DNA of 64,000 nucleotides from positions 1 through 64,000 of the forward strand of contig JBLWGC010000085.1 of assembly GCA_048772705.1 (NCBI GenBank), read 5' to 3'. The notes beneath the pieces are model-generated. The model worked only from the letters and a program-made list of their open reading frames with translations, did not search any database and was not told the DNA's origin. This stretch comes from Leidyana gryllorum EB-2025a. Taxonomy: Eukaryota; Protista; Apicomplexa. Every line of letters begins with the position of its first letter. The stretch's first letter is position 1. A program made the translations under genes and the position numbers. Shown here one piece after another: positions 1 through 64,000 of the stretch.

Positions 1-407
1 TCGCCAAGAAACTGGGTGTCGATGAGTTCGTGATTACGACTCCGGAGTGGTGCAGCAAGAACCACAACACTCTCGATGCTATCATTGACACTCGCGCCAG
101 TCAACACGACCTGACCAACCTGATGGAGCTTCTCAAAATGGATGGTCAGTTTGTGATCCTTGGTTCAGGTCCGGTGGATCAGATATTGACTGTTTATCCC
201 AATACTTTGCTATTTGGGCGTCGCGTTCTGACGGGCAGCATAATCGGAGGGATCCAAGAGACACAAAGGATGATCGATTTTTGCGCCAAGAACAACATTA
301 AGCCCTGGATTGAGGTCATTAAGCCCACATACATCAATGAGGCGTATAAGAGAATGAAAAAGAATGATGTCCTTTTTAGGTTTGTGATTGATTTTACTTC
401 GTCATAG
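1..407 (+). CDS. Zn-dependent NADP alcohol dehydrogenase (CAD/YahK-like), 5'-truncated by the window edge
   Basis: C-terminal MDR motifs GSIIGGIQETQRMIDFCAK and INEAYKRMKKNDVLFRFVID; the frame is open to the window start. Confidence 0.85.
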   Translation, partial: AKKLGVDEFVITTPEWCSKNHNTLDAIIDTRASQHDLTNLMELLKMDGQFVILGSGPVDQILTVYPNTLLFGRRVLTGSIIGGIQETQRMIDFCAKNNIKPWIEVIKPTYINEAYKRMKKNDVLFRFVIDFTSS

Positions 408-409
408 AC

Positions 410-1338
410 ATGGAGTCAACCATCGCTGCACTTCGGGAAGGTGTTCGACCTTCTGGCAGAGCATTCAGTGAATGCAGACAAGTTAAAATCAACTTTGGTC
501 CTTCCTTCGGTCAAGTAAGCTTCCGAGGACTCCCACATTTTTCGGACGGCAACTAAATTAGGTTGAGATCGTGCAAGGAGACGAGACCTATGTACATGCA
601 GCCGTTGCCTCTACCCTGGTTGTACCACCTCCTGAGCGGCCAGGAGAGGGTACGGTTTCGGTCAACGTGACATATGACAGCTCAGAGGGTCAGAGCGGGA
701 GCCAATTATCTCAGTTGATAGAGCAAGTACTCAGAGGCAGTAAAGTAATCGACCCTGAGAGTTTGTGTCTACTAGCCGGAAAGCAAGTGTGGTCATTGAA
801 GGTGGATGTACGCGTGGTCAAAAGCGAGACAGATCCTCTCGATGCGTGCACGCTAGCCTGTGTGACTGCACTCGCGCATTTCCGCCGGCCGGAAGTGACC
901 TTGAAGGGAGCCCGTGTTTTGGTTCATTCGGAGGTGGACATGGCCCCAGTTCCAGTGGCAATGATGCATCATCCTGTGATGACCAGTTGCTCAATCGTTG
1001 CCATTGAAGGAGGAGACTCAATTTTACTGGTGAGTAGTGAACCAAAGTCATCCATTCCACTATTACTATCAAGGCGGATGTTGATAAGTACGAAGAAAAT
1101 TGTGCCGCGGCCGCTATAGCGGTTGCTGTGAACGCGGCCGGCGAGATTTGTTTCGTACATAAAAGTGGGGGACTTGCCATCAAGAAGCACTTGCTAGACG
1201 ACTGTCTCCTGGTAAGGAGTTCCGTATGCGGGAGTGATACTGTGGTTCCCATTTCAGATCGCAAAGCAACGGGCCAAATGCGTATGTGAGCTCATCAACG
1301 AGGCGATCAACAGGGACCATCGAGAGAGAACTCGATGA
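410..1338 (+). CDS. RRP45: Exosome core subunit RRP45 (RNase PH family), multi-exon
   Basis: Motifs PPPERPGEG, IDPESLCLLAGKQVWSL and ALAHFRRPEV; GT-AG introns (e.g. about 1030-1073 and 1212-1257) join the ORF pieces; stop TGA at 1336-1338. Confidence 0.8.
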
Positions 1339-1345
1339 ACTTGAA

Positions 1346-3957
1346 TCACTTTGCACCCCCAGGTAGACCTCCAAACCACATTGTCTTCTTGGGGGGGACG
1401 GCATTTTCGCAATGGGCAACTTCCACCTTCTGCTCGGCGAGCGCAACCAGCTTATCTATTTGACGGAATTGACGATCCCAAGAAGGATACAGGAACGGTC
1501 TCCAGTCATGACGACTTCCCTCTGGGTCATAGCCCTCAACATGAAGACTGCCGAGAACGAGGAGACAATTGTTCTGAGTCACAGTGAATCATTAGTTGCT
1601 CACCTTGGGGGGAGGGTCGTCGTTTTGTGTCGATTCATCGCATAGGTGCGGAAGAAATGCTTGACCTTGTCGGCGAGCATGCGCGCCGTCAAATTGGGGT
1701 TGCTCAGCCAATTTTCCAAGGTAGCCTCCTCACATTGTGCATTTTGACCACGACTGGGGCTCTTCTCGCCTAAATTCACAGAGGGTGTTTGCAGCTTCCA
1801 CCTTTGGACCAGTAGCTCATACATTTCTACCGGTCCGCAGCGTTCGCACTTGCGCATATTGCCCAGTAAACTGCACAGAAACCCGTATATAGACTTCCAA
1901 AGAAATGCACTCCACTTACAATAGCTCTTGGTAGGTTAGGCCCATCTCCGCTTCATCCTCTTGGGCTCCCGAAATATCATCCATCGGCCTCAGCTCGGCG
2001 GTGGGCACAGCTTGCAAGATCTGGAGAAAGTTATGAACTTCCACTTCGAGCGACAGAGGTAGCGGCTTACCTTGCGAATTGACGCAAAATCATGGCGAGT
2101 AGCCAACCAGTCCAGTAAGACTCTCAAATGAACTTTGGAGAGCGAGCCGATGGGGCCGAGATCGCCACTGGAGCAATCGTACTTTGTAAAGTAGCCCCGG
2201 AGGGTTTCGTCGATATTGCCAGTGGCCAAGCTCAATAAGTATCCCACACGGGAAGCTTCGGATTCAGAGAGAGTTGGGAAGTCCGCAGGTTTGGTAACAT
2301 TAGACGGTGGTGCTGCTAGACGGTCCTTTGCTCGGAGAGTAGGTAGGAGTCCAGCTAGGAGGTACGTGGACACCATCCGACTTCGTGCCTGTGTGTTTTG
2401 GAGAGCTATGTCTTCCGCTCGGGAACCGCCGCCGCCACCAGTTCGCTGGAAGCGGGGAGCGAAACCCAGTGCGCGGGCCACTGTTCCAACTTGACTGTTC
2501 ACTATCTCGTCTATGTCGACTTCAAGATGGTAGGAGCCGAGCTCCTCTGCCAGTTGACGTGCACGGCCACGGCTTTCGCCCGAGGTGTGTGACATGCCCA
2601 GGTAACAGGTGTGGAGAAGTTGGTAGCAGAGTGTTCGAGAGTCTTTGGGGAACGCTGGATCATCTCGCGGCATCCGGAGAATGTTCTCCAGGTCAGTAAT
2701 GACTTCTTTCACACCGCGAGCTTTGGCCTCCATTACCATGTCGCAGACGACTCTCACCATGCTGGCGACGGCACAGGAATCGGCACCCCCGCTGGTGGCG
2801 ACGATGAAGCCTTGGGCTTGCGAGCGTCTGAGATAATCCCAAAGCCAACAAGCGATGTTGCGAGCGAGCTCCTCTGGCAGATTGGGAATCGTTACAGCCG
2901 CTAAAGTCGATTTGTCGACATTCAAGCGCAAAGTGGAGACGGAGGAGTCGTCCACACCAGAGAGCCAAATGTTAGCTGCGATACACGGCACAGGCTTGCA
3001 TGACGCCTGCACAGCATAGGATGGATTGCAAGCCCGATAACTCCGGACGCTGCTAATATTGACTCTCTCGACCATAACTTCTACGTCGTCAAATGTCATC
3101 GGGGAAATCATGTTGACGATAGCGCCGTTGCATGCAATGAAGGAGTTGCCATCAAACAAACTTTTACCCCCGTCGTTTCCTTTCATATTGCAGTACATAT
3201 AAACACCACCCATCTTCTGGGTTGGTGCCATGATTAGATCAAGACGTCGCCCCAACTTCTTGATCTCGAAATAACTCGCACTTCCGTTGCAGAAGACATC
3301 TACGCCACCTAGGCACATAGCCAGGTGGGGGGATTCGGGGACAAAGAGTTCTTCGCAAGACTCAGCAGCAATGATGCAATCATTGCACTGAATCGCCGCG
3401 AATCCAATGGGGCAGGTCTTCTGCTTAATTACCCTTTGAACGGACTTGGGTAAAACAAATGTTTCTATTTCGGAATTGATATTCCAAGCGCCGAACCAAC
3501 GCGTCTCTCGATAGGCCCCGTCCTGAGCGAGGAACATTTTCGGCCTAATAAGAATCACGCGTTGATTTAGTATGTACACTCGACAGTTGTATCGCACGGA
3601 TTTGTGCTCTACTGGCATTCCAATATCCAACAGGCAGTTGTTGCTCAGGTCTGAACGTAATATTTGACACACGCTCTGCCAGCAATGCACCGTGGTGTCG
3701 AACTCGTTGAAGTGGTCATCACAGCTGTAACCTGAGACCTCGAGCTCAGGACCTAGCCGGTAATACCCGCCCAGTCTCTTCACAGTCTCAATGCTTCGGA
3801 TAATTCGTTGCAGATTTCCGTCGAAGTCCAATGCCCATTGATTCAATTGACACAACCCCAATGCAGCATAGGTCGAAGGAAACGAGAGGCCTTCTTCCAA
3901 ATCCAATTGCTCGGTGTGAGTCTTGTCATCAACCAACTCTGGACCGTCGTAGGACAT
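1346..3957 (-). CDS. QNS1: Glutamine-dependent NAD+ synthetase, multi-exon
   Basis: Nitrilase domain [11 protein letters not shown]...GPELE, synthetase SGGADS and [13 protein letters not shown]-terminal [10 protein letters not shown]...HDWRPFLYP. ORFs 1990-3966, 1600-1857 and 1346-1582 are joined by short introns. Confidence 0.93.
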
Positions 3958-3976
3958 CTTCTGCAAAAATTTTGAG

Positions 3977-4285
3977 ATGACTGATCAAAGTTCCCCCCCC
4001 ATGTTACTGCCTCTGGCACTCATCGACAAGTGCCTGGGCAGTCGGATTCTGGTCCTGATGAGGAGTAACAAGGAGTTTTACGGTGTTTTGAGGGGTTTTG
4101 ACGACTTTGTTAACATGGTGCTTGATGAAGTCACAGAGTACACATGGCTGACAGACGACAGAGGCAATATGCAACTCAAAATCGAGCATCCTGATGCTGT
4201 TCTATTGAATGGATCAAACATTGCTCTCATGGTTCCTTGTGGAGCTCCACCTACTGCAGACTTATATACCACCCTGACGCACTAG
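3977..4285 (+). CDS. LSM5: U6 snRNA-associated Sm-like protein LSm5
   Basis: [14 protein letters not shown]...[16 protein letters not shown]...[12 protein letters not shown] is the LSm5 signature. Confidence 0.93.
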
Positions 4286-4502
4286 TTCTCGACAACGCGA
4301 ATACCAACTAGCGCGTGGCCGCGGCTCAACACACTCCTCAACCCGTCTAACTTTTGGTGGCTCGTCACTCTGCCGAAAAACAGTGTATTTATAAATAGCT
4401 CATATGCACACACACCCACACACACTCAATGGAAACACTCATATAATCTCGCATAAAGGCTACCCATAAATACCGCACCACGCCACCGGACACAAATACA
4501 CA

Positions 4503-5793
4503 TCAGACAACCAATGATCTGTGCCCATTCGACACCATTCGACGTCTTCGCCCCCAAACGGCAGCATGTGTGGTCGGAGACGCCGGCCGGCCACAGCAGT
4601 CGGAGTCGACCTCGGGATGCCGTACTAGGTGCGATATCGAATGGAGGCAGGCAGAGAGGGGGAGCACAAGTTGCGGACTCACCACAAAAGAGGACAACAA
4701 CGTGTCGATCGCCGGTGCCCCCAGATGGGCTATTTGATACACCGCTTCGAAGAGTGGGAACTCGTCCGATATAGAATAACGTTGTAAAACTTCGTGGACT
4801 TCAATACACGTGAGATGCCCCTGCAGTTTCTGTCCGTTCAAAAGTTCAGTTTCGATCTCCTCCCAGAGACTTGCGTTGCCTCCACCTCTCTTCACAAACT
4901 CGGCAGCACATCGAACATTTCTACCGCCGTAGCAGGTTGTCACCACATCAGCAACTCCGGCACTCTCCAACAAAGTTTCCTGGGTGGGCGAGTGAAAAGG
5001 TTTGCCGGATTCTCCAGCTGCGGGGAATTGGACTTACTTCCAGAACACCATCAAAGAAAATTAGAGCGAATTTCCGCATCTCTTTGATACCAATACGGAT
5101 GGCTGCGGCTTTAGTGTTGCTTCCATAGCCGAGGCCATCACAGAAGCCGGCAGCCAGGGCGACCACATTCTTCAGCGCTCCACAAATCTGTACTCCGAAG
5201 GGATCTGGGATAGCGCTAATCCGAAATGCTGGTCGATGGAAAAGCTTTTGCCAGAGGACAGCGTCTGCCTCGTGGGTGTACCCCAAAGTTGCTTCAGCGA
5301 ACTCTTCTTTAGCGATATCGAGAGCAACATTGGCTCCGCTGAGTGCGCAGCACGGTATCTCAAGCTTCTCGGATATCAATTGTGAGAAGACTTTTGGTCT
5401 TCCTGACGCATCAACATCAAGACCTTTGATCAAGCTCACAGCCCTCTGGTTGACTGGTCTTGCTGAATTCGCGGGAATGTCAGACAGGAATGAGGAGACA
5501 AATTGGTGGGGGAGGACGAACACCAGAAGATCGGAGACCCGGAGGATCTCCTCCTTGGAATCTGTTGCCCTTACATTGACTGGGATGGGGAACCCAGGGA
5601 GGTATTTGGCGTTTTCGTGGTCTTCATTAATCATTTCTTTGACCGTGCGAACACCATAGGTGTCACCCTGATGTGCCCAGACGAGAACATCTTCGTTGAA
5701 GTCGTCATGACGGGCAGCATTCATACCCACGATGCGGGCAACCGCAGTGCCCCAATTGCCGCTACCAATAACTCCAATTCGTAGGCCCCCCAT
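4503..5793 (-). CDS. GPD1: NAD-dependent glycerol-3-phosphate dehydrogenase, multi-exon (exact 3' end uncertain)
   Basis: GSGNWGTA Rossmann motif, GALKNVVALAAG, TTCYGGRN and NGQKLQG; intron about 5038-4980 (GTAAGT...CAG). Confidence 0.92.
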
Positions 5794-5840
5794 ATCACAA
5801 TTTTTTCTACAGCTCGTCGCGATATTGGTGCGTCAACACC

Positions 5841-7576
5841 TCAGTAACTTCTCTGCGGATCGCTGGTAGTTCCACCAGCAATGCTCCCACAACGAAACTG
5901 GTTTCCAGGTCTTTCACCTGTGTGCCCGGAATTAAAACATGCAAACAGCAATCCCCTCAACGTACCACCGTTACTGCTTTCATCAGTTGCTCTGGTGGGA
6001 GCGAAACTATGGAATTCAGGAACTCCGCCAAGAAGACCAGCCCGAAACATGCTGACTCTCTCTTCTCCACAGCAGCCTCTTGATGGATTAGAGCTGCTAC
6101 CCCATCTACCGACGGCTCGGCACATATCTGTTGCGCTCTCTCCCAGAAGGCAGATGCCGAGAAACGCACGTCGCTCGCCTGGTTCACATACTGATTGAAG
6201 TAGTAGAAATTCTCGGTCGCATAGATGCGGTAGTTGTGGTCAACCTTGAACGGGACTGGTGGCAAGTTTGATACCGTCAGAAAATCTCGTATGTGCTCGC
6301 GGCATTTCTCAGCATCGCTGATAGCCGAGCCTTTCGCATAAGCAAAATCGCCAGCCACAGCGGTGCTGTTGGTCAAATCTTCGCTCACGATCAGAGGTCC
6401 TTCTCTCAAACTGACGGGAATCCGGACATCAGGCGGCAAGCAAGCCACCTCGAAGTCCGCCTCCGGTCTGATAGGAACTTTGTTCCGTTCAGCAGAGAAT
6501 CTCAGGAACCTTTGTAGCGCAGCCTGCCGACCGTATCCGTCCAGTGACTGGATTTGCAACAACTGTCAACAAAAATTGAGGCATCGTTGATTGGCATCGA
6601 AGAACTCACATAATTCTCGTGGCAAAACTGCAGCGCATGGAACCCTTGACCTCGTGGATGTCTCAATAGGGGCGGACCATCCCTTCGTACGTCTTCAATA
6701 GATAACTCAGCTAGTAAATCGTCACGTAACCTTTTGGGTGGTTCCAAGGCAATCTGAGCCGAGGCTCCCCCCACCTCAATCATACCCACTCGTTGCTTCA
6801 CCTTGCGACCAGCAACCCCTGATGACACACGAGTTTGGCGGTGTCTCCCGGTGTGGATCATGCTCACCTTGCGCCTCCGCCCTCCAATTGTCTTTAAGCC
6901 AGGAGCCGGGTAACGGTTCCTCGTCAGCTTGTTCACCCTCGGCCAAAAGAAGCGGGTGGAGCTGAACATGTTCAAATGGTTCATAGAAGCGCCGAGCCAG
7001 CTGATTGATGGCAAGCCAACTGTACGCCCCCTCTTCATCTCCTGTAAGTACTCGGGCCCACGAACGCCGATGCTTTATTCCCCATCCTGATACAACATCG
7101 CTGGCCAAATCCAGAGCGTGCTGTTGGTCTTTCGGGTACAGATATCTGAATCCACCTGTAGCGCGGAGCAGCAATACAGTGCGAGCACGGTCTTCCGGCC
7201 GTAATGCTTTGTGGAGATAAAGCTTCAAAGGTTCGAAATACTCCGCCAGTTTGGCTCGTAAAGCATTATCGTCTTGCGTCTCATCCGCTTGCAGATTCTG
7301 CCATACACTCGCTAGTCCGGGCTTGGTCTTAAACGCCCAGCCCGGCATGGTCAAGTGGACGGCGCCTTTTCCGAAACATTCGGTAGGGGACCATTCATAA
7401 GGATGGAGGTGCACTCGCGAACCAGTGCTGCCAAGGTCAATGATAGCTACGTAGTCAAAGTCTGGAGCTTCTGCACCCTGCTCGGTGGGGAAAGGTGGGG
7501 GCTCCAGACTGTCCGCAGACCTTTCGGCTACAACATAGAGAATGGAGGTACAGAGTAATAGGTTTGACCACTTCAT
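5841..7576 (-). CDS. GDA1/CD39-family nucleoside phosphatase (NTPDase) with signal peptide, multi-exon
   Basis: Apyrase conserved regions IDLGSTGSR, ATGGFR, GDEEGAYSWLAIN, IEVGGASAQI and SLDGYG; hydrophobic N-terminus. Confidence 0.85.
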
Positions 7577-7590
7577 TCAATTTAGGTTTT

Positions 7591-8666
7591 TTAAAATACG
7601 GCAGTTGAAATGGTAGCAGCTAAGGACTGCACGATCTCCTCTTGGAGGCACTCATCGACAGCTGACTCGAGGCGCCGCTTTGCATTCATCTTGCCGACCT
7701 GCCAACGGATGTCTGAAACAGGATGCACATGTATTGAACCCACCCTATTGAGCATAAACGAGTCGTCGTCGAGTTGTAGTTGTTGGGTCACTTCCTCCTT
7801 CCAGCTGCTCACCAGCGACTTGATGTTTGACACGCGCTTAGTCTGATTCTCGCGATGTACATCATATGGTTGCATACTCAGAGCTTGTACCCATCTCGTC
7901 TGCATCAGTCCCATCAACATCCTCTGTTCCAGATCGCTCTTGCGATAAGATATAACTATGGAATAGTAGTGCTTGTTTAAGCCGTGTATCAGGGCCGTGA
8001 TTGCGGGCTTGGTGAGATGGCCGATGTTACTGGTAGTTTGCCGTGGTTCTTGACTCAGCATCAGCAAATGGGGATTGATCAATCGGAAGCAGTCAATGAC
8101 AGCTACACCTTTAACAGACTGGATTGGGTCCACAACCACTCCAACGGCTCTGTCGTGAGTGAGACTCTCAATGGAGTTAACGGTGGCCTTACCGAGAGTT
8201 CAGCTGCTCGAAAGACTGCTGCGTGTTGATATCTGTGCCGGAGAACCAACAGCCGAACCCAGGGTGACTGTGGTACCATCCGACGACCATTTCCGGCCGT
8301 CCGGTACGTTTCAACATATCGAGCATTTCAGCCTGGTACACGGGATCAACGGCCTCAACTGACACAGTGTTGCCCGATTGCGGCATTGAGAAGACATCGA
8401 CAACCTTGATGGTGTAGTCGTCCACAAACTCGCCAAGCATCAATCCCATAACTTCCATGGGCACCCCAGCTCGGCCATGCCGAAGCATCTTAATCAATGC
8501 GAGGGAGGAGATGATGACCTACCGGACATTCAACACTGTAAGACACTCATATTGACACTTCACATACCTGCTCGGCTGTGTCCGCCAACGGCACATCTCC
8601 GTCATTGCCAGCCCCTCCTCCAAGACCTCCTATCAAGCTGCGAAGATGTGGTGGGAGTCCTGCCAT
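7591..8666 (-). CDS. RPN11: 26S proteasome deubiquitinase RPN11 (JAMM/MPN+), multi-exon
   Basis: PLADTAEQ|[25 protein letters not shown] and [18 protein letters not shown]; ATG at 8666, first intron GTATGT at 8567. Confidence 0.95.
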
Positions 8667-8694
8667 CTCGACTTTATTTTTTGAGAGACGCAAA

Positions 8695-11600
8695 CTAGGC
8701 TACTATGCATTCCACCCCAAGTGTTGACCGCCGACTTGTGGTTGGAGGTCCTTCATCTACCAGCAGGGCTTTCAACGGCTTTTGTACGAACTTCCCTCTC
8801 AACCGTTCTCCGAGAAAAGCTTCGCCAAACGTCAGAGGCATATTCTCACCCTCCTCTTGAGCGTCTTCCTGGTACCAACGTTTCAATTGGACCATCAATT
8901 GCGCATCATCTATCATGTCCTCCAAATCGTCCCTGCATCGATGCGATATGCGGTACGAGACGCCCCCACACTCACTGCCACTCGTAGAGTAGCTGCGCCA
9001 GACAAGAGTTGATCTCTCGCTGGAGAGCGGAAGTCTTTTCCTGTAGCGCCTTGCGAGTGGAAATGAGCACCGGCAGAACCTGACAATGGGCAATCGATTA
9101 CTGGAAGAAAGGGGGCCTCGAACTCACGCTCTTGCTCAGATACTGTTTCAAAATGGCACGGTTGAAGCGCGCCCGCTGCTCTTTCTGCAGTAAGACGTCC
9201 TCCTCCCCGGTGCTGTCCGGCGCCAAGCCCGCCTTCTCCAGAGGCGTGGCCGAAGCGAAAGTCAACTTCAAGTCAGCACTAGACAGAACCACTAAAACAT
9301 CGCTCATGGCTCGTCCACTTCCGGAGGTCCGAGAAAGTGGCGTCTCCAGAGGTGGTGCGCCGCCAGGGTTCTGTCGACTGGGTAAGAAGGCTTGAAGGAA
9401 GTCGTTCAACAATCTTTTCATAACCTCGTGTCGCTGGGAATCCGAGGCAAATGAGAGAAGTGCACTGTATATTCTGTATCGTCGAACGTTGTCCGCACTC
9501 ATTTTGAACGACTCCACACACAGTCCGGTCACGTCGCACAATTCGGCTGCAATGGGGTGGATGTCCAGAGCCAGCGGCACAGAAGGATGATCTTCGAAGC
9601 CGTTCAGGAAGCAGACCATCTCTAAGAAATAGGTATTCAGGAGATCTTTCTGCAATTACTAGTGGCTAGAGGTTCAGCTTGCCCATCCACTCACCACTCG
9701 CGGTAACACTATACCCGCCACCAACTTGTGGGCCAAGCTACGAACCTGCGGATTGTCATCTCCCAAGGCAAACAAGAAACTGTCAGTGTGGGAGTGAGTA
9801 GTCCGACCATACCACTACGTCCGACTCACTGATACAGTAGAAGACCTCTCAATTTGAGATAATCCTGAGCTGCTAATTTGGACAGCAAGACCAGGATTTG
9901 AATGCGAGCTTGGAACGAGTTCTCGCATGCATATGAACTCAGCTGCGCTGACATCACTGGGAAATAAGGATCCACCAAAGAGGTCATCTTCAACGTGAAG
10001 TCATAAACAGCCTGTTGAGATCGAATGGAGCCGTGCTTTTCGGCAGCTCACTCACAAAGGCGAGATTCATTAACAACGGGTCCTTGCCAGCCGTCACCGC
10101 AGGCTGTTGAGGTCCCCCACCGGTGTGTAACGAGAGCCCAGACTGTATCAAAGAAGGCATCAGTCGCTTGGCTACCGCCTCGTGCGATAACATGATCTGA
10201 GCAGCCGAAACCAAAGCTACCCCGCGTAACCAGATGGGTACTTCATGCATCCAATGAGTCATCTCATCATCCCCCTTAGACATAGAGCGAAACCCATTTC
10301 GCGCCAAAGCCAGAAACAATGTCGCGAATACGGGTGCCACTTCAGCCATATACACATGAGCTTTGTTCGAGTGGGGGAGCGTCGAGCTCACGGTGTACAG
10401 AGTTCCAACCATCCGCAGAGCCACGGCACCAGCATGAAGCGTGACTTCGCCTCGTCGAGATGTACTCAACAGCGATATCAAACCTTTACATTGGAGTAAT
10501 AACGAGGTGATTTCCTCTCGTAGGGTTTTATTGTCGGTGAACTGTTCCAAATACGCGCGGGTGAGGACTGGAACTAGTCGGTGCGACAGATCGTTGCTCT
10601 TGATTCAGAGACACTGTGTGCCAGTCAAACATCTGTGCTTACTCTCAGCCTCAAGTTGAGAGCCTCTCGCACGTCTTTACGCAGCTCATCCGACACATTC
10701 AGTCGCATACATTGTCGCCATTGCTCCCATGCAATCGTGTCCGTTTTTGGGGAGTGGTGGACTACAAAGTTGCGAAGCCAAGCTTCGAGACACGACGCAT
10801 CCACAGATCGAAGCCACTGGGGACGGTATCGGAATCCGATGGTCAACAAGACGGACAGAAGAGGCAAAACCTCTCGCGTTGCCCCTTGAGCAACCCGTCT
10901 CAAACACCTCTGTATCAGAGAGCCGCCATTGTACCCGCTGTTGCCAACTGAAAGGGTCATCATCGAACTCACTCTTTCAGCGCGGCTGATAACAGCACGC
11001 GATGCAGCAGCTCTTGACCGTCCCAACACTCCAGAACTCTCGAGACTATTTCCGAGGAGAGTCGACCTGTGTCACCTGCTGTGCCTGGCTTTAATAGGAC
11101 GTCGTGAAGCAGTTCGCGTGCTTTCGCAGCTACACTGTCCTCGTTGTCGGCACACAAGAAGAGTAAGTTTGGCAACAAGCAGTGCTGCTCGATCCCATTC
11201 TTGCGTTCTGTCCAAAGTGCCCGGCCATTCATCGATCTCCTTACCGAGAGAGGCTCCAATGAAAGACACCATTCGTTGTCTCACGATGACCGAACTGTCG
11301 TCAACCAACATGCCGAGCGTTTGGGCGTTCACCAGACAGCACGGGGGCAAACGCATTCTTTCGCTGTACTCCGAGAAGAGATTGGCACAGGTGTCCAGCA
11401 ACCCGACAGTGGCCCGTCGAACAGCAGATTTCTCATCCAGCAATCTCAGATCAATCAAAGTCAAGACCGATTTCCAAGGGAAGCCTAGAGTAGACGATCC
11501 TAACACCTCTCCGAAAAGCCATTGGAGGTCTTCAGCAGGCCGCCCAGAGTAACTATTCAATAATCCCGAGAGCGCTTCGATCGCTCGCAGGCGTACACTG

Positions 11601-13289
11601 GACAAGGCATCCTCCGCCCGAGTGAAGATCCCCGCCAGAAGCCCGTTCTGCAGCAACATCATACTCTCGAACCCATGGGAGGCAACGAGCAAAGCTTCGG
11701 CTGCTTCCGTGGAGATGACCCGAATAGACGATCTGTCGTGGAGTTGGAGTCTGAGGAGGACGGCGACCAAATATGTCAGTGGCCGTCCAGCTTCGAGGAG
11801 CTTGCGTGCAATGGCCTGTAACCAGTTAGTCAAACGTTCTCGGCACTCTCGCTTTTCAGGGCAGTAGAAGAGAGCTTGGCAGAAGAATGCAGTGATGGGA
11901 TGACCTGTTTCGGCCGTCACGCACGATCTCTTAGTGACGCTCTTACCTAACTCCAGTGGAACTTTGGGAACATCTTTCACCTCAGGCACCTCACTGTCGG
12001 GTTCGTCATTTTCGTCATCGCTTTCGCGCTCAGGTTCTGCAGCCTGCAAGTCGAAGTTCGAAACCTCCCAGGGTTCTGGAGCCATCAATATCGCTTCAAC
12101 GATATCGAACGAACGCTGCGAATGGTCGATATGGCATAATCAGATGGTCGACTTGCCTGTTGAATGACTTGAATATTACTGCTTTGCCCCGTGCGCGCAT
12201 GTCCACCCAAGAGGGGAGCCAAAGTGTGCAGGATTATGTGCAGTAATCCGACGAGGGTCGCACTGTCGAAGGCACCAGAGCAACGCCATCTTGAGCGGGG
12301 TAGGCCCCAAAGGATAGCGGCATCGCACGTCTGGCATTGACCATCAAGAGTGGAGGCTGTTTCCAGTAATGTGGTGAAGAGGATCCTCAAGTTGGTAGAT
12401 GCAGCACTACTGCAACTCAGTTCCACCGAGCGACGCAGGTGCTCGTGACCTTCCTCAGAATTGACTAGACCTCCTAAAACGATCGGACATCTCCCCAACT
12501 CTTTTATGCTTTGCAGTTGTGAATTGGTGAGTCCATCCCCATTGGTGACCAAACTATACATGCACGGATTGGTGAGTAGTCCGAGGACTGCGCGAGTTTC
12601 CTCATCCTGGGGCGATACGAAGCGAAGGGCGAGCAGAAGCTGATGACGAGGTGATCGTGGTACGTCGTCTCCTCGAGAAGCCCACCAGTGTCCAACAGTG
12701 CCAGATATACATGAGCGACGCGGGTATCTCACCCCGTACACTTCTGACTATAAGAAGAACCGCGACAAAAGAGACACAGACATGGAGAGGCAGAGATCTG
12801 ACCCCTGGGTACTTCTCTCTCAGGAGGGTCTCCAAGCCTTGCCAGAGAGAGCTTTGCTATAGAGAGGAAGTTCATGTGGCGGTGCTGTCCTGAGGTTGGA
12901 CAGGGACAGCCTACCTCTCCGCTGTTGTCTGTCGAAGTGATTCGCCGGTTATAATGCAAGACACAGTCCAGTACATCTTTCAAGTCACCACTGAGAATAA
13001 TTGCCGTTTGATCTAAAGTAGACACATCACATTGTCCAATGGTCTACGGAGGGTTTTCGGCGCTCAAACGTGTGACACCCACCTCTTGCAATAGCCCATA
13101 GAGGGGCGTTGCCAGGGCTCGGACGGATGGGTCGCATCTAAAGGCTCCCAGATCGTTTCGGAAAGATTCATCGACATCATCATCATTGAAGCCTTCAAGG
13201 CAAGCTGCTTCATCCTGTCCAACCTCGAGCGCCCGCAGCAGTCGTAAGGCCGCATCGTAGTCATAGCCTTCAAAGTCGACGACTGACAT
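8695..13289 (-). CDS. Large HEAT-repeat protein, probably condensin II subunit D3 (Cnd1 family), many exons
   Basis: HEAT signatures EDALSSVRLRAIEALS, DEKSAVRRATVGLL, DDSSVIVRQR and DDNPQVR, spread over consecutive minus-strand ORFs separated by GT-AG introns. Confidence 0.6.
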
Positions 13290-13387
13290 GGGTCACACAC
13301 AGTCTTTAGGTAAGACTGAATAAATTTGGCAGTACGGCTGATCGCATCCCTTTTTACACTCTAGTTCCTGAATAGTACGATTCGGCC

Positions 13388-14644
13388 ATGCGTTTGTTGG
13401 GAGTTATCGCTAGCTACATTGCCATAGCTAATGGAGCGCTACTGTTTGAGAAAGGTACTCTCACAGATGCGGAGACCATCAAGTTCTGGGGCAACGATGG
13501 ATCATTGAGCCAGATGGTTCTGCACGGAGGCAATCAAGAAGGTTCTTTGTTACTGAAAGTTGAAACTCCCGACCTCGATCTCTTCATCTCTCCCTCCCGT
13601 GGTATGAACATTATGAACATGACTGCCAAGGCTAATGGGAATGAAATGTTTGTGGGATGGTCCAATCCGGTCAAAGGTGTTGTAAACCCGGCGTATGTTA
13701 ATCTCATGGAACGGGACGGCAGTGGTTTCCTGCAAGGTTTCAACGAGGTGATCGCTCGGTGTGGGTACCAGTGGGCCGGCCACGCCGGCGAAGATCGTGG
13801 TGAATTCTTGACCTTGCATGGTCTCATGTCGAACACGCCAGCTTACGAGGTGTCCTACACTGAGGAGGACAACGCGTTTGCCATCTATGCCAAAGTGAGG
13901 CTCGCGACATTCAAGAAGAGCAACTTTGAGGTGATTTCGGGCATAAGAATTGCAAAGGGGTCCCGCGAGGTGTGGTTGGAGGATACTTTGAGCAACATGG
14001 GCGACTACACTGAAGAGTACATGGCCATTTACCACGCGAATTTTGGATCTCCCATCCTCGAGAACAAATCGAAGCTTTACGTACCCGTCAAGCAGGTATC
14101 CCCGTTCAACGCCAACGCCATCCTGGACGTCGCAGAGTGGGACACTATGCTCCCTCCTACACTAAAGTACGACGAGACAGTGTATAACATTTTCCCGTAC
14201 GCGGACTCCACCAACTGGACGCTCGCTGTGATGGCCAACAACGCGGAGGATCGCGCCATCGGAGTCAGATGGCGAGTCGACGAGCTCCCGGTGTTTGGCC
14301 TCTGGAAGAACTTGGACACCGAGAAGACTGGTTATGTAGTTGGTTTGGAACCCGGGACCAGCTTCTCCTACAACCGCCGTTGGAACAGAGAGATTGGTCT
14401 GGTACCTACTTTGCCAGCTGGGCAGAGCGTCACTTTCTCCACAAAGTTCCATCCTCTGATGAGTTCATCGGAGGTTGAGAGCTTCAAGAACGAGGTCAAG
14501 ACGATCCAAGGTGACCAGGAGCTGGAGATTCGACAGATCCCGCTGACTCGGCAAGACGAAGGTTCACCGGGCGAATCTGGAGCCCTGTCTTACCTGTCGT
14601 TGACTGTCGGCGGAGTCCTGGCCTACTGCGCCACTTTTGCCTGA
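13388..14644 (+). CDS. DUF4432 / aldose 1-epimerase-like protein with signal peptide and hydrophobic C-terminus, intronless
   Basis: SPSRGMNI, GFNEVIARCGYQWAGHAG, LTLHG, YHANFGSP and GYVVGLEPGT match the bacterial DUF4432 family as I recall it; 418-aa uninterrupted ORF. Confidence 0.8.
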   Translation: MRLLGVIASYIAIANGALLFEKGTLTDAETIKFWGNDGSLSQMVLHGGNQEGSLLLKVETPDLDLFISPSRGMNIMNMTAKANGNEMFVGWSNPVKGVVNPAYVNLMERDGSGFLQGFNEVIARCGYQWAGHAGEDRGEFLTLHGLMSNTPAYEVSYTEEDNAFAIYAKVRLATFKKSNFEVISGIRIAKGSREVWLEDTLSNMGDYTEEYMAIYHANFGSPILENKSKLYVPVKQVSPFNANAILDVAEWDTMLPPTLKYDETVYNIFPYADSTNWTLAVMANNAEDRAIGVRWRVDELPVFGLWKNLDTEKTGYVVGLEPGTSFSYNRRWNREIGLVPTLPAGQSVTFSTKFHPLMSSSEVESFKNEVKTIQGDQELEIRQIPLTRQDEGSPGESGALSYLSLTVGGVLAYCATFA

Positions 14645-14847
14645 GACACTCAAGATTAATCATCAGGCCCGTAGACGAATGTTGTATTTATCGAAGATCG
14701 CTGTCAGCATGGAGTAGCTGGTCTTTTTTCGTTGTGGTCTCGTGCGTTGTGCGCGCGACGCCCAATCGTTCTCGCTCTCTGCATCCGAAGACTGACGTGC
14801 CAGATCACAGAAAAGTCAAAAGTATACCGTGTTCATGTACTCAAAGA

Positions 14848-15849
14848 ATGATCCAACGGGGACACAAACCTTCGCGTCCCGTACAGCTTTCCCGCAACGG
14901 ACAACTGATAGTTCCAGCCTGGCGCACTCTGATCGCGGGTGAACACGTCCAGTCAATTTTGCTCGCAGTCGGCTCAGAGCGAACGCGCAGTCTCCTTGAT
15001 GTGATCTATGCTACTCGATTCAGAACACACTTCCTGAAAAGCGATACTCTTTACGGAGTCGTGACTTGCACAGATGAGATTGTGCTCTTCTTATGCCCCA
15101 GCAATGATTCCACTATGGTATGGATACTTGGACAGCCCCCGATCTCTCTCATATTCTCTTCAGAAACTTCGCTGCCACAAACTGGCATTCTTCGTATCTG
15201 CTCTGGCTGACACTATTTTCATGGAGACGGCACCTCTCCGCGGGCGCGGTGCGATCTGCGAGATGCCAGATCTCGGGTTCTGCTTGGATGTACGTCAGTT
15301 GAATTTGTATGCAAAGATGTCCCCCAAACGTCTTGTTGTGGTCGCCGATGAGGAGTCCTCAGCTGTGAGAAGTGAGTGCGGATCCCTGACATCCACTTAA
15401 GCCGTTCGCTTGCCAGGAGACAAGTCCACAACTGTCAGTAACCCGGCCGCGAAAGGACCGCCCAATCACGGGTGTGAGAGTACCCGCCCCGAGACCGCAG
15501 TTTTCTCTCACATTTATTTGGTGCAAATACCCGACTGCGGTCAGATCTCTCCCGTCGACTACACGAAGAGAGTGTCTGAAGTAGTTGAAATGTAAGAATG
15601 GCCGAGTGTGTTTCATAATGCTTGTCCAGTATTGACCGGAAGCGACAGAAACCTCCGCACACGAGACATCGAACTCGCCAGGCTGTCAAGTTTTGGCGCG
15701 CACTGAGTGACCTTCCACGAGACAAAGTAGCGTTGCAACCCTTATTGGACCTAATGAGCGGCTCTCAACGAAATCTTTCGACCTCTCGGTATGGAACAGT
15801 GAATTACCTCAAGAGAGTGAAGGCAGATGAAAGTGGCAACAGACGATGA
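14848..15849 (+). CDS. Tandem paralog 1 of a degenerate GBP/RHD3-like family
   Basis: ILLAVGSERTRSLLDVIYATRF and AFFVSALADTIF align with the neighbouring paralogs; intron 15118-15163; 3' end approximate. Confidence 0.5.
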
Positions 15850-16010
15850 AAAGAGAGGAGAGACGAGACGAATGGTGACTGACAAGACTCCGTTGCTGTT
15901 GAGTCAGAGCTCTGCAAGAAACATCGACCTCAATTTGTACTTTGTGTTGGGCTGGCCCCAAGGCTAGTGTGATTGTTCATTTTTGCGTCTTTCTGGGTCG
16001 GCGGGATTTG

Positions 16011-17216
16011 ATGGCGTCGGCAGTCACCGTACTGGCTCATGATGAGACGTTCTTCGATGATGCATGGCTGCGGCTGGTCCAATCCGGCCCAGTGAAGAGA
16101 GTCATCCTCGCCGTGGGAGGACAATCGGCCAAGAAGTTGCTTGATTTATACTATGGAACATCCTTTGCCATGTTCGGACCCGAGGATATGCCTCCTCGCG
16201 TACTTTACGGAGCCATTGCCAATTCGGGTGAGGTGGTGCTGAATTTGGTACACACGGAGGGATGGAACGTTTCGGTAAGCTCTACCGAATCGCAAGACAG
16301 AGCGCTCATCGCAATACATAATAGTGGGAGACTCGGAGACTAATGTTCTTCGCGGGCTCGGTGGCTGACACCATCCTGTCCGATTTGGACGCCTACGGGC
16401 GTGTGAGCTACTACATACAGCAGAGCCGTCTCGCAGATTACCAGCGACTGCCACGTAAGCGACTGGTGGCTTACGAGGTGGACAATGGAGACGGGGTGGC
16501 GAATCGTGCAGGTCAGTCTCTCGGCGGGTGATGCAACATCTCAGAACTTGAGCTTTACACTCAATGTCACAGGCTATGTATTCGAGGATCGCGTCTTGAC
16601 AATGCTTGAGAATCTCAAGAACTTCGATGATTATTCGCGAGACGATCTCTCTTCTTATCAGCCGCTAGTTGATGTACACAAAGTCGCTATGCCCTCGGCG
16701 ACATACGCTGACCCGTCTATGCACTGGAGTCGCGTTGGAGAATTACGCAATCTGTAAGTTACGTCTCGCCAACTTCGGACCAAAAGTCATTGCCACCCCA
16801 GAATTGACCGGAGGCCCTTAGATCCCTTCGACGCCCAGACTTTGGTCAATGCTGCCCCCCTCTTCTGGAAGCGACTCGTAGACTCCTCAGAATTGTCAAT
16901 AGAAGTTCTGATGGGTTGTCTGGAATCCCAATCGCCAGCAAAGGCAGACTTGTCACCAACGGCCCTGTCGACCCCCCCTGAGCCCTTGCGCCAAGCTGGG
17001 GAGAACACGGTCACAGCCGAAGCCTTTGCCGCACCTTCTGAAAAGGCGTTGGCGGTGGACAAACTGGAAGATATCCTGAGAGATGTCAATGTGCTGGCAG
17101 AGCGAGCCCAAAAACTGCAGGGGGATTTCAGTAGTAGAAGCGCAGAGATCGATGCCGTGCTGCACCAATTGACTGTTGCATTGTCGAATCTCTCGAAACG
17201 GGACAATAACGCCTGA
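16011..17216 (+). CDS. Tandem paralog 2 of a degenerate GBP/RHD3-like family
   Basis: VILAVGGQSAKKLLDLYYGTSF, FFAGSVADTIL and YQRLPRKRLV; phase-0 intron 16275-16324 checked by hand; helical C-terminus. Confidence 0.6.
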
Positions 17217-17268
17217 AAATCTGTTTGAGATGAAGTACTGTGGACCCAGTTGAACTTAATGACCTGCA

Positions 17269-18320
17269 ATGGTTGAGTGTGACACCCTTATCTACCTGGG
17301 AGATCAATCGCTCAATCAGGCTAACTGGAAGGAGTTGCACGAGCACAACATTAAGCAAGTTATCGGTGTGTTGAGTGTGGGGGGATGCAAGGATTTGGCA
17401 ACTGTGGATTCCTTATTTGGCACGGGTTTCGCTCGCGAACTTGGTATACGCTGTGGAATGTGGGGGTATATAGTGGATGAGCGGAGGCTTGTTGTATATT
17501 GCGAACCCAGGCTCAGGTATGAGCTGGTTGTGAGACAATTTATATCGGCCATAGCCGATGATATCCTAATCTTCAACCAAACGAGTCCCGTGCCGGAATG
17601 GATTGATTGTGACGGGCTTACAGAACCGCCTTACGTCCCAATGAAGCGTGTTTTCAACATTTACGAGCGTTCTAACACTCCCAACGAGACCTTGGAGGAA
17701 TATATACTTCGATGCGCCAACGACGTCCGAGCATTCACACAATGGCACCAGTCTCGAAAACTCCGAGGCATTGAATACACTTAGGTCTTTTTGCCGAGTC
17801 AGACTTGGCCGGTCAGTCGGAAAGCACGGATCTCCGAGCTAACCAAACTGTAAGTTTGAGCACAGTGATGGTTTCATCTCCAGTCTACAGCATATATAGG
17901 GGGGCGATCCCCTACTTCTTCTCAACTCGAGATATGATCGCTGTCGCCCCCAGTCTCTACCCTGGGCAGCTGAAGGAACCCGAACACATGCGGCGGCTCA
18001 AATTAGCCCTCAATAGGCCGCCGGAATGCTCACAGCCACGCGTTAGAGAGCCAAGTGAGTCCCGGGTGTATGCAATAGAGACACAACGAAAAGTCACAGA
18101 TGACGGGAAACCCAAACGAGACATCAGATGTGTCGTGACAGCAACGCTGGAGAACTTGAAAAATGTAGAGAGGGAGCTGCATGAGCTGCTGGAGGACAAA
18201 GCGCGTGAACAGAATTTCCCCACCGAGCGAGAGGTTATCCTGGAAGAACTGTTATCTGCCAGTCTTCTTCTGCACACTGTGGCAACTAAAATTGACGTTT
18301 CACTGACACCGTCTCCATAA
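17269..18320 (+). CDS. Tandem paralog 3 of a degenerate GBP/RHD3-like family
   Basis: IGVLSVGG...VDSLFGTGF, QFISAIADDILIFN, C-terminal LENLKNVERELHE; exon junctions not fully resolved. Confidence 0.55.
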
Positions 18321-18746
18321 GTTGGTCCGTTTTCTGGGGCTTCAGCGGATCACCCAAGTCGCAGCCGACTGGGCAACCGTGTTGGCGGAAGCTCTCAGTC
18401 AGCCCGTTGGCAGCTGACTGAGATCTTAACAAAATAAGCAAATTGATCTGAGCATCCATCTTAGTCACTTCGGAACAATCGAGGAATCGAGTTTGACACC
18501 TGCACGCTGGCGAGAGACAAAGAATGCTCGTATGCAGTGGCTTTGAGCTCAGCAGCATTTCGTCAGAATTGGCAGTCGCACATTGGGTCGTACAGGTCAC
18601 TATTTTTTCTTGACGGGGGCGTCAGGACATCGGTTTCAGTCAATCAAATCGAACGGTGGCTCGCCCGCCCTTCGAGTGTGATTGCGACACGACGTTATTA
18701 TGAAAAGAGAGAGTTAGTGTTGATCGACGCCGTCGAAACACTGAAA

Positions 18747-19974
18747 ATGGCTCCGACTCCAATGGAACTAATGACATGTACAGGCGGCCGCGTGACGTGG
18801 GCTAGCCCTTTGCCAACGGTCTTGAAAAAGCCCTATCGAAAGATTGTCGTTGGCTTCGCTGTAACAAAATGGGAGTGGGTTCCCATTTTCAACGACGTGC
18901 TCAATACACACTTCCCCACCGAGGTCTACCCGTCTGACATCGCCCGAATTCTACTGGAGGAGGTGGAGCAGTCCGATGTTCTGGCAGTTATTTGCTATGG
19001 GACGTTTTCGCCATTGATGAGATTCGCAGGGTCCATTGGCGACGTTTTGCTCATCCCTTCCATTCAGGACGTCTATCTGATGGACTGTATCCGGAGCATC
19101 TTCGATACGACTGATCCGGAAGCCTACCGGATGCTCCCACGGAAAACAGTGATTGGAATCAGTTTACAAGTTGCTAAAGGCTTGTCCGTCACTTCAGAAG
19201 ATTGGTGCACTTCTGGACTTTCTGAGGTAAATTCAGCGATTGCACAGTGGAGGGAGCTTTGGAAACTACCGGACTCATGTGTGGACATCAGCAAAATGGT
19301 CCTTCCCCTGGGGGAGCGATGGAAGGCGAATCGGAAGCAACGACTGATCGAATTGCGAGAATCGTAAGCGGGTCCCGTCCAATGTGCAATTTCACTTCAG
19401 CCTTCTTCCCCACCCAAACCCAATACTACGGGAACAAGTTGTACGTGACTGCTTACTGACGGCTGCTGTACGCAGCTGGAGTTCCCTGTCTCAGCTGCCT
19501 AAGATCGCCAACCTTCTGGGGGTCTTCCACGATCAGATGAACCGCCCAGAGTTAAGCACCCTGACGGTGGCGCCAACAACTCTGCTCGGCACTCCGCCGC
19601 TCGCCGTCAAAGGGAGTGAAGCTGTAGAGGCCCTTCCCGACTCTGAGACTGCAGAACGGCCGAACGAGACCACGCCTTCATCTCCCCCTCCTCAGCAGGG
19701 CGCTGTTGATGCAAAAAGGACGATCAACCTGGATCACACTCTGATCGAAAACCTAAAGACTTTGCGAACTGAGCTGTCAGACACCATCGGCTCGTTGGAG
19801 AGCACTTTGACTCCGGATGGGAGAGTGAAACTTGATGGCAGCGCAGCAACGCGATACTGTGGAGTCTTTCAGCAATTGGAGGAGACCATCATCCACCTCT
19901 CCCAAAGCTTTCGAGCGTTGACGCAGGCTGACGAAGGCTTTGAGGTCAAATCCTGTACACCTCCTTCAAGCTGA
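18747..19974 (+). CDS. Tandem paralog 4 of a degenerate GBP/RHD3-like family
   Basis: KIVVGF...NDVLNTHF, RFAGSIGDVLLI, IFDTTDPEAYRMLPRKTV, C-terminal LIENLKTLRTEL. Confidence 0.6.
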
Positions 19975-20256
19975 GTGGCGGCGATGCAGGTTGAAGAATT
20001 TGTAATTCGAGCACTTTTGGGGTGGTCTGATTCGAAAGGTTGGGAAACTACTGCTCTTCCCATCTCATTCAGATTGGGGGAATGTGTTCACTAGAAGAAC
20101 TTCAAATGAAAGAACTTCCAATGACCTTTAGTCAGATCAGTGTGTCGGAAATGTGATTGAGGTCCGCAGCAGTTTCAGCGTTCCAAGGCATCAGTAAGAC
20201 TGGTGACACTGTGTGGTCTTTTATCTTCATCCAGCTTTTGGGAAGGAACAGACAAC

Positions 20257-21701
20257 ATGTTGAACTCGACTTCGAATCAGACCCTTCTAAGCGCCAACAC
20301 ATTGGGAGGTCCAATAGTCAAATCGACTGCCACTTTTGAGAATACGAAGCTCAAAAACTTTCGTCTTATAATTGTTGGATTCTCTGCTTACTCGCCACCC
20401 AACTCCCATAGATCGGGGTACAATCAGTTCGACAATCCAGACCCCAATGTTGCGTTAGTCCTCAACGAGCTCTATGGTTCCAGCTTCGATGTGTCCGCTT
20501 CATGCGGACGTGGTGATGGTAGAATTGTGATCGGTCCCGTGACGGATGTGGGGAGTTTGTTGGTCCATTGTGTTGGCGTCAATCCCCAACTACTGAGGTT
20601 CGGGGGGGTCATTGCTGATGTGTTGTTGATCTCCACCGTCGCCGACACAGCAGACTGCCGGCACAATATCTTTGATACCGAACATCTGCCGGCCTATCAA
20701 CAACTCCCACCGAAAACCGTCGTGTTCGTCGATGCTCAGCGGCGAGACTCTTACCACACCTCAACAGTTGGGCTGCCAGAGGGAATGGCTCTCGTCAGCT
20801 CCGCTAAATCGTCATGGACAGATGGTCTGAGGACGATCGCACCGATCACCGACTTCACTTCTGTTGTCTCTGCTGAGAGGGACAGATCGTTGCAGCAAGC
20901 TAGATAGATCTCGTATTGATGAGCTAAAAAACGTCGTGAGTTCGCTTCCATCACGGCATACACTACAGTCACAGATTGCGTAACAAAGTGTGGAGCGGGA
21001 AGAGACGCTACGACGATGTCTCTTCCAGGCCGCCTATTAAGAGTGTGGGTTAGGTGGCCATTTGCCTCTTCCAAGACTCTTATCGACCCTTGAGGCAAAG
21101 ATGTCATCACCGACGTTGCTGAGTGGAGGTTTATTCGGGGGGGGGGGGGCCCTCCGTGGCATCTCCTGAGGCGAATATGTCATCACCGACGTTGCTGAGT
21201 GGAAGTTTATTCGGGGGGGCCCCCTCCGTGGCATCTCCTGAAGTTCTATTCGCCAAAGGTTATCGGTCAAAAGTCGCAGCTCCTGTGGTATCGGCGTTGG
21301 ATAAAGGGTCGAAGCCTCGCCCAAAGCAATCATCGCTCGGATCGGTTTTCTCAAACTCCGAAGCTATTGACGTAGCTACACTTCCTGCTGAGCGCAAGGC
21401 TAAGACGCACTGCGATGCTGAGATTGCGCTGCCCCCGGTCAAACCCAAGCACAGCGTCGTAGAGGCCCTCCTCTATCTGAAGACGGACCTCAGTGCTGCC
21501 ATCTCGTCATTCCAGAGGGCAAAAGATGCCAAAGACGATATCGAAGCGATTCACTACGAAGTCCGGAACTGTCGTGAAGTTCTTCATCGACTGGGTGAAG
21601 AGATAGTTCATCTCGGGTTGGAGCTGAGCAAGTTGGAGGAACAAGGTGATACACCATTCTCTGATCCCGCCATTTGTCCCAACTGCCGTCAATGTATGTG
21701 A
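20257..21701 (+). CDS. Tandem paralog 5 of a degenerate GBP/RHD3-like family (possible frameshift in a poly-G run)
   Basis: RLIIVGF...LNELYGSSFDVSA, RFGGVIADVLLI, IFDTEHLPAYQQLPPKTV, C-terminal LKTDLSAAISSF...EVLHRLGEEI. Confidence 0.55.
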
Positions 21702-22249
21702 GTGGGACAGCAGGGATGAGTCTCGAGTGTGTGGGTCCACCCGTACGAGTCACAAGTGTCGGCTCTGAATGGAAGAATCTTTGACCAGATCGCTGTTGGG
21801 CAACAAGAGCACTCGCATTTAAGACAGTCTCGTGCATCTGTAATATTGCGGGTCACAGCACCACTTCGCTTGCGCACGCTTAGAGCACACCTCAAATGAG
21901 CTTTTAAGTTTTCGCATTCGCGTCATTGTGTCCTTCCGATCCTCCTCTGTCAAAAACAAACACAGTTTGTACCATTCGTGGCTGTATTACGGGCCCGTGA
22001 GTGGCGTCTCCGCGATTCCGGAATCTCCTCGGACTCGGCACAGTGTCTTCAAAGTTGGTCAACGGTCGGTTGCCAGCACCCGCGGCCGAGAATATTTGCT
22101 GCTTCCCACAGGCTGTGCCGATCAGTCTCCTAAGCTCTTGTCGTCCCCATATGTCCACTGCATCTCTGAACAACGGAGCTTAGGAGTACGTGGATTGACG
22201 CTCCTTCTGTGGTTCGCACAAGTCGAGGTCGCTGGAAGCCTCCGCATTG

Positions 22250-23690
22250 TGTGAGACAAGACGTTTGATGAGTGAGACTCCCATTATTTCCATCCCATGC
22301 GCTGCAGCTCGCAGAGGTCCTCAGAGGCGCCAAGCTATGTTCCTCTGTCTCCCGAGAATCGATCGATGGCCTCCCCAATCGAGAAGCTATGACTTGGATC
22401 TTGGCCGCGGGATCGGTGTGAAAGAACAAGAGATCTATACGGCCTGAAGGGTGCAAAAAGGCTCACAATAAGTTCTGTATTCTTGGCATCTACTTTTACT
22501 CGATGGTATCTGCGCGAGAGACCTCGACGAGCACGATGTTATCTCCTTGCCAGGTGCTAATGAGCGGAGCACCACCGAAGATGCCGTATGTTTTTATATG
22601 ATGCCTCCGAGGGCATTCAGCTGCGGAAGTTCCAAGAGATACTTGTCTCAGTCTCTCCTGATACGGACACGTCGGAGGGGCCGACGATCTTCATCGCGCT
22701 CTATGGCTCCCGCTTCAAGCATCGGTCCAGTCTTGTGGAATGGTAGTCAATCTTGGTGACGGAGTTGAGATCTTTGTTGTGACGTTGTGTTGATGCCGAT
22801 CGCCGACCACTGAGTTGCGCAGGACGCAGTGGAATGCGCTCTTTAGCCGCATCGTCGTCGACGAGTGAACGTTCCCTAATTATACCTTCGATACGAAGCA
22901 TTTGTTGCCTATGTCCAGCTACCCCGGAAAATCGTTGTGTTTCATAGTTGCCCGTCGAAAGCGATACATCGTGTCAACCAGATGAAAGCAAAGTGCAACG
23001 AGGCATTGGCGCCAATGATACCATTCACCGACTTCGACACATTGCTTTTATCCCAAGACTCAAGCGCTATCAAGGCGTACTTTTTGCTACGATAGCCGAG
23101 ACTGTGGTGACTTTTCTTCCCTGAGTGTGTCACTCGAGTCGGAGGTTCCCGAGAATGAATACCAGTTTGGGGGGTGAAGATATAATACGGCGCTGTCTCT
23201 TGCGACTGCTTACAAAGCGTGCCACATATTCAACCCATCGACTCCCACAAGACCCCTAACCGCTGTCGATGCGCTGCTCGAAGGCAACAAACTCCCATTT
23301 CCAACACCACAGCCGAAAGGGGTGCCGCCGGAGCCGCTCTCGCAAGAAGTGCAATGCACATCCCCCCCGCAAAAACAGGAAGCGTCGGAAAGGGGTGCGC
23401 TTTTGGGAAGTAGCGACACAACATGCTCCTTCAAACCCGAGATCTCGGCGGAGTTACAGCGTCGTGGAGGGGTCAGCTACCCGAAGAGGGAACTCTTCTC
23501 CGCCGTCTCCTCATTCAAGGAGGCGAAAGATGCTGAATGGGACATCAAGGCACTCGACCGAGTCCGGCATTGCCATCAACTTATTCATCGATTGAGTGAC
23601 GAAATTATCTTCTCGGGCTCGAGTTACGAACAGTTGGAGGGGAAAAATGAGGCGGCATCATTTTCTGCCAATGTGTCTCAAGTGCGGTGA
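22250..23690 (+). pseudogene. Probable sixth paralog, decayed or heavily spliced
   Basis: ORF 23322-23690 (LFSAVSSFKEAKDAEWDI...HRLSDEII) clearly matches the C-terminus of 21123-21701; the upstream part is fragmentary and the start is approximate. Confidence 0.4.
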
Positions 23691-25185
23691 ATGGGTGGGA
23701 GTGGAACGGGAAGGATCGGCATTTGAGACACGCCAGTCGAGACTCCAAAGCAGGAGAACCTCAGAAGTCTCGTACCCAATCTTTGTTGTCGCACAACTTG
23801 ATCTCGCCCCACAGCGGTGCTGCCCGCGAGCACCCCCAGAGCACTTTCCATTCGACTAATGGATGTGATAAGCCATGCGAGATGCTTTCGGCACATACGT
23901 TTCCGTAGCCGCGGAGCAGTTGAGCGCGGAGTGGCGTCTGGCGCTATGTCGACATTCGCAGGGAACCGTTCGATAGGGTTAGAGCTTCCCCTACTCCGAT
24001 CGTTGCAGTGCCGGACAGAACGCATGTAATGGCCTCATTCAGATCACGTCGATCCTTCCGCCGAGTATGTTCCCACAGACAAACAAGTCATACTCGCCAA
24101 ATAACCGGAATGGTGGGATATACTTGTTGCAGAATGGTCTCCAGCAAGTCATGCCGCCTCAATACAACTTAACGTCACCGGTCTACCCATTGTCTCTTTT
24201 GGTAACACAACCGCGGCACCAATGGCAGTCATTGTGGGGACTACATATTAGCTCAGCATTGCGTCGGGCAATCCAACAAAAGGGGGGCTCTCTGCTTTGT
24301 TTTATCACCACGCGATCAATTTCTCGTCAGTTTACGTATCTCATTAGAAGGGCCATTTGTGATCGGCTTACCATCGTTGGGTTGCTTCATGCCGACGAGT
24401 AGCCCTCGTAATCGTTGAGGTCCCGTCTGAAGCCCGAAAGCGTTTAGTAGAGTTGAGGAATGCCCAAACGTGCCGTCACTATTCAGCATATCTGTGACGC
24501 TCGCACCATCGTCGGGCTTGTGGACCTATTCGGAATCGCTCTTGTTCCCTTCTTGTTGAGAGACTCCAGATGAACGTCGACTTCGCCATTATCAAAATCG
24601 GCAACGAAGACTTGCACTCCGGCCATCAGGACTGTAGTCCAGGAAGGCAGATATTGCCAGTTTGAGATTGGATCAAAACGACATCTTCCGCAACGAGGGG
24701 ACAGCGAAACATGAAGAAAAGTGGCAGAGGCAGCAAGGGGGTGTCTCATATGCTGTAAGCACATCACGACCACCGATATGTCATTCAACATATCCAGATC
24801 ACCATCAGCACAATGGAGACTCTTTTTACCCCACATCTTTTTGTCACGAGCGAGCGAGAACAATCAATCTTCAGCTTTATCCTGAGTTGAACTCAATTTG
24901 TCAGAAGCACTCCAAACCCTCAGAGTCACTCCAATTCCTCACAGCTCCGAGAAGTGGTGCCGGAGGAAATTATTTTGGCCAACCCTTGGGCCTCTGGCAG
25001 GTGAGGACTCAGTCCCTCACGCTAGCTCCATCTCGACAAGCACTCAAATCATCGTAGATCCACAATCATAACCAATCACCTCATGAAAAGTTTGCGTACG
25101 AGTCCGGAACCTCTCAACATTCCAAAATGGCGCTCGTCTCCGCACAACACAGCCCATAGCTCCGTCCAAACGAATGAATCCAACG

Positions 25186-25287
25186 TCAGACCAGAGGTCC
25201 TCAAGAAACTCGAAGCGTTAAAGCGAGCGCCTCACTGCACCATCTAGTAAAAGGCGAGAGGGTGATAAGTGTTGAGGCTCTCCACAC
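25186..25287 (-). ncRNA. U5: U5 spliceosomal snRNA
   Basis: Invariant loop I GCCTTTTAC (25255-25247) closed by CACC-CTCT/AGA-T-GGTG, outer stem GCCTCA/TGAGGC, Sm-like AGTTTCTTG and 3' hairpin GGACC-TCT-GGTCT. Confidence 0.85.
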
Positions 25288-25747
25288 GAATTTTGGAGCT
25301 GAGACCCGCCAGCCGCCGGAGACGGCGTGTGTACTGGATGTAACGGATGGGTAATCGACTTTGTCGACCCAACCAATGATCTGAAGTGATGTCGGCCCAC
25401 CGCTGATCGATGTTTGACTGACACTCGCCTGGTGGGATAACTTCCCATTGTGACCCGGTTGGGAGGCGATACTAACACACTGAAGCAGATCTTAAGGTCC
25501 CTCAGGCTGGGCTGGAGACTCTGGACGGTGCTCACCCGAAGGTGTGCACAGTCAAGGGACACCCGTGTGGTCACACCAGGCTGGGAACAGAGCGGGTCAG
25601 CCACACACTTTGGACAGGGTGGGGGAGAACCAAATGGAACTGCTTCTTTTATCAATTCTCAATTCGTTGACTTTTATGCGGGTGGGTGTCGGTCGAGGGG
25701 GAGACGAGACGGGACTGATATTTTCAACAAAACTTCGAATAAAACTC

Positions 25748-25958
25748 AACTTACCTGCGGGTTGCAGTGTCTGGCTCAAGAAGCGATGCGCAGGGGGAGG
25801 AGCAACCACTGCACTCTGGTGAATGTAAGTCCCTCGGGAGGGTCACACATAGTGTGGTTCTCCCACCTGAGACTTTCTGAGAGGGCGGACGGGGCTCGAC
25901 TCGACGCCGACATTCGAGACTAATTTGAGCAAATTGAGTGAGATCGGTCAATCACATC
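25748..25958 (+). ncRNA. U1: U1 spliceosomal snRNA, variant A (extended)
   Basis: 5' AACTTACCTG, SL1 loop GCTCAAGAAG, SL2 loop CTGCACTC, Sm-like AATTTGAG; homologous to the copy at 62880; 3' end approximate. Confidence 0.85.
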
Positions 25959-26699
25959 GAGACCCCCAGGATGCGACAGCTTTATGTTGATGGACAGTTG
26001 ACTCGGACGACGATGAAAAAGGAGGTGGACACTCTGTGTGGTACGCGGTTGTCATATTAATGAAATCTTCAAGTCGGGGATGAGGGAGGCTAATTATGAG
26101 TATGAGGTGCATTTAGGTGGTGGTCGGGTGGCGCCACAGAGCAGCCGTGCCCTCCGTGCAGACCCTTGGAGACATCTCGTAACTGACAGTGACTTATGTC
26201 GCCATGTACGTGCACTCGCGAGGTATTGCCTAGATCTCCTGGATCGCTGCCGTTTGCAATATCTGCCTCGTTCTCGAGAGCGTGCCGTGCCAACTTCCAC
26301 AAGATCTGAAATGGCCAAATATTGTAACAGCCGATCTGCTAATTGTTCGGATGCGTGGTGTAAGCATCACTGTTCCCGCTCCCGTTTCCTCAGTGAGACG
26401 ACCTCGTCGGGCGTATGGGTGCATGAGTAAAGCGCTCTATTCGGTGGAGGGCAAATGGGAAACGTAATGGCAGCTTAACCTGGGACACTTTGTGCATCTG
26501 TGTACTGTCGCCGCAGCCACTGTGACTTGAAACCCGTGCGCCCCACGACACAAGATCGGAACTTTCTGTGAGGCGGAAGTGGACTGGGATCTCCACGATC
26601 TGAAAGAATCTTGTCTCGAGTTCGGGACACTGATTCCTTGGTTCGGCCGACTCTGATTCGGAGACGCCGTGGGAGTTGGGGGCACGAGAAGTCATTGTG

Positions 26700-27593
26700 T
26701 CGCTCCTGTCCGCCGTCTCCGAATGAGGGCCGCTCAAACTCCCACCCGCCTGTCTCGATTCCCTGTAAAAAATCTTTTCACATCGTCAACCGCAAACGAC
26801 ACCAGGGGCGTCTCATCTCTCTCGCCGAATATGACTTCCAACGTAGTGCCAAATCCGAGATCAGCTACTTCCTCAATCAATGTGAAATTTTTCTTACACC
26901 CTCACGAAGTTAGCCGACAGGTATCAATGTATACGTCAGTCTGCCCGCTCCCGTCTCCGCTTTCGTTGCCTTCCATACCACCACCCGAAACACATCACAT
27001 GTAGCCAGAAGCTTACAGCAAATATTGTCTGATCTCCACCCTTGAGTTTTGCCTCAAGAACACACAAAACCTTGTGAACAGAGTCGTGGAGTGTGGAAGG
27101 CCCTGTGGCACAGTTGCCAATCACACCGGTTGCAGCCGCCGTGTGATCTTAAACGGAACGGGCTTCTTGAGCTGCGCCGAGACGCAACGCCGAGTCTCCA
27201 GACGGAAGGACGTGGAGGAGACTTCATCTGTCTCCAGGGTATCATGGCCTGAGCCCCACGACGACCGCGAGCCATATATTTTCCCGCCCCTCTGCGTAGA
27301 GTATTGTGCAGAACACATTCAAAAGGCCCCGTATCCCCAATCTGGGTCAGAGGAAGCGACAATTCGCGAGTCGAAAGATCAAACAGTTCCGACTTGCGCA
27401 TCCACGATCTGCCGAACATATAGCGGCCAATCTGTCTGAATATCGAAGATCCCGAGAAGCCATCATGCACCTACCGACGAAGTCTATCACCTACACCCCA
27501 CATGTCTTCCGTCGTCGAGAGCACAGGCGGTGTCAGGGTGAATTTGTCTTGCCGGTCTCACCTGTTTCAGAGAGGGGAATGGGGAACAGGTAA
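26700..27593 (+). pseudogene. Possible decayed third paralog of the 28.1/32.4-kb genes
   Basis: AKSEISYFLNQCEIFL resembles AKARLRYFFDNVSQIL; KIKQFRLAH resembles RLEDVRAAH; no long ORF. Confidence 0.3.
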
Positions 27594-28105
27594 TGATGTT
27601 CTTTCGTCACCGTCGACGAGGGAGACATGGTCCTGTTGGAGCCCCTATCGGGGAGCAGCAATGTCTGTCACCATGGCGGGCTATGTATCGTTGGCCAGGG
27701 TCTCCACCTCAGGGGCACTTTTCGACTCGTAACAAATGTATGGGTACTACCCTTACTTGCCACTTACTCGGTTCACCATTGTGGCGTCATCGAAAGGACG
27801 AGAAGTGTCGCGTCCATAAGGCCCTCTAGTGTTTGAGTGGATTGACGGCTCCTAAGCGTGCACTGAAGACGAGCGTCGGAAGAGAGAGCGTCCACTGTTT
27901 CCCACTCGCCGTTGACTCGTTGATGACAACGGCACAGTGTTTTCATGTGGCCCATTCCGTTAATGAGTGTATTCCCGATGATCCCAGCGCTCAGTGCGTC
28001 AGGAACTCTGTACTCGTGGAAACGCGCTTGCCGGGTCAGTAAGCCTCGCGAGCGCGTCACAGTTGGCTGGACAAATTCTATGCAGAAATCCCCCCCCACG
28101 GTCCC

Positions 28106-31100
28106 GTGCCACTTTCCAACCACAAAGCGCAAACCAACCACCAACTTCTAATCAACACTTCGGAAAACACTGTGACTTCTACTGCCAATCCATTCAAGAT
28201 CATGGCTTCCGTCAACATGTCCGCTACTCAACAGGTCCGCGTATCCCAATGGCTCCCAGTGTCAGCGAAGACATCTCTTCAGATGTCTGGGTCTACTCAG
28301 ACCCCCATTGAACAAGGGGTATACCTGCCCCTTGTCGATTGTGTTGGCCGCCTTGTTTTGTTGGGAGAGTGCGGAACGGTGAGAGACCACTTAGATGTGG
28401 ATGACACCCCCGCCTCCCCATGTTCTATCGAGCTCGTGACCTTTTATAAGTCACTGATCGACCGTATCTTCCAACTACCACAACGTCCAACAGGAGCGTG
28501 TCGAGAGCTGGAACAAATTTTGGTGGACTTCATTCGACATGCCATCGATGTCGAGAAGCTTGATACGTGTCTTCCGAACGCCTCGGTAGATGATGCCTTC
28601 CGGATCTTCGAGAGTTCTGTAAAGAACGCCCGAAGTCGGATGAACGTGTTCATCGACAAGTGTATGGAGGTGGTGTCTACCGAGGAATTCGGAGCCATTT
28701 CAACAAGCTGGACCACTTATCGGACTGCCCTTGAATTGGCCTTGGTTTCAGCTCAAGAATTCACCAAGGCCCGTCAATCTGCCGCCAAAAGCGCCGAGAA
28801 TACTCGGGCACAGCAGCGCAGGCGTCAGGAACGGGTTCTGGACTTCGAGCTGGATTATCTACTTAGAACGTTAAAGAAATCGACCCCCGTGAGCTTCTTG
28901 GCGAGTTTCGTAGACTCAGGACATGATCCTACGCCCTCAGCACTCACCCTTAGCACGAATAGGAAGTCGAGGAGCCCCCTCCCTCGTCCGAAAGCCGTCT
29001 CCACCATCAACCAATCCCCCACCATGACCGGGTTGTGTCCACCTACTACAGCCTCTCCGTCACGCTCATCGGAGGCAGAGGCTACCGAGCCGCTCTTCAC
29101 AAAGGGTTACACGGAGTTTGCCCATCCATCCTCCTCCCCCCCCCCTTTCCATGAACATGAAACCACTTCCGTCCCTGAAGTGACGGTAGGCATCGGGCCA
29201 CATGATCCAATTAACAACATCGATCCCCCTCAGCCCTCGCCCTTCCACCCGTCACTACACTCATTTGGACCAACTGCACACACAGATGTTATCAGGATCG
29301 AGCCAGTCAAAGCTGCAGCTGAATCGCCCTCGCTTGTCCCGCCCTTAGCACACTCATTCGAAACCCCTGACGTGACTCAAAACGACACTCTCAAATGCAC
29401 AGCCCCCGCTCAGGCAATTAACCACAGAGTTTCGCCAAATCCGGTCTGTCCTCTGCCTGAAGAAGAGAACGAGGTGTCCTTGGTGCCTGCACAGTGTCCA
29501 CCTTCCGATCCTTGTAGTCACGACTTCGAGAGCCATGTGACAGAGGAAGCCGTGAGCTGTTCTGCGTTGCCACCCGCCGTTAGTCTTTCGTCAGATGACT
29601 TGACTCTCGGCGAGAGAGAGTCAGCTGGCTTATCCGACACCAAAGAGTCGCCGAACGTCCAGTTGAAACCAAAATCGCCACACCACCCCCGACGCCAATC
29701 TGTATCACAAAAATGCTCAGATCCTTCGTGGAGTTCTAGTGCGTCCCCGGTGAGTTCTGACTGTCTTCTTGATGATGAGGACCCCTGGGCTGTGCACGAG
29801 GCTGTTTCCTCGGTCTGCCTGGGCCCCAGAGAGGGTGTTCCCGATGATGAATCAAAGACCCCCAGCGGCGAGGGGACATGTCAAGATCGGTCTTCCAATA
29901 CACCTGCCGGCCCCGACTACTCCTCATCTCCCCTTCCTTCTGAAATTGACGGGGCATTGTCTGCAGCACCGAGTGAGTTGCGATCTGAGTCGATCAAAGA
30001 AAAAGAAGCTGGAACGCAAGAAGAAATGAAGCTGGAAGATCAGATGGAGACTCACAACAATGAGAGTTACAGAGTCAGCGGTAGTTCACTCGTGACCGAG
30101 GAGTCTCTCCAGAGGTTCGGCGATGACCAACCCGCGCCCCATTCATATAATATCACCCCCAAGGTGCCTCCGCCAGTTGAAGAAGAATCCCTTCCGCTTG
30201 AGATCGACGATTCCCCTTTGAAACTAACGGAGACCACAAACTCCGTGCAGTGTGGGGCTGATCTCAAACCCGAATACCGCTGCCACAATGAAGAGAGACC
30301 TGTTGCCTTGCCACCGATCGCTGAAGACGCGGTAGCCGAAACGCAAAACTCTGCCGTCGAGACAGCTCCCATCCGAGCTGCTCCCGTTGAAAACTTGCCG
30401 ACGTATCAGCTCAGACCGAACAAAGACGGGCTTCCAGGTCAACCCATCGGTCAGGATGCTAAAGGACGGACTTGCTTCTTGATTGGATGCCCCAACAGCC
30501 CTCAGACGGACTCCGTGTCTCACGACGAAACTGTTGTGGGGGCGACGGTCGGACCCGGAATCCGGCTGTGTGATTTCCCCATAACCCCGAGAGGTGACTT
30601 CGCTGACACCTCTAGCCTCTATCAACAAAGCGAAGCACAACGCATCAAGAACCAACAGCGCCGAGAGGAGTCGCGAGCAAAGCGATTGAGCAAAGAAGAC
30701 GAGAAACGGCGTCTTGTTCAAGAGAGGCGTGCCAAAGCGCTGGCCGACAAGGAAGAAAGTCGGAGACGACTGGAAGAAGTGCGGGCCCACCACTCCAGTG
30801 GTCGGCAGGGCCTCAGGGACAGGGCAAGGATACAACCACTTGTTCGCCCCCTTGCAGCATTGCAGGGAATGCCAGAGAGGCAAAGCGCCCCTCTCAAGCC
30901 CCCCCGACAACCTCCCCGCTCAATCAAGCGACGCACGTTACCCGCCCTGCAGGATCATGAGCCTCAGCCTACGTGTGAGACGTCTATCAACTCCGTTCGG
31001 GAAAGACATTCCCGGCACGCAACGGCCGACTCAAACGTGGAGTCGGCTGTTAATGGGGTGTCCGACAAAGACATCGATCAAGAAGGCGGATCTTATCGGC

Positions 31101-31402
31101 CAATAAATGGAGGGACGAATGCACCTGGACTCAAAACGGAGAGATTGGTGAGCCACTCGAACCTCTCTGTGGATGAAACAGTTCCGAACGAGTTGGAAGG
31201 CGAGAACGACCACGTATCACCGGCCTTGCAAAACCCGGGTGGCCGGACTAGAGTGGGCAATAGATCGACGGAAGGCCCTGAAAGTGCTCAAGTCGAGGGA
31301 GGACAACAGAATGGAATGAGAAATCAGCGAGTCACCCCTCCGCAATCGAACAGTCTTTTTTGCCTCCAATGGAAGAAGACCCGCCGGCGGCGACATCAAT
31401 AA
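28106..31402 (+). CDS. Hypothetical protein of about 1100 aa (helical N-domain, long disordered S/P/E linker, basic coiled segment)
   Basis: Long ORF paralogous to 32416-34764 (YLPLVDCVGRLVLLG vs FLPLVDSEGRIAFLG); the first ATG is probably at 28202. Confidence 0.75.
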   Translation: MPLSNHKAQTNHQLLINTSENTVTSTANPFKIMASVNMSATQQVRVSQWLPVSAKTSLQMSGSTQTPIEQGVYLPLVDCVGRLVLLGECGTVRDHLDVDDTPASPCSIELVTFYKSLIDRIFQLPQRPTGACRELEQILVDFIRHAIDVEKLDTCLPNASVDDAFRIFESSVKNARSRMNVFIDKCMEVVSTEEFGAISTSWTTYRTALELALVSAQEFTKARQSAAKSAENTRAQQRRRQERVLDFELDYLLRTLKKSTPVSFLASFVDSGHDPTPSALTLSTNRKSRSPLPRPKAVSTINQSPTMTGLCPPTTASPSRSSEAEATEPLFTKGYTEFAHPSSSPPPFHEHETTSVPEVTVGIGPHDPINNIDPPQPSPFHPSLHSFGPTAHTDVIRIEPVKAAAESPSLVPPLAHSFETPDVTQNDTLKCTAPAQAINHRVSPNPVCPLPEEENEVSLVPAQCPPSDPCSHDFESHVTEEAVSCSALPPAVSLSSDDLTLGERESAGLSDTKESPNVQLKPKSPHHPRRQSVSQKCSDPSWSSSASPVSSDCLLDDEDPWAVHEAVSSVCLGPREGVPDDESKTPSGEGTCQDRSSNTPAGPDYSSSPLPSEIDGALSAAPSELRSESIKEKEAGTQEEMKLEDQMETHNNESYRVSGSSLVTEESLQRFGDDQPAPHSYNITPKVPPPVEEESLPLEIDDSPLKLTETTNSVQCGADLKPEYRCHNEERPVALPPIAEDAVAETQNSAVETAPIRAAPVENLPTYQLRPNKDGLPGQPIGQDAKGRTCFLIGCPNSPQTDSVSHDETVVGATVGPGIRLCDFPITPRGDFADTSSLYQQSEAQRIKNQQRREESRAKRLSKEDEKRRLVQERRAKALADKEESRRRLEEVRAHHSSGRQGLRDRARIQPLVRPLAALQGMPERQSAPLKPPRQPPRSIKRRTLPALQDHEPQPTCETSINSVRERHSRHATADSNVESAVNGVSDKDIDQEGGSYRPINGGTNAPGLKTERLVSHSNLSVDETVPNELEGENDHVSPALQNPGGRTRVGNRSTEGPESAQVEGGQQNGMRNQRVTPPQSNSLFCLQWKKTRRRRHQ

Positions 31403-32415
31403 TTGAACCATTGTTAGCTCCTATCAATAATCGATCAATCCCGTGTATGACCTCCCCAATGGTCGGAGCCAAGTAGTGCAAACGACCCCCAGTAAAGCTG
31501 AGCGCTCTTCACAGCCTCTCCAGTTCTTCCCCGCTTGAACCCAGTGGCTTTCAATGACTAAGTGGAAGTAGCGAGCCGCGTGCAACTTCGATTATCGGAT
31601 AACAATGCCTCTTATAGCCAATCGAAATTCACTTAGAACGGGGACCGTCTTCGAGGTGTTGTGAGTTCCCCTCTGATATGTGCGCACTGAATGACTACTG
31701 ATGGTTGAGTGATGAGAGACATCGATTGTCTCGACCTGTCTTTGGCGGTCGTGAGCCGTTGAGCAGGAAGCTATGCAACGGCCGACGACAAGGGAGGAGA
31801 CAAGCGCTTAACCAATATGGTAGGTAGCGCCTATTCTCGGAGACGGCTGTTCAATGGAACAGTCCTGGGAAAGTCACTCTATTGGACACGGAAGGGAAGG
31901 TGAGTTCAACATTACTGGGCAACAATGAGTGCTCGGGTGGACTCATCCTGACATATCGATGATGTGTAATAATGAGACTCGAATGCCTGCCAATGGTGAC
32001 CGTCTCAACGTCATGCGAGTCGCGTCTAATACTCAATTTTGTGGTTCATTATGGTTAATCGCCACTTGACGTGGAATTGGGGAGGATCAGATGCAGTGGA
32101 AGTGTGGAAGCGGAAGCGTGCGATGATGTGGACGCGTGCCAGCGGTTTGTTGTGGGTGCGCGAGCTGGAAGCCGGTCGAACGTCGGTAGCGCATGATCAG
32201 TGCGAGACGGCAGAAATATGGTGTTGCAACGTGGGCGACGAATGACTGGAAGCTGCTTTTGATGAGTGCTTTGCGCACGAATGCGGTATCGAGAAGACGC
32301 GGTGCGGGGAAAACGTCAAGCGATCGTTTGTTTGACCTCGCGGATTGACGCGGGGGAGAAAACTGGGTAGGCCCTCTCTTCTTTTGTATGTAAACCTCCA
32401 CAACAGCACCAGCAG

Positions 32416-34764
32416 TTGTTTGGTTCACACACCTCATCGCGCGTTATTCATCCTTATCGCATCGCAGCCATGATCAACACCCAACAGATCGTCATCTCTG
32501 AGTGGGCTGCATTCAATGGGAGCTCAAACTTTGACTTCGTCAAGTCATTGTCGTCCCCGTCCTACAACTCTCAAAGGGAGTTGTTTCTCCCTCTCGTGGA
32601 TTCTGAGGGGAGAATTGCCTTCCTTGGTTCGTGTGCTCCTCAAAACAGTGTGGAGCTATTGTCTGTCCCCTCGCCTGGTACAGGCCACCAATCATTGTTA
32701 GAGGGACTCCGCTTGATCGTGAGTCATTATCTCAGGCCACTTGAAGAGAATCTTCCTGACAACTTACATCCGGCGATTGCAAGTTTGATGACGGATTTTG
32801 TCCGCGTAGGTCTGAGCATGGACATTCTTATGACGAAGATATGTCCTTCGAGTGAGACGGACTTGTTTGAGATGTTCAAGATCAATGTGACCTATGCGAA
32901 AGCGCGGCTGCGATACTTCTTCGACAATGTATCCCAGATCTTACCCACTACTGATCTCGGCCCACTACAATTGGGGTGCAATCGGTATGACATCGCCCTC
33001 GATGAATGTCTCACCCATGCCTCCGGACTCACCGACACCTGGAAGAGCTTCCGGCTGGAGAGAGAGACACAGGCAATAAGGCATACAAATCAGCTCATCG
33101 ATGAGCAGGACAGATTCCTCATCGGCCTGTGTTCAAGTCTTTCTCACGCCTCATCCCAATGCCCAGTCGCTCACACCAAGGAACCCGTCCCATCTCCTCA
33201 CTTTGGAGCGAACGGACTGTGGAATTCCCCAACGGGGGATTCTCTCAGAGACAGACGAGCTTCATCACTGCCCGATCACGGCCCCTCTTCCTGCAACTCT
33301 CCTCTGGCGGCGAAAGCTTCATCAGGGGATAGAAGGCTGCACAGCTCAACTCCACGACCCACCACTTCCACTTTGGAAACTTGCGCCCGGGACTCCTGCC
33401 CACCATCGAACAGCGTCAATGCTACAGCAATCCTCACATCCCCCATCAGTGTGATGGAATTAGACCAACAGCCGCCGACAGAGAAGATCAAAGCCCCAGT
33501 TGAACGTGGCCGCTTGGCATCGATCGGTCGAAGTTGTCTTGATCCCCCGGAGCGAGGACGCGGCCGATGGTCGGGAGGAGGAAAGCAGAGCCCGGAATCA
33601 GCCACCTCTGATATTGACCAGCAAGTACCAACCAATGCTAATGCTCCCGACAAGAGACTTCTTCGACAGCAAAAGGATTTCACTGACACCACCAGACTAT
33701 ATGAGCGGAGCCAAGAACAGAGAAGGGAGAATCAGACACGTCGCATGAGTCACAGCATAAGACTGATGACTGGACGTGCACAGGTCAATACGACGAATCA
33801 GAAGAAACACACCATTGTCAGAACGGAGAAGCAGCAGCGTCGTGCCCGCTTGGAAGATGTCCGTGCAGCGCACTATGAAGGACGGATGGCGCGGAGGGCG
33901 ACTTTAAATATCAAACCACTCGTGCGATCACGGCCTATGAGTCAGTATCGTGTGATGGGCTCTCGTCGGGATCCCGGGTCCAAGCGCTCTACAGAAGAAG
34001 GTGAAGGGAATGTCGATGATAGCCATCCAGCAGGTAGTGTGGCTAGGGCGACTCCCAGGCCCGAAAGGGAGGCCGAGGTGGGATTTTGCTCTCCAGAAGA
34101 AGGTGAAGGGAATGTCGATGATAGCCATCCAGCAGGTAGTGTGGCTAGGGCGACTCCCAGGCCCGAAAGGGAGGCCGGGGTGGGATTTTGCTCTCCAGAA
34201 GAAGGTGAAGGGAATGTCGATGATAGCCATCCAGCAGGTACTGTGGCTAGGGCGACTCCCAGGCCCGAAAGGGAGGCCGAAGTGGGATTTTGCTCTCCCG
34301 AAATTGCTAGAGACTTGACGAAGTGTGGTGCTGATGGAGGAGCAAGCTGCATATTAGACTCCCCCGAAGCTTGTGACTTTCCGCTGCTGATTGAGCGCCC
34401 CGTCGAGACAACGACGGTCGCCTGTGGCGTTCAGGTCGATCCATCCGACCTCGCGCCGGGAAGAAGAAGTGATGTCGTCAGATCGCCTGAATCTGGAAAT
34501 GGCCATCCCTACTCACCCAAAGGAAGCGTCTCAGAGCAGTCGTCTTGGTCCGGCAATGATTCCCCCGCCGATGAGTTTCCAATCGGGCACCCAACTCCTT
34601 GTTTACAGAATCCTGCCAAAAATAGCACTCCCGCACCGTTATCCTCGAGGGCGGTGAGTATAACAGCAAAGAAGAAGACGGGGTGCAAAAGAGCGAAGCT
34701 GCGCCGCTTTCTTCACTTGAATCGAGAATCACGTAGAGCTGCTGAAGTGTGCAACGATATATGA
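32416..34764 (+). CDS. Hypothetical protein, paralog of 28106-31402
   Basis: Shared N-domain and a DFxDTxxLY...RLExVRAxH...IxPLVR block. Confidence 0.75.
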   Translation: MFGSHTSSRVIHPYRIAAMINTQQIVISEWAAFNGSSNFDFVKSLSSPSYNSQRELFLPLVDSEGRIAFLGSCAPQNSVELLSVPSPGTGHQSLLEGLRLIVSHYLRPLEENLPDNLHPAIASLMTDFVRVGLSMDILMTKICPSSETDLFEMFKINVTYAKARLRYFFDNVSQILPTTDLGPLQLGCNRYDIALDECLTHASGLTDTWKSFRLERETQAIRHTNQLIDEQDRFLIGLCSSLSHASSQCPVAHTKEPVPSPHFGANGLWNSPTGDSLRDRRASSLPDHGPSSCNSPLAAKASSGDRRLHSSTPRPTTSTLETCARDSCPPSNSVNATAILTSPISVMELDQQPPTEKIKAPVERGRLASIGRSCLDPPERGRGRWSGGGKQSPESATSDIDQQVPTNANAPDKRLLRQQKDFTDTTRLYERSQEQRRENQTRRMSHSIRLMTGRAQVNTTNQKKHTIVRTEKQQRRARLEDVRAAHYEGRMARRATLNIKPLVRSRPMSQYRVMGSRRDPGSKRSTEEGEGNVDDSHPAGSVARATPRPEREAEVGFCSPEEGEGNVDDSHPAGSVARATPRPEREAGVGFCSPEEGEGNVDDSHPAGTVARATPRPEREAEVGFCSPEIARDLTKCGADGGASCILDSPEACDFPLLIERPVETTTVACGVQVDPSDLAPGRRSDVVRSPESGNGHPYSPKGSVSEQSSWSGNDSPADEFPIGHPTPCLQNPAKNSTPAPLSSRAVSITAKKKTGCKRAKLRRFLHLNRESRRAAEVCNDI
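33993..34298 (+). repeat. 105-bp coding tandem repeat x3 (EEGEGNVDDSHPAGSVARATPRPEREAEVGFCSP)
   Basis: Three near-identical in-frame units. Confidence 0.95.
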
Positions 34765-35231
34765 TATGGACACAAGTCGAAGAACTATTATTACAAAATC
34801 AAAGTCATTAATCTGAAGTAAGATGGGGCATGAAGCCCCAATCCCTGGTACCCTTGACGTAGTCACCTGTTTGGTGCGACCGACATATGGAAAGCGCGAA
34901 CTCTTCTTTTTGGTTACACTGGGCTCCTCGCACGATGGGTACAGCTGGGACACACAAGTTGTCGGAGGAATAGGTCGCGTAGGCGCCAGAGGCCTCCAAC
35001 GGACACTCGTGGACGCCAACATACACTCTGCAAGGGAGTGAGCCGTGGGCTTGGCTCGCATGAAACTCCGAGGCGTCGGGGGTTCCTACTGGTTCACTCA
35101 CCACTGGGAAGTCGGTCATGACTCGTCAGCTAACTCTGATCGATTTACAAAAGACTACAGGAATGTCGGTGACATCACAGCTATCTCGGTGGGCTAACTA
35201 CGCCTGACCGCTCAGGGAGACACGCACTTGT

Positions 35232-35311
35232 TGATCTGCAATAGACACACAGACACAGCCCAGCCGCATCGCCCATTGGGACGATGCCGCACACAACTAC
35301 AAAAGCCCAGA
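35232..35311 (+). repeat. 5' fragment of the 333-bp dispersed element
   Basis: TGATCTGCAATAGACACACAG...CTACAAAAGCCCAGA matches the starts at 35823 and 46579. Confidence 0.9.
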
Positions 35312-35721
35312 GTGAGCCGTTAATTCGTGATCGGTTCTGTAGGCCGATCAGCGTTCGGAACTGCCGTAAGGTCGACCGTAGGGTTTTGATCTTCCTCTTG
35401 GTTGCTTGCCGCCTTGCTCCTTAATCCGTCCTTCGCCATCGCGTAGTTCAATTAGTCAAGTCAGTTCAGTCCGTGCCGAGCACACGCGTGTTTGGATGCC
35501 GGTGTCTCCGTGTCAGCCGGCCCCAATCGTCATATAGATCACCACACATAAAATATAAACAAATAAAAGATGCAAAAGGGGGTTCACTAATCTAGGGTTA
35601 CAGTACCCTAACACTCCGTGTCACACAGGGGTTTGACGAATCAGAGGTGCAAAGGCATCTGTTAACTCTGTCAACAACACGAGCTAAGTAGATCCAGTCA
35701 ACAAGGTCACGCCGATACAAC

Positions 35722-35822
35722 TGATTGGAGTTTGCGGGGTCCTGGGAGGGGTCCTGGGAGGGGTTTGGATCGGTGGTGACGCGGTGTTGGATTGGCGTGA
35801 CCTCCTCAACTTGTTCCGACAT
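35722..35822 (-). repeat. Inverted copy of the 3' part of the 333-bp element, fused to the full copy
   Basis: Reverse complement of 36068-36156 with an internal 12-bp duplication. Confidence 0.9.
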
Positions 35823-36156
35823 TGATCTGTAATAGACACACAGACACAACCCAGCTGCATCGCCCATTGGGACGATGCCGCACACAACTACAAAAGCACA
35901 GATAGAATAGAAAAGACAGACAGAGCGAGAGATGCGCGACTCTTAATCAGTGACTATAGATCAACAAAACTACAACTCAACTACTACAACTTCTACTACT
36001 CATCATACCCGTTATAACCCGATCACAGAGCCTACGCCTACAAAGGCGATCCTCCAAGGAACCAGACATGTCGGAACAAGTTGAAGAGGTCACGCCAATC
36101 CAACACCCTGTCACCACCGATCCAAACCCCTCCCAGGACCCCGCAAACTCCAATCA
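35823..36156. mobile_element. Dispersed element of about 334 bp with TGAT...ATCA ends (solo-LTR-like, no TSD visible)
   Basis: Near-identical to 46579-46911 with the same precise ends. Confidence 0.65.
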
Positions 36157-36243
36157 AGGATTAGATGTACTTGAGGAACATGCGTTAGGAGGTAACTCAT
36201 TTTACGTTAGAGACAAGAGCTAAGAAGATCCAGTCAACAACTC
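36157..36243 (+). repeat. Second dispersed repeat family (about 85 bp)
   Basis: CATGCGTTAG(G)AGGTAACTC...GAGCTAAGAAGATCCAGTCAACAACTC matches 63676-63759; its last 24 nt also occur at 35681-35704. Confidence 0.75.
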
Positions 36244-36712
36244 CCGTCAACAGTTGAAGGTGTCAAAGATTGGATGTACATGGAGAACATACACATTAGT
36301 AATTCATTTTACGTTGGACTACACAGCTAAGTACGAACCGGTACACAAGCCAACTCCGAACCAGCAAACAGTGCCGATCGTAACCAATATCAATAGCCCC
36401 CCAGGTCTCTCGCCAGATATCAGTGTTACGCATTTTGGGAGGCATATCCTTCCCATAGCATTAATGTGAATTGTTAAGAGCAGCCATACGAGTATCCACA
36501 TTGTGTGTCAATTTAATCTGACGAAAAATTCAGGTAGATTCATTAACTCGAACGGCCGTGTTCACTTATCATCCACATTCGATCATTGATTCAGAGGCGT
36601 GTGGTGTGACATCATTAAGTCACCGTTCCTCATAAATTCATTTCCTTCAAAGAGAAATGTCGAAAATCTTGAGCTTTGCAAATTGTTGGGCTCCGCGAAT
36701 TCTTGGGCATTT

Positions 36713-39700
36713 TCATTGCTCCCCTGGACCATTCCAGAAACATTGGAGGATTTCTTTTGGGGCTGGAGGGGTCTTGGTGGTAAAGCACTTTTGCAACACC
36801 ATGGCAACGGCTTCAGCATCTGTTGCGGGAAATTCTGCTCCGCTGGCGGCCGGGGCGGTGGTGGCGGCGGTGGAGGCGGCGGTGGACTGCTCCGTCATTG
36901 TCTCCCCTTCGATTCCTGCCAAGCTGTGTTGGCTGAGGTCAGAGTCGGGATGGTATAGTTTCTGGAGACCCATCACCATCTGCTTGGCGACATCTTCTCC
37001 CATCCCCGCTTCACCTTCCGTTTTGTGCCATTTAGCAGTAAATTGCGTCTCGGGGTAAGCTGGATTGGTCCTCTGTTTCGGATGGAGTGTTACCTCGCGG
37101 TTTGCCAACCATTTGAGGACGCTAATCGCTTCCTCACCTTCCTCGTAAGTCAGAGGCTTCAAGGCAACATATTCCAAAACTCCTGCCGAGATCACGGCCG
37201 ACTGCGAGTCGGGGGAAGTTTCCAGACTTTCCTTGATCAGTTGGACCGTGGGAGCTCGTCCAATCATGCGGGCAGCATTCCTGAGAGCGTCTGGAACGCG
37301 TTTACCACCGACTGCAGTAATGTGTACGGGCTCCTCGCGTATGGCCGATTCGGTGCTGCCCAGGCATGGTACCGCGGCATCAGGCATCTGCGCGGCCACC
37401 CCGGCTTGAAGCTTCTCTTCCTTCAACTTCCGCTCAACGTACCCAATAGGGGCCTTGCAAACTTCCAGACAATCAGCCTGATCAGCTTCGGGTCTTGCAG
37501 AGCACACTTCCTCACAAGTATAGTGAAACTTATCGAAGTCTGATTTGGGACCGGCTTTTTGTTGTTGGGGGCCAGTCTTCTCAGCGGCACGTAAGTATAT
37601 CGGCCAAGTGACATGCTCATTATCGCAATCCTTACACTCTACCCCAATCACGCTTCCATCAGCTTGCTCTTCACCACAGATCCATAGGGGGTTGGAAGGG
37701 TATAACTCCTGATCCGGCCTCCGCGGCGGCTCGCTGCAAATCATGTCTTCTGGAACATTTTGGCCCTTGTAAGCAACCTTGTAGAGCCTGGTGAGTCGCT
37801 CTTCATCCTCAAAGTGACCGAACAGTACGATATGACGACTTTCTTCTTGTCGTTGTGCTTTGATCGTCTCATCCGGGATTTGCTGTTCTTGGGCAACGGA
37901 CTCCCCGGCCGGGTCGGGGCAAATACCGTCTGCTATTCGTTGTGCTTTGATCCTCTCCCGCCGGTTTTCCAGCCACTGGTCGAGCTGTGGCTGGGGCAGG
38001 AGGGGAGGGAACCTCGGGTCCGCAGGCTCCCCACACGGCTCTTCTTGGACACCGAGCTCGAGCTCCTCGGACAGATTGATGCGACGACCTTCCAGGGGAG
38101 TTTTCTTCAGCCACCCAACATTCGGATCATTGCAGTCTGAACATTCAATCGCACTCAAGGGTCCATCCTGTGCGCGTTGAGCACAGAGCCACTGGTCGGG
38201 AGCGCTCGTCTGCTCCGGGTCGGTGCAGATCATGTCATCTGGAACATCTTGGCCCTCGTAAGGAATTTTGCCAATTTTGTCCTCAATGTCATCAGGACGT
38301 AGTCTGGCAGGCCTGATGCGAACCCGGTTGGAGAGAGGGATAGGTGGGTCGGCACGCAGCTTTTGCTGACGACGGAGAGTGAACTCGTTCTCATCATCCT
38401 GTGGCTGGGCGGACAGCTTGACGCGACGACCGGGTCTCCGGTTGGAGACAGGGAAAGGTGGGTCGGCAGGCAGCGTTTCCAGCTGGAGGAGAGTGAACTC
38501 GTCCTCATCATCCTGTGGCTGGGCAGACAGCTTGACGCGACGACCTCTCTGTTGTTGCTCGTGACGAGAGGGGTCGGTGCAAAAACCGTTTGCTATTCGT
38601 TGGGCTTTGATCCTCTCCCGCCGGTCTTCCAGCCACTGATCGAGCTCTGGCTTGGGCAGGAGGGGAACGAACCTCGGGTCCTCAATCTCCCCACACGGGT
38701 CCTCTTGGACAACGGACTCGGTGTTCGCGGATGGCTCGGTGCAAAAACCGTTTGCTATTCGTTGAGCTTTGATCCTCTCCCGCCGGTCTTCCAGCCACTG
38801 ATCGAGCTCTGGCTTGGGCAGGAGGGGAACCAACCTCGGGTCCTCAATCTCCCCACAAGGGTCCTCTTGGACAACGGACTCGGTGTTCGCGGGCAGCTTG
38901 ATGCGACGACCTTGTTGGGGAGCCTGGTCCAGCCACCCAGCTTTCGCATCAATGCACTCTGAACATTCAATCGCAGTCAAGCCTCCATCCGGTGCGCGTT
39001 CAGCACAGAGCCACCGGTTCGGCACAATCAACTTAATAATAGGGCCCTTCTGCCGGTCGTAGCAGATCATGTCCTTTGGAACATCTTGGTCGTCGTATCG
39101 AATTTTGCCAATTTCGCATGGAGTCTTTGATCCCTTACAAGAGTCGTTGGAGACAGGGATAGGTGGGTCGGCACGCAGCTTTTGCTGACGACGGAGAGTG
39201 AACCCGTTCTCATCATCCTGTGGCTGGGCGGACAGCTTGACGAGACGACCGGGTCTCCGGTTGGAGACAGGGAAAGGTGGGTCGGCAGGCAGCGTTTCCA
39301 GCCGGAGGAGAGTGAACTCGTCCTCATCATCCTGTGGCTGGGCGGACAGCTTGATGCGACGACCTCCCTGTTGTTGCTCGTGATGAGAGGGGTCGGCGGC
39401 CGGGTCGGGGCAAATACCGTCGGCTATTCGTTGTGCTTTGATCCTCTCCCGCCGGTTTTCCAGCCACTGGTCGAGCTGTGGCTGGGGCAGGAGGGGAATG
39501 CGCTTCGGGTCCTTAATCTCCCCACACGGGTCTTCTTGGACAACGGACTCGGGCTCCGCAGACGGCTCGGGGCAAATACCGTCGGCTATTCGTTGTGCTT
39601 TGATCCTCTCCCGCCGGTTTTCCAGCCACTGGTCGAGCTGTGGCTGGGGCAGAAGGGGAATGCGCTTCGGGTCCTTAATCTCCCCACACGGGTCCTCTTG

Positions 39701-42055
39701 GACAACGGACTCGGGCTCCGCAGACGGCTCGGGGCAAATACCGTCGGCTATTCGTTGTGCTTTGATCCTCTCCCGCCGGTTTTCCAGCCACTGGTCGAGC
39801 TGTGGCTGGGGCAGGAGGGGAATGCGCTTCGGGTCCTTAATCTCCCCACACGGGTCCTCTTGGACAACGGACTCGGGCTCCGCAGACGGCTCGGGGCAAA
39901 TACCGTCGGCTATTCGTTGTGCTTTGATCCTCTCCCGCCGGTTTTCCAGCCACTGGTCGAGCTGTGGCTGGGGCAGGAGGGGAATGCGCTTCGGGTCCTT
40001 AATCTCCCCACACGGGTCTTCTTGGACAACGGACTCGGGCTCCGCAGACGGCTCGGGGCAAATACCGTCGGCTATTCGTTGTGCTTTGATCCTCTCCCGC
40101 CGGTTTTCCAGCCACTGGTCGAGCTGTGGCTGGGGCAGGAGGGGAATGCGCTTCGGGTCCTTAATCTCCCCACACGGGTCCTCTTGGACAACGGACTCGG
40201 GCTCCGCAGACGGCTCGGGGCAAATACCGTCGGCTATTCGTTGTGCTTTGATCCTCTCCCGCCGGTTTTCCAGCCACTGGTCGAGCTGTGGCTGGGGCAG
40301 GAGGGGAATGCGCTTCGGGTCCTTAATCTCCCCACACGGGTCCTCTTGGACAACGGACTCGGGCTCCGCAGACGGCTCGGGGCAAATACCGTCGGCTATT
40401 CGTTGTGCTTTGATCCTCTCCCGCCGGTTTTCCAGCCACTGGTCGAGCTGTGGCTGGGGCAGGAGGGGAATGCGCTTCGGGTCCTTAATCTCCCCACACG
40501 GGTCTTCTTGGACAACGGACTCGGGCTCCGCAGACGGCTCGGGGCAAATCCCGTCGGCTATTCGTTGTGCTTTGATCCTCTCCCGCCGGTTTTCCAGCCA
40601 CTGGTCGAGCTGTGGCTGGGGCAGGAGGGGAATGCGCTTCGGGTCCTTAATCTCCCCACACGGGTCCTCTTGGACAACGGACTCGGGCTCCGCAGACGGC
40701 TCGGGGCAAATACCGTCGGCTATTCGTTGTGCTTTGATCCTCTCCCGCCGGTTTTCCAGCCACTGGTCGAGCTGTGGCTGGGGCAGGAGGGGAACGAACC
40801 TCGGGTCCTCAATCTCCCCACACGGGTCTTCTTGGACAACGGACTCGGGCTCCGCAGACGGCTCGGGGCAAATACCGTCGGCTATTCGTTGTGCTTTGAT
40901 CCTCTCCCGCCGGTTTTCCAGCCACTGGTCGAGCTGTGGCTGGGGCAGAAGGGGAACGCGCCTCGGGTCCTTAATCTCCCCACACGGGTCTTCTTGGACA
41001 ACGGACTCGGTGTTCGCGGCCGGGTCGGGGCAAATACCGTCGGCTATTCGTTGGGCTTTGATCCTCTCCCGCCGGTTTGCCAGCCAGTCTTCGAGCTCTG
41101 GCTGGGGCAGAAGGGGAATTAAGCTCGGGTTCTTAATCTCCCCACACGGGTCTTCTTCGACAACGGGCTCGGGGCAAATACCGTCTATTATTCGTTGTGC
41201 TTTGATCCTCTCCCGCCCGTTTGCCAGCCAGTTATCGAGCTGTGGCTGGGGCAGAAGGGGAATTATGCTCGGGTCCTCAAACTCCCCACACGGGTCTTCT
41301 TGGACAACGGACTCGGGCTCCGCAGACGGCTCGGGGCAAATACCGTCGGCTATTCGTTGTGCTTTGATCCTCTCCCGCCGGTTTGCCAGCCAGTCTTCGA
41401 GCTGTGGCTGGGGCAGAAGGGGTTTTACGCTCGGGTCCTCAATCTCCCCACACGGGTCAGCGTCATCAGGACGAGGCTGCTTTTGCAGCGCCAGCTTTTT
41501 GAACTCGTACTGCTGTCTGGGTTTGGAAGTTGAACGTGAGAGCGTAGTGACTTCGTGGCCTTGATCAGCAGTGGCATTGGAGGGCTGCAATTTGGAAACG
41601 AATGAGAATCAGCTCGTCAACTCGACGTTACCTACCTGAGTGCCCGTAACCCAATTCAAGACCTTTCGGACTAGGCCAATTTCAGAGGCGGCGGTGGCAT
41701 TCTGCTTGGTGGCTTGCTCATGCAAAAATTTGATCTCGCCGCCTTTCGATTTCGATTTCGATCCTTGGGTGGCTCTTTGATACTGACGTGTCGCCTTGCG
41801 CTTTGCTTGATGATTGGGCTCAGGCAGCCAGTGGGGTACAGTTGCGATTGGCTGGCCATTCACTCTCGCCACATGGGGTGCAGTGCTATTCGCTGTTCCG
41901 TTGTGAGAAAGAACGGTTCCATTGCCCTCGACTGAGTATGTCAATGTCGAGTTCCCGTTGAAGACTTGAGCAGTAAGCAGAGGCAGATGCTGCATCAATG
42001 AGGGGCTCTTAGAGTCATGAGAAGTAAGGGATTCAACCCGCACGTTGGGAGCCAT
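36713..42055 (-). CDS. Repeat protein of about 1760 aa, LTAQV-leader family
   Basis: Exon 1 (42055-41636) joins the 1625-aa ORF through a phase-0 51-nt intron, 41635-41585 (GTAGGT...TTGCAG); C-terminal domain shared with the 43403 and 47337 genes. Confidence 0.85.
39400..41460 (-). repeat. 162-bp coding tandem array, 13 units (54 aa each), with 3 more dispersed units at 37.9-38.9 kb
   Basis: Period 162 nt (motif recurs at 39497, 39659 ... 40631); 8 units are almost identical. Confidence 0.95.
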
Positions 42056-43402
42056 TTTTCTCCAATGAAGCTACTGATGTAACAATAAAATATTTAATTG
42101 TTTAGGGTATAAAGCTCAGACAAAACGCGCGTTGTTAGATCAAACGGCTTGGAGAGGACACAACGTGCCACACACCACCACACACGTGGTCAAGTTCACC
42201 TCGTGAGCTTGACACTCTCTCAAGACAAGTAGTCATGAGAATCACGGGTTGTGGCCGCAAAGAGTAGGTGGATTCATTGTCTTCGCACTCCTTACACAAC
42301 TCGGTTCCGTCACGCACAGTGCGTGGACAACGTCCGTCTGGGATTCTGATCTGTAACGACACTCTGATTACGGTCTTCATACTCACATCACTCAGCTCTC
42401 AGGCGACAGCTCTCAGGCGACGTCTCTCGAAGTCGGTTACGACAATCATATTCAAGACGTGATATCGGTAAGTTCTTCGGAGCAAACTGATGCCTAAACA
42501 CAGTACCAGTGGTGAGACGTCAATCAAGTTGGTTCACGAGCAGTGAACAGCCGGCGTGAACCAAGCAACACATACTGCCGAAACATAGTCAAGCGAGGTT
42601 CTTTCAGAGGGTTCGCTCCACTGCTCTTCACTTTCGCTGGTGATAGGAATGCGTTACCCACAAGAGATGGGCCTGTCCCGATTCAGCTCTCACTTAACAG
42701 CAAGACGACGACAGCCTTCTTCCGGTCTCCCTGGTGATGCGCTATAGGTTATAGGTTGCTTGGAATACGTAGACAGCAGTAGCGCTTTGGGGGTCTATCT
42801 TGTCGGGATGAGTCGGAGGCTTGACGATCGCAAGTCGTTCACTCTCTTTGCGGCATGTATAGAATTTGATCAGCTCTTGAAGCACTCCTTGATATTTTGT
42901 GGGGAATTAGTGTCATGCGACCGACGCGCAACGGTGCGGGCTCGTCGGACTACCCAATATCTCTCGGCAGCACACAAAGGTCGACATCTTCCTGCCCAAG
43001 GGGGTCGCACTGCACGGGTGTACACTTTGGGGGAACGAATGATTGTCCCATGGCGTGGAGCAGAGGGGACAAAAGCAGCAAACAAAGTGCATCCGTTGTG
43101 TCAATGTAACTCGAGAAGAAGCCGATTGAACATCATCAGGGCGACTACCTGTGTCCCATTTGTCCCCCGCTCCGCTGGCCCAGATACCTTGACTTTGGTA
43201 TCTTGGGGAATGAGGATGTGAGTGATACACCCACCGGGGTGGGGAAATAGTCAGTGAGACTCTCCATCCATTGCAGTATGACGCACAGTCCACAGTACCG
43301 AGTCCCTTTGGATATTTACCAAACTCCTTCTCACTCAGACGGAGTATGCCCTTTCTCCTTACGGCCAACGTTGACTGCCTCTGCGGGAGACACCCGATAA
43401 TC

Positions 43403-44922
43403 TCATGCGGTGTACAGTCCATCGTAAAAGACGTTGGTAGACTGCTCCACTGCTTGACTGTATGCGATCTGTGGCCCAGCATCTTCGAAGAGGTTGGTAG
43501 ACTGGTCCACTGCTTGACTGCATGCGATTTGTGGCCCAGCATCTTCGAAGCCCATCAGACTGACTTCGGAGTAGGGATGATATCGTTGCTGGAGATGAAC
43601 CACCGTCTGCTTGATGGCATTGGTATCAAGTGCGTGTAGATACCCGTTCCTCTCCCATTCAGCAACAAACTCTACATCAGAGCAAAGCGCTTTGCTCTTC
43701 TCGTCTGGAAGGAGTTTTACATCCCGCTCAGCCAGCCAGGCGATGGCGTCGACAATCTGTACACCTTCTTGCAAAGTCAAAGGTCGAAGTTCGACATATT
43801 CGAAGACACCGGATGCGAGCATTTGCGATTGCGAGTGTGGGGACGTTTCCATCTCCTGCACGATAATCTTTGCCGTTGGAGTGTGTCCAACGAGATGTAA
43901 AATGAACTGCAGAGGAACTTTGACAGGTTTGCGATTGAGACCATAGATCGATGAGGGCACATCAGTCGGCGGCCCACAACTGTCCACGGGTTGCCACACC
44001 GAATGAATGCTTCTCGCAGTCTGCTGTGAGTGCAGGATGCTCTCCGTTGAGTCGGTGATACCTGCTGGTCCTGCGCGGTAACGGCACCTGACGCCGGCTT
44101 CACCAGTCTGCTCTTTCGTCCGATCGCCTCTCAGCTGTACCTTTGACCGGCTTGTCCTTTCACGAGACTTGCCATCCCCATCAGAGTGGGACTCGAGGGG
44201 GTTGCGGGTTGTCGTCGTGCTCCGCGTGTCATTACGAAACCTCTCTCCAGGATCAGTGATATTTGAGGAATTCGAGTCAGTGGCGCGATGTTCGACGGTT
44301 GTCTCACAATGCAGCGGGTGAGACAATTTGGATACGTTCCTCTCATTACAAAACACGGAATAACTGCCGCCAGCAGCGGAAGATTCTTCAATCAGACCCC
44401 ATCTTCCATTTTGCATTGTAAGTGTTCCCTTTCGTGCGATGTCTACCTTCCCCCTTGTCTGCTTTCCAACGCTTTTCTCATCCAAGGTGCCTTCGAACGC
44501 CTGTCAGTGGACAGAGAATGAGAAGCAAGTCGTATATTCGCACATCCCTACCTCACTGCTCACACCCCAGCGGACCATTTGCGGCGGGATGGATTGGCTG
44601 GGCCCTCCGGGAGTGCTTTAGATCTATCTTCACGGCTTCCGCTTCCCAACTCCTCTCCAGTGACGCGCCGATCGGCAAGGGGCGCCTTGAGCTTCGTAGT
44701 GTAACTCAGCCATCCAGGTGGGTAGGCGGCTGCCCTGACGGAGGTGGAGGCGGTAGTCCGCATTGAACTCTCTGATACATGGCTTTCCTTCTCCACCGTA
44801 TATGTGACCGACGATTGCTCCGAGAGGACTTGGGCTGTCAAGACGGGCAAATGGCAGATGACTGAGAGGCCATCGATGTCATCGTAATACTTTAGCGATC
44901 CCACGCGGACAGTGGGTGCCAT
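43403..44922 (-). CDS. LTAQV-leader family member 2
   Basis: MAPTVRV...HLPVLTAQV exon, phase-0 intron GTGTGA...CTGACAG (about 44565-44501), then the 360-aa ORF with the shared C-domain; a 60-bp repeat x2 near the end. Confidence 0.75.
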
Positions 44923-45806
44923 TCCTGTCGACAGTCTCTATTCCACGAGAACTCCAAAATTAGCCGATCGGACAAAACAGTTGCCCGACATTGTCGCTTC
45001 ACCTCCATGAAGGATATCTGCTAAAGAGTTCCGACTACGGGTTTCGTCCAGGGTGATACGGGGTAGGCAGATGTTGGAAAAGGCCTGATAGGGACAAAAC
45101 GCCTAGGATGAGATCAGGAACAGCAGTTCGTCGCGTACCTCGAAGCTCACTCGTCCTCTTCGTTGCGGGGTAGCTGTGCCGGCGCGTTGATTGAGCTCAG
45201 GACTTAATGTGTTCTGACTGTGGCAGTGACTTTTCACCGGTTACAATGTTGGTCTCTAGTGTCCTCTTCCCCCTCTACTCTAGGAAACGATTTAAATCAC
45301 CTCGGCAGACGCCGTCTCCTGAGGGCACAGTCCGCCAGCCTGCGGGCCCGTCGTGATGCGCACTATCACTCGATGAGTGTGAGTGCAAGGACTCGATGTC
45401 AGCTCTATGGGTCAAATGTAAAAGCCGAAGGGTATTTGTTGCTACTCTCTGGTTTCTATGTTTCAGCTCGCTCGATGACGGAAGACAGGATAGAGAGGCA
45501 GTCGATTGCTCTCACTGTTGACGGGTCGCGGTGAGAATGACTAACATGCGGAACGTAGATTATGTGACGGAACTAAGGTACAAGTGTGTTCCTATTGATA
45601 TTCAAAAGGGTTAACATCACCAGCTCGACGGTTTTGGTCAGGTTCTGATGTGGACCTCTCCTAAGTCGTGGAAAGACTTCGGTTGCGTGGTATCTCAAGT
45701 ACTTCTAGCTAAATACATCTCGCCCTGAGACCAAAATCCACGAGTATCCGGCAACCAGACACTCATTGTCGGAGAGATCGAACTTTTCTGGACGCTTTCC
45801 AGACTG

Positions 45807-46025
45807 ACGTCCAGGCGACATGACGAGCGCAGAGGAACCCCAGAGTGCGTGTTCCTGTTTTCGTAGACCATGGATCATAAACGATATAGCTGGACTGAAT
45901 AGCGCCGTTTCACCTCATTCCCCTCCGGCTCAACTCATTTTGATGGTCTGTGAGCCGTCCAGGCGACATGACGAGCACAGAGGAACCCTACCGTGCGTAA
46001 ACCTTTTTTCGTGGACCATAGACCC
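45807..46025 (+). repeat. Direct repeat of about 70 bp x2 upstream of U2 variant A; diverged copies at about 48360 and 49350
   Basis: CGTCCAGGCGACATGACGAGCRCAGAGGAACCC...GTGCGT...TTTTCGTRGACCAT at 45807 and 45956. Confidence 0.8.
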
Positions 46026-46073
46026 GTTTACCCTCATTTCCCCCCCCCTCCCCCTCCCTGGGACTCGTCTCAG

Positions 46074-46086
46074 TGTGTCGCACACA
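46074..46086 (+). promoter_or_regulatory. Candidate U2 upstream element TGTGTCGCACACA
   Basis: The identical 13-mer lies at -48 of U2-A and at -47 (48876) of U2-B, while the flanks are otherwise diverged. Confidence 0.6.
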
Positions 46087-46121
46087 CCGAACTCGCTGGC
46101 CAGATTTCTACCGAAAAACTC

Positions 46122-46298
46122 AATCTCGGCCTTCCAGCTCAGATCAATTGTATTTAAAAGTTCTTTCCTTGGTTATTTGAGGAAGGGGACATATGTCTCC
46201 GACTACTAACCAATATTTATGTCTTGGATCGCAGCTCTGATTCGCAGCAAGCCGTGAGAAGAGTCCCTGAACTTGCACTTTATCAGGAGGCTCTACCC
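46122..46298 (+). ncRNA. U2: U2 spliceosomal snRNA, variant A (non-canonical branch-point recognition sequence)
   Basis: TCTCGGCC-TTCC-AGCTCAGATCAA...GTTCTT; stem IIa TTCCTT/GAGGAA; IIc GGTTA/TAACC; IIb GGGGAC/GTCTCC; Sm-like ATTTATG; SL IV loop ACTTGCACTTTA. Confidence 0.9.
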
Positions 46299-46578
46299 TG
46301 CCAATTGCGGCGACAAAGTATGGTGCATAGTGTCCCCGGCTATGTTAGGGACGGACGTCGGCCGGCAGATGTTTTCGAGTGCCAGGCGGCCTCGCAGCCA
46401 CCTGCGTGCAGCCCCTCCGGCCGACAAACCTCCCTAGCTTACTGTGCCTGTTTGACCACATAGCCTCTGATTCGTCGGTTGATCGGGCTGGGGGGGATCG
46501 TCGGCTGCAGGGGCTTCTGCAGCCGACGATCGAGCAACCACCGGTGTGGAACCGTGGATCCCGAGAAGTGCGGCCTTG

Positions 46579-46911
46579 TGATCTGTAATAGACACACAGA
46601 CACAACCCAGCTGCATCGCCCATTGGGACGATGGCGCACACAACTACAAAAGCACAGATAGAATAGAAAGAATAGACAGAGCGAGAGATGCGTGACTCTA
46701 ATCAGTGACTATAGATCAACAAAACTACAACTCATCTACTACAACTTCTACTACTCATCATACCCGTTATAACCCGATCACAGAGCCTACGCCTACAAAG
46801 GCGATCCTCCAAGGAACCAGACATGTCGGAACAAGTTGAAGAGGTCACGCCAATCCAACACCCCGTCACCACCGATCCAAACCCCTCCCAGGACCCCGCA
46901 AACTCCAATCA
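46579..46911. mobile_element. 333-bp dispersed element, second full copy
   Basis: TGATCTGTAA...CTCCAATCA, near-identical to 35823-36156. Confidence 0.65.
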
Positions 46912-47336
46912 CGCGTTGTTGAGGTGTCTTCCAATAATTAGGCAAAGGTTCAGAGCACATGCGCACACATTTGGCCATCCAACTGGGGAAAAAAATCGAG
47001 ACCGCACATACATTCACTTGATGGAGGCGTTTTCGCTGTTACTTCGCCTACGAATACAAACTGCTCATTCACGTACAGTACTACAGTACGCAACGCTTCT
47101 TCATGATGCAAGCCTTTGATGATAGTGTTGCATAGTTTGATTACTTTAGAATGCACCAGCATAAAGGAGCGTCTGCTCCTCAGCACCTCTTTCTAGTTTT
47201 AAGTGTATCTATCCAATGTCTCTATCGTACCAGTCTTCCCTCGCTCCGGCCAAGAATAGCTTCACCAAACTCTTGATTGAGAGGGATTTATTCAATGTTG
47301 GGACGGTCTGTCACCAGGTTGCTTCTGATCAGACTC

Positions 47337-48281
47337 TCACTGCGCATCAGACTCTTCCTGCTGATCAGTCTCTCCCCGTTGAAGACCGCTGAAGAGCTTC
47401 AGTAGTTGTTCGGTATTTGGACGAGAGTAGGGGAAAGCTCGTGTGATATGGAAGTAAGCGGCCTGGGCTATTTTTCGAGCCGTTGGCCCTTCGGGACCCG
47501 CTGCCGCCTCTTCGGCTGCGGGACCGGACTTAGCAGTGGACATTTCGGCGGCTGACGAGCTATCACCTTCCGATTCAGGAGCCGAGTTCGAATCAGAATC
47601 GTTGACCAAACCTTGTGTGGAGACCTGGGAGTTGGGGTGGTAGCGAGCTTGGAGTGCCCACACTATTCCATCCGCCTCCGCTCCCATGAACCCATAAATA
47701 TCTGTTGCTGGACGGACCTCTGTCATGAAGTCGTTCTCGTTTGCGGTTTCAGCATCGGTACGGCCTGGACAAAGCCTCACCTCATGAGACCCCAGCCATT
47801 CAATGACACTAACAAGTCTCTGAGCCTCGTACACGCTCAAAGGTACCGTTGCAGCAAATTGAAAGAGGGCTGCTGAAAGCACCACCGACTGTTGGTCTGG
47901 GAAGTCTTGCAGCAATCCCCTAACTGCGGCGGATTCTGAAGACGCTGATAGGACTTGTTCGAGGTACCTCAGACATTGGGCGCTTTGCTTGGTCTCGGGG
48001 AAAAGCTGGCTCTCGTCCACGCCTGCACGGCCGAACCATCGGGGTATTAACCAAGCAAGCGCACGGAATATCGACCAACTACCGGCTTGTTGGTCTCCAC
48101 CCGCATGGGGTCCGTCCGGTCGACGGGGGGGTTCTTCACCCTCACCGTGTGATTGTGAAGCCGGGGCGCTGCCTGTTGAGCTTCCCAAAACCTGGGCTGT
48201 CAAAAGTGTCAAGTGTTGCAGGGCTTTGCGCTCATAAACGTCACCACAAGCGACAGCCGGAACGCGAAGGCTGCACGTCAT
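47337..48281 (-). CDS. LTAQV-leader family member 3 (minimal linker)
   Basis: MTCSLRV...QHLTLLTAQV plus the C-domain ...WLGSHEVRLCP...LQARYHPNSQVS. Confidence 0.8.
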   Translation of the reverse strand: MTCSLRVPAVACGDVYERKALQHLTLLTAQVLGSSTGSAPASQSHGEGEEPPRRPDGPHAGGDQQAGSWSIFRALAWLIPRWFGRAGVDESQLFPETKQSAQCLRYLEQVLSASSESAAVRGLLQDFPDQQSVVLSAALFQFAATVPLSVYEAQRLVSVIEWLGSHEVRLCPGRTDAETANENDFMTEVRPATDIYGFMGAEADGIVWALQARYHPNSQVSTQGLVNDSDSNSAPESEGDSSSAAEMSTAKSGPAAEEAAAGPEGPTARKIAQAAYFHITRAFPYSRPNTEQLLKLFSGLQRGETDQQEESDAQ

Positions 48282-48922
48282 TCTTCTGCTAAACTAACGT
48301 TGATCAAAATACAACACGAAAATTTGAGGCTCTGCCGAACATAAGACACAACACTAATCGCGCGACATGACGAAAACCAGATACAGTCTTTGGACCAGAC
48401 CGACTCCGCTCCATCAAACAGGGATTGAACCAATGCAGTTCGTGTACAACCACCACGTAACCCGACACATGTTTTGAGCACAACTGTCAAAAGAGGCGAA
48501 AGAACTTGGCACGATGCGGCCAACGGTGGGCAGATTTGCGTGTCATTAGATACGTATGAAGGAGACTGATATCCCTCCTTCTTGGAGCAGTCAGCACTAA
48601 ACGGTCGTGCAAAAACCCCACATGTCGCTTTCATAGCGGTCAACTCATACTTAGCTCATAGTTAGCGACACCTCCACCTTGTCATGAGTATGTAAACCGA
48701 ACAAGAGTATTGTACCCGTGCTCAAGCAAACATCCAACTGTACACACACCAAAAGCACATTGCCTCAGCATCGCTGCACACACCCACAGCGAATTCGTCG
48801 GCAGTGCGGAGTTGACGACGACCCTTTTTTCTTCGGCAAGAATTTTGAAGTGCGAATTGATTGGGACCAGCCACATGTGTCGCACACATGGTATTCTAAT
48901 TGAAATTGAATTACAGAAGCTC

Positions 48923-49105
48923 AATCTCGGCCTTCCAGCTCAGATCAATTGTATTTTAAAGTTCTTTCCTTGGTAATGCATGGAAGGAGACGAATGACTC
49001 CATCTTTTACCAATATTTGTTAATTGGATCACCAGCCATGATGGTGGATTGTCCCTATCTTGCTGTGTGGGGAGCCTTTGAGCCAACACTATCTCCAACG
49101 GCTCC
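48923..49105 (+). ncRNA. U2: U2 spliceosomal snRNA, variant B
   Basis: First ~50 nt nearly identical to variant A; IIc covaries (GGTAA/TTACC); SL III CAC-CAGC/GCTG-T-GTG; SL IV GAGCC...GGCTC with loop CCAACACTAT. Confidence 0.85.
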
Positions 49106-49899
49106 GTCCTGTCCATTTGGACGACAATTGTTGTGCACAATAATTCTTTACTGAGACACAAGCTATAATCTTTGGTACCATCTTCTTGATCGACTGCATG
49201 GCTGGCTGCCTCTGCTCCGCCAACCTGGGCTGATAAAAGGAAAAGGCATGATTGAGACATGATCGGACCTAGACAGGAAGCACAGAGGAGACGGTCTCTC
49301 CAATGACTAAACGCACACGGTGACGTACGTGTCTCCCGAAACCAAAAGTTCCAGGCGGGATGACGACCATAGAGGGACCCTACTGTGCGTACTCTTTCTT
49401 TTGGAGAAGATAGACCATAGGCTGCTAAGCTGGGTCTACGTCGGCTTGGGGAGCCATTTAAAGATCTACAAAAGCAGGCATTCGTTTCCTTTCCTTTAAT
49501 GTGACACAGTCCTATCACTAGAATGCTGCTAAACAACTAGTAATCACATCACAGTGGCAGATCCCCTCCACACCTACTTAGGCTGTGACATACTCGCACT
49601 ACGAGGAATATAGCAGGTTTGTCATTGGTGGGCACGAAGTATTACTTTCGTTCTCCATTGCCCAATGAAGTGCAGCAAACTCCTGAGCGTAATGAGCACA
49701 AATCAGGCATTTGAGTCAGTGATCTTCGAGGAGCAGCGAGAGTACCGACGTTGTTCACAAGCCGTTGGATGGGCTGATGGTTGTGTGGTGCCTCCTCTCC
49801 ATATTTGTACCCGACCATCCCAGGAGAGAGGGTTGTTGCTCAATGCAGACCGTTGTCTAGGGAGAGGTAATTTCTCTCTTTTCGCTCATCACTCTACCG

Positions 49900-51610
49900 C
49901 CCTCGTGGACTTACAAATCCGAGGAGATATTCTCTCCTCTTGTCCAGATGCCCTGACTGCGATTGGGAGATATAAGATAGCAGCACTTTCGATTACCGAC
50001 GCCCAGTTCACGAGCTCTAAGTGAAGTCCCTGGAGCTGCTCATTGCACTCGGAGCGATATGCTAGTTGGGCGCGGCTTGTGCTGGCGCAGGGGTCCGCTC
50101 CGTAACGAGCCTGGGGGCGATAGACATTGACCTTGCCAAAGTGCAATCGACAGTGCTGCGCTCACAGCTCGTGTGAATCAGGACAAGAGCCTGGAGAGGG
50201 CTGATGCAGTTGTGGACACCAGAGAAACAGCTGCCGAGGCCGCTCCTGTAGATGATGCGGTTGCTGCTGCTGAGGCCTCTTTCGTTCGACACTTCGAAAC
50301 AACCGCATCCACAAGCTCTCTGTGGAATATGAATTCTGCCGAAAATATCTCCTTCAAGTCCTGCAAGACTAGGATAGTGTCCTTCGCAGTCTCAGCCCAC
50401 AATACGTCAGACCCTGAGCGATTGTCGCAAGTTCCACGTACGAGGATAGACAATGGAGCTTCTGCACTGGTGCTTTCTCCATCCAATGGCTCCATTGAGG
50501 TATTTACGACACCTTCCGAGGGCAGCGTGTCCGTTCTCGACAATCAATCTGCTGTCACGTTTCCCTTCTCACGAAAAGTGTACTGCGTAAAGTGAACGGC
50601 TCTTTCTGAAAGCATTTCCACACATCGTATGGCCTGGATATCGACACTGTCAGCCTTCTTGACGAGAGACGCTGGGTGTGTCTTGTTTGGTTGACTTTCT
50701 GTCGCTTTTGCCCGGGCGGCTGCCTCTTCCGCTGCCTCCTGTCCGTTCAGGTGCGAAGCCATATGTGGAGAGTGGCCGTTACACTCGCTGTCTCAGCAGA
50801 TAGGCCTGCTCGCTCTTTACCCCAGGGGTTTGCCCGCGGTGTTTCCCCCCGCGCCCGTGTCAACCCCTACAGAGCGCCTTCCGAGGTGCCGTTTCTCGCG
50901 CCCGACATCTCTTCAGCGGGCAGCTTGGACGCCGTCTCGCCTCCCGCATCTCTGCCATCTGCAGGGGGGCGTTTGTTGTGCGTACTGGTGGTGCCTTTCG
51001 GATTGCTCGCTTTCGCAGGGATGTTGGACGCCGTCTCCCCCCTCGGGCCTTTGTCGTCTGCACCGCACTGCTCATTAATCCTCGCCTCCAACCCTCTATG
51101 ATACGCGTTTTTCGTTCCATTCTCCGGTATCTTTCACTTTGCTGGTTAACGTTCCACTCGCACGTGCCGGCGTGTCCAGCTGTGAGGCCACTAGATTGAG
51201 CACCGCCTGTGGACGTCGAGTAGGTTCCGTCACTCCCATTTCCCCCAATCCGTGATTGAAGAGGCCTTTCAAGGTTTGGACGAGTCGGGGGGGGGGCTGG
51301 TGCAGTCGAGTTGCTTCTGGCGTTATGCGCTGCCTTCCTCCATTCTCCTGAGCTCTCACCCGCTGGAGGTTGTTAGAGGAGTCCTCGCTTTCGGCCCCGA
51401 AAAAAATGACATCGTATTTACTCCCCTGACGGGCGTCGGGGAGCACGTGCCCGCAAACGCCACTGTTGTGTGTGACGTTGTGGTACCCGATGGGGGTCAC
51501 AGGTGCGATGGGCACTCCGAAGTTACCAGCAGCCACCAAAGTCGTCAACAATGCGTCATCAAATTCGTTGCCTGGCCATTCTGGGGGGGCCAACGGACGC
51601 TTGCAGTCAT
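49900..51610 (-). pseudogene. LLTTLVAAGNF-leader family member with a 1-nt deletion about 13 codons after the ATG
   Basis: GGC CAG GC AAC here vs GGC CAC CGC AAC in the 57427 paralog; the downstream exons are fragmentary and the 3' end is approximate. Confidence 0.55.
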
Positions 51611-51649
51611 CGCTCAAGTCTAATTGAGGGGAATTGGCACTCGATGCGA

Positions 51650-53272
51650 TCTAAGTCAAAGGACCAGAAAAGGTGTTCGGAGAATTTTGCGACAATCGAT
51701 GTGATTCTGGTTTGTGAACCGTTACTGTCCTGTCTAGTTGGCGCGAGCAGAGGTGAGTGCGTCATTTGTTTTTTCGTTAGTTTGATCTGTTTGGTGCGTT
51801 GGCATAGTACTTGGCATCATCTAACTGTTGTTTTTGGTAGTAGATGTTCAATCACTAAATCGGTAAAAACACGTGTGTGTCAAAGTGTGTCTGGTACGGC
51901 CGGGCACGAGGTGCTTTACTACGACTAAGCTGCTGTTGACAGAGTTAACAGATGCCTTTGCACCTCATGTCCCAAAAGAATTCAGAGTAACTACTTAATG
52001 AACGGTGCACCTAAGCAGGCAGTCATATGTCTCATCGGGTAGTGCCGGTCGTAAGCAGCGTGGAACACTGCCTGGTTCGGTGTCCATAAGCTATTCCTTG
52101 GGTCCTTAAGATGTCGCCCTTACTGCTGGTAGTGTCAATCAGAAATCAGAAACAGACACAACATCATGTTTTGAATCTGATCCAAAAAATGATGTTGTGT
52201 CTATTTCTGATTGACACTACCAGCAGTAGGAGCGACGTCTTAAGGACCCAATAAATAGTTCATGGACACCGGATCAGGCAGTTTAGCCACAGTAAAGCAC
52301 CCCTGTGCCCGGGGAGACACACTACTTCTACACCCACGCGTTTTTACATAATTGTGTAGGTCGGCGAAACCCGCAAGGGTGAGCCCGACCATTACCGTAG
52401 GTTTTTCGGGGGCTCTTAGGGGGCACCAGAAACGACCTTTTAGTGAATTAGTGATTTGATTAGAACCTTTAACCTGATTATCTCGCTTACCTTAGGATTA
52501 GTAGTAGCCTCATTCGTTAGCAGCCAGGTTTTGGGCAAACCCCCCCTATGTGTAACATTCCAAACTTATACTTCTCCGAGTACTCCCTCACCTAACTTAC
52601 AAATCGCTAAGTCGACGCCTCACATGCCAACAGACAAACAATCTAAACAGTATCATTCACACATAACAACTTCCCAACTTGCTCCATATCCACTTAAGCA
52701 AACTGAGCATATTACACATCACAGCATACTTACCCAAATGGTACTCATACACTCACGCAATCATGCATCTGCAGCTCATATACTCTCACAACTCAATACA
52801 TAACAAGCAAGATACCTGTCAACATGCTCAGTAACGAAACTACATCATCACAGTCTTTTCTTAGCACAATACACACCACATCAGATTTCCCTTTTGCCTA
52901 ATACAGCAACCGCAACGTGTATGCAATGGAAAGGTAAACACTCGCGACCACGCACACACAGTACGATGCAGCTTCAACCACACACGTAAACCACATAGCT
53001 CGACTGCAAACAACAGTACCAGTAGCCATCGAAGCCGACCGAAACGGCCAATCAAAGGTTACAGCCAAACTAGTCAGTGATTGAACATCCACGAACTGAA
53101 AACAACAACTAGATGCACCCAGCTAGACTAACAAAAACCAGCCGACGTTCCCACCTGCGCTTCCTCTGATGACCGTTGTGGATGAAAGGAGTTGACGGTT
53201 AAGACACACCTACACAGACAGTGTGAGGCACCCGGCCCCATTCGTCCGATCATTTCCGGTGCGATGTCTTGG
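51650..53272. repeat. Nested degenerate palindrome (foldback) with a ~95-bp inner stem
   Basis: Arms 52067-52167/52189-52282, 51863-51920/52291-52347 and about 51650-51858/53076-53272. Confidence 0.85.
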
Positions 53273-53849
53273 TGAATGCGAAGGCCGCGAAAAGTCTGGC
53301 TATGCTCAGCCCCCTGGCTCCCCATAGTCAGGGGTACACACTCAGGCAGAACGGAGTGGTGGTGGGCGGCTAGCGTCCACCTTGGAGTCCCTCATCTGCT
53401 TCTCGAGTTCAGTTGGTGGTGGCAAAGGCGGACGCAGTGCACCGTCCCAACCACAGTCGCGATGATAATCATCTCGTATTGGACACTTTTGCTCTATCGC
53501 AGTCCCTGGAAGAAGGCTAATTGATTATGGCTAATTCCTTCACTGGGTTCGTGGATTTTGCCACTTGCGGCTGACAGTTTCTCTTTCGTATGATGACCAC
53601 GACAGAAATCGGACGACATATGGTCGGCACCTTCGTTGCACCACCAATCACTTTTCACAAATGTTAGTGTAAATTCCATAGGGTGATTCCGTGTGTTGAA
53701 TGCACAATCTAAGCGTCAGAGGGAAGTCCCGCTACAAACAGCCGTTGGCAGGAGCCGTTGGGGCGAGAGACAATGCCTTTCCGTACTCGGTGTCAGAGGG
53801 GTAAGAAAGGACTTGGCGATGGGCTGTCCTGGAGCCAGAATCTTTGTGG

Positions 53850-56800
53850 TCAGGAAAGAGCCTGGGAGAGAGCCGAGAATGCCAACGCAGCTGCGGTGAC
53901 CGCCGCTGTAGCTGCTGAGGAGTCTGCTGCTGCAGCTGCGGAGGAGTCTGCTGCAGCTGCGGAGGAGTCTGCTGCAGCTGCGGAGGAGTCTGCTGCAGCT
54001 GCGGAGGAGTCTGCTGCAGCTGCGGAGGAGTCTGCTGCAGCTACGCATTGGTTGGGGGGAGGGTTACAGGAGCTCGCTACATGAGTTTCGTCACAGACGA
54101 GCTCAGTCACCAGGTCCAGCTGTTGGACGGCATCCGCAAAACCCAGTTTGGCTCCTTGGCTCAACTCCCAATCAATAACGTCCTGATAACCCTCAGGGCG
54201 CATTACGTTGTCCCAAGTCGTGACGCAATCGTCCTTGAGGGTGACTAAGGGTTGGCAATCTTCCGGCTTTGACCCGTTCCTCCAGGCCCTCGAAACTTCT
54301 GAGTCCACTTTCGACAACACTTGCCATTTACGGAGGAACTCTTTGTAAATGCGCCCATCGGAGTCGTTTCCGTTCGGGGACACACAAATCCTAATTGTGG
54401 TGGTGGGGATTGCATCGTTCTTATCCAAGCTAGTCCCCTCCGTGTGCACTATCCAATCGTAACGGTCGACTTCCTCCATAAGTTGGGCCAACTGCGACAG
54501 CTCGGCTTCTGTGAGTGGTTTGTTGACTGCTTTGTCAATGACAGCGGCCTGCAGTGCGCTCCTTTGCAGACACAGCCGGGGGTCGAGCAATCTCGAAATG
54601 GTGGCAGGCCACTCATGGGGGGCTATCCTATCCAGAGCCTCCACCAAGGCTTCTATGACCTCTCGCGAAGGAATTGTGTTCGACTCCGAGAACACTTCTG
54701 CGATTATCTTACCCTTGCCGACGGTCCCACGGTGTGAACTCCACTGCATAAAGTGAACGTTTTTCCCCAAAGCATCCCTGCGCGTCGTATTACCTGATAT
54801 CCAGGGAGGGGACACCGAGGTGTCGGTTGTGAGTCGTTCGGTGAAGTCCTCGCTGCGGAGGAGTCTGCTGGTAGCTCGAAGGAGTCTGCTGGAAGCTCGG
54901 AGGAGGCTGTTGGAAGCTCGGAGGCTGCTGGAAGCTCGCATTGCTTCGCGGGAGGGTCGCAGGACACCGCTCGACGACGCCAAGGGTCTCCAGGACAGAA
55001 GTTCTCAGGCCCAGAATACAGCTTTCGTAGGACCTGCGAGAGATCGCTCGCAGAGCCGGGAGGGCGCATTACGTTGTCCCAAGTCGTGACGCAACCGTCC
55101 TGGAGGGTGACTAACGGTTGGCAGTCTTCCGGCTTTGACTCGTTCCTCCAGGCCCTTGACACTTCTGAGTCCACTTTCGCCAAAACTTGCCATTTACGGA
55201 GGAAGTCTTCGTAAATGCGCCCGTCGGTATCCTTTCCGTTCGGGGACACACAAATCTTGAATGTTGCGGGGCGGATTTCATGGTTCGCATCCACGCTTTC
55301 AGCATCCGTGTGCACTGTCCAATTATAACTGTCGACTTCTGCCATATGTTGGGCCAACTCCACCAGCTGGGCTTCTGTGAGTGGTTCGTTCACTGCTTTG
55401 TCAATGAAAGCGGCCAGCACTCCGCTCCTTTGAGTACACAGTCGATCGTGGAGCAAAACACCAATAGAAATGGGCCACTCATCTTTGCTTATCCTGTCGA
55501 AAGCCTCCACAAAGGTTTCGAAGACCTTTCGCGAAGGAATTCTGTCCGAATCCGAGAACACTTCTGCGGTTATCTTACCCTTGACGAAGGTCTCACGGTA
55601 TGAAGTCCACTGCAAATTCTTTCCAAAGCATTTCCACTCGTCGAATTACCTCAAATCCAGGGACGGGACACCGAAATGTCGGTTGTGGCGCGTCCGGTAA
55701 AGTCCTCTCTGCGGAGGAGTTTGCGGGAGGTTCGCATTGGTTCACAGGAGGGTCACAGGAGCCCGCTAGACCACGCGTGGCGGCCTCAGCTTCGTCACAG
55801 ACCCGCTCAGTCATCTGATCCAGCTTTGGGATGACATGCGCAAAATCCATTTGGACTCGTTGGCTCGACTGCCGATCAGTATGGTTCCGATTGCCGGGAG
55901 GGCGCAGTACGTTCTCCCAAGTCGTGACGCAATCGTTCTTGAGGGTGACTAACGGTTGGCAGTCTAGCGGCCTTGGCCTCCTCTTCCAGTTCGATGTAAC
56001 CCATGAACCTACTCCCGCCGCAGCTTGCTTCTCACGGAGGAAGTCTTCGTAAATGCGCCCGTCGGTATCCTTTCCGTTCGGGGACACACAAATCCTAATT
56101 GTTGCGGGAGGGATTTCATAGTTCTCATCCAACCTGTCAGTATCCGTGAACACTCTCCAATTGTAACTGTCGACTTCGGCCATATGTTGGGCCAACTTCT
56201 TCACCTGGGCTTCTGTGAGTTGATCGTAGACTGCTTTGTCAATGACAGCGGCCAGCAGACCGTTTCTTTGAGTACACAGCCGGGGGTCCAGCAAACGCGG
56301 AATAACGGAAGCCCACTCACAGGGCTTTAACCTATTGAGGGCGTCCACAAAGGTTTCTATGACCCCTCGCGAGGGAAACTTGTCCGACTCCGAGTACAAT
56401 TCTGCGGTTATGTTACCCTTCACAACGGTCCCGCGGTGTGAAATCCGCTGCATAAGTGAACGTCTTTCCGCAAAGCATTCCCGCACGTCGTATTACCTCA
56501 AATCCAGGGACGGGACACCGAAGTGTCGGTTGTGAGTCGTTCAGTAAACTTCTCGCCGTTCTCCTCCTCTCTGGTGTTTCCTCCTTCGCCGCCCCTTCCG
56601 GCACCTTCACGTAGGCAGACAAGTAGTGGGACTACCATTGAGCACTCACTTTTTTCGCAGATGAACCCGACTCTCCTTTAGCGGAGGGTTCCAACGCCTT
56701 ATCTGCCCTCGCACCCGTTCCATCTACTACAGAGCGCTTGGTGCGCGTGTTGGCGCCTTCCGAAGTGCCCTGTTTCGGGGCTAAGTTCTCTTTAGGGAAG

Positions 56801-57427
56801 GCTTTGGACGTGGTTCCTCCCCCCGCGCGTTGGACGTCTGCAGCGGCTTGCGCTGGGTCCCTCGAGTTTGACACTCGGTGATTCGCTTTCTTCGTCCCAT
56901 TCTGTGCTATCTTTCACCCCACTGCTCAGCTTTCCACTCACCTGTGCCGGCGTCTCCAGGTGTATTGGGGCACTCATGTGAGCTGTACCTGTGGCCGCCG
57001 AGTGGGTTCCGTTATTCACAATTCCCGGGCTCCCATTCCGTACTTGCGAAGGCCATTGACGCTTTGGACGACTGGGCGGAGCCGGCCTTGGTGCGGCCGC
57101 ATTGCTTCTAGCGTTTTTTGCTGCCTTCCTTTGAGCCTCCCGAGCTCTCACCCGCTGGAGCTCGTGAGGAGTCCTTTTCACCCCCGCATGGCCGGAATCA
57201 TATTTACTCCCTGTCATCACCGTCCTCCACTGACGGGCGTCGGGGAGCGCGTGCCCCCCACCGCCATTGTTGCGTGTCACGTTGTGTGTGACGTTGTGGT
57301 ACCCGACCGGTGTCACAGGTGCGATGGGCACTGTGAAGTTACCAGCAGCCACCAAAGTCGTCAACAATGCGTCATCAAATTCGTTGCGGTGGCCATTCTG
57401 GGGGGGCGAACGGACGCTTGCAGTCAT
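53850..57427 (-). CDS. LLTTLVAAGNF-leader protein with three tandem copies of a domain of about 280 aa
   Basis: Phase-0 introns 56496-56448, 55649-55610 and 54793-54744 join ORFs 56413, 55593, 54704 and 53850; each domain has ICVSPNGxDxDGRIY and DCQPLVTL. Junctions upstream of 56622 are not resolved. Confidence 0.8.
53906..54041 (-). repeat. 21-bp coding tandem repeat (AAAADSS) x5-6
   Basis: GCTGCGGAGGAGTCTGCTGCA units. Confidence 0.95.
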
Positions 57428-58287
57428 CGCTCAAAGTCTAATTATGGGTAATCGAAACTTGATGAGGTTTAGAGTAAAAAGATCGAACAAAAGGGCTCGA
57501 AGATTTTTGAGAGAGTCGTCTGTCACTGGGAAAGTTTGCTCGACAGCGGGGGAAGCTGCGCCGATCTGGGCAATGTGTCCACACACAGACACTGATGGGG
57601 AGAGATTGATAAAGACATCATGTCACGACTCATTCTGGACACAGAAGTGAGTCGAAAGCGAACTCCGATAGACGCAGAGGCGGCCGTCGCATGAGAGCGA
57701 GTTGGCGGCCCATCAATCGGCTTTCAGTCACTTCCGGAGAGAGGTGTACCTGAGTAGGGCGAGTACTGTCCATCATCAATGTTCGAAAAACATCACCCCC
57801 ACGAAAAGATCTCAAGCCATACGTCAAAGTCGCCTTGTCGGGGGCAGAAAACCTCCGTCGACGTTGTCCGCACGAACGTCTGGTGATGTGCGGGCGGCTG
57901 TATCGTTCCGCCATCGTGGGCCGTCTTGCGTGGCAGTCTGCGAGAGAGCTTCATGGATGCTCTCTCGTGCCTCAAAATTGCGACGCTGGTAGGCTGAGGG
58001 AGCGGTGGCTAGGTTCTGAGAATCATTTCATACCGCTGTCTCGTCGGCTGACCAAGGATCATCAATAGATTGCTGACGACCTTTGTGAGAGGTTATGTTC
58101 AAAGGAGACGACTGGCAATACTTAGGCGTGGAGACGGCCCATCGATGTTTTAGTTACAATGGCTCGCCACCGACGCGAATGAATGCGGTCAACTTTCGGT
58201 CACAGCCATTTCAAATTGGGAGTGGGTGCGACGGACAAGGGTGTTGCCAAATAGCAAAGGACAGTTCTGCGCTCCCAGTCGCTGCAA

Positions 58288-60109
58288 TCAGGGAAGGACT
58301 CTGTGGAGCACCGCCGACGCCGCTGCCGACAACACGGCTGTAGCGGCCGAGACACTCGCTGTAACTGCGGGGGAGGCAGCTTCCGCTGCAATGGAGGCCG
58401 CAGCTGCGACTGTGGAGGAGGCAGCTTCCGCTGCAATGGAGGCCGCAGTTGCAACTGTGGAGGCCGCCGCCTGCGCAGTCGTGGACATACCATCTTGGCA
58501 CCCGATAAGCTGTGTCACAACTTCCAAGTTAAACCCAATGTCAGCGAAATTCAGTCTCTCAGGCCGCTTGATTATATAGTCCAGTCCCGCCCCGAGGGGA
58601 GGCCAGAGTATGTCTTGCCAAGTCCGAGTTTCACACTTCGAACTCGTAGGGACCGGCTGCATATTCTCTGGCAACTTCCTCGCCTCCTCCCACCTCGCTG
58701 TGACCTCTGATCTCACCCCCGACTTGTACTGCACCTCACAGAGGAGGTCCTTGTGGAGCTTCACTTCAGCCGCCTTTTCTTGCGGGCTGAGATTTCGTCC
58801 GTTCCTCTCCATATGAATATTAATCTTTGTGGGGAGAGCGATACCGTCGGGAGTAGAACGCCAGGTATTAACATTTGTCTTCATGTGCCAGTTGTAGTCC
58901 CCCACATCTGACATACCTTGGGCCATCGTCTGAATCTGCGCGTTTGAGAGTTCTTGGTTGGCTGCTGTGTGAATAAAAGCGGCCTTCAGTCCTTCGGCCT
59001 CAATTCCCAGGTTCTTTTCCGCATATCTCAGCGCAGTGGGAAACCGATCTTCTCTCGGTAACCCATTCAGTGCATCCAGAAGGATGTTAATCATATAATT
59101 CGGAGGCGCAGTACCGGAGTCCGATATCCATTCGGTCGTCATGTTACCTTTCCGGACGATCTTGTGGTGTTCCACCTGCACAAAGTAAAAGTCTCTCTTG
59201 GCTCGATCCCACATATTATATCACCTGATGGCTCTCGTACGACCCAAGTTCTTCCTCATAGGATGCTTCCCAAGTCCAGTTCCACGCTCCCCACTCCACC
59301 TCTGCTTTTCCCTCTCCCTTCGCGAGCGAATTCGTATTTTGGAAGCTGTCACTTAAACACTTACTGCCTTATCAGCGGGTCCCGACTGCTCGTTGCCTCC
59401 CGAACTTCCCTGTTTCGGGCCCGACCCTTCTTTGGCGGAGGGTTTGGCGTCGGAAGCTTCACTTTTGTTACCCTCGTCTCCTGCGGAACGCGTCTGATTC
59501 CCCGTTCGGCCGCCCTTCAAACTTTTCCCGCCTCTCTCCTGCGATGTGTGATCAATCAGACGTTTCAGCAGTTCAGTCACCTGTGCCGGAATGAGAAGGT
59601 CTGACAGAGGGGTGATGCCCCGAGGCGGCTGGTCACTCCTATCCACCTCCTATGAGACTTGACCAACCCAAGACACAAGATTTCCTTACTGCACGCGGAG
59701 TGTTGAGTTTAGCTGGAGCACTTGGCTGGTTGGGGGGAGCTCGAGACTGAGGTTTCGGAGCGCTGGAGGTTGAGTTCCGTCCGGGGGTGGGAGGGGCGCT
59801 TCGAGCGGCTCTGTGAGCAGCGTCCCTCCCCATCTTCCGGATTACGCGTCTTTTCTGCTCGTGCTCAGTCTTCACTCTCTGATTCCCGTGCGAAACCCAA
59901 ACGTATCCAGTCTGCTGTCTCTGTCTCTGTCGAGCGTCGGGGAGGGGAGCCATAGGGCCCCCACCGCCAACAACTGTGAAATTGTGCCCCGTGGGCATAG
60001 GTCCGATGGGCGCTGTAAAGTTGCCAGCGGCCACCAGTGTTGTCAACAATGCGTTGTCGGACTTGTTGTGTTGACCATTCTGTCGATTTGAGCGGATGGT
60101 TAGAGTCAT
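58288..60109 (-). CDS. LLTTLVAAGNF-leader protein with one domain copy and an Ala/Ser tail
   Basis: MTLTIRS...NALLTTLVAAGNF; homologous intron at about 59224-59176; domain KGNMTTEWISDS...YNWHM...SEVTARW; 45-bp repeat x2 at 58.37-58.46 kb. Confidence 0.7.
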
Positions 60110-61178
60110 TACTTCAATCCGATCGGAAGGCAATCGAGGTGAGAGTCGTTACGAGTGTAAATGACAAAGAAACTTTTAGATAGTTTTCAGACACTCAATG
60201 TCGGCTTTCTCTTTCGTGTGACAGAACATAGCGGCCAGCGGCTTGGCGTTCATATTGGGCTCGGTAGTGTTTGAGGACAGCTGCTGGCACCTCTCGACCA
60301 TCGCAGCCTCCATGTAAACTATTGGAACACTCGACTTAGGGTCAATCGAGAACACTGAAAGCAATGTTGCCCACTTCTGAGCACATGACGGGGTCGAGTA
60401 CGGCGACAAGGCAAAACAGATACATTGATGGAATGATTTCCCGTGAAGTTGTCGTGCAACGACACCATGTCTCCAATCTGGAGCTTCACCGGACACTTTT
60501 GTAGAAAGAGGGATTCGGAGTTGAACGGGGTAAAAGTCGGTGCTCTCAGCGATTTTTTTTCTGAGGGTGCCAAATGGGCGGCGTGGTGTCCGTCAAGTCA
60601 TATGCAGCAAGAAGGTGTACAGAAGCGGGCAAGAACAGTCCACCTATCGATATCCGAAGGTGTCAAGCCCACAACCGGATTGTCGCTTTTGCCAATAGAG
60701 TGGGATATCGATGGCTTGTCAGACTGTTCTCCCAGCATTCCCGCCAGCCGGGGCCAAAAGAAGCATAGGCCGGACGTTGGGGGCGCAACAACCTGTCACA
60801 ACGTTGAGCGGAGGGCTTTGTCTGTGTCGGCGAAATTTCGGTGCCCTCCGCAAATGTACCCAAACATCCCCACAGCCCAAGCGCGCCGACTCCGTAACCG
60901 GGGAAGGCGCGCCCATTGGCTTGTCATTAACACAGAGGGCATTTAGCAGGGAGTATAATCCTCCTTGGTTCTCTGCTGTGGAGCCGATTTGCCTGCCGGG
61001 GATGTGGACATTTTTACATCTTTACTGTGCGGTAACTGCGAACTCAATGCAACGCCCAGGCGTGAGCCATTTTGAAAAACAATCTGTGTTAGCGAATAAT
61101 ACAGTCTCGCTTTGTTAGGGCTGGGGTGACGCTTTCGGCAACACCGTGTCAAATAGTCCATGGCAGCAGACTGGGTGA

Positions 61179-61862
61179 TCAGAGGTACTCTTCACAAATA
61201 GCGTGAATAAGTGCCCTCAATGATGGCATTTTGGCATTCTTGACCATTTCAACCCAACTCTTGACATATCCTTGATCGGCGCTGGCTCCAGAGACTGAAT
61301 AACTGACACCCCCCGATTCACCGCCATAACGCTGTGTCGCTGTCACAATGTCATTGACCTGTGCGATGGCCGCACCGTTGCAAACGGCCTGTGTCCCAAT
61401 GGTGATTTCAACATCGAAGCGTCCCTTCGATGTCCAAGTGTTGATGTGAAGAGGATAATTACTCAATGTCTCCAACTCCTGGAGGAGGTCCATTTCTTTT
61501 GCCGTTGGCACATCCTGTGAATCGCTGGCGCGGCCGAGCACAAGGAGCTGCAATAGAGCTGACGGACTCAGTCTAGAATTCTCCTGAAGTAGAGAAGTCA
61601 ATGTCGTGGCCGCGGTTTTGCCTCCAGCTCTCAACCACTCCGTTAGGGCAAGCACACTATGTGAGCCCACTCTGCCGCTCGGAACATTGACCGTCAGATT
61701 GTAGGTGAATTTCGACGAAATTCGGACGCGAGCCGTCCATCGTATGCCCCACTCAGTCCAACGACTATAGATTCGGTCCGGTCCAGCCTGGAGAGTTGGC
61801 ACCCTCGTCAAGCGAGCCTCACCCAGTTCTGGATCGTACATTGGGAACATCATGTCCCCCAT
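61179..61862 (-). CDS. Hypothetical protein, possibly a distant member of the same domain family; upstream exons likely
   Basis: 227-aa ORF; weak similarity (NYPLHINTW vs DYNWHMKTN; SYVKSW vs TRTW). Confidence 0.45.
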   Translation of the reverse strand: MGDMMFPMYDPELGEARLTRVPTLQAGPDRIYSRWTEWGIRWTARVRISSKFTYNLTVNVPSGRVGSHSVLALTEWLRAGGKTAATTLTSLLQENSRLSPSALLQLLVLGRASDSQDVPTAKEMDLLQELETLSNYPLHINTWTSKGRFDVEITIGTQAVCNGAAIAQVNDIVTATQRYGGESGGVSYSVSGASADQGYVKSWVEMVKNAKMPSLRALIHAICEEYL

Positions 61863-62679
61863 CTTCGCGGAAATATTCGAAACATTAGGTGTGAATTCAT
61901 CCTTACCAATTGTGGAGTCGTCATCAACCTCACATGTCCACGGTTGGGGGCAGGAGTGGAAGGAACACTCTCACTCTGTGCGGTTTCATAAAAGTCAGCT
62001 GCACTTTCGCTTAACCCGGTCGCTCCACTCGCCACTGAGATGACAAGTCGCAGAGACAGCTTGTTCGCGACTCGAGCCTGAGGCCAGCATCGTATGGAGC
62101 AGACACCTGGCATGTTAAAAAGCGCGACTTTGAAAATACGTCTAAAATTTCAAAACGACGCCAAAGTACACAATTTCCCAGATTAAACGATTTACAGAAC
62201 GCCATCGCATCGCATCGACTCCACAATTTACGTTTTTACCCTCCCGACACCTGCAAGACGGTCAAAGACTGCGAGTAGTGCGCTCGATGATGTTCACATT
62301 TGGGGCATACTGCCATGCCGCCGCGGGCGAGTGCGATGGTGTCCCATCAGGATTGCCGCGACCTCCTCGATCTCCGCATTTGAACGCCATCTGAATAATA
62401 ACCTCTCCAGCGGGTGTAGCCTAAAAACCTCAGTAGTTGGTCTCCAGTCCAGACGGTGAAAACCGTTCTCCTGGCGATCGAGTCTCGCCCCAGTTCGATG
62501 ACTCTCATGGGGCCCTTCCCAGTCTCACTTGGTGGAGATTCAAAAAATGCAGCCGTTAGCATCAGATATTGGCTTCACGAAGTTGAATCGCAGCCGTGAC
62601 ACTCTCGATCGGAGACTTAGGTCAGACCGCGAGACCCGTGAAGTGTCGTTGACCGACATTACAAAGGAGGTTAAATAAT

Positions 62680-62880
62680 TCGAGGGAGTACCCAAGCGCT
62701 TTGCCATAAACAAAGTCGCTCTGTCGGTGTCGAACCGAGTCCCGTCCGCCCTGTCATAAAATCTCAGATGGAAGCATCACGCATTGTTGATACTTTCGGG
62801 AGCGTCACCAGAGTGCAAAGGCTGCTCAGCTCCCTGCCCACCTCTTCCTGATCAGGTGAAATGCAATCCGCAGGTAAGTT
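62680..62880 (-). ncRNA. U1: U1 spliceosomal snRNA, variant B
   Basis: AACTTACCTGCGGATTGCA; SL1 TTCACCT-GATCAGGAAG-AGGTGGG; SL2 loop TTTGCACTCT; GGGCGGACGGG block shared with variant A; Sm-like GTTTATG. Confidence 0.9.
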
Positions 62881-63904
62881 AAAAATTGCCGAATTTTCAA
62901 ATGCAAGGGGACTTCGTTATGTCACTCGAAGCTACCGTCCCAGGCGACAGTTTCTCTATCCCTACAAGCATGAGTCGTTACAAGAGTTGTGTCGATGTCA
63001 AGAGCTTAGCATCCTGAAGCTCGAGTTTTGGTTTCTGGCTGGCTAGCAGACATCATGAGAACAGGAAGACCAACAACCTTCGACATCAGACGTAGTCAGC
63101 CCATCGGAAAGATCAACTGGGCTGAGACGAAGTGATTGATCATCACGAGAAAGTCCTGTCTGCAACGGAGAGTAACCTTCGGATGCACCTGGTGCTGAGA
63201 ACTAAAACAAAATAAAGGCAGCCAATATTCTATAGATTGATGGTTGATTAGAGAGAAGACATAGGGCAAATCTTTCAGGGTGGGGGGCGAGATAGACTTA
63301 CCAACGGCATTCCCGCCCAGATCACTGCAACCAGGCGGGGGACTAAAGCCGACGGCAAGTAAATCGAAGTGTTAGGATAGCGCGACGAAGACTCTGGTGG
63401 AGGAAACACGGTGGGGATAGTGAATGGCTACGAATCTGGTGAGATGGACGTTGAAGTTCCCAAGGAGAGAGAGCATTATGATCATGGAATGACCTGACTG
63501 GGGAGAGAGCCTAATGAAAAGCATTCTGTTGGACTCAATCCAAGCGTTACCACCGATCGAAAGAGGGAGGAGCTTCGTGTTGTTTCATTCCTCACCTCCG
63601 AGAATACCCACCAACTCGAGAGTTTGCACATTTGAAGTTATTGAGAGAGATAGTCTAAGGTGTAAGAAGTTGTTAAAGATCAGATGTGTATCAAGCCCAT
63701 GCGTTAGAGGTAACTCCTTACGCTAGAGACTAGAGCCGAGTAGATCCAGTGAATAACTCAACCATCAGATTTCAGACATCGAGGTTCTGTAGGTCGAATA
63801 CATCGGAAAGTGTGGTGGCGACTAAGCTTTCCGCTACAGTTTCACGGAGACTTCTCCATAACAACACTACCAAAGTGCAATACGATTGTCGCCGAGCTCG
63901 ACCG

Positions 63905-64000
63905 GAAAGAGCCATCTGAGAGAGTGCTGACTCAGAGTCTCTCCACACAGCTAGATAGGGAGTACCCCCTATCGCGGCTGGTGATCCATTTGAGAAATAT
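63905..64000 (-). ncRNA. U2: U2 snRNA variant C, 3' half only (5' part lies beyond the window)
   Basis: Minus strand ATATTTCTCAAATGGATCACCAGCC...GCTGTGTGGAGAGACTCTGAG-TCAGCACTCT-CTCAGATGGCTC aligns with variant B at 49013-49102. Confidence 0.8.

Follow-up and report, generated by a model that had tools for sequence, protein, structure and literature searches.

Seven small-RNA genes in a 64-kb stretch of the Leidyana gryllorum genome as a likely local sample of snRNA gene families dispersed over the genome and not homogenised

The window, i.e., the whole stretch of 64,000 nucleotides analysed here (contig C85), contains seven small-RNA genes (U5, SRP, U1-A, U2-A, U2-B, U1-B and U2-C), as detected by Rfam searches and by a covariance model (R1) built from U2 genes of the same genome. 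The six snRNA loci had been proposed in a first-pass annotation and were recovered within 1-3 nt of their annotated positions; the seventh gene, encoding an SRP (7SL) RNA, had been overlooked. The features of the region are the following:

25157-25918, no strand assigned: U5-SRP-U1 cassette, to which blastn similarity with C152, C186 and C82 (84-95% identity) is confined
25188-25290, minus strand: U5 snRNA gene, left arm of the cassette (RF00020, 44.5 bits, gathering score 40)
25427-25650, plus strand: SRP (7SL) RNA gene, flanked by U5 and U1-A (Protozoa_SRP, 31.6 bits, E 1.7e-4)
25747-25910, plus strand: U1-A snRNA gene, right arm of the cassette (RF00003, 45.6 bits, E about 3e-8)
36713-42055, minus strand: LTAQV paralog 1, a large gene containing 162-bp tandem repeats and lacking an upstream U2 gene
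43403-44922, minus strand: LTAQV paralog 2, two exons (ORFs 44560-44922 and 43403-44485)
46073-46085, plus strand: U2-specific palindrome GTGTGTCGCACAC, 31 nt upstream of U2-A
46117-46302, plus strand: U2-A snRNA gene (RF00004 match over 46117-46301, 54.4 bits, above the gathering score of 46)
46579-46911, plus strand: young 335-bp MITE-like dispersed repeat, 277 bp downstream of U2-A and outside the gene
47337-48281, minus strand: LTAQV paralog 3 (ORF of 314 aa)
48875-48887, plus strand: U2 palindrome ATGTGTCGCACAC, with one mismatch, 30 nt upstream of U2-B
48918-49113, plus strand: U2-B snRNA gene (RF00004, 40.3 bits, E 1e-4, below 46)
62722-62881, minus strand: U1-B snRNA gene (RF00003 match over 62729-62881, 42.1 bits, E about 3e-7)
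63900-64000, minus strand: 3' half of U2-C, whose gene extends to C85:64095 (RF00004 match over C85:63900-64094, 52.8 bits)
C85:64126-64138, outside the window: U2-C palindrome

No further snRNA gene was detected by the Rfam search in the final 6.4 kb of the contig beyond the window, and sub-threshold Rfam matches to mir-627, isrG, sR58 and IRES_Bip were taken as chance. The seven genes would fall into three duplication units: a U5(-)/SRP(+)/U1(+) cassette; U2-A and U2-B, interleaved with the tandem array of three LTAQV-family genes; and U2-C together with U1-B, which lies 1 kb downstream of it and represents a second U1 subfamily.

The cassette, of roughly 0.75 kb, is present in at least eight copies in the genome, other U5/U1 pairs being located on C12, C33, C35, C82 (twice), C152, C159 and C186. 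Homology with the C33 copy is broader than the cassette itself (21931-26120 by blastn), and the window copy lacks a spacer of roughly 320 bp found in the other copies. The window U5, which shares 91% identity with its C33 counterpart, passes the RF00020 gathering score, has an exact and intact loop 1 (CGCCUUUUACUA) and is followed at its 3' end by GACG. Loop 1 and its closing helix do not vary in 14 U5 copies, while the outer helices covary. U1-A is 96-99% identical to the cassette copies on C33, C152, C186 and C82, with GGAGACGAGACGG upstream and CGACA after its 3' end. Between the two arms, an SRP-clan match (clan CL00003) is found at the same place in seven other U5/U1 cassettes, with 34-44.5 bits; these scores and the 31.6 bits of the window copy all lie below the gathering score (65 bits, Protozoa_SRP), and the assignment is based on motifs together with the recurring position. 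The gene begins with GCCUGGUGGG, corresponding to the 5' end of the Alu domain, contains the conserved helix-8 motif of the S domain (CCAGGCUGG-GAACAGAGC) and terminates in a TTTT run, and helix covariation is visible among the C12, C159 and C85 copies. A further SRP-clan match is linked to a U1 gene at a locus with no U5 match (L053). No description of a U5-SRP-U1 module was found in the literature searched.

Both U1 genes of the window have significant E values and score below the gathering score of 69.5. This is also the case for the best U1 of the genome (68.9 bits), indicating that the U1 of the whole lineage is divergent. The sequence ACUUACCUG, which recognises the 5' splice site, is located at the 5' end of U1-A, U1-B and all 21 aligned U1 copies, and the four-way junction, stem-loops 1-3, Sm site and stem-loop 4 are all present, with covariation. 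The Sm-like site reads ACUUUCUG in U1-A and AUUUUAUG in U1-B. U1-A fits the U1 fold fully; U1-B exhibits private changes: 5 nt are deleted from the 3' strand of stem-loop 2 (the stem under the U1A-binding loop), a C.A mismatch interrupts stem-loop 4, and the GGGGACACAACG-type upstream box carries two changes. The U1-B gene is 97% identical to C82:19068 with flanks that are only about 69% identical, pointing either to long constraint or to recent gene conversion. U1-B, which belongs to a different U1 subfamily from U1-A, is possibly decaying and may represent a copy at the onset of this process.

The wide sequence differences between paralogs reported in the first-pass annotation were confirmed: U1-A and U1-B are 72% identical, and the U2 genes of the window 71-83% pairwise identical. 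The latter score 179 (U2-A), 209.6 (U2-B) and 223.6 bits (U2-C) with the R1 model, and U2-A and U2-C pass the Rfam gathering score, which U2-B misses. Stem-loops I, IIa, IIb, III and IV are recognisable in the Rfam alignments, together with the U6-pairing AGAUCA segment and the GCACU-type loop of stem-loop IV. At the position of the branch-point recognition sequence GUAGUA, U2-A and U2-B exhibit GUAUUU and U2-C GUAAUU, and GUAGUA itself is absent from all 16 U2 copies found in the assembly. In the 15 intact copies, the interval between UUGUA and AAGUUCUU varies in both length (3-8 nt) and sequence (UUUAAA in U2-A, UUUUAA in U2-B and AUUAA in U2-C), the 5' core being otherwise invariant. Since no U2 carries GUAGUA and the copies differ at this very place, branch-point choice in the lineage becomes directly testable. 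The unusual core pattern of U2 had no match in a metagenome scan. With the NAD synthase as query, a protein atlas search gave generic eukaryotic and bacterial clusters only, and an exact-protein search gave no match.

In our phylogenetic tree, U2-A, U2-B, U2-C and both copies from C183 form one clade (support 86/97), in which U2-B is nearer to U2-C than to U2-A. U2-C is 99% identical to C183:8494, only across a patch of 269 bp. The other C183 copy (C183:13549), which abuts a MITE-like repeat, is a truly decayed U2 with mutated core motifs, and it illustrates the appearance of a copy under neutral decay here.

The U2 genes share flanking signals. The upstream palindrome has 17 exact copies in the 15.5 Mb of the genome, 11 of which precede U2 genes by 30-31 nt; a control with the reversed pattern produced no match. 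No U2 is present at the other six sites, one of which lies within LSU rRNA. A 3' box is located 7 nt past the end of U2-A (GGCGACAA) and 6 nt past the end of U2-B (GGACGACAA). Palindrome and 3' box are retained at fixed spacing in the U2 trio of the window and in most other copies. A GRGAC-type box precedes U1, U4 and U5, and a shared (G)CGACA box lies immediately past the 3' end of the genes. Judging solely from these conserved flanking motifs, most copies, including U5, U1-A, U2-A, U2-C and probably U2-B, would still be transcribed from their own signals.

The paralogs keep their folds through compensatory changes. For U2, we used the structure from the Rfam alignment of U2-C, with a model-based alignment (A3). 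Altogether, 87.8% of the cells are paired, against 34-49% with slid partners, and 39 of the 44 pairs, distributed over seven helices, changed on both sides (15-24 with slid partners; matched by none of 500 shuffles), figures inflated by the fitting of A3 to the model structure, an effect tempered and not removed by the slid control and by a structure-blind MAFFT alignment, in which 12 of 18 pairs of the 5' half changed on both sides. With MAFFT alignments of U2, RNAalifold yielded either the 5' helices alone or a 3' fold that was non-canonical, and was set aside. The corresponding values are 97.1% paired cells for U1 (39-45% slid), with 24 of 38 pairs doubly changed (2-7 slid), and 94.3% for U5 (35-47% slid), with 13 of 25 pairs doubly changed (3-6 slid). 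Substitutions are also unevenly distributed along U2, sparing the 5' core: U2-A and U2-B differ at 2 of 48 core columns and at 63 of 149 columns elsewhere (p = 1e-7).

The earlier claim that the folds are kept thus stands for the genome-wide families, with some erosion within the window. U2-B conserves 39 of the 44 pairs of the U2-C structure, five being broken, and U2-A 33 of 44, with an intact 5' core; eight of its pairs are gone, corresponding to the inner hairpin of stem-loop III. With the deletion in U1-B, these losses suggest that part of the local set may be non-functional. One could go further and propose that a single master gene is active in each family and that the window copies are mostly relics, untranscribed or non-functional pseudogenes that still look folded because they are young. 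Such a proposal could draw on the Rfam scores of U1-A, U1-B and U2-B below the gathering thresholds, on the stem-loop 2 deletion, broken stem-loop 4 pair and altered upstream box of U1-B, on the broken pairs of U2-B and missing hairpin of U2-A, and on the existence of at least one real U2 pseudogene (C183:13549). However, the copies are not young, since the window paralogs differ by 17-29% and copies genome-wide by far more; the double compensatory changes in all three families, the avoidance of the functional core by substitutions and the fixed spacing of palindrome and 3' box argue against decay, and the assembly contains no canonical GUAGUA master U2. We thus consider this explanation highly improbable.

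The neighbourhood of U2-A and U2-B had suggested a duplicated module made of an LTAQV-family gene and a U2 gene. The LTAQV family comprises three members, all in the window, none other being detected in the genome by tblastn; exons of paralogs 2 and 3 match paralog 1 at 41768-42055 and 36908-37330. A Pfam analysis of 19 ORFs revealed paralog families without known domains; homeobox-type matches on the repeat protein were weak, had no passing stretch and were disregarded. Two U2 genes indeed lie upstream of LTAQV paralogs in divergent orientation, the start of paralog 2 being 1195 bp from that of U2-A and the start of paralog 3 being 637 bp from that of U2-B. However, the two proteins share 24% identity (over 122 aa, E 7e-13), the 1195- and 637-bp spacers cannot be aligned and no DNA likeness between the two units was found outside the U2 gene and promoter box. 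Moreover, paralog 1 has no U2, with no remnant detected upstream at E up to 1, and the closest relative of U2-B within the trio is U2-C. A duplicated gene+U2 module is a plausible hypothesis.

The MITE-like repeat close to U2-A is 97.6% identical to another copy in the window (35823-36156), and more copies, with 82-98% identity, are present on C104, C123, C138, C140, C202 and C230. Young repeats of this type, 277 bp from U2-A and abutting the broken C183 U2, could evoke dispersal of the snRNA genes by retroposition or mobile-element capture, the cluster then being a transposon-rich region. The restriction of the near-identity between U2-C and C183:8494 to 269 bp would fit such a scenario, and elements targeting U2 genes are known (Utopia; PMC4640811). 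Nevertheless, the copies are full length, with upstream elements and 3' boxes and no poly(A) tail, unlike retro-copies. The MITE-like families have roughly 8-15 or more copies each, nearly all away from the snRNA genes detected, and no transposon ORF adjoins the snRNA genes of the window. Dispersal driven by transposons therefore appears barely credible.

The assembly-wide search revealed that the U1, U2, U4, U5 and U6 families are large and dispersed, with at least 42 U1, 16 U2, 14 U5, 8 U6 and 5 U4 genes in 15.5 Mb. The median within-genome pairwise identity is 43% for U2, 59% for U5, 73% for U1 and 99% for U6. Uniform arrays also exist, for example 342-bp U1 repeats with near-identical scores on C216 and C159. 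The special hidden snRNA cluster suggested by the first-pass annotation did not survive this comparison: the same families are scattered over the genome and the six genes correspond to three units, for which a rough Poisson calculation at the unit level, on lower-bound gene counts, gives an expectation of about 0.3 occurrence per genome within 39 kb, i.e., about chance level. Passive co-duplication, which had also been envisaged, is visible in the repeated U5-SRP-U1 cassette, in the local U2 clade and in the position of U2 genes beside LTAQV paralogs.

The seven genes are thus likely to sample, at a local scale, snRNA gene families that extend over the genome and are not homogenised. Segmental and local duplication enlarged the families, and the dispersed copies then diverged strongly without homogenisation. 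Purifying selection maintained the helices via compensatory substitutions, as well as the 5' end of U1, loop 1 of U5 and the 5' core of U2. The copies still transcribed would be largely redundant spliceosomal RNAs. The co-location of the units would mostly follow from local duplication in a region rich in paralogs, and their grouping would represent no functional operon-like cluster.

Divergent paralogs, above all those of U2, could instead all be expressed and form distinct spliceosomes serving different intron classes, life stages or neighbouring gene families, a repertoire that had been proposed earlier. The U2 copies differ at the position expected to pair with the branch site, inside an otherwise invariant 5' core, all of them are under structural selection, and the window trio and most others keep palindrome and 3' box; in human and Drosophila, expressed variants are known to be incorporated into spliceosomes (PMC8457000, PMC4291461). 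By contrast, no copy differs from the others in the 5' end of U1 or in loop 1 of U5, indicating that variation in U1 and U5 affects peripheral stems only and that variation in substrate contacts is offered by U2 alone. No variant could be linked here to a stage or an intron class, the ordinary CUGAC/CUGAU-like candidate branch sites of two introns beside LTAQV genes being anecdotal. Tandem duplication accounts for the proximity of U2 to LTAQV genes, and the third paralog has no U2. Specialised snRNPs in general appear unlikely, with U2 as the only candidate. The more precise proposal that the U2 paralogs are all expressed, with differing branch-site preferences, and form a multi-gene repertoire replacing the universal GUAGUA rule would be distinctly unlikely.

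As a local sample of these families, the window is an ordinary one. It adds a clear example of U2 genes duplicated locally alongside an adjacent gene family, a compact copy of the cassette and the definition of a U2-specific promoter box and of a shared 3' box. The genome-wide pattern, with dozens of snRNA genes in a 15.5-Mb genome that differ as much as those of remote phyla and have preserved folds, corresponds to a natural covariation experiment within one genome and provides a test of how much sequence a spliceosomal RNA needs.

Few known RNAs are as conserved as snRNAs, whose genes, when multi-copy, normally remain similar to each other. In human, for instance, the tandem or clustered RNU1 and RNU2 arrays are uniform through concerted evolution. 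Uniform U1 arrays are present here too (C216 and C159), whereas the genes of the window are dispersed or loosely linked and not homogenised, with only short conversion-like patches, such as the one common to U2-C and C183. In protists, genes for small RNAs are known to be linked: in trypanosomatids, snRNA and 7SL genes are linked to tRNA genes, and dinoflagellates have clusters of snRNA, 5S and SL RNA genes (related context in PMC3101222). The cassette resembles these modules in packing different small-RNA genes, transcribed by different polymerases, into a short repeated unit, and differs in its content, U5, SRP RNA and U1 without tRNA, 5S or SL RNA. A known route linking U2 genes to repeats is provided by Utopia non-LTR retrotransposons, which target U2 snRNA genes (PMC4640811); in the window, the repeats near U2-A are short and non-coding, and neither a Utopia-like ORF nor a split U2 was found. 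Another parallel is with animal variant snRNA families, i.e., the human U1, U2 and U5 variants (PMC8457000, PMC13172311) and the snRNA isoforms of Drosophila (PMC4291461). In both cases, several non-identical U1, U2 and U5 paralogs with their own promoters vary mostly outside the recognition sequences, raising the same question of redundancy or specialisation. Expression was measured in animals, whereas the copies described here are known from sequence; they occur in a genome of only 15.5 Mb, and their divergence is far greater, with a median identity of 43% for U2 and no copy carrying GUAGUA.

The window corresponds to positions 1-64000 of contig C85. Two Rfam searches of the window, one at curated thresholds (recovering U2-A and U5) and one at permissive settings (adding four matches), placed all of the following genes except U2-C, which was detected on the full contig.

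snRNA and SRP RNA genes in the window
25188-25290, minus strand: U5; Rfam, curated threshold, 44.5 bits
25427-25650, plus strand: SRP (7SL) RNA, between U5 and U1-A; GCCUGGUGGG start at 25427, TTTT run at 25650, helix-8 motif
25747-25910, plus strand: U1-A; permissive Rfam search, 45.6 bits, E 3e-8
46117-46301, plus strand: U2-A; Rfam, curated threshold, 54.4 bits
48918-49113, plus strand: U2-B; permissive Rfam search, 40.3 bits, E 1e-4
62729-62881, minus strand: U1-B; permissive Rfam search, 42.1 bits, E 3e-7
C85:63900-64094, minus strand: U2-C; 52.8 bits, straddling the window edge

In alignments, U1-A and U1-B carry ACUUACCUG and a UUGCAC-type loop in stem-loop 2, loop 1 of U5 reads CGCCUUUUACUA, and the U2 genes present stem-loop I, AGAUCA and stem-loops IIa, IIb, III and IV. 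These hallmarks, together with the Rfam matches, establish that all six snRNA loci proposed from sequence alone in the first-pass annotation are real and correctly placed. The SRP RNA gene, also detected as a weak permissive Rfam match (25444-25628, plus strand), extends this observation. The mechanical ORF list contains a 157-aa ORF (25450-25923, plus strand) that spans the SRP RNA and U1-A and is almost certainly spurious. A sub-threshold mir-627-like match (52118-52232, minus strand; 37 bits, gathering score 86), located near a dispersed-repeat fragment (51931-51966), is probably a repeat-derived hairpin.

U5, SRP RNA and U1-A form a cassette whose limits (25157-25918) correspond almost exactly to the 3′ ends of U5 and U1. 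Divergent U5/U1 pairs are also found on contigs C12, C33, C35, C82 (two pairs), C152, C159 and C186, and in seven other cassettes an SRP-clan match occupies the interval from U5 to U1, in the same orientation as U1. The window cassette is 84-95% identical to the C152, C186 and C82 copies and has several kb of flank in common with the C33 copy alone; its U1-A matches six U1 genes of other cassettes at 96-99% identity. The window cassette is compact, lacking the ~320-bp spacer that other copies have between SRP and U1.

Searches for U1, U2, U4, U5 and U6 across the whole assembly (15.5 Mb, 237 contigs), as the first-pass annotation had suggested, returned large dispersed families, with at least 42 U1 (some of them in 342-bp tandem arrays on C216 and C159), at least 14 U5, at least 8 U6 and at least 5 U4 genes; a covariance model trained on the U2 genes of this genome (R1) identified 16 U2 copies. 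The final 6.4 kb of the contig, past the window edge, contain no further genes of this kind. Other U2 genes are grouped as five in 3.3 kb on C204 and as pairs on C91 and C183. The C204 cluster (C204:160287-163597), denser than the U2 grouping of the window, comprises genes of mixed orientation that are mutually very divergent. The three U2 genes of the window form one clade with two U2 genes of the 14.6-kb contig C183 (support 86/97), and U1-B belongs to a different U1 subfamily, being 97% identical to the U1 at C82:19068 and 72% identical to U1-A. The six genes reduce to three units, namely the cassette, U2-A with U2-B, and U2-C with U1-B. A Poisson estimate with ~45 units in 15.5 Mb, built on the lower-bound counts, gives 0.11 expected further units per 39-kb span and, genome-wide, ~0.3 expected sites at which one unit has two more inside 39 kb. 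The grouping is thus mildly unusual at most, local duplication accounting for part of it, and the notion of a special hidden cluster is not supported: the snRNA gene landscape is truly unusual across the whole genome, and the window samples it locally.

The strongest result of the analysis is that the paralogs keep their folds. Median pairwise identity in this genome is 43% for U2, 59% for U5, 73% for U1, 81% for U4 and 99% for U6, and base pairs have changed on both sides in the three families compared.

Conservation of pairing among snRNA paralogs
U2 (16 copies, fitted to R1): paired cells 87.8%, slid-partner 34-49%; both-side changes 39/44, slid 15-24; shuffles reaching this 0/500
U1 (21 copies, MAFFT): paired cells 97.1%, slid-partner 39-45%; both-side changes 24/38, slid 2-7; shuffles reaching this 0/500
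U5 (14 copies, MAFFT): paired cells 94.3%, slid-partner 35-47%; both-side changes 13/25, slid 3-6; shuffles reaching this 0/500

Since the U2 alignment had been fitted to the structure, a second count was made on a structure-blind MAFFT alignment, in which 12 of the 18 pairs of the U2 5′ half had changed on both sides. Substitutions also fall mostly outside the functional core: between U2-A and U2-B, 2 of the 48 core columns are changed, against 63 of the remaining 149 (p = 1e-7), and the U1 5′ end is invariant among copies, as are U5 loop 1 and its closing helix. A genuinely dead U2 (C183:13549-13717, minus strand), with AAUC for GAUC, UUGUG for UUGUA, AGAUUCAU for AAGUUCUU and its 5′ end replaced by a 323-bp MITE-like repeat, provides an internal contrast to the window copies. 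Given the compensatory pair changes, the avoidance of the core and this contrast, the neutral, non-compensatory substitution named beforehand as the refuting pattern is not the one seen.

Some erosion is present in the window. U2-B has 39 of the 44 pairs of the U2-C structure intact, and in U2-A stem-loop III no longer has its inner hairpin. Relative to the sister at C82:19068, the 3′ strand of stem-loop 2 in U1-B has lost 5 nt, stem-loop 4 contains a C.A mismatch and the upstream box carries two changes; these differences are private to U1-B, which is likely a decaying copy. Its flanks are only ~69% identical to those of the sister, against 97% for the gene, indicating that the gene was constrained or converted until recently.

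The palindrome GTGTGTCGCACAC lies 30-31 nt upstream of all three window U2 genes, with one mismatch in U2-B. On C204 it is exact in four of the five U2 genes, the fifth having the variant GTGTGCGGCACAC. Genome-wide, 11 of the 17 copies of the 13-mer GTGTGYCGCACAC are located upstream of U2 genes, no U2 being present at the remaining six sites, and the reversed-pattern control had 0 matches. The U2 3′ ends are followed after 6-8 nt by GGCGACAA (GGACGACAA in U2-B). U1, U4 and many U5 genes have a GRGAC(A/G)..AC(G) box at an upstream distance of 30-50 nt, and genome-wide flanks show a shorter motif, YGACA, shared by U1, U4 and U5 genes and placed directly after their terminal stem-loop. These elements are putative promoter and 3′-end processing signals, candidates for the proximal element and 3′ box of this lineage, and copies that retain them may be transcribed.

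The U2 recognition sequence GUAGUA is absent from all 16 U2 copies of the genome. All intact copies have UUGUA, then 3-8 variable A/U-rich nucleotides (UUUAAA in U2-A, UUUUAA in U2-B, AUUAA in U2-C), then AAGUUCUU. This variable island, inside an otherwise frozen U2 core, is the sole place with sequence support for the idea that variant snRNAs make specialised snRNPs, and constitutes the one lead of potential importance.

The first-pass annotation had also proposed a duplicated module of U2 with an LTAQV gene, a family with three detectable members genome-wide, all on the minus strand of the window.

LTAQV-family genes
36713-42055, minus strand: paralog 1
43403-44922, minus strand: paralog 2
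47337-48281, minus strand: paralog 3

Paralogs 2 and 3 share an N-terminal LTAQVL motif and 24% identity over 122 aa (E 7e-13). The order gene (minus), U2-A (plus), gene (minus), U2-B (plus) is the expected outcome of tandem duplication of a gene+U2 unit, which makes the module plausible. However, the gene-U2 spacers are unequal (1195 vs 637 bp), nothing aligns between the two units beyond the U2 gene and promoter box, no U2 or U2 remnant was found at paralog 1, and U2-B is closer to U2-C than to U2-A, so that the module is not established. Paralog 1 contains a tandem array of 162-bp (54-aa) repeats (37886-41458, minus strand; copies 82-97% identical), and its repeat-bearing ORF (36713-41590; 1625 aa) has no credible Pfam domain.

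Two dispersed-repeat families, of ~323 bp (35321-35643) and ~335 bp (35822-36156 and 46579-46911), each have some 8-15 or more matches in the genome, with 93-98% identity for the best of them. The ~335-bp family has a 75-bp inverted repeat and a MITE-like look, one copy lying 277 bp after U2-A; a ~323-bp copy abuts the broken U2 of C183. Arrays of orphan paralogs without Pfam domains occupy 50479-60083 (e.g., 54020-54853, 55061-55727 and 55709-56556; 51024-51698 and 56804-57518) and C85:67462-68889, and their relatives flank a U2 gene on C183. An intron-less 418-aa ORF (13388-14644, plus strand) gives a full-length match to DUF4432 (E 1e-82); since most occurrences of this domain are bacterial, the gene may have been acquired horizontally.

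The earlier interpretation thus stands in part: duplication, retained folds and paralogs that are not homogenised hold, but the special cluster does not, and the module is plausible only. This snRNA landscape is best explained by copies that duplicated and then diverged under purifying selection, without being homogenised. Literature on gregarines and their relatives, incompletely covered and hence weak evidence of novelty, yielded no snRNA gene expansion, U5-SRP-U1 cassette or GUAGUA loss. Utopia elements targeting U2 are known (PMC4640811), and in human and Drosophila, variant snRNA families are expressed and enter spliceosomes (PMC8457000, PMC4291461, PMC13172311).

What the first reader, a model, noticed from the sequence alone, without database searches (positions are those of the whole stretch)
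46122..49105. U2 snRNAs with an altered branch-point recognition sequence (GUAUUU instead of GUAGUA)
Seen: both complete U2 copies read AGATCAA-TTGTATTT(A/T)AAA-GTTCTT where canonical U2 has AGATCAA-GTGTAGTATCT-GTTCTT. The scaffold is kept by compensatory change: stem IIc is GGTTA/TAACC in A and GGTAA/TTACC in B, and stems IIa, IIb, III and IV still pair although the 3' halves have diverged. The altered 5' region is the best-conserved part between the copies, which argues against simple pseudogene decay. Known: GUAGUA is almost invariant, with trypanosomatid U2 a known exception. Inference: this spliceosome has relaxed or changed branch-site reading. The introns I inspected here show no consistent CTRAC; one has ATAAC, which would pair with GUAU.
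Basis: partly seen in the sequence, partly recalled or inferred. Interest (0 to 1): 0.9.

Follow-up and report, generated by a model that had tools for sequence, protein, structure and literature searches.

The report
Gregarine U2 RNAs lacking GUAGUA
In this gregarine parasite no detected copy of U2, the splicing RNA that finds an intron's branch point, keeps the nearly universal reading sequence, and its introns show no matching signal, so it probably picks branch points by position and proteins rather than by base pairing.

Summary
Confirmed and extended. The window comes from a gregarine apicomplexan (15.5 Mb). Both U2 genes read GUAUUU. The genome holds 16 full-length U2 loci. None has canonical GUAGUA in context, and the 13 whose branch-recognition region could be read show six different hexamers. 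Only G33-U34-A35 is invariant. It is followed by a 6-10 nt, about 93% A/U linker (canonical: 6 nt). The genes look functional: compensatory changes in stems IIa/IIb/IIc, intact U2/U6 helices, the base of the branch-interacting stem-loop, and a shared upstream element at 13/16 loci. U1, U5 and U6 recognition sequences are canonical. In 265 predicted short GTRAG...YAG introns there is no CTRAY, no WTRAY/ATAAC and not even a -2 U bias, although spike-ins show such motifs would be detected. So branch reading is relaxed, not re-coded; the ATAAC idea is unsupported. Likely mechanism: position- and protein-guided branch choice near -20 with a weak, permissive U2 helix. Trypanosomatid U2 is the precedent, but this organism cis-splices about one intron per kb. 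No RNA runs were listed, so expression and branch points are untested. This scan reported the same genome-wide loss before from another contig (s1-574762).

The parts
46117..46301 (+). U2 snRNA gene, copy A
   Evidence: Rfam RF00004 54.4 bits; custom model 110.8 bits
46142..46163 (+). Branch-interacting stem-loop region of A (G25 to C45 equivalent); recognition hexamer GUAUUU at 46150-46155
46074..46084 (+). Upstream near-palindromic element TGTGTCGCACA, candidate U2 promoter element (about -43)
   Evidence: found 33-47 nt upstream of 13/16 U2 loci; 61 sites genome-wide; function inferred
46171..46211 (+). Stem IIc arms of A (46171-46175 with 46207-46211), enclosing stem IIb
46215..46221 (+). 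Sm-site-like AUUUAUG of A, same variant as several U1 genes of this genome
46309..46315 (+). Conserved downstream motif GGCGACA, candidate 3' end signal
   Evidence: this motif or a close variant in 10 of 12 readable copies; function inferred
48918..49113 (+). U2 snRNA gene, copy B
   Evidence: Rfam 40.3 bits, E 7e-6; custom model 105.2 bits
48943..48964 (+). Branch-interacting stem-loop region of B; hexamer GUAUUU at 48951-48956
48876..48886 (+). Upstream element TGTGTCGCACA of B
49120..49126 (+). Downstream motif GACGACA of B
63900..64000 (-). 3' half of a third U2 gene (copy C, C85:63900-64094); its hexamer GUAAUU lies just outside the window
25188..25290 (-). U5 snRNA gene with canonical loop 1 (contrast)
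25747..25910 (+). U1 snRNA gene with canonical ACUUACCUG (contrast)
62729..62881 (-). Second U1 snRNA gene, canonical 5' end
4980..5037 (-). Homology-supported 58-nt intron of glycerol-3-phosphate dehydrogenase, example substrate without CTRAY
   Evidence: tblastn frame switch; recovered exactly by the gene finder
4625..4682 (-). Second 58-nt intron of the same gene, no CTRAY
   Evidence: seen in the three-frame reading and predicted; the joined product of 406 aa matches homologue lengths of 396-409 aa

Best explanation
These are the working U2 snRNAs of a gregarine whose major spliceosome has largely given up sequence-specific branch-site reading. Shown: all readable paralogues keep the parts needed for catalysis and snRNP architecture (U2/U6 helices Ia, Ib, II; stems IIa/IIb/IIc; the BSL base pairs G25-C45, A26-U44 and position 28 with G42; G33-U34-A35). 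Positions 36-41 became a variable-length A/U linker, with G31>U and C40/U41>AA shared by all readable copies. Shown: predicted introns have strong 5' and 3' splice sites but no detectable branch consensus. Inferred: U1, U2AF/SF1 and SF3b place U2 about 15-22 nt upstream of the AG of a uniformly short (40-55 nt) intron. The weak, slippery A/U stem-loop opens easily, and a loose, wobble-tolerant helix forms around whichever A is in range. With no selection for the G36:C(-3) pair, the linker drifts among paralogues under a structural constraint only (stay A/U, keep UU and AA).
For: 16 full-length loci, none canonical. Covariation: 86% of cells paired, 12 of 19 pairs with two-sided changes, 0/500 shuffles, slid controls 42-57%. 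U2/U6 duplexes kept in 12/12. Upstream element at 13/16 loci. Single hits for SF1 and SF3B1; U4 x5, U6 x8, U1 x42 present, recognition motifs canonical in the U1, U5 and U6 copies read. 265 introns: CTRAY 4.9% vs 8.8%, TNA z -0.7, U2-pairing z 0.3-0.5, best-of-12-variants z 0.6-1.3; spike-ins detected at z 3.1-4.8 for a human-like motif in 50% of introns. AG dinucleotides drop from about 13 to about 5 per position 3' of -20. Forced BSL energy is weaker than canonical in 10 of 12 distinct variants. Precedent: trypanosomes with an altered U2 box do not use complementarity for branch choice (PMC4950102, PMC4015677).
Against: No expression data: no sequencing run was listed. Introns are ab initio predictions from 258 kb, seeded with a GTRAGT/YAG prior, so errors could dilute a signal; a human-like motif in a quarter of introns or fewer would be missed. 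A weak CAY/ANAY excess exists at -26..-11. GUA itself is invariant although introns do not mirror it, which relaxation alone does not explain. Ciliates have variable branch points yet keep GUAGUA (PMC13685798), so loss of an intron consensus does not force this change. Three loci were not read in the branch region. Two variants (C173, C211) have a stronger BSL than canonical.
Confidence: 0.66

Rival explanations
1. Re-coded reading: the new hexamers pair with a new A/U-rich branch consensus (WWUAAY, ATAAC).
For: GUA is invariant and the linker is A/U in all copies. WNAY is modestly enriched at -26..-11, ratio 1.26 against 1.03 in intergenic DNA.
Against: WTRAY, ATAAC, TRAY and RTNA are at or below chance; variant pairing scores have z below 2; a 25% spike-in of WTRAY is detected. 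The WNAY excess is mostly ANAY/CAY, which cannot pair with A35, and partly reflects AG avoidance. An EM motif search lies within the null range.
Confidence: 0.08
2. Repertoire model: different U2 paralogues serve different introns or life stages, each with its own branch preference.
For: At least 12 distinct loop sequences, six hexamers, and paralogues about 41% identical in the 3' half that still fold. Two lineages (C211, C230) lack the upstream element shared by the others, which may mean different regulation.
Against: Best-of-all-variants pairing is not above shuffles (z 0.6-1.3). U1 is also amplified and diverged in its body, yet keeps one recognition sequence, so amplification is a general trait of this genome's snRNA genes.
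Confidence: 0.1
3. The variants are silent or minor copies and a canonical U2 exists but is missing from the assembly.
For: 237 contigs, completeness unknown; snRNA arrays can collapse; only 47 of 119 and 150 of 3838 candidates were scored; B scores under the Rfam cut-off.
Against: No canonical 18-mer within 2 mismatches anywhere, and 3-mismatch hits equal the control (12 vs 12). Tandem U1 arrays are assembled. One variant sits on the 1.7-Mb contig. All readable lineages share the same derived changes, and the stems covary.
Confidence: 0.08
4. Escape from U2-targeting retrotransposons: Utopia and Keno insert between U2 nt 38 and 39, exactly the stretch that varies here, so mutating it could protect the genes.
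For: The insertion site coincides with the variable linker (PMC4640811). Unverified scan notes report elements next to U1, U2 and U6 genes in this genome.
Against: All 16 model hits are full length; no split U2 or 3' fragment starting near nt 39 was seen. Hosts of Utopia keep the canonical site (PMC4640811). This could only be a trigger and still needs relaxed splicing.
Confidence: 0.05
5. The organism trans-splices like trypanosomes and the U2 change goes with that.
For: Trypanosomatid U2 has a similar A/U-rich box; many coding sequences here are 8-30 nt apart.
Against: Short spacers occur in divergent pairs too, and there is no AG acceptor just before nearly all of these start codons. Cis-introns are abundant and U1 is canonical and amplified.
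Confidence: 0.03

Closest known systems
Canonical U2 snRNA (Rfam RF00004; human, yeast, ciliates)
   Same: Stem I, U2/U6 helix I and II arms, BSL base, G33-U34-A35, stems IIa/IIb/IIc, III, IV, Sm-like site.
   Different: G31>U, G36 lost, 36-41 replaced by a 6-10 nt A/U linker that differs between paralogues. Two of the three proposed toehold nucleotides (positions 35-37, which pair with intron -2 to -4; PMC13019295) are no longer fixed. A 2026 survey found GUAGUA in all species examined except for substitutions in two sponges (PMC13685798).
Trypanosomatid U2 snRNA (Leishmania major, Trypanosoma brucei)
   Same: A/U-rich replacement of the box (UUAUAA in L. major, PMC4950102); branch choice reported not to use complementarity (PMC4015677).
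   Different: Trypanosomes almost only trans-splice and their U2 lacks stem-loop III. This gregarine cis-splices about one intron per kb, keeps G33 and stems III/IV, and has 16 diverged copies with linkers of different length.
Ciliate and Porospora short-intron splicing
   Same: Short uniform introns with weak or positional branch signals (Porospora: an A at -6 in 28-nt introns, PMC9250747; ciliates: variable branch points, PMC13685798).
   Different: Ciliates keep GUAGUA. Here introns are 40-55 nt with no fixed-position A, and U2 itself changed. U2 of other gregarines could not be obtained, so how far the change extends in the group is unknown.
U12 snRNA (RF00007)
   Same: Also reads a branch site with a different box.
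   Different: No U12 match in the genome (without a positive control); these genes match U2, have IIa/IIb/IIc, and the introns are major-type.

Membership tests
U2 snRNA (RF00004) | Full-length covariance-model match | tested here: met
   A 54.4 bits, above 46; B 40.3 bits, below the cut-off but E 7e-6; 7 of 11 genome hits above the cut-off
U2 snRNA (RF00004) | GCU and GAUC arms pairing with U6 (helix Ib, Ia) and 5' end pairing (helix II) | tested here: met
   duplexes with this genome's U6 in 12/12 readable copies; GAUU in two
U2 snRNA (RF00004) | Stems IIa, IIb and alternative IIc with compensatory change | tested here: met
   0/500 shuffles reach the observed pairing or covariation; slid controls far lower; relatedness of the copies inflates significance
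U2 snRNA (RF00004) | Branch-interacting stem-loop | tested here: inconclusive
   base pairs 25-45, 26-44, 28-42 kept in all; inner stem weaker than canonical in 10 of 12 variants; the structure depends on proteins in vivo
Canonical U2 snRNA | Branch recognition sequence GUAGUA | tested here: not met
   0 of 16 loci carry TGTAGTA...GTTCT; filed therefore as a variant U2 homologue, not a canonical U2
U2 snRNA (RF00004) | Sm site and stem IV loop | tested here: inconclusive
   A: AUUUAUG and UUGCAC loop; B: AUUUGUU and AACAC loop; similar Sm variants in U1 and U5
U2 snRNA (RF00004) | Expressed, TMG-capped, Sm/SF3-bound, required for splicing | not testable with these tools
   no sequencing run listed
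U12 snRNA (RF00007) | Covariance-model match | tested here: not met
   no match at E 0.01
Utopia/Keno-interrupted U2 | U2 gene split at nt 38/39 by a non-LTR element | tested here: not met
   all 16 hits cover model positions 1-112

The most novel reading that the evidence does not exclude
A cis-splicing spliceosome that uses a repertoire of a dozen U2 snRNAs with different branch-reading loops, each serving its own introns or life stages, possibly together with loss of Prp5/DDX46 ATPase proofreading. This would be regulation of splicing by exchangeable U2 guides.
Probability: 0.1. Interest if true: 0.92.

Novelty: new variant of a known kind. Interest (0 to 1): 0.72.

Why it matters
The U2 GUAGUA box is among the most conserved RNA sequences in eukaryotes, even where branch points are degenerate, and why it stays fixed is an open question. 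This genome is a natural experiment. It suggests that an intron-rich cis-splicing organism can run without G36-A38, and it separates what cannot change (GUA, the BSL base, the U6 arms) from what can (sequence and even length of 36-41). [quoted passage not shown] The natural variants can be tested in existing yeast or human orthogonal U2 reporter systems.

Tried and rejected
No public reads were listed for the region. Two pattern scans of JGI metagenomes for this U2 type found nothing. The 18S search failed for technical reasons; the species is unidentified. The first gene-finder run (order-4 model) over-fitted and found 69 introns; it was replaced. The TAT enrichment near 3' ends proved to be a general non-coding bias. 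Whole-gene folding z-scores were uninformative (-0.66 and -0.89). Synteny to other gregarines failed because no conserved protein lies near the C211/C230 genes. Five G. niphandrodes introns were too few as a comparator. The Prp5 C-terminal KH domain had no hit but no positive control, and the DEAD list cannot be assigned to Prp5. Spliced models were searched exon by exon; joined proteins were not sent to any search. Papers on Plasmodium and Dictyostelium U2 were not held. Rejected: U12 identity, trans-splicing, interrupted U2 genes. A mixed-species assembly is unlikely (several variants share a contig; SF1 and SF3B1 each give one hit).

Full report
Observation. Rfam finds U2 at 46117-46301 (54.4 bits) and, in the genome search, at 48918-49113 (40.3 bits, E 7e-6) and C85:63900-64094. 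Positions 33-38 read GUAUUU in A and B. The IIc arms are as stated. A and B match at 55 of the first 57 nt but about 53% in the 3' half. B has single mismatches in IIa and IIb and a degenerate loop IV.

Organism. A window protein (glycerol-3-phosphate dehydrogenase) has its best hits in gregarines at 50-54% identity. The assembly has 15.5 Mb in 237 contigs. It is neither G. niphandrodes nor Porospora; the species is unidentified. SF1 and SF3B1 domains each give one hit and different U2 variants share contigs, so the copies are most likely paralogues of one genome.

Is there a canonical U2? The Rfam model gives 11 loci; a model built from their 5' domains gives 16, all full length. The canonical 18-mer has no match within 2 mismatches, and its 12 three-mismatch hits equal the control. 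TGTAGTA followed by GTTCT occurs 5 times, never in a U2 locus. Thirteen loci match GAT-NNN-TTGTA-gap-AGTTCT exactly; three could not be read. The hexamers are GUAUUU, GUAAUU, GUAAUA, GUAUUA, GUAAAA and GUAAAU. The stretch between A35 and G42 is 6-10 nt (canonical 6), and its variable part is 93% A/U (67 of 72 nt). All readable copies have U31-U32 and two A before G42, where the Rfam consensus has G31-U32 and C40-U41.

Do they look functional? Stems IIa, IIb and IIc are 86% paired over ten copies, with two-sided changes in 12 of 19 pairs; no shuffle reaches this and slid registers give 42-57%. All 12 readable copies pair with this genome's U6 in helices Ia, Ib and II and keep the BSL base. TGTGYSGCACA has 61 sites in the genome. 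Twelve of them lie 33-47 nt upstream of 13 of the 16 U2 genes, one shared by a head-to-head pair. GGCGACA or a close variant follows 10 of 12 copies. The derived changes are shared by all branches of the paralogue tree, which independent decay would not produce. U1 (42 loci, ACUUACCUG in the 14 read), U6 (8 loci, ACAGAGA and AGC), U5 loop 1 and U4 (5 loci) are present; no U12 was found. Among the recognition sequences read, only the branch reader changed. Expression is untested.

The substrates. A self-trained gene finder on 258 kb predicted 297 introns, mode 40-55 nt, donors GTRAG (R 96%, A 84%, G 91%), acceptors CAG 86% and TAG 10%. The donor and acceptor models were seeded with these consensuses; the branch region was not modelled. 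It recovered both dehydrogenase introns seen, and neighbouring exons hit Pfam domains in order (exon by exon; joined proteins were not searched). In 265 short introns CTRAY occurs in 4.9% (shuffled 8.8%), TRAY 25% (31%), ATAAC 1.1% (0.9%). Bulged-A pairing scores are at chance for each variant and for the best of twelve variants (z below 2) and at most z 2.2 for the canonical box. Spike-ins show that a human-like motif or a bare -2 U in half the introns, or WTRAY in a quarter, would be seen. What remains is a weak pyrimidine tract, G depletion and AG avoidance starting near -20, and a weak CAY/ANAY excess at -26..-11 that partly mirrors intergenic bias. An EM motif search stays within the null range.

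Mechanism. In human and yeast, intron positions -2 to -4 are proposed to form a toehold with three BSL loop nucleotides, and a weaker BSL depends less on the branch sequence (PMC13019295). Here the nucleotides at 36 and 37 are free, the only G-C toehold pair is gone, and the forced BSL is weaker than canonical in 10 of 12 variants. I infer that strong splice sites and uniform intron length, with U2AF/SF1/SF3b, set the branch near -15 to -22, and that U2 supplies a permissive scaffold. Why GUA stays invariant is unexplained; protein contacts or branch helix geometry are likely. In yeast, BSL destabilisation removes the need for Prp5 ATPase (PMC11482624). An unverified scan note describes a DDX42/Prp5-like pseudo-helicase in this genome; I could not check it.

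Comparison. L. major U2 has UUAUAA (PMC4950102) and trypanosome branch choice is reported not to rely on complementarity (PMC4015677), but those organisms almost only trans-splice. A 2026 survey found GUAGUA retained in all species examined bar two sponges, including ciliates with variable branch points (PMC13685798). I found no paper on gregarine U2, in a library that lacks most subscription journals, and could not obtain U2 from relatives, so the breadth of the change is open. Utopia and Keno target nt 38/39 (PMC4640811), but no split U2 was found.

Verdict. Real, genome-wide and probably functional: a new variant of U2. A follow-up on another contig of this genome reached the same genome-wide conclusion (s1-574762). 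This report adds five loci, the intron test with power controls and the BSL analysis. Interest 0.72.

Noticed in passing
window 45808-45874, 45951-46024, weaker 49348-49414: Dispersed element of about 74 nt with at least 12 copies at 85-92% identity genome-wide, a hairpin with loop AGGRACCC whose stem differs between copies, and a U-tract. No Rfam match. Small RNA family or SINE/MITE-like element.
   Followed up: partly
genome-wide (G000): snRNA genes are strongly amplified for a 15.5-Mb genome: U1 at least 42 (tandem array on C216), U2 16, U6 8, U4 5.
   Followed up: partly
G000 contigs C9, C33, C36, C71, C82, C104, C109, C126, C148, C169, C208, C213 and others: About 49 further TGTGYSGCACA sites are not next to detected U2 genes; some may mark other small RNA genes (one lies about 80 nt before a copy of the 74-nt element on C36).
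   Followed up: no
window 4460-13289 and C230:100001-300000: Coding sequences often only 8-30 nt apart in tandem and 15-66 nt in divergent pairs, with A/T-rich spacers and almost never an AG just before the ATG: near-leaderless or overlapping transcripts rather than trans-splicing.
   Followed up: partly
U1, U2, U5 genes: Sm sites deviate together from AUUUUUG towards AUUU(C/A)UG-like forms.
   Followed up: no
window 36713-41590 (minus): 1625-aa ORF built largely of a 54-aa (162-bp) Cys/Pro/Glu-rich tandem repeat.
   Followed up: no
window 41609-61862 (minus): Array of lineage-specific paralogous genes of unknown function interleaved with the snRNA genes.
   Followed up: no
window 52067-52282: Long inverted repeat, 80-nt arms 89% complementary, in an apparently non-coding stretch.
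   Followed up: no
L002:638-708: A tRNA gene lies about 800 nt downstream of the C230 U2 gene on the same strand; this copy and C211 lack the upstream element of the other U2 genes.
   Followed up: no
genome-wide (G000): No hit for the Prp5/DDX46 C-terminal KH domain PF23469; inconclusive without a positive control.
   Followed up: partly
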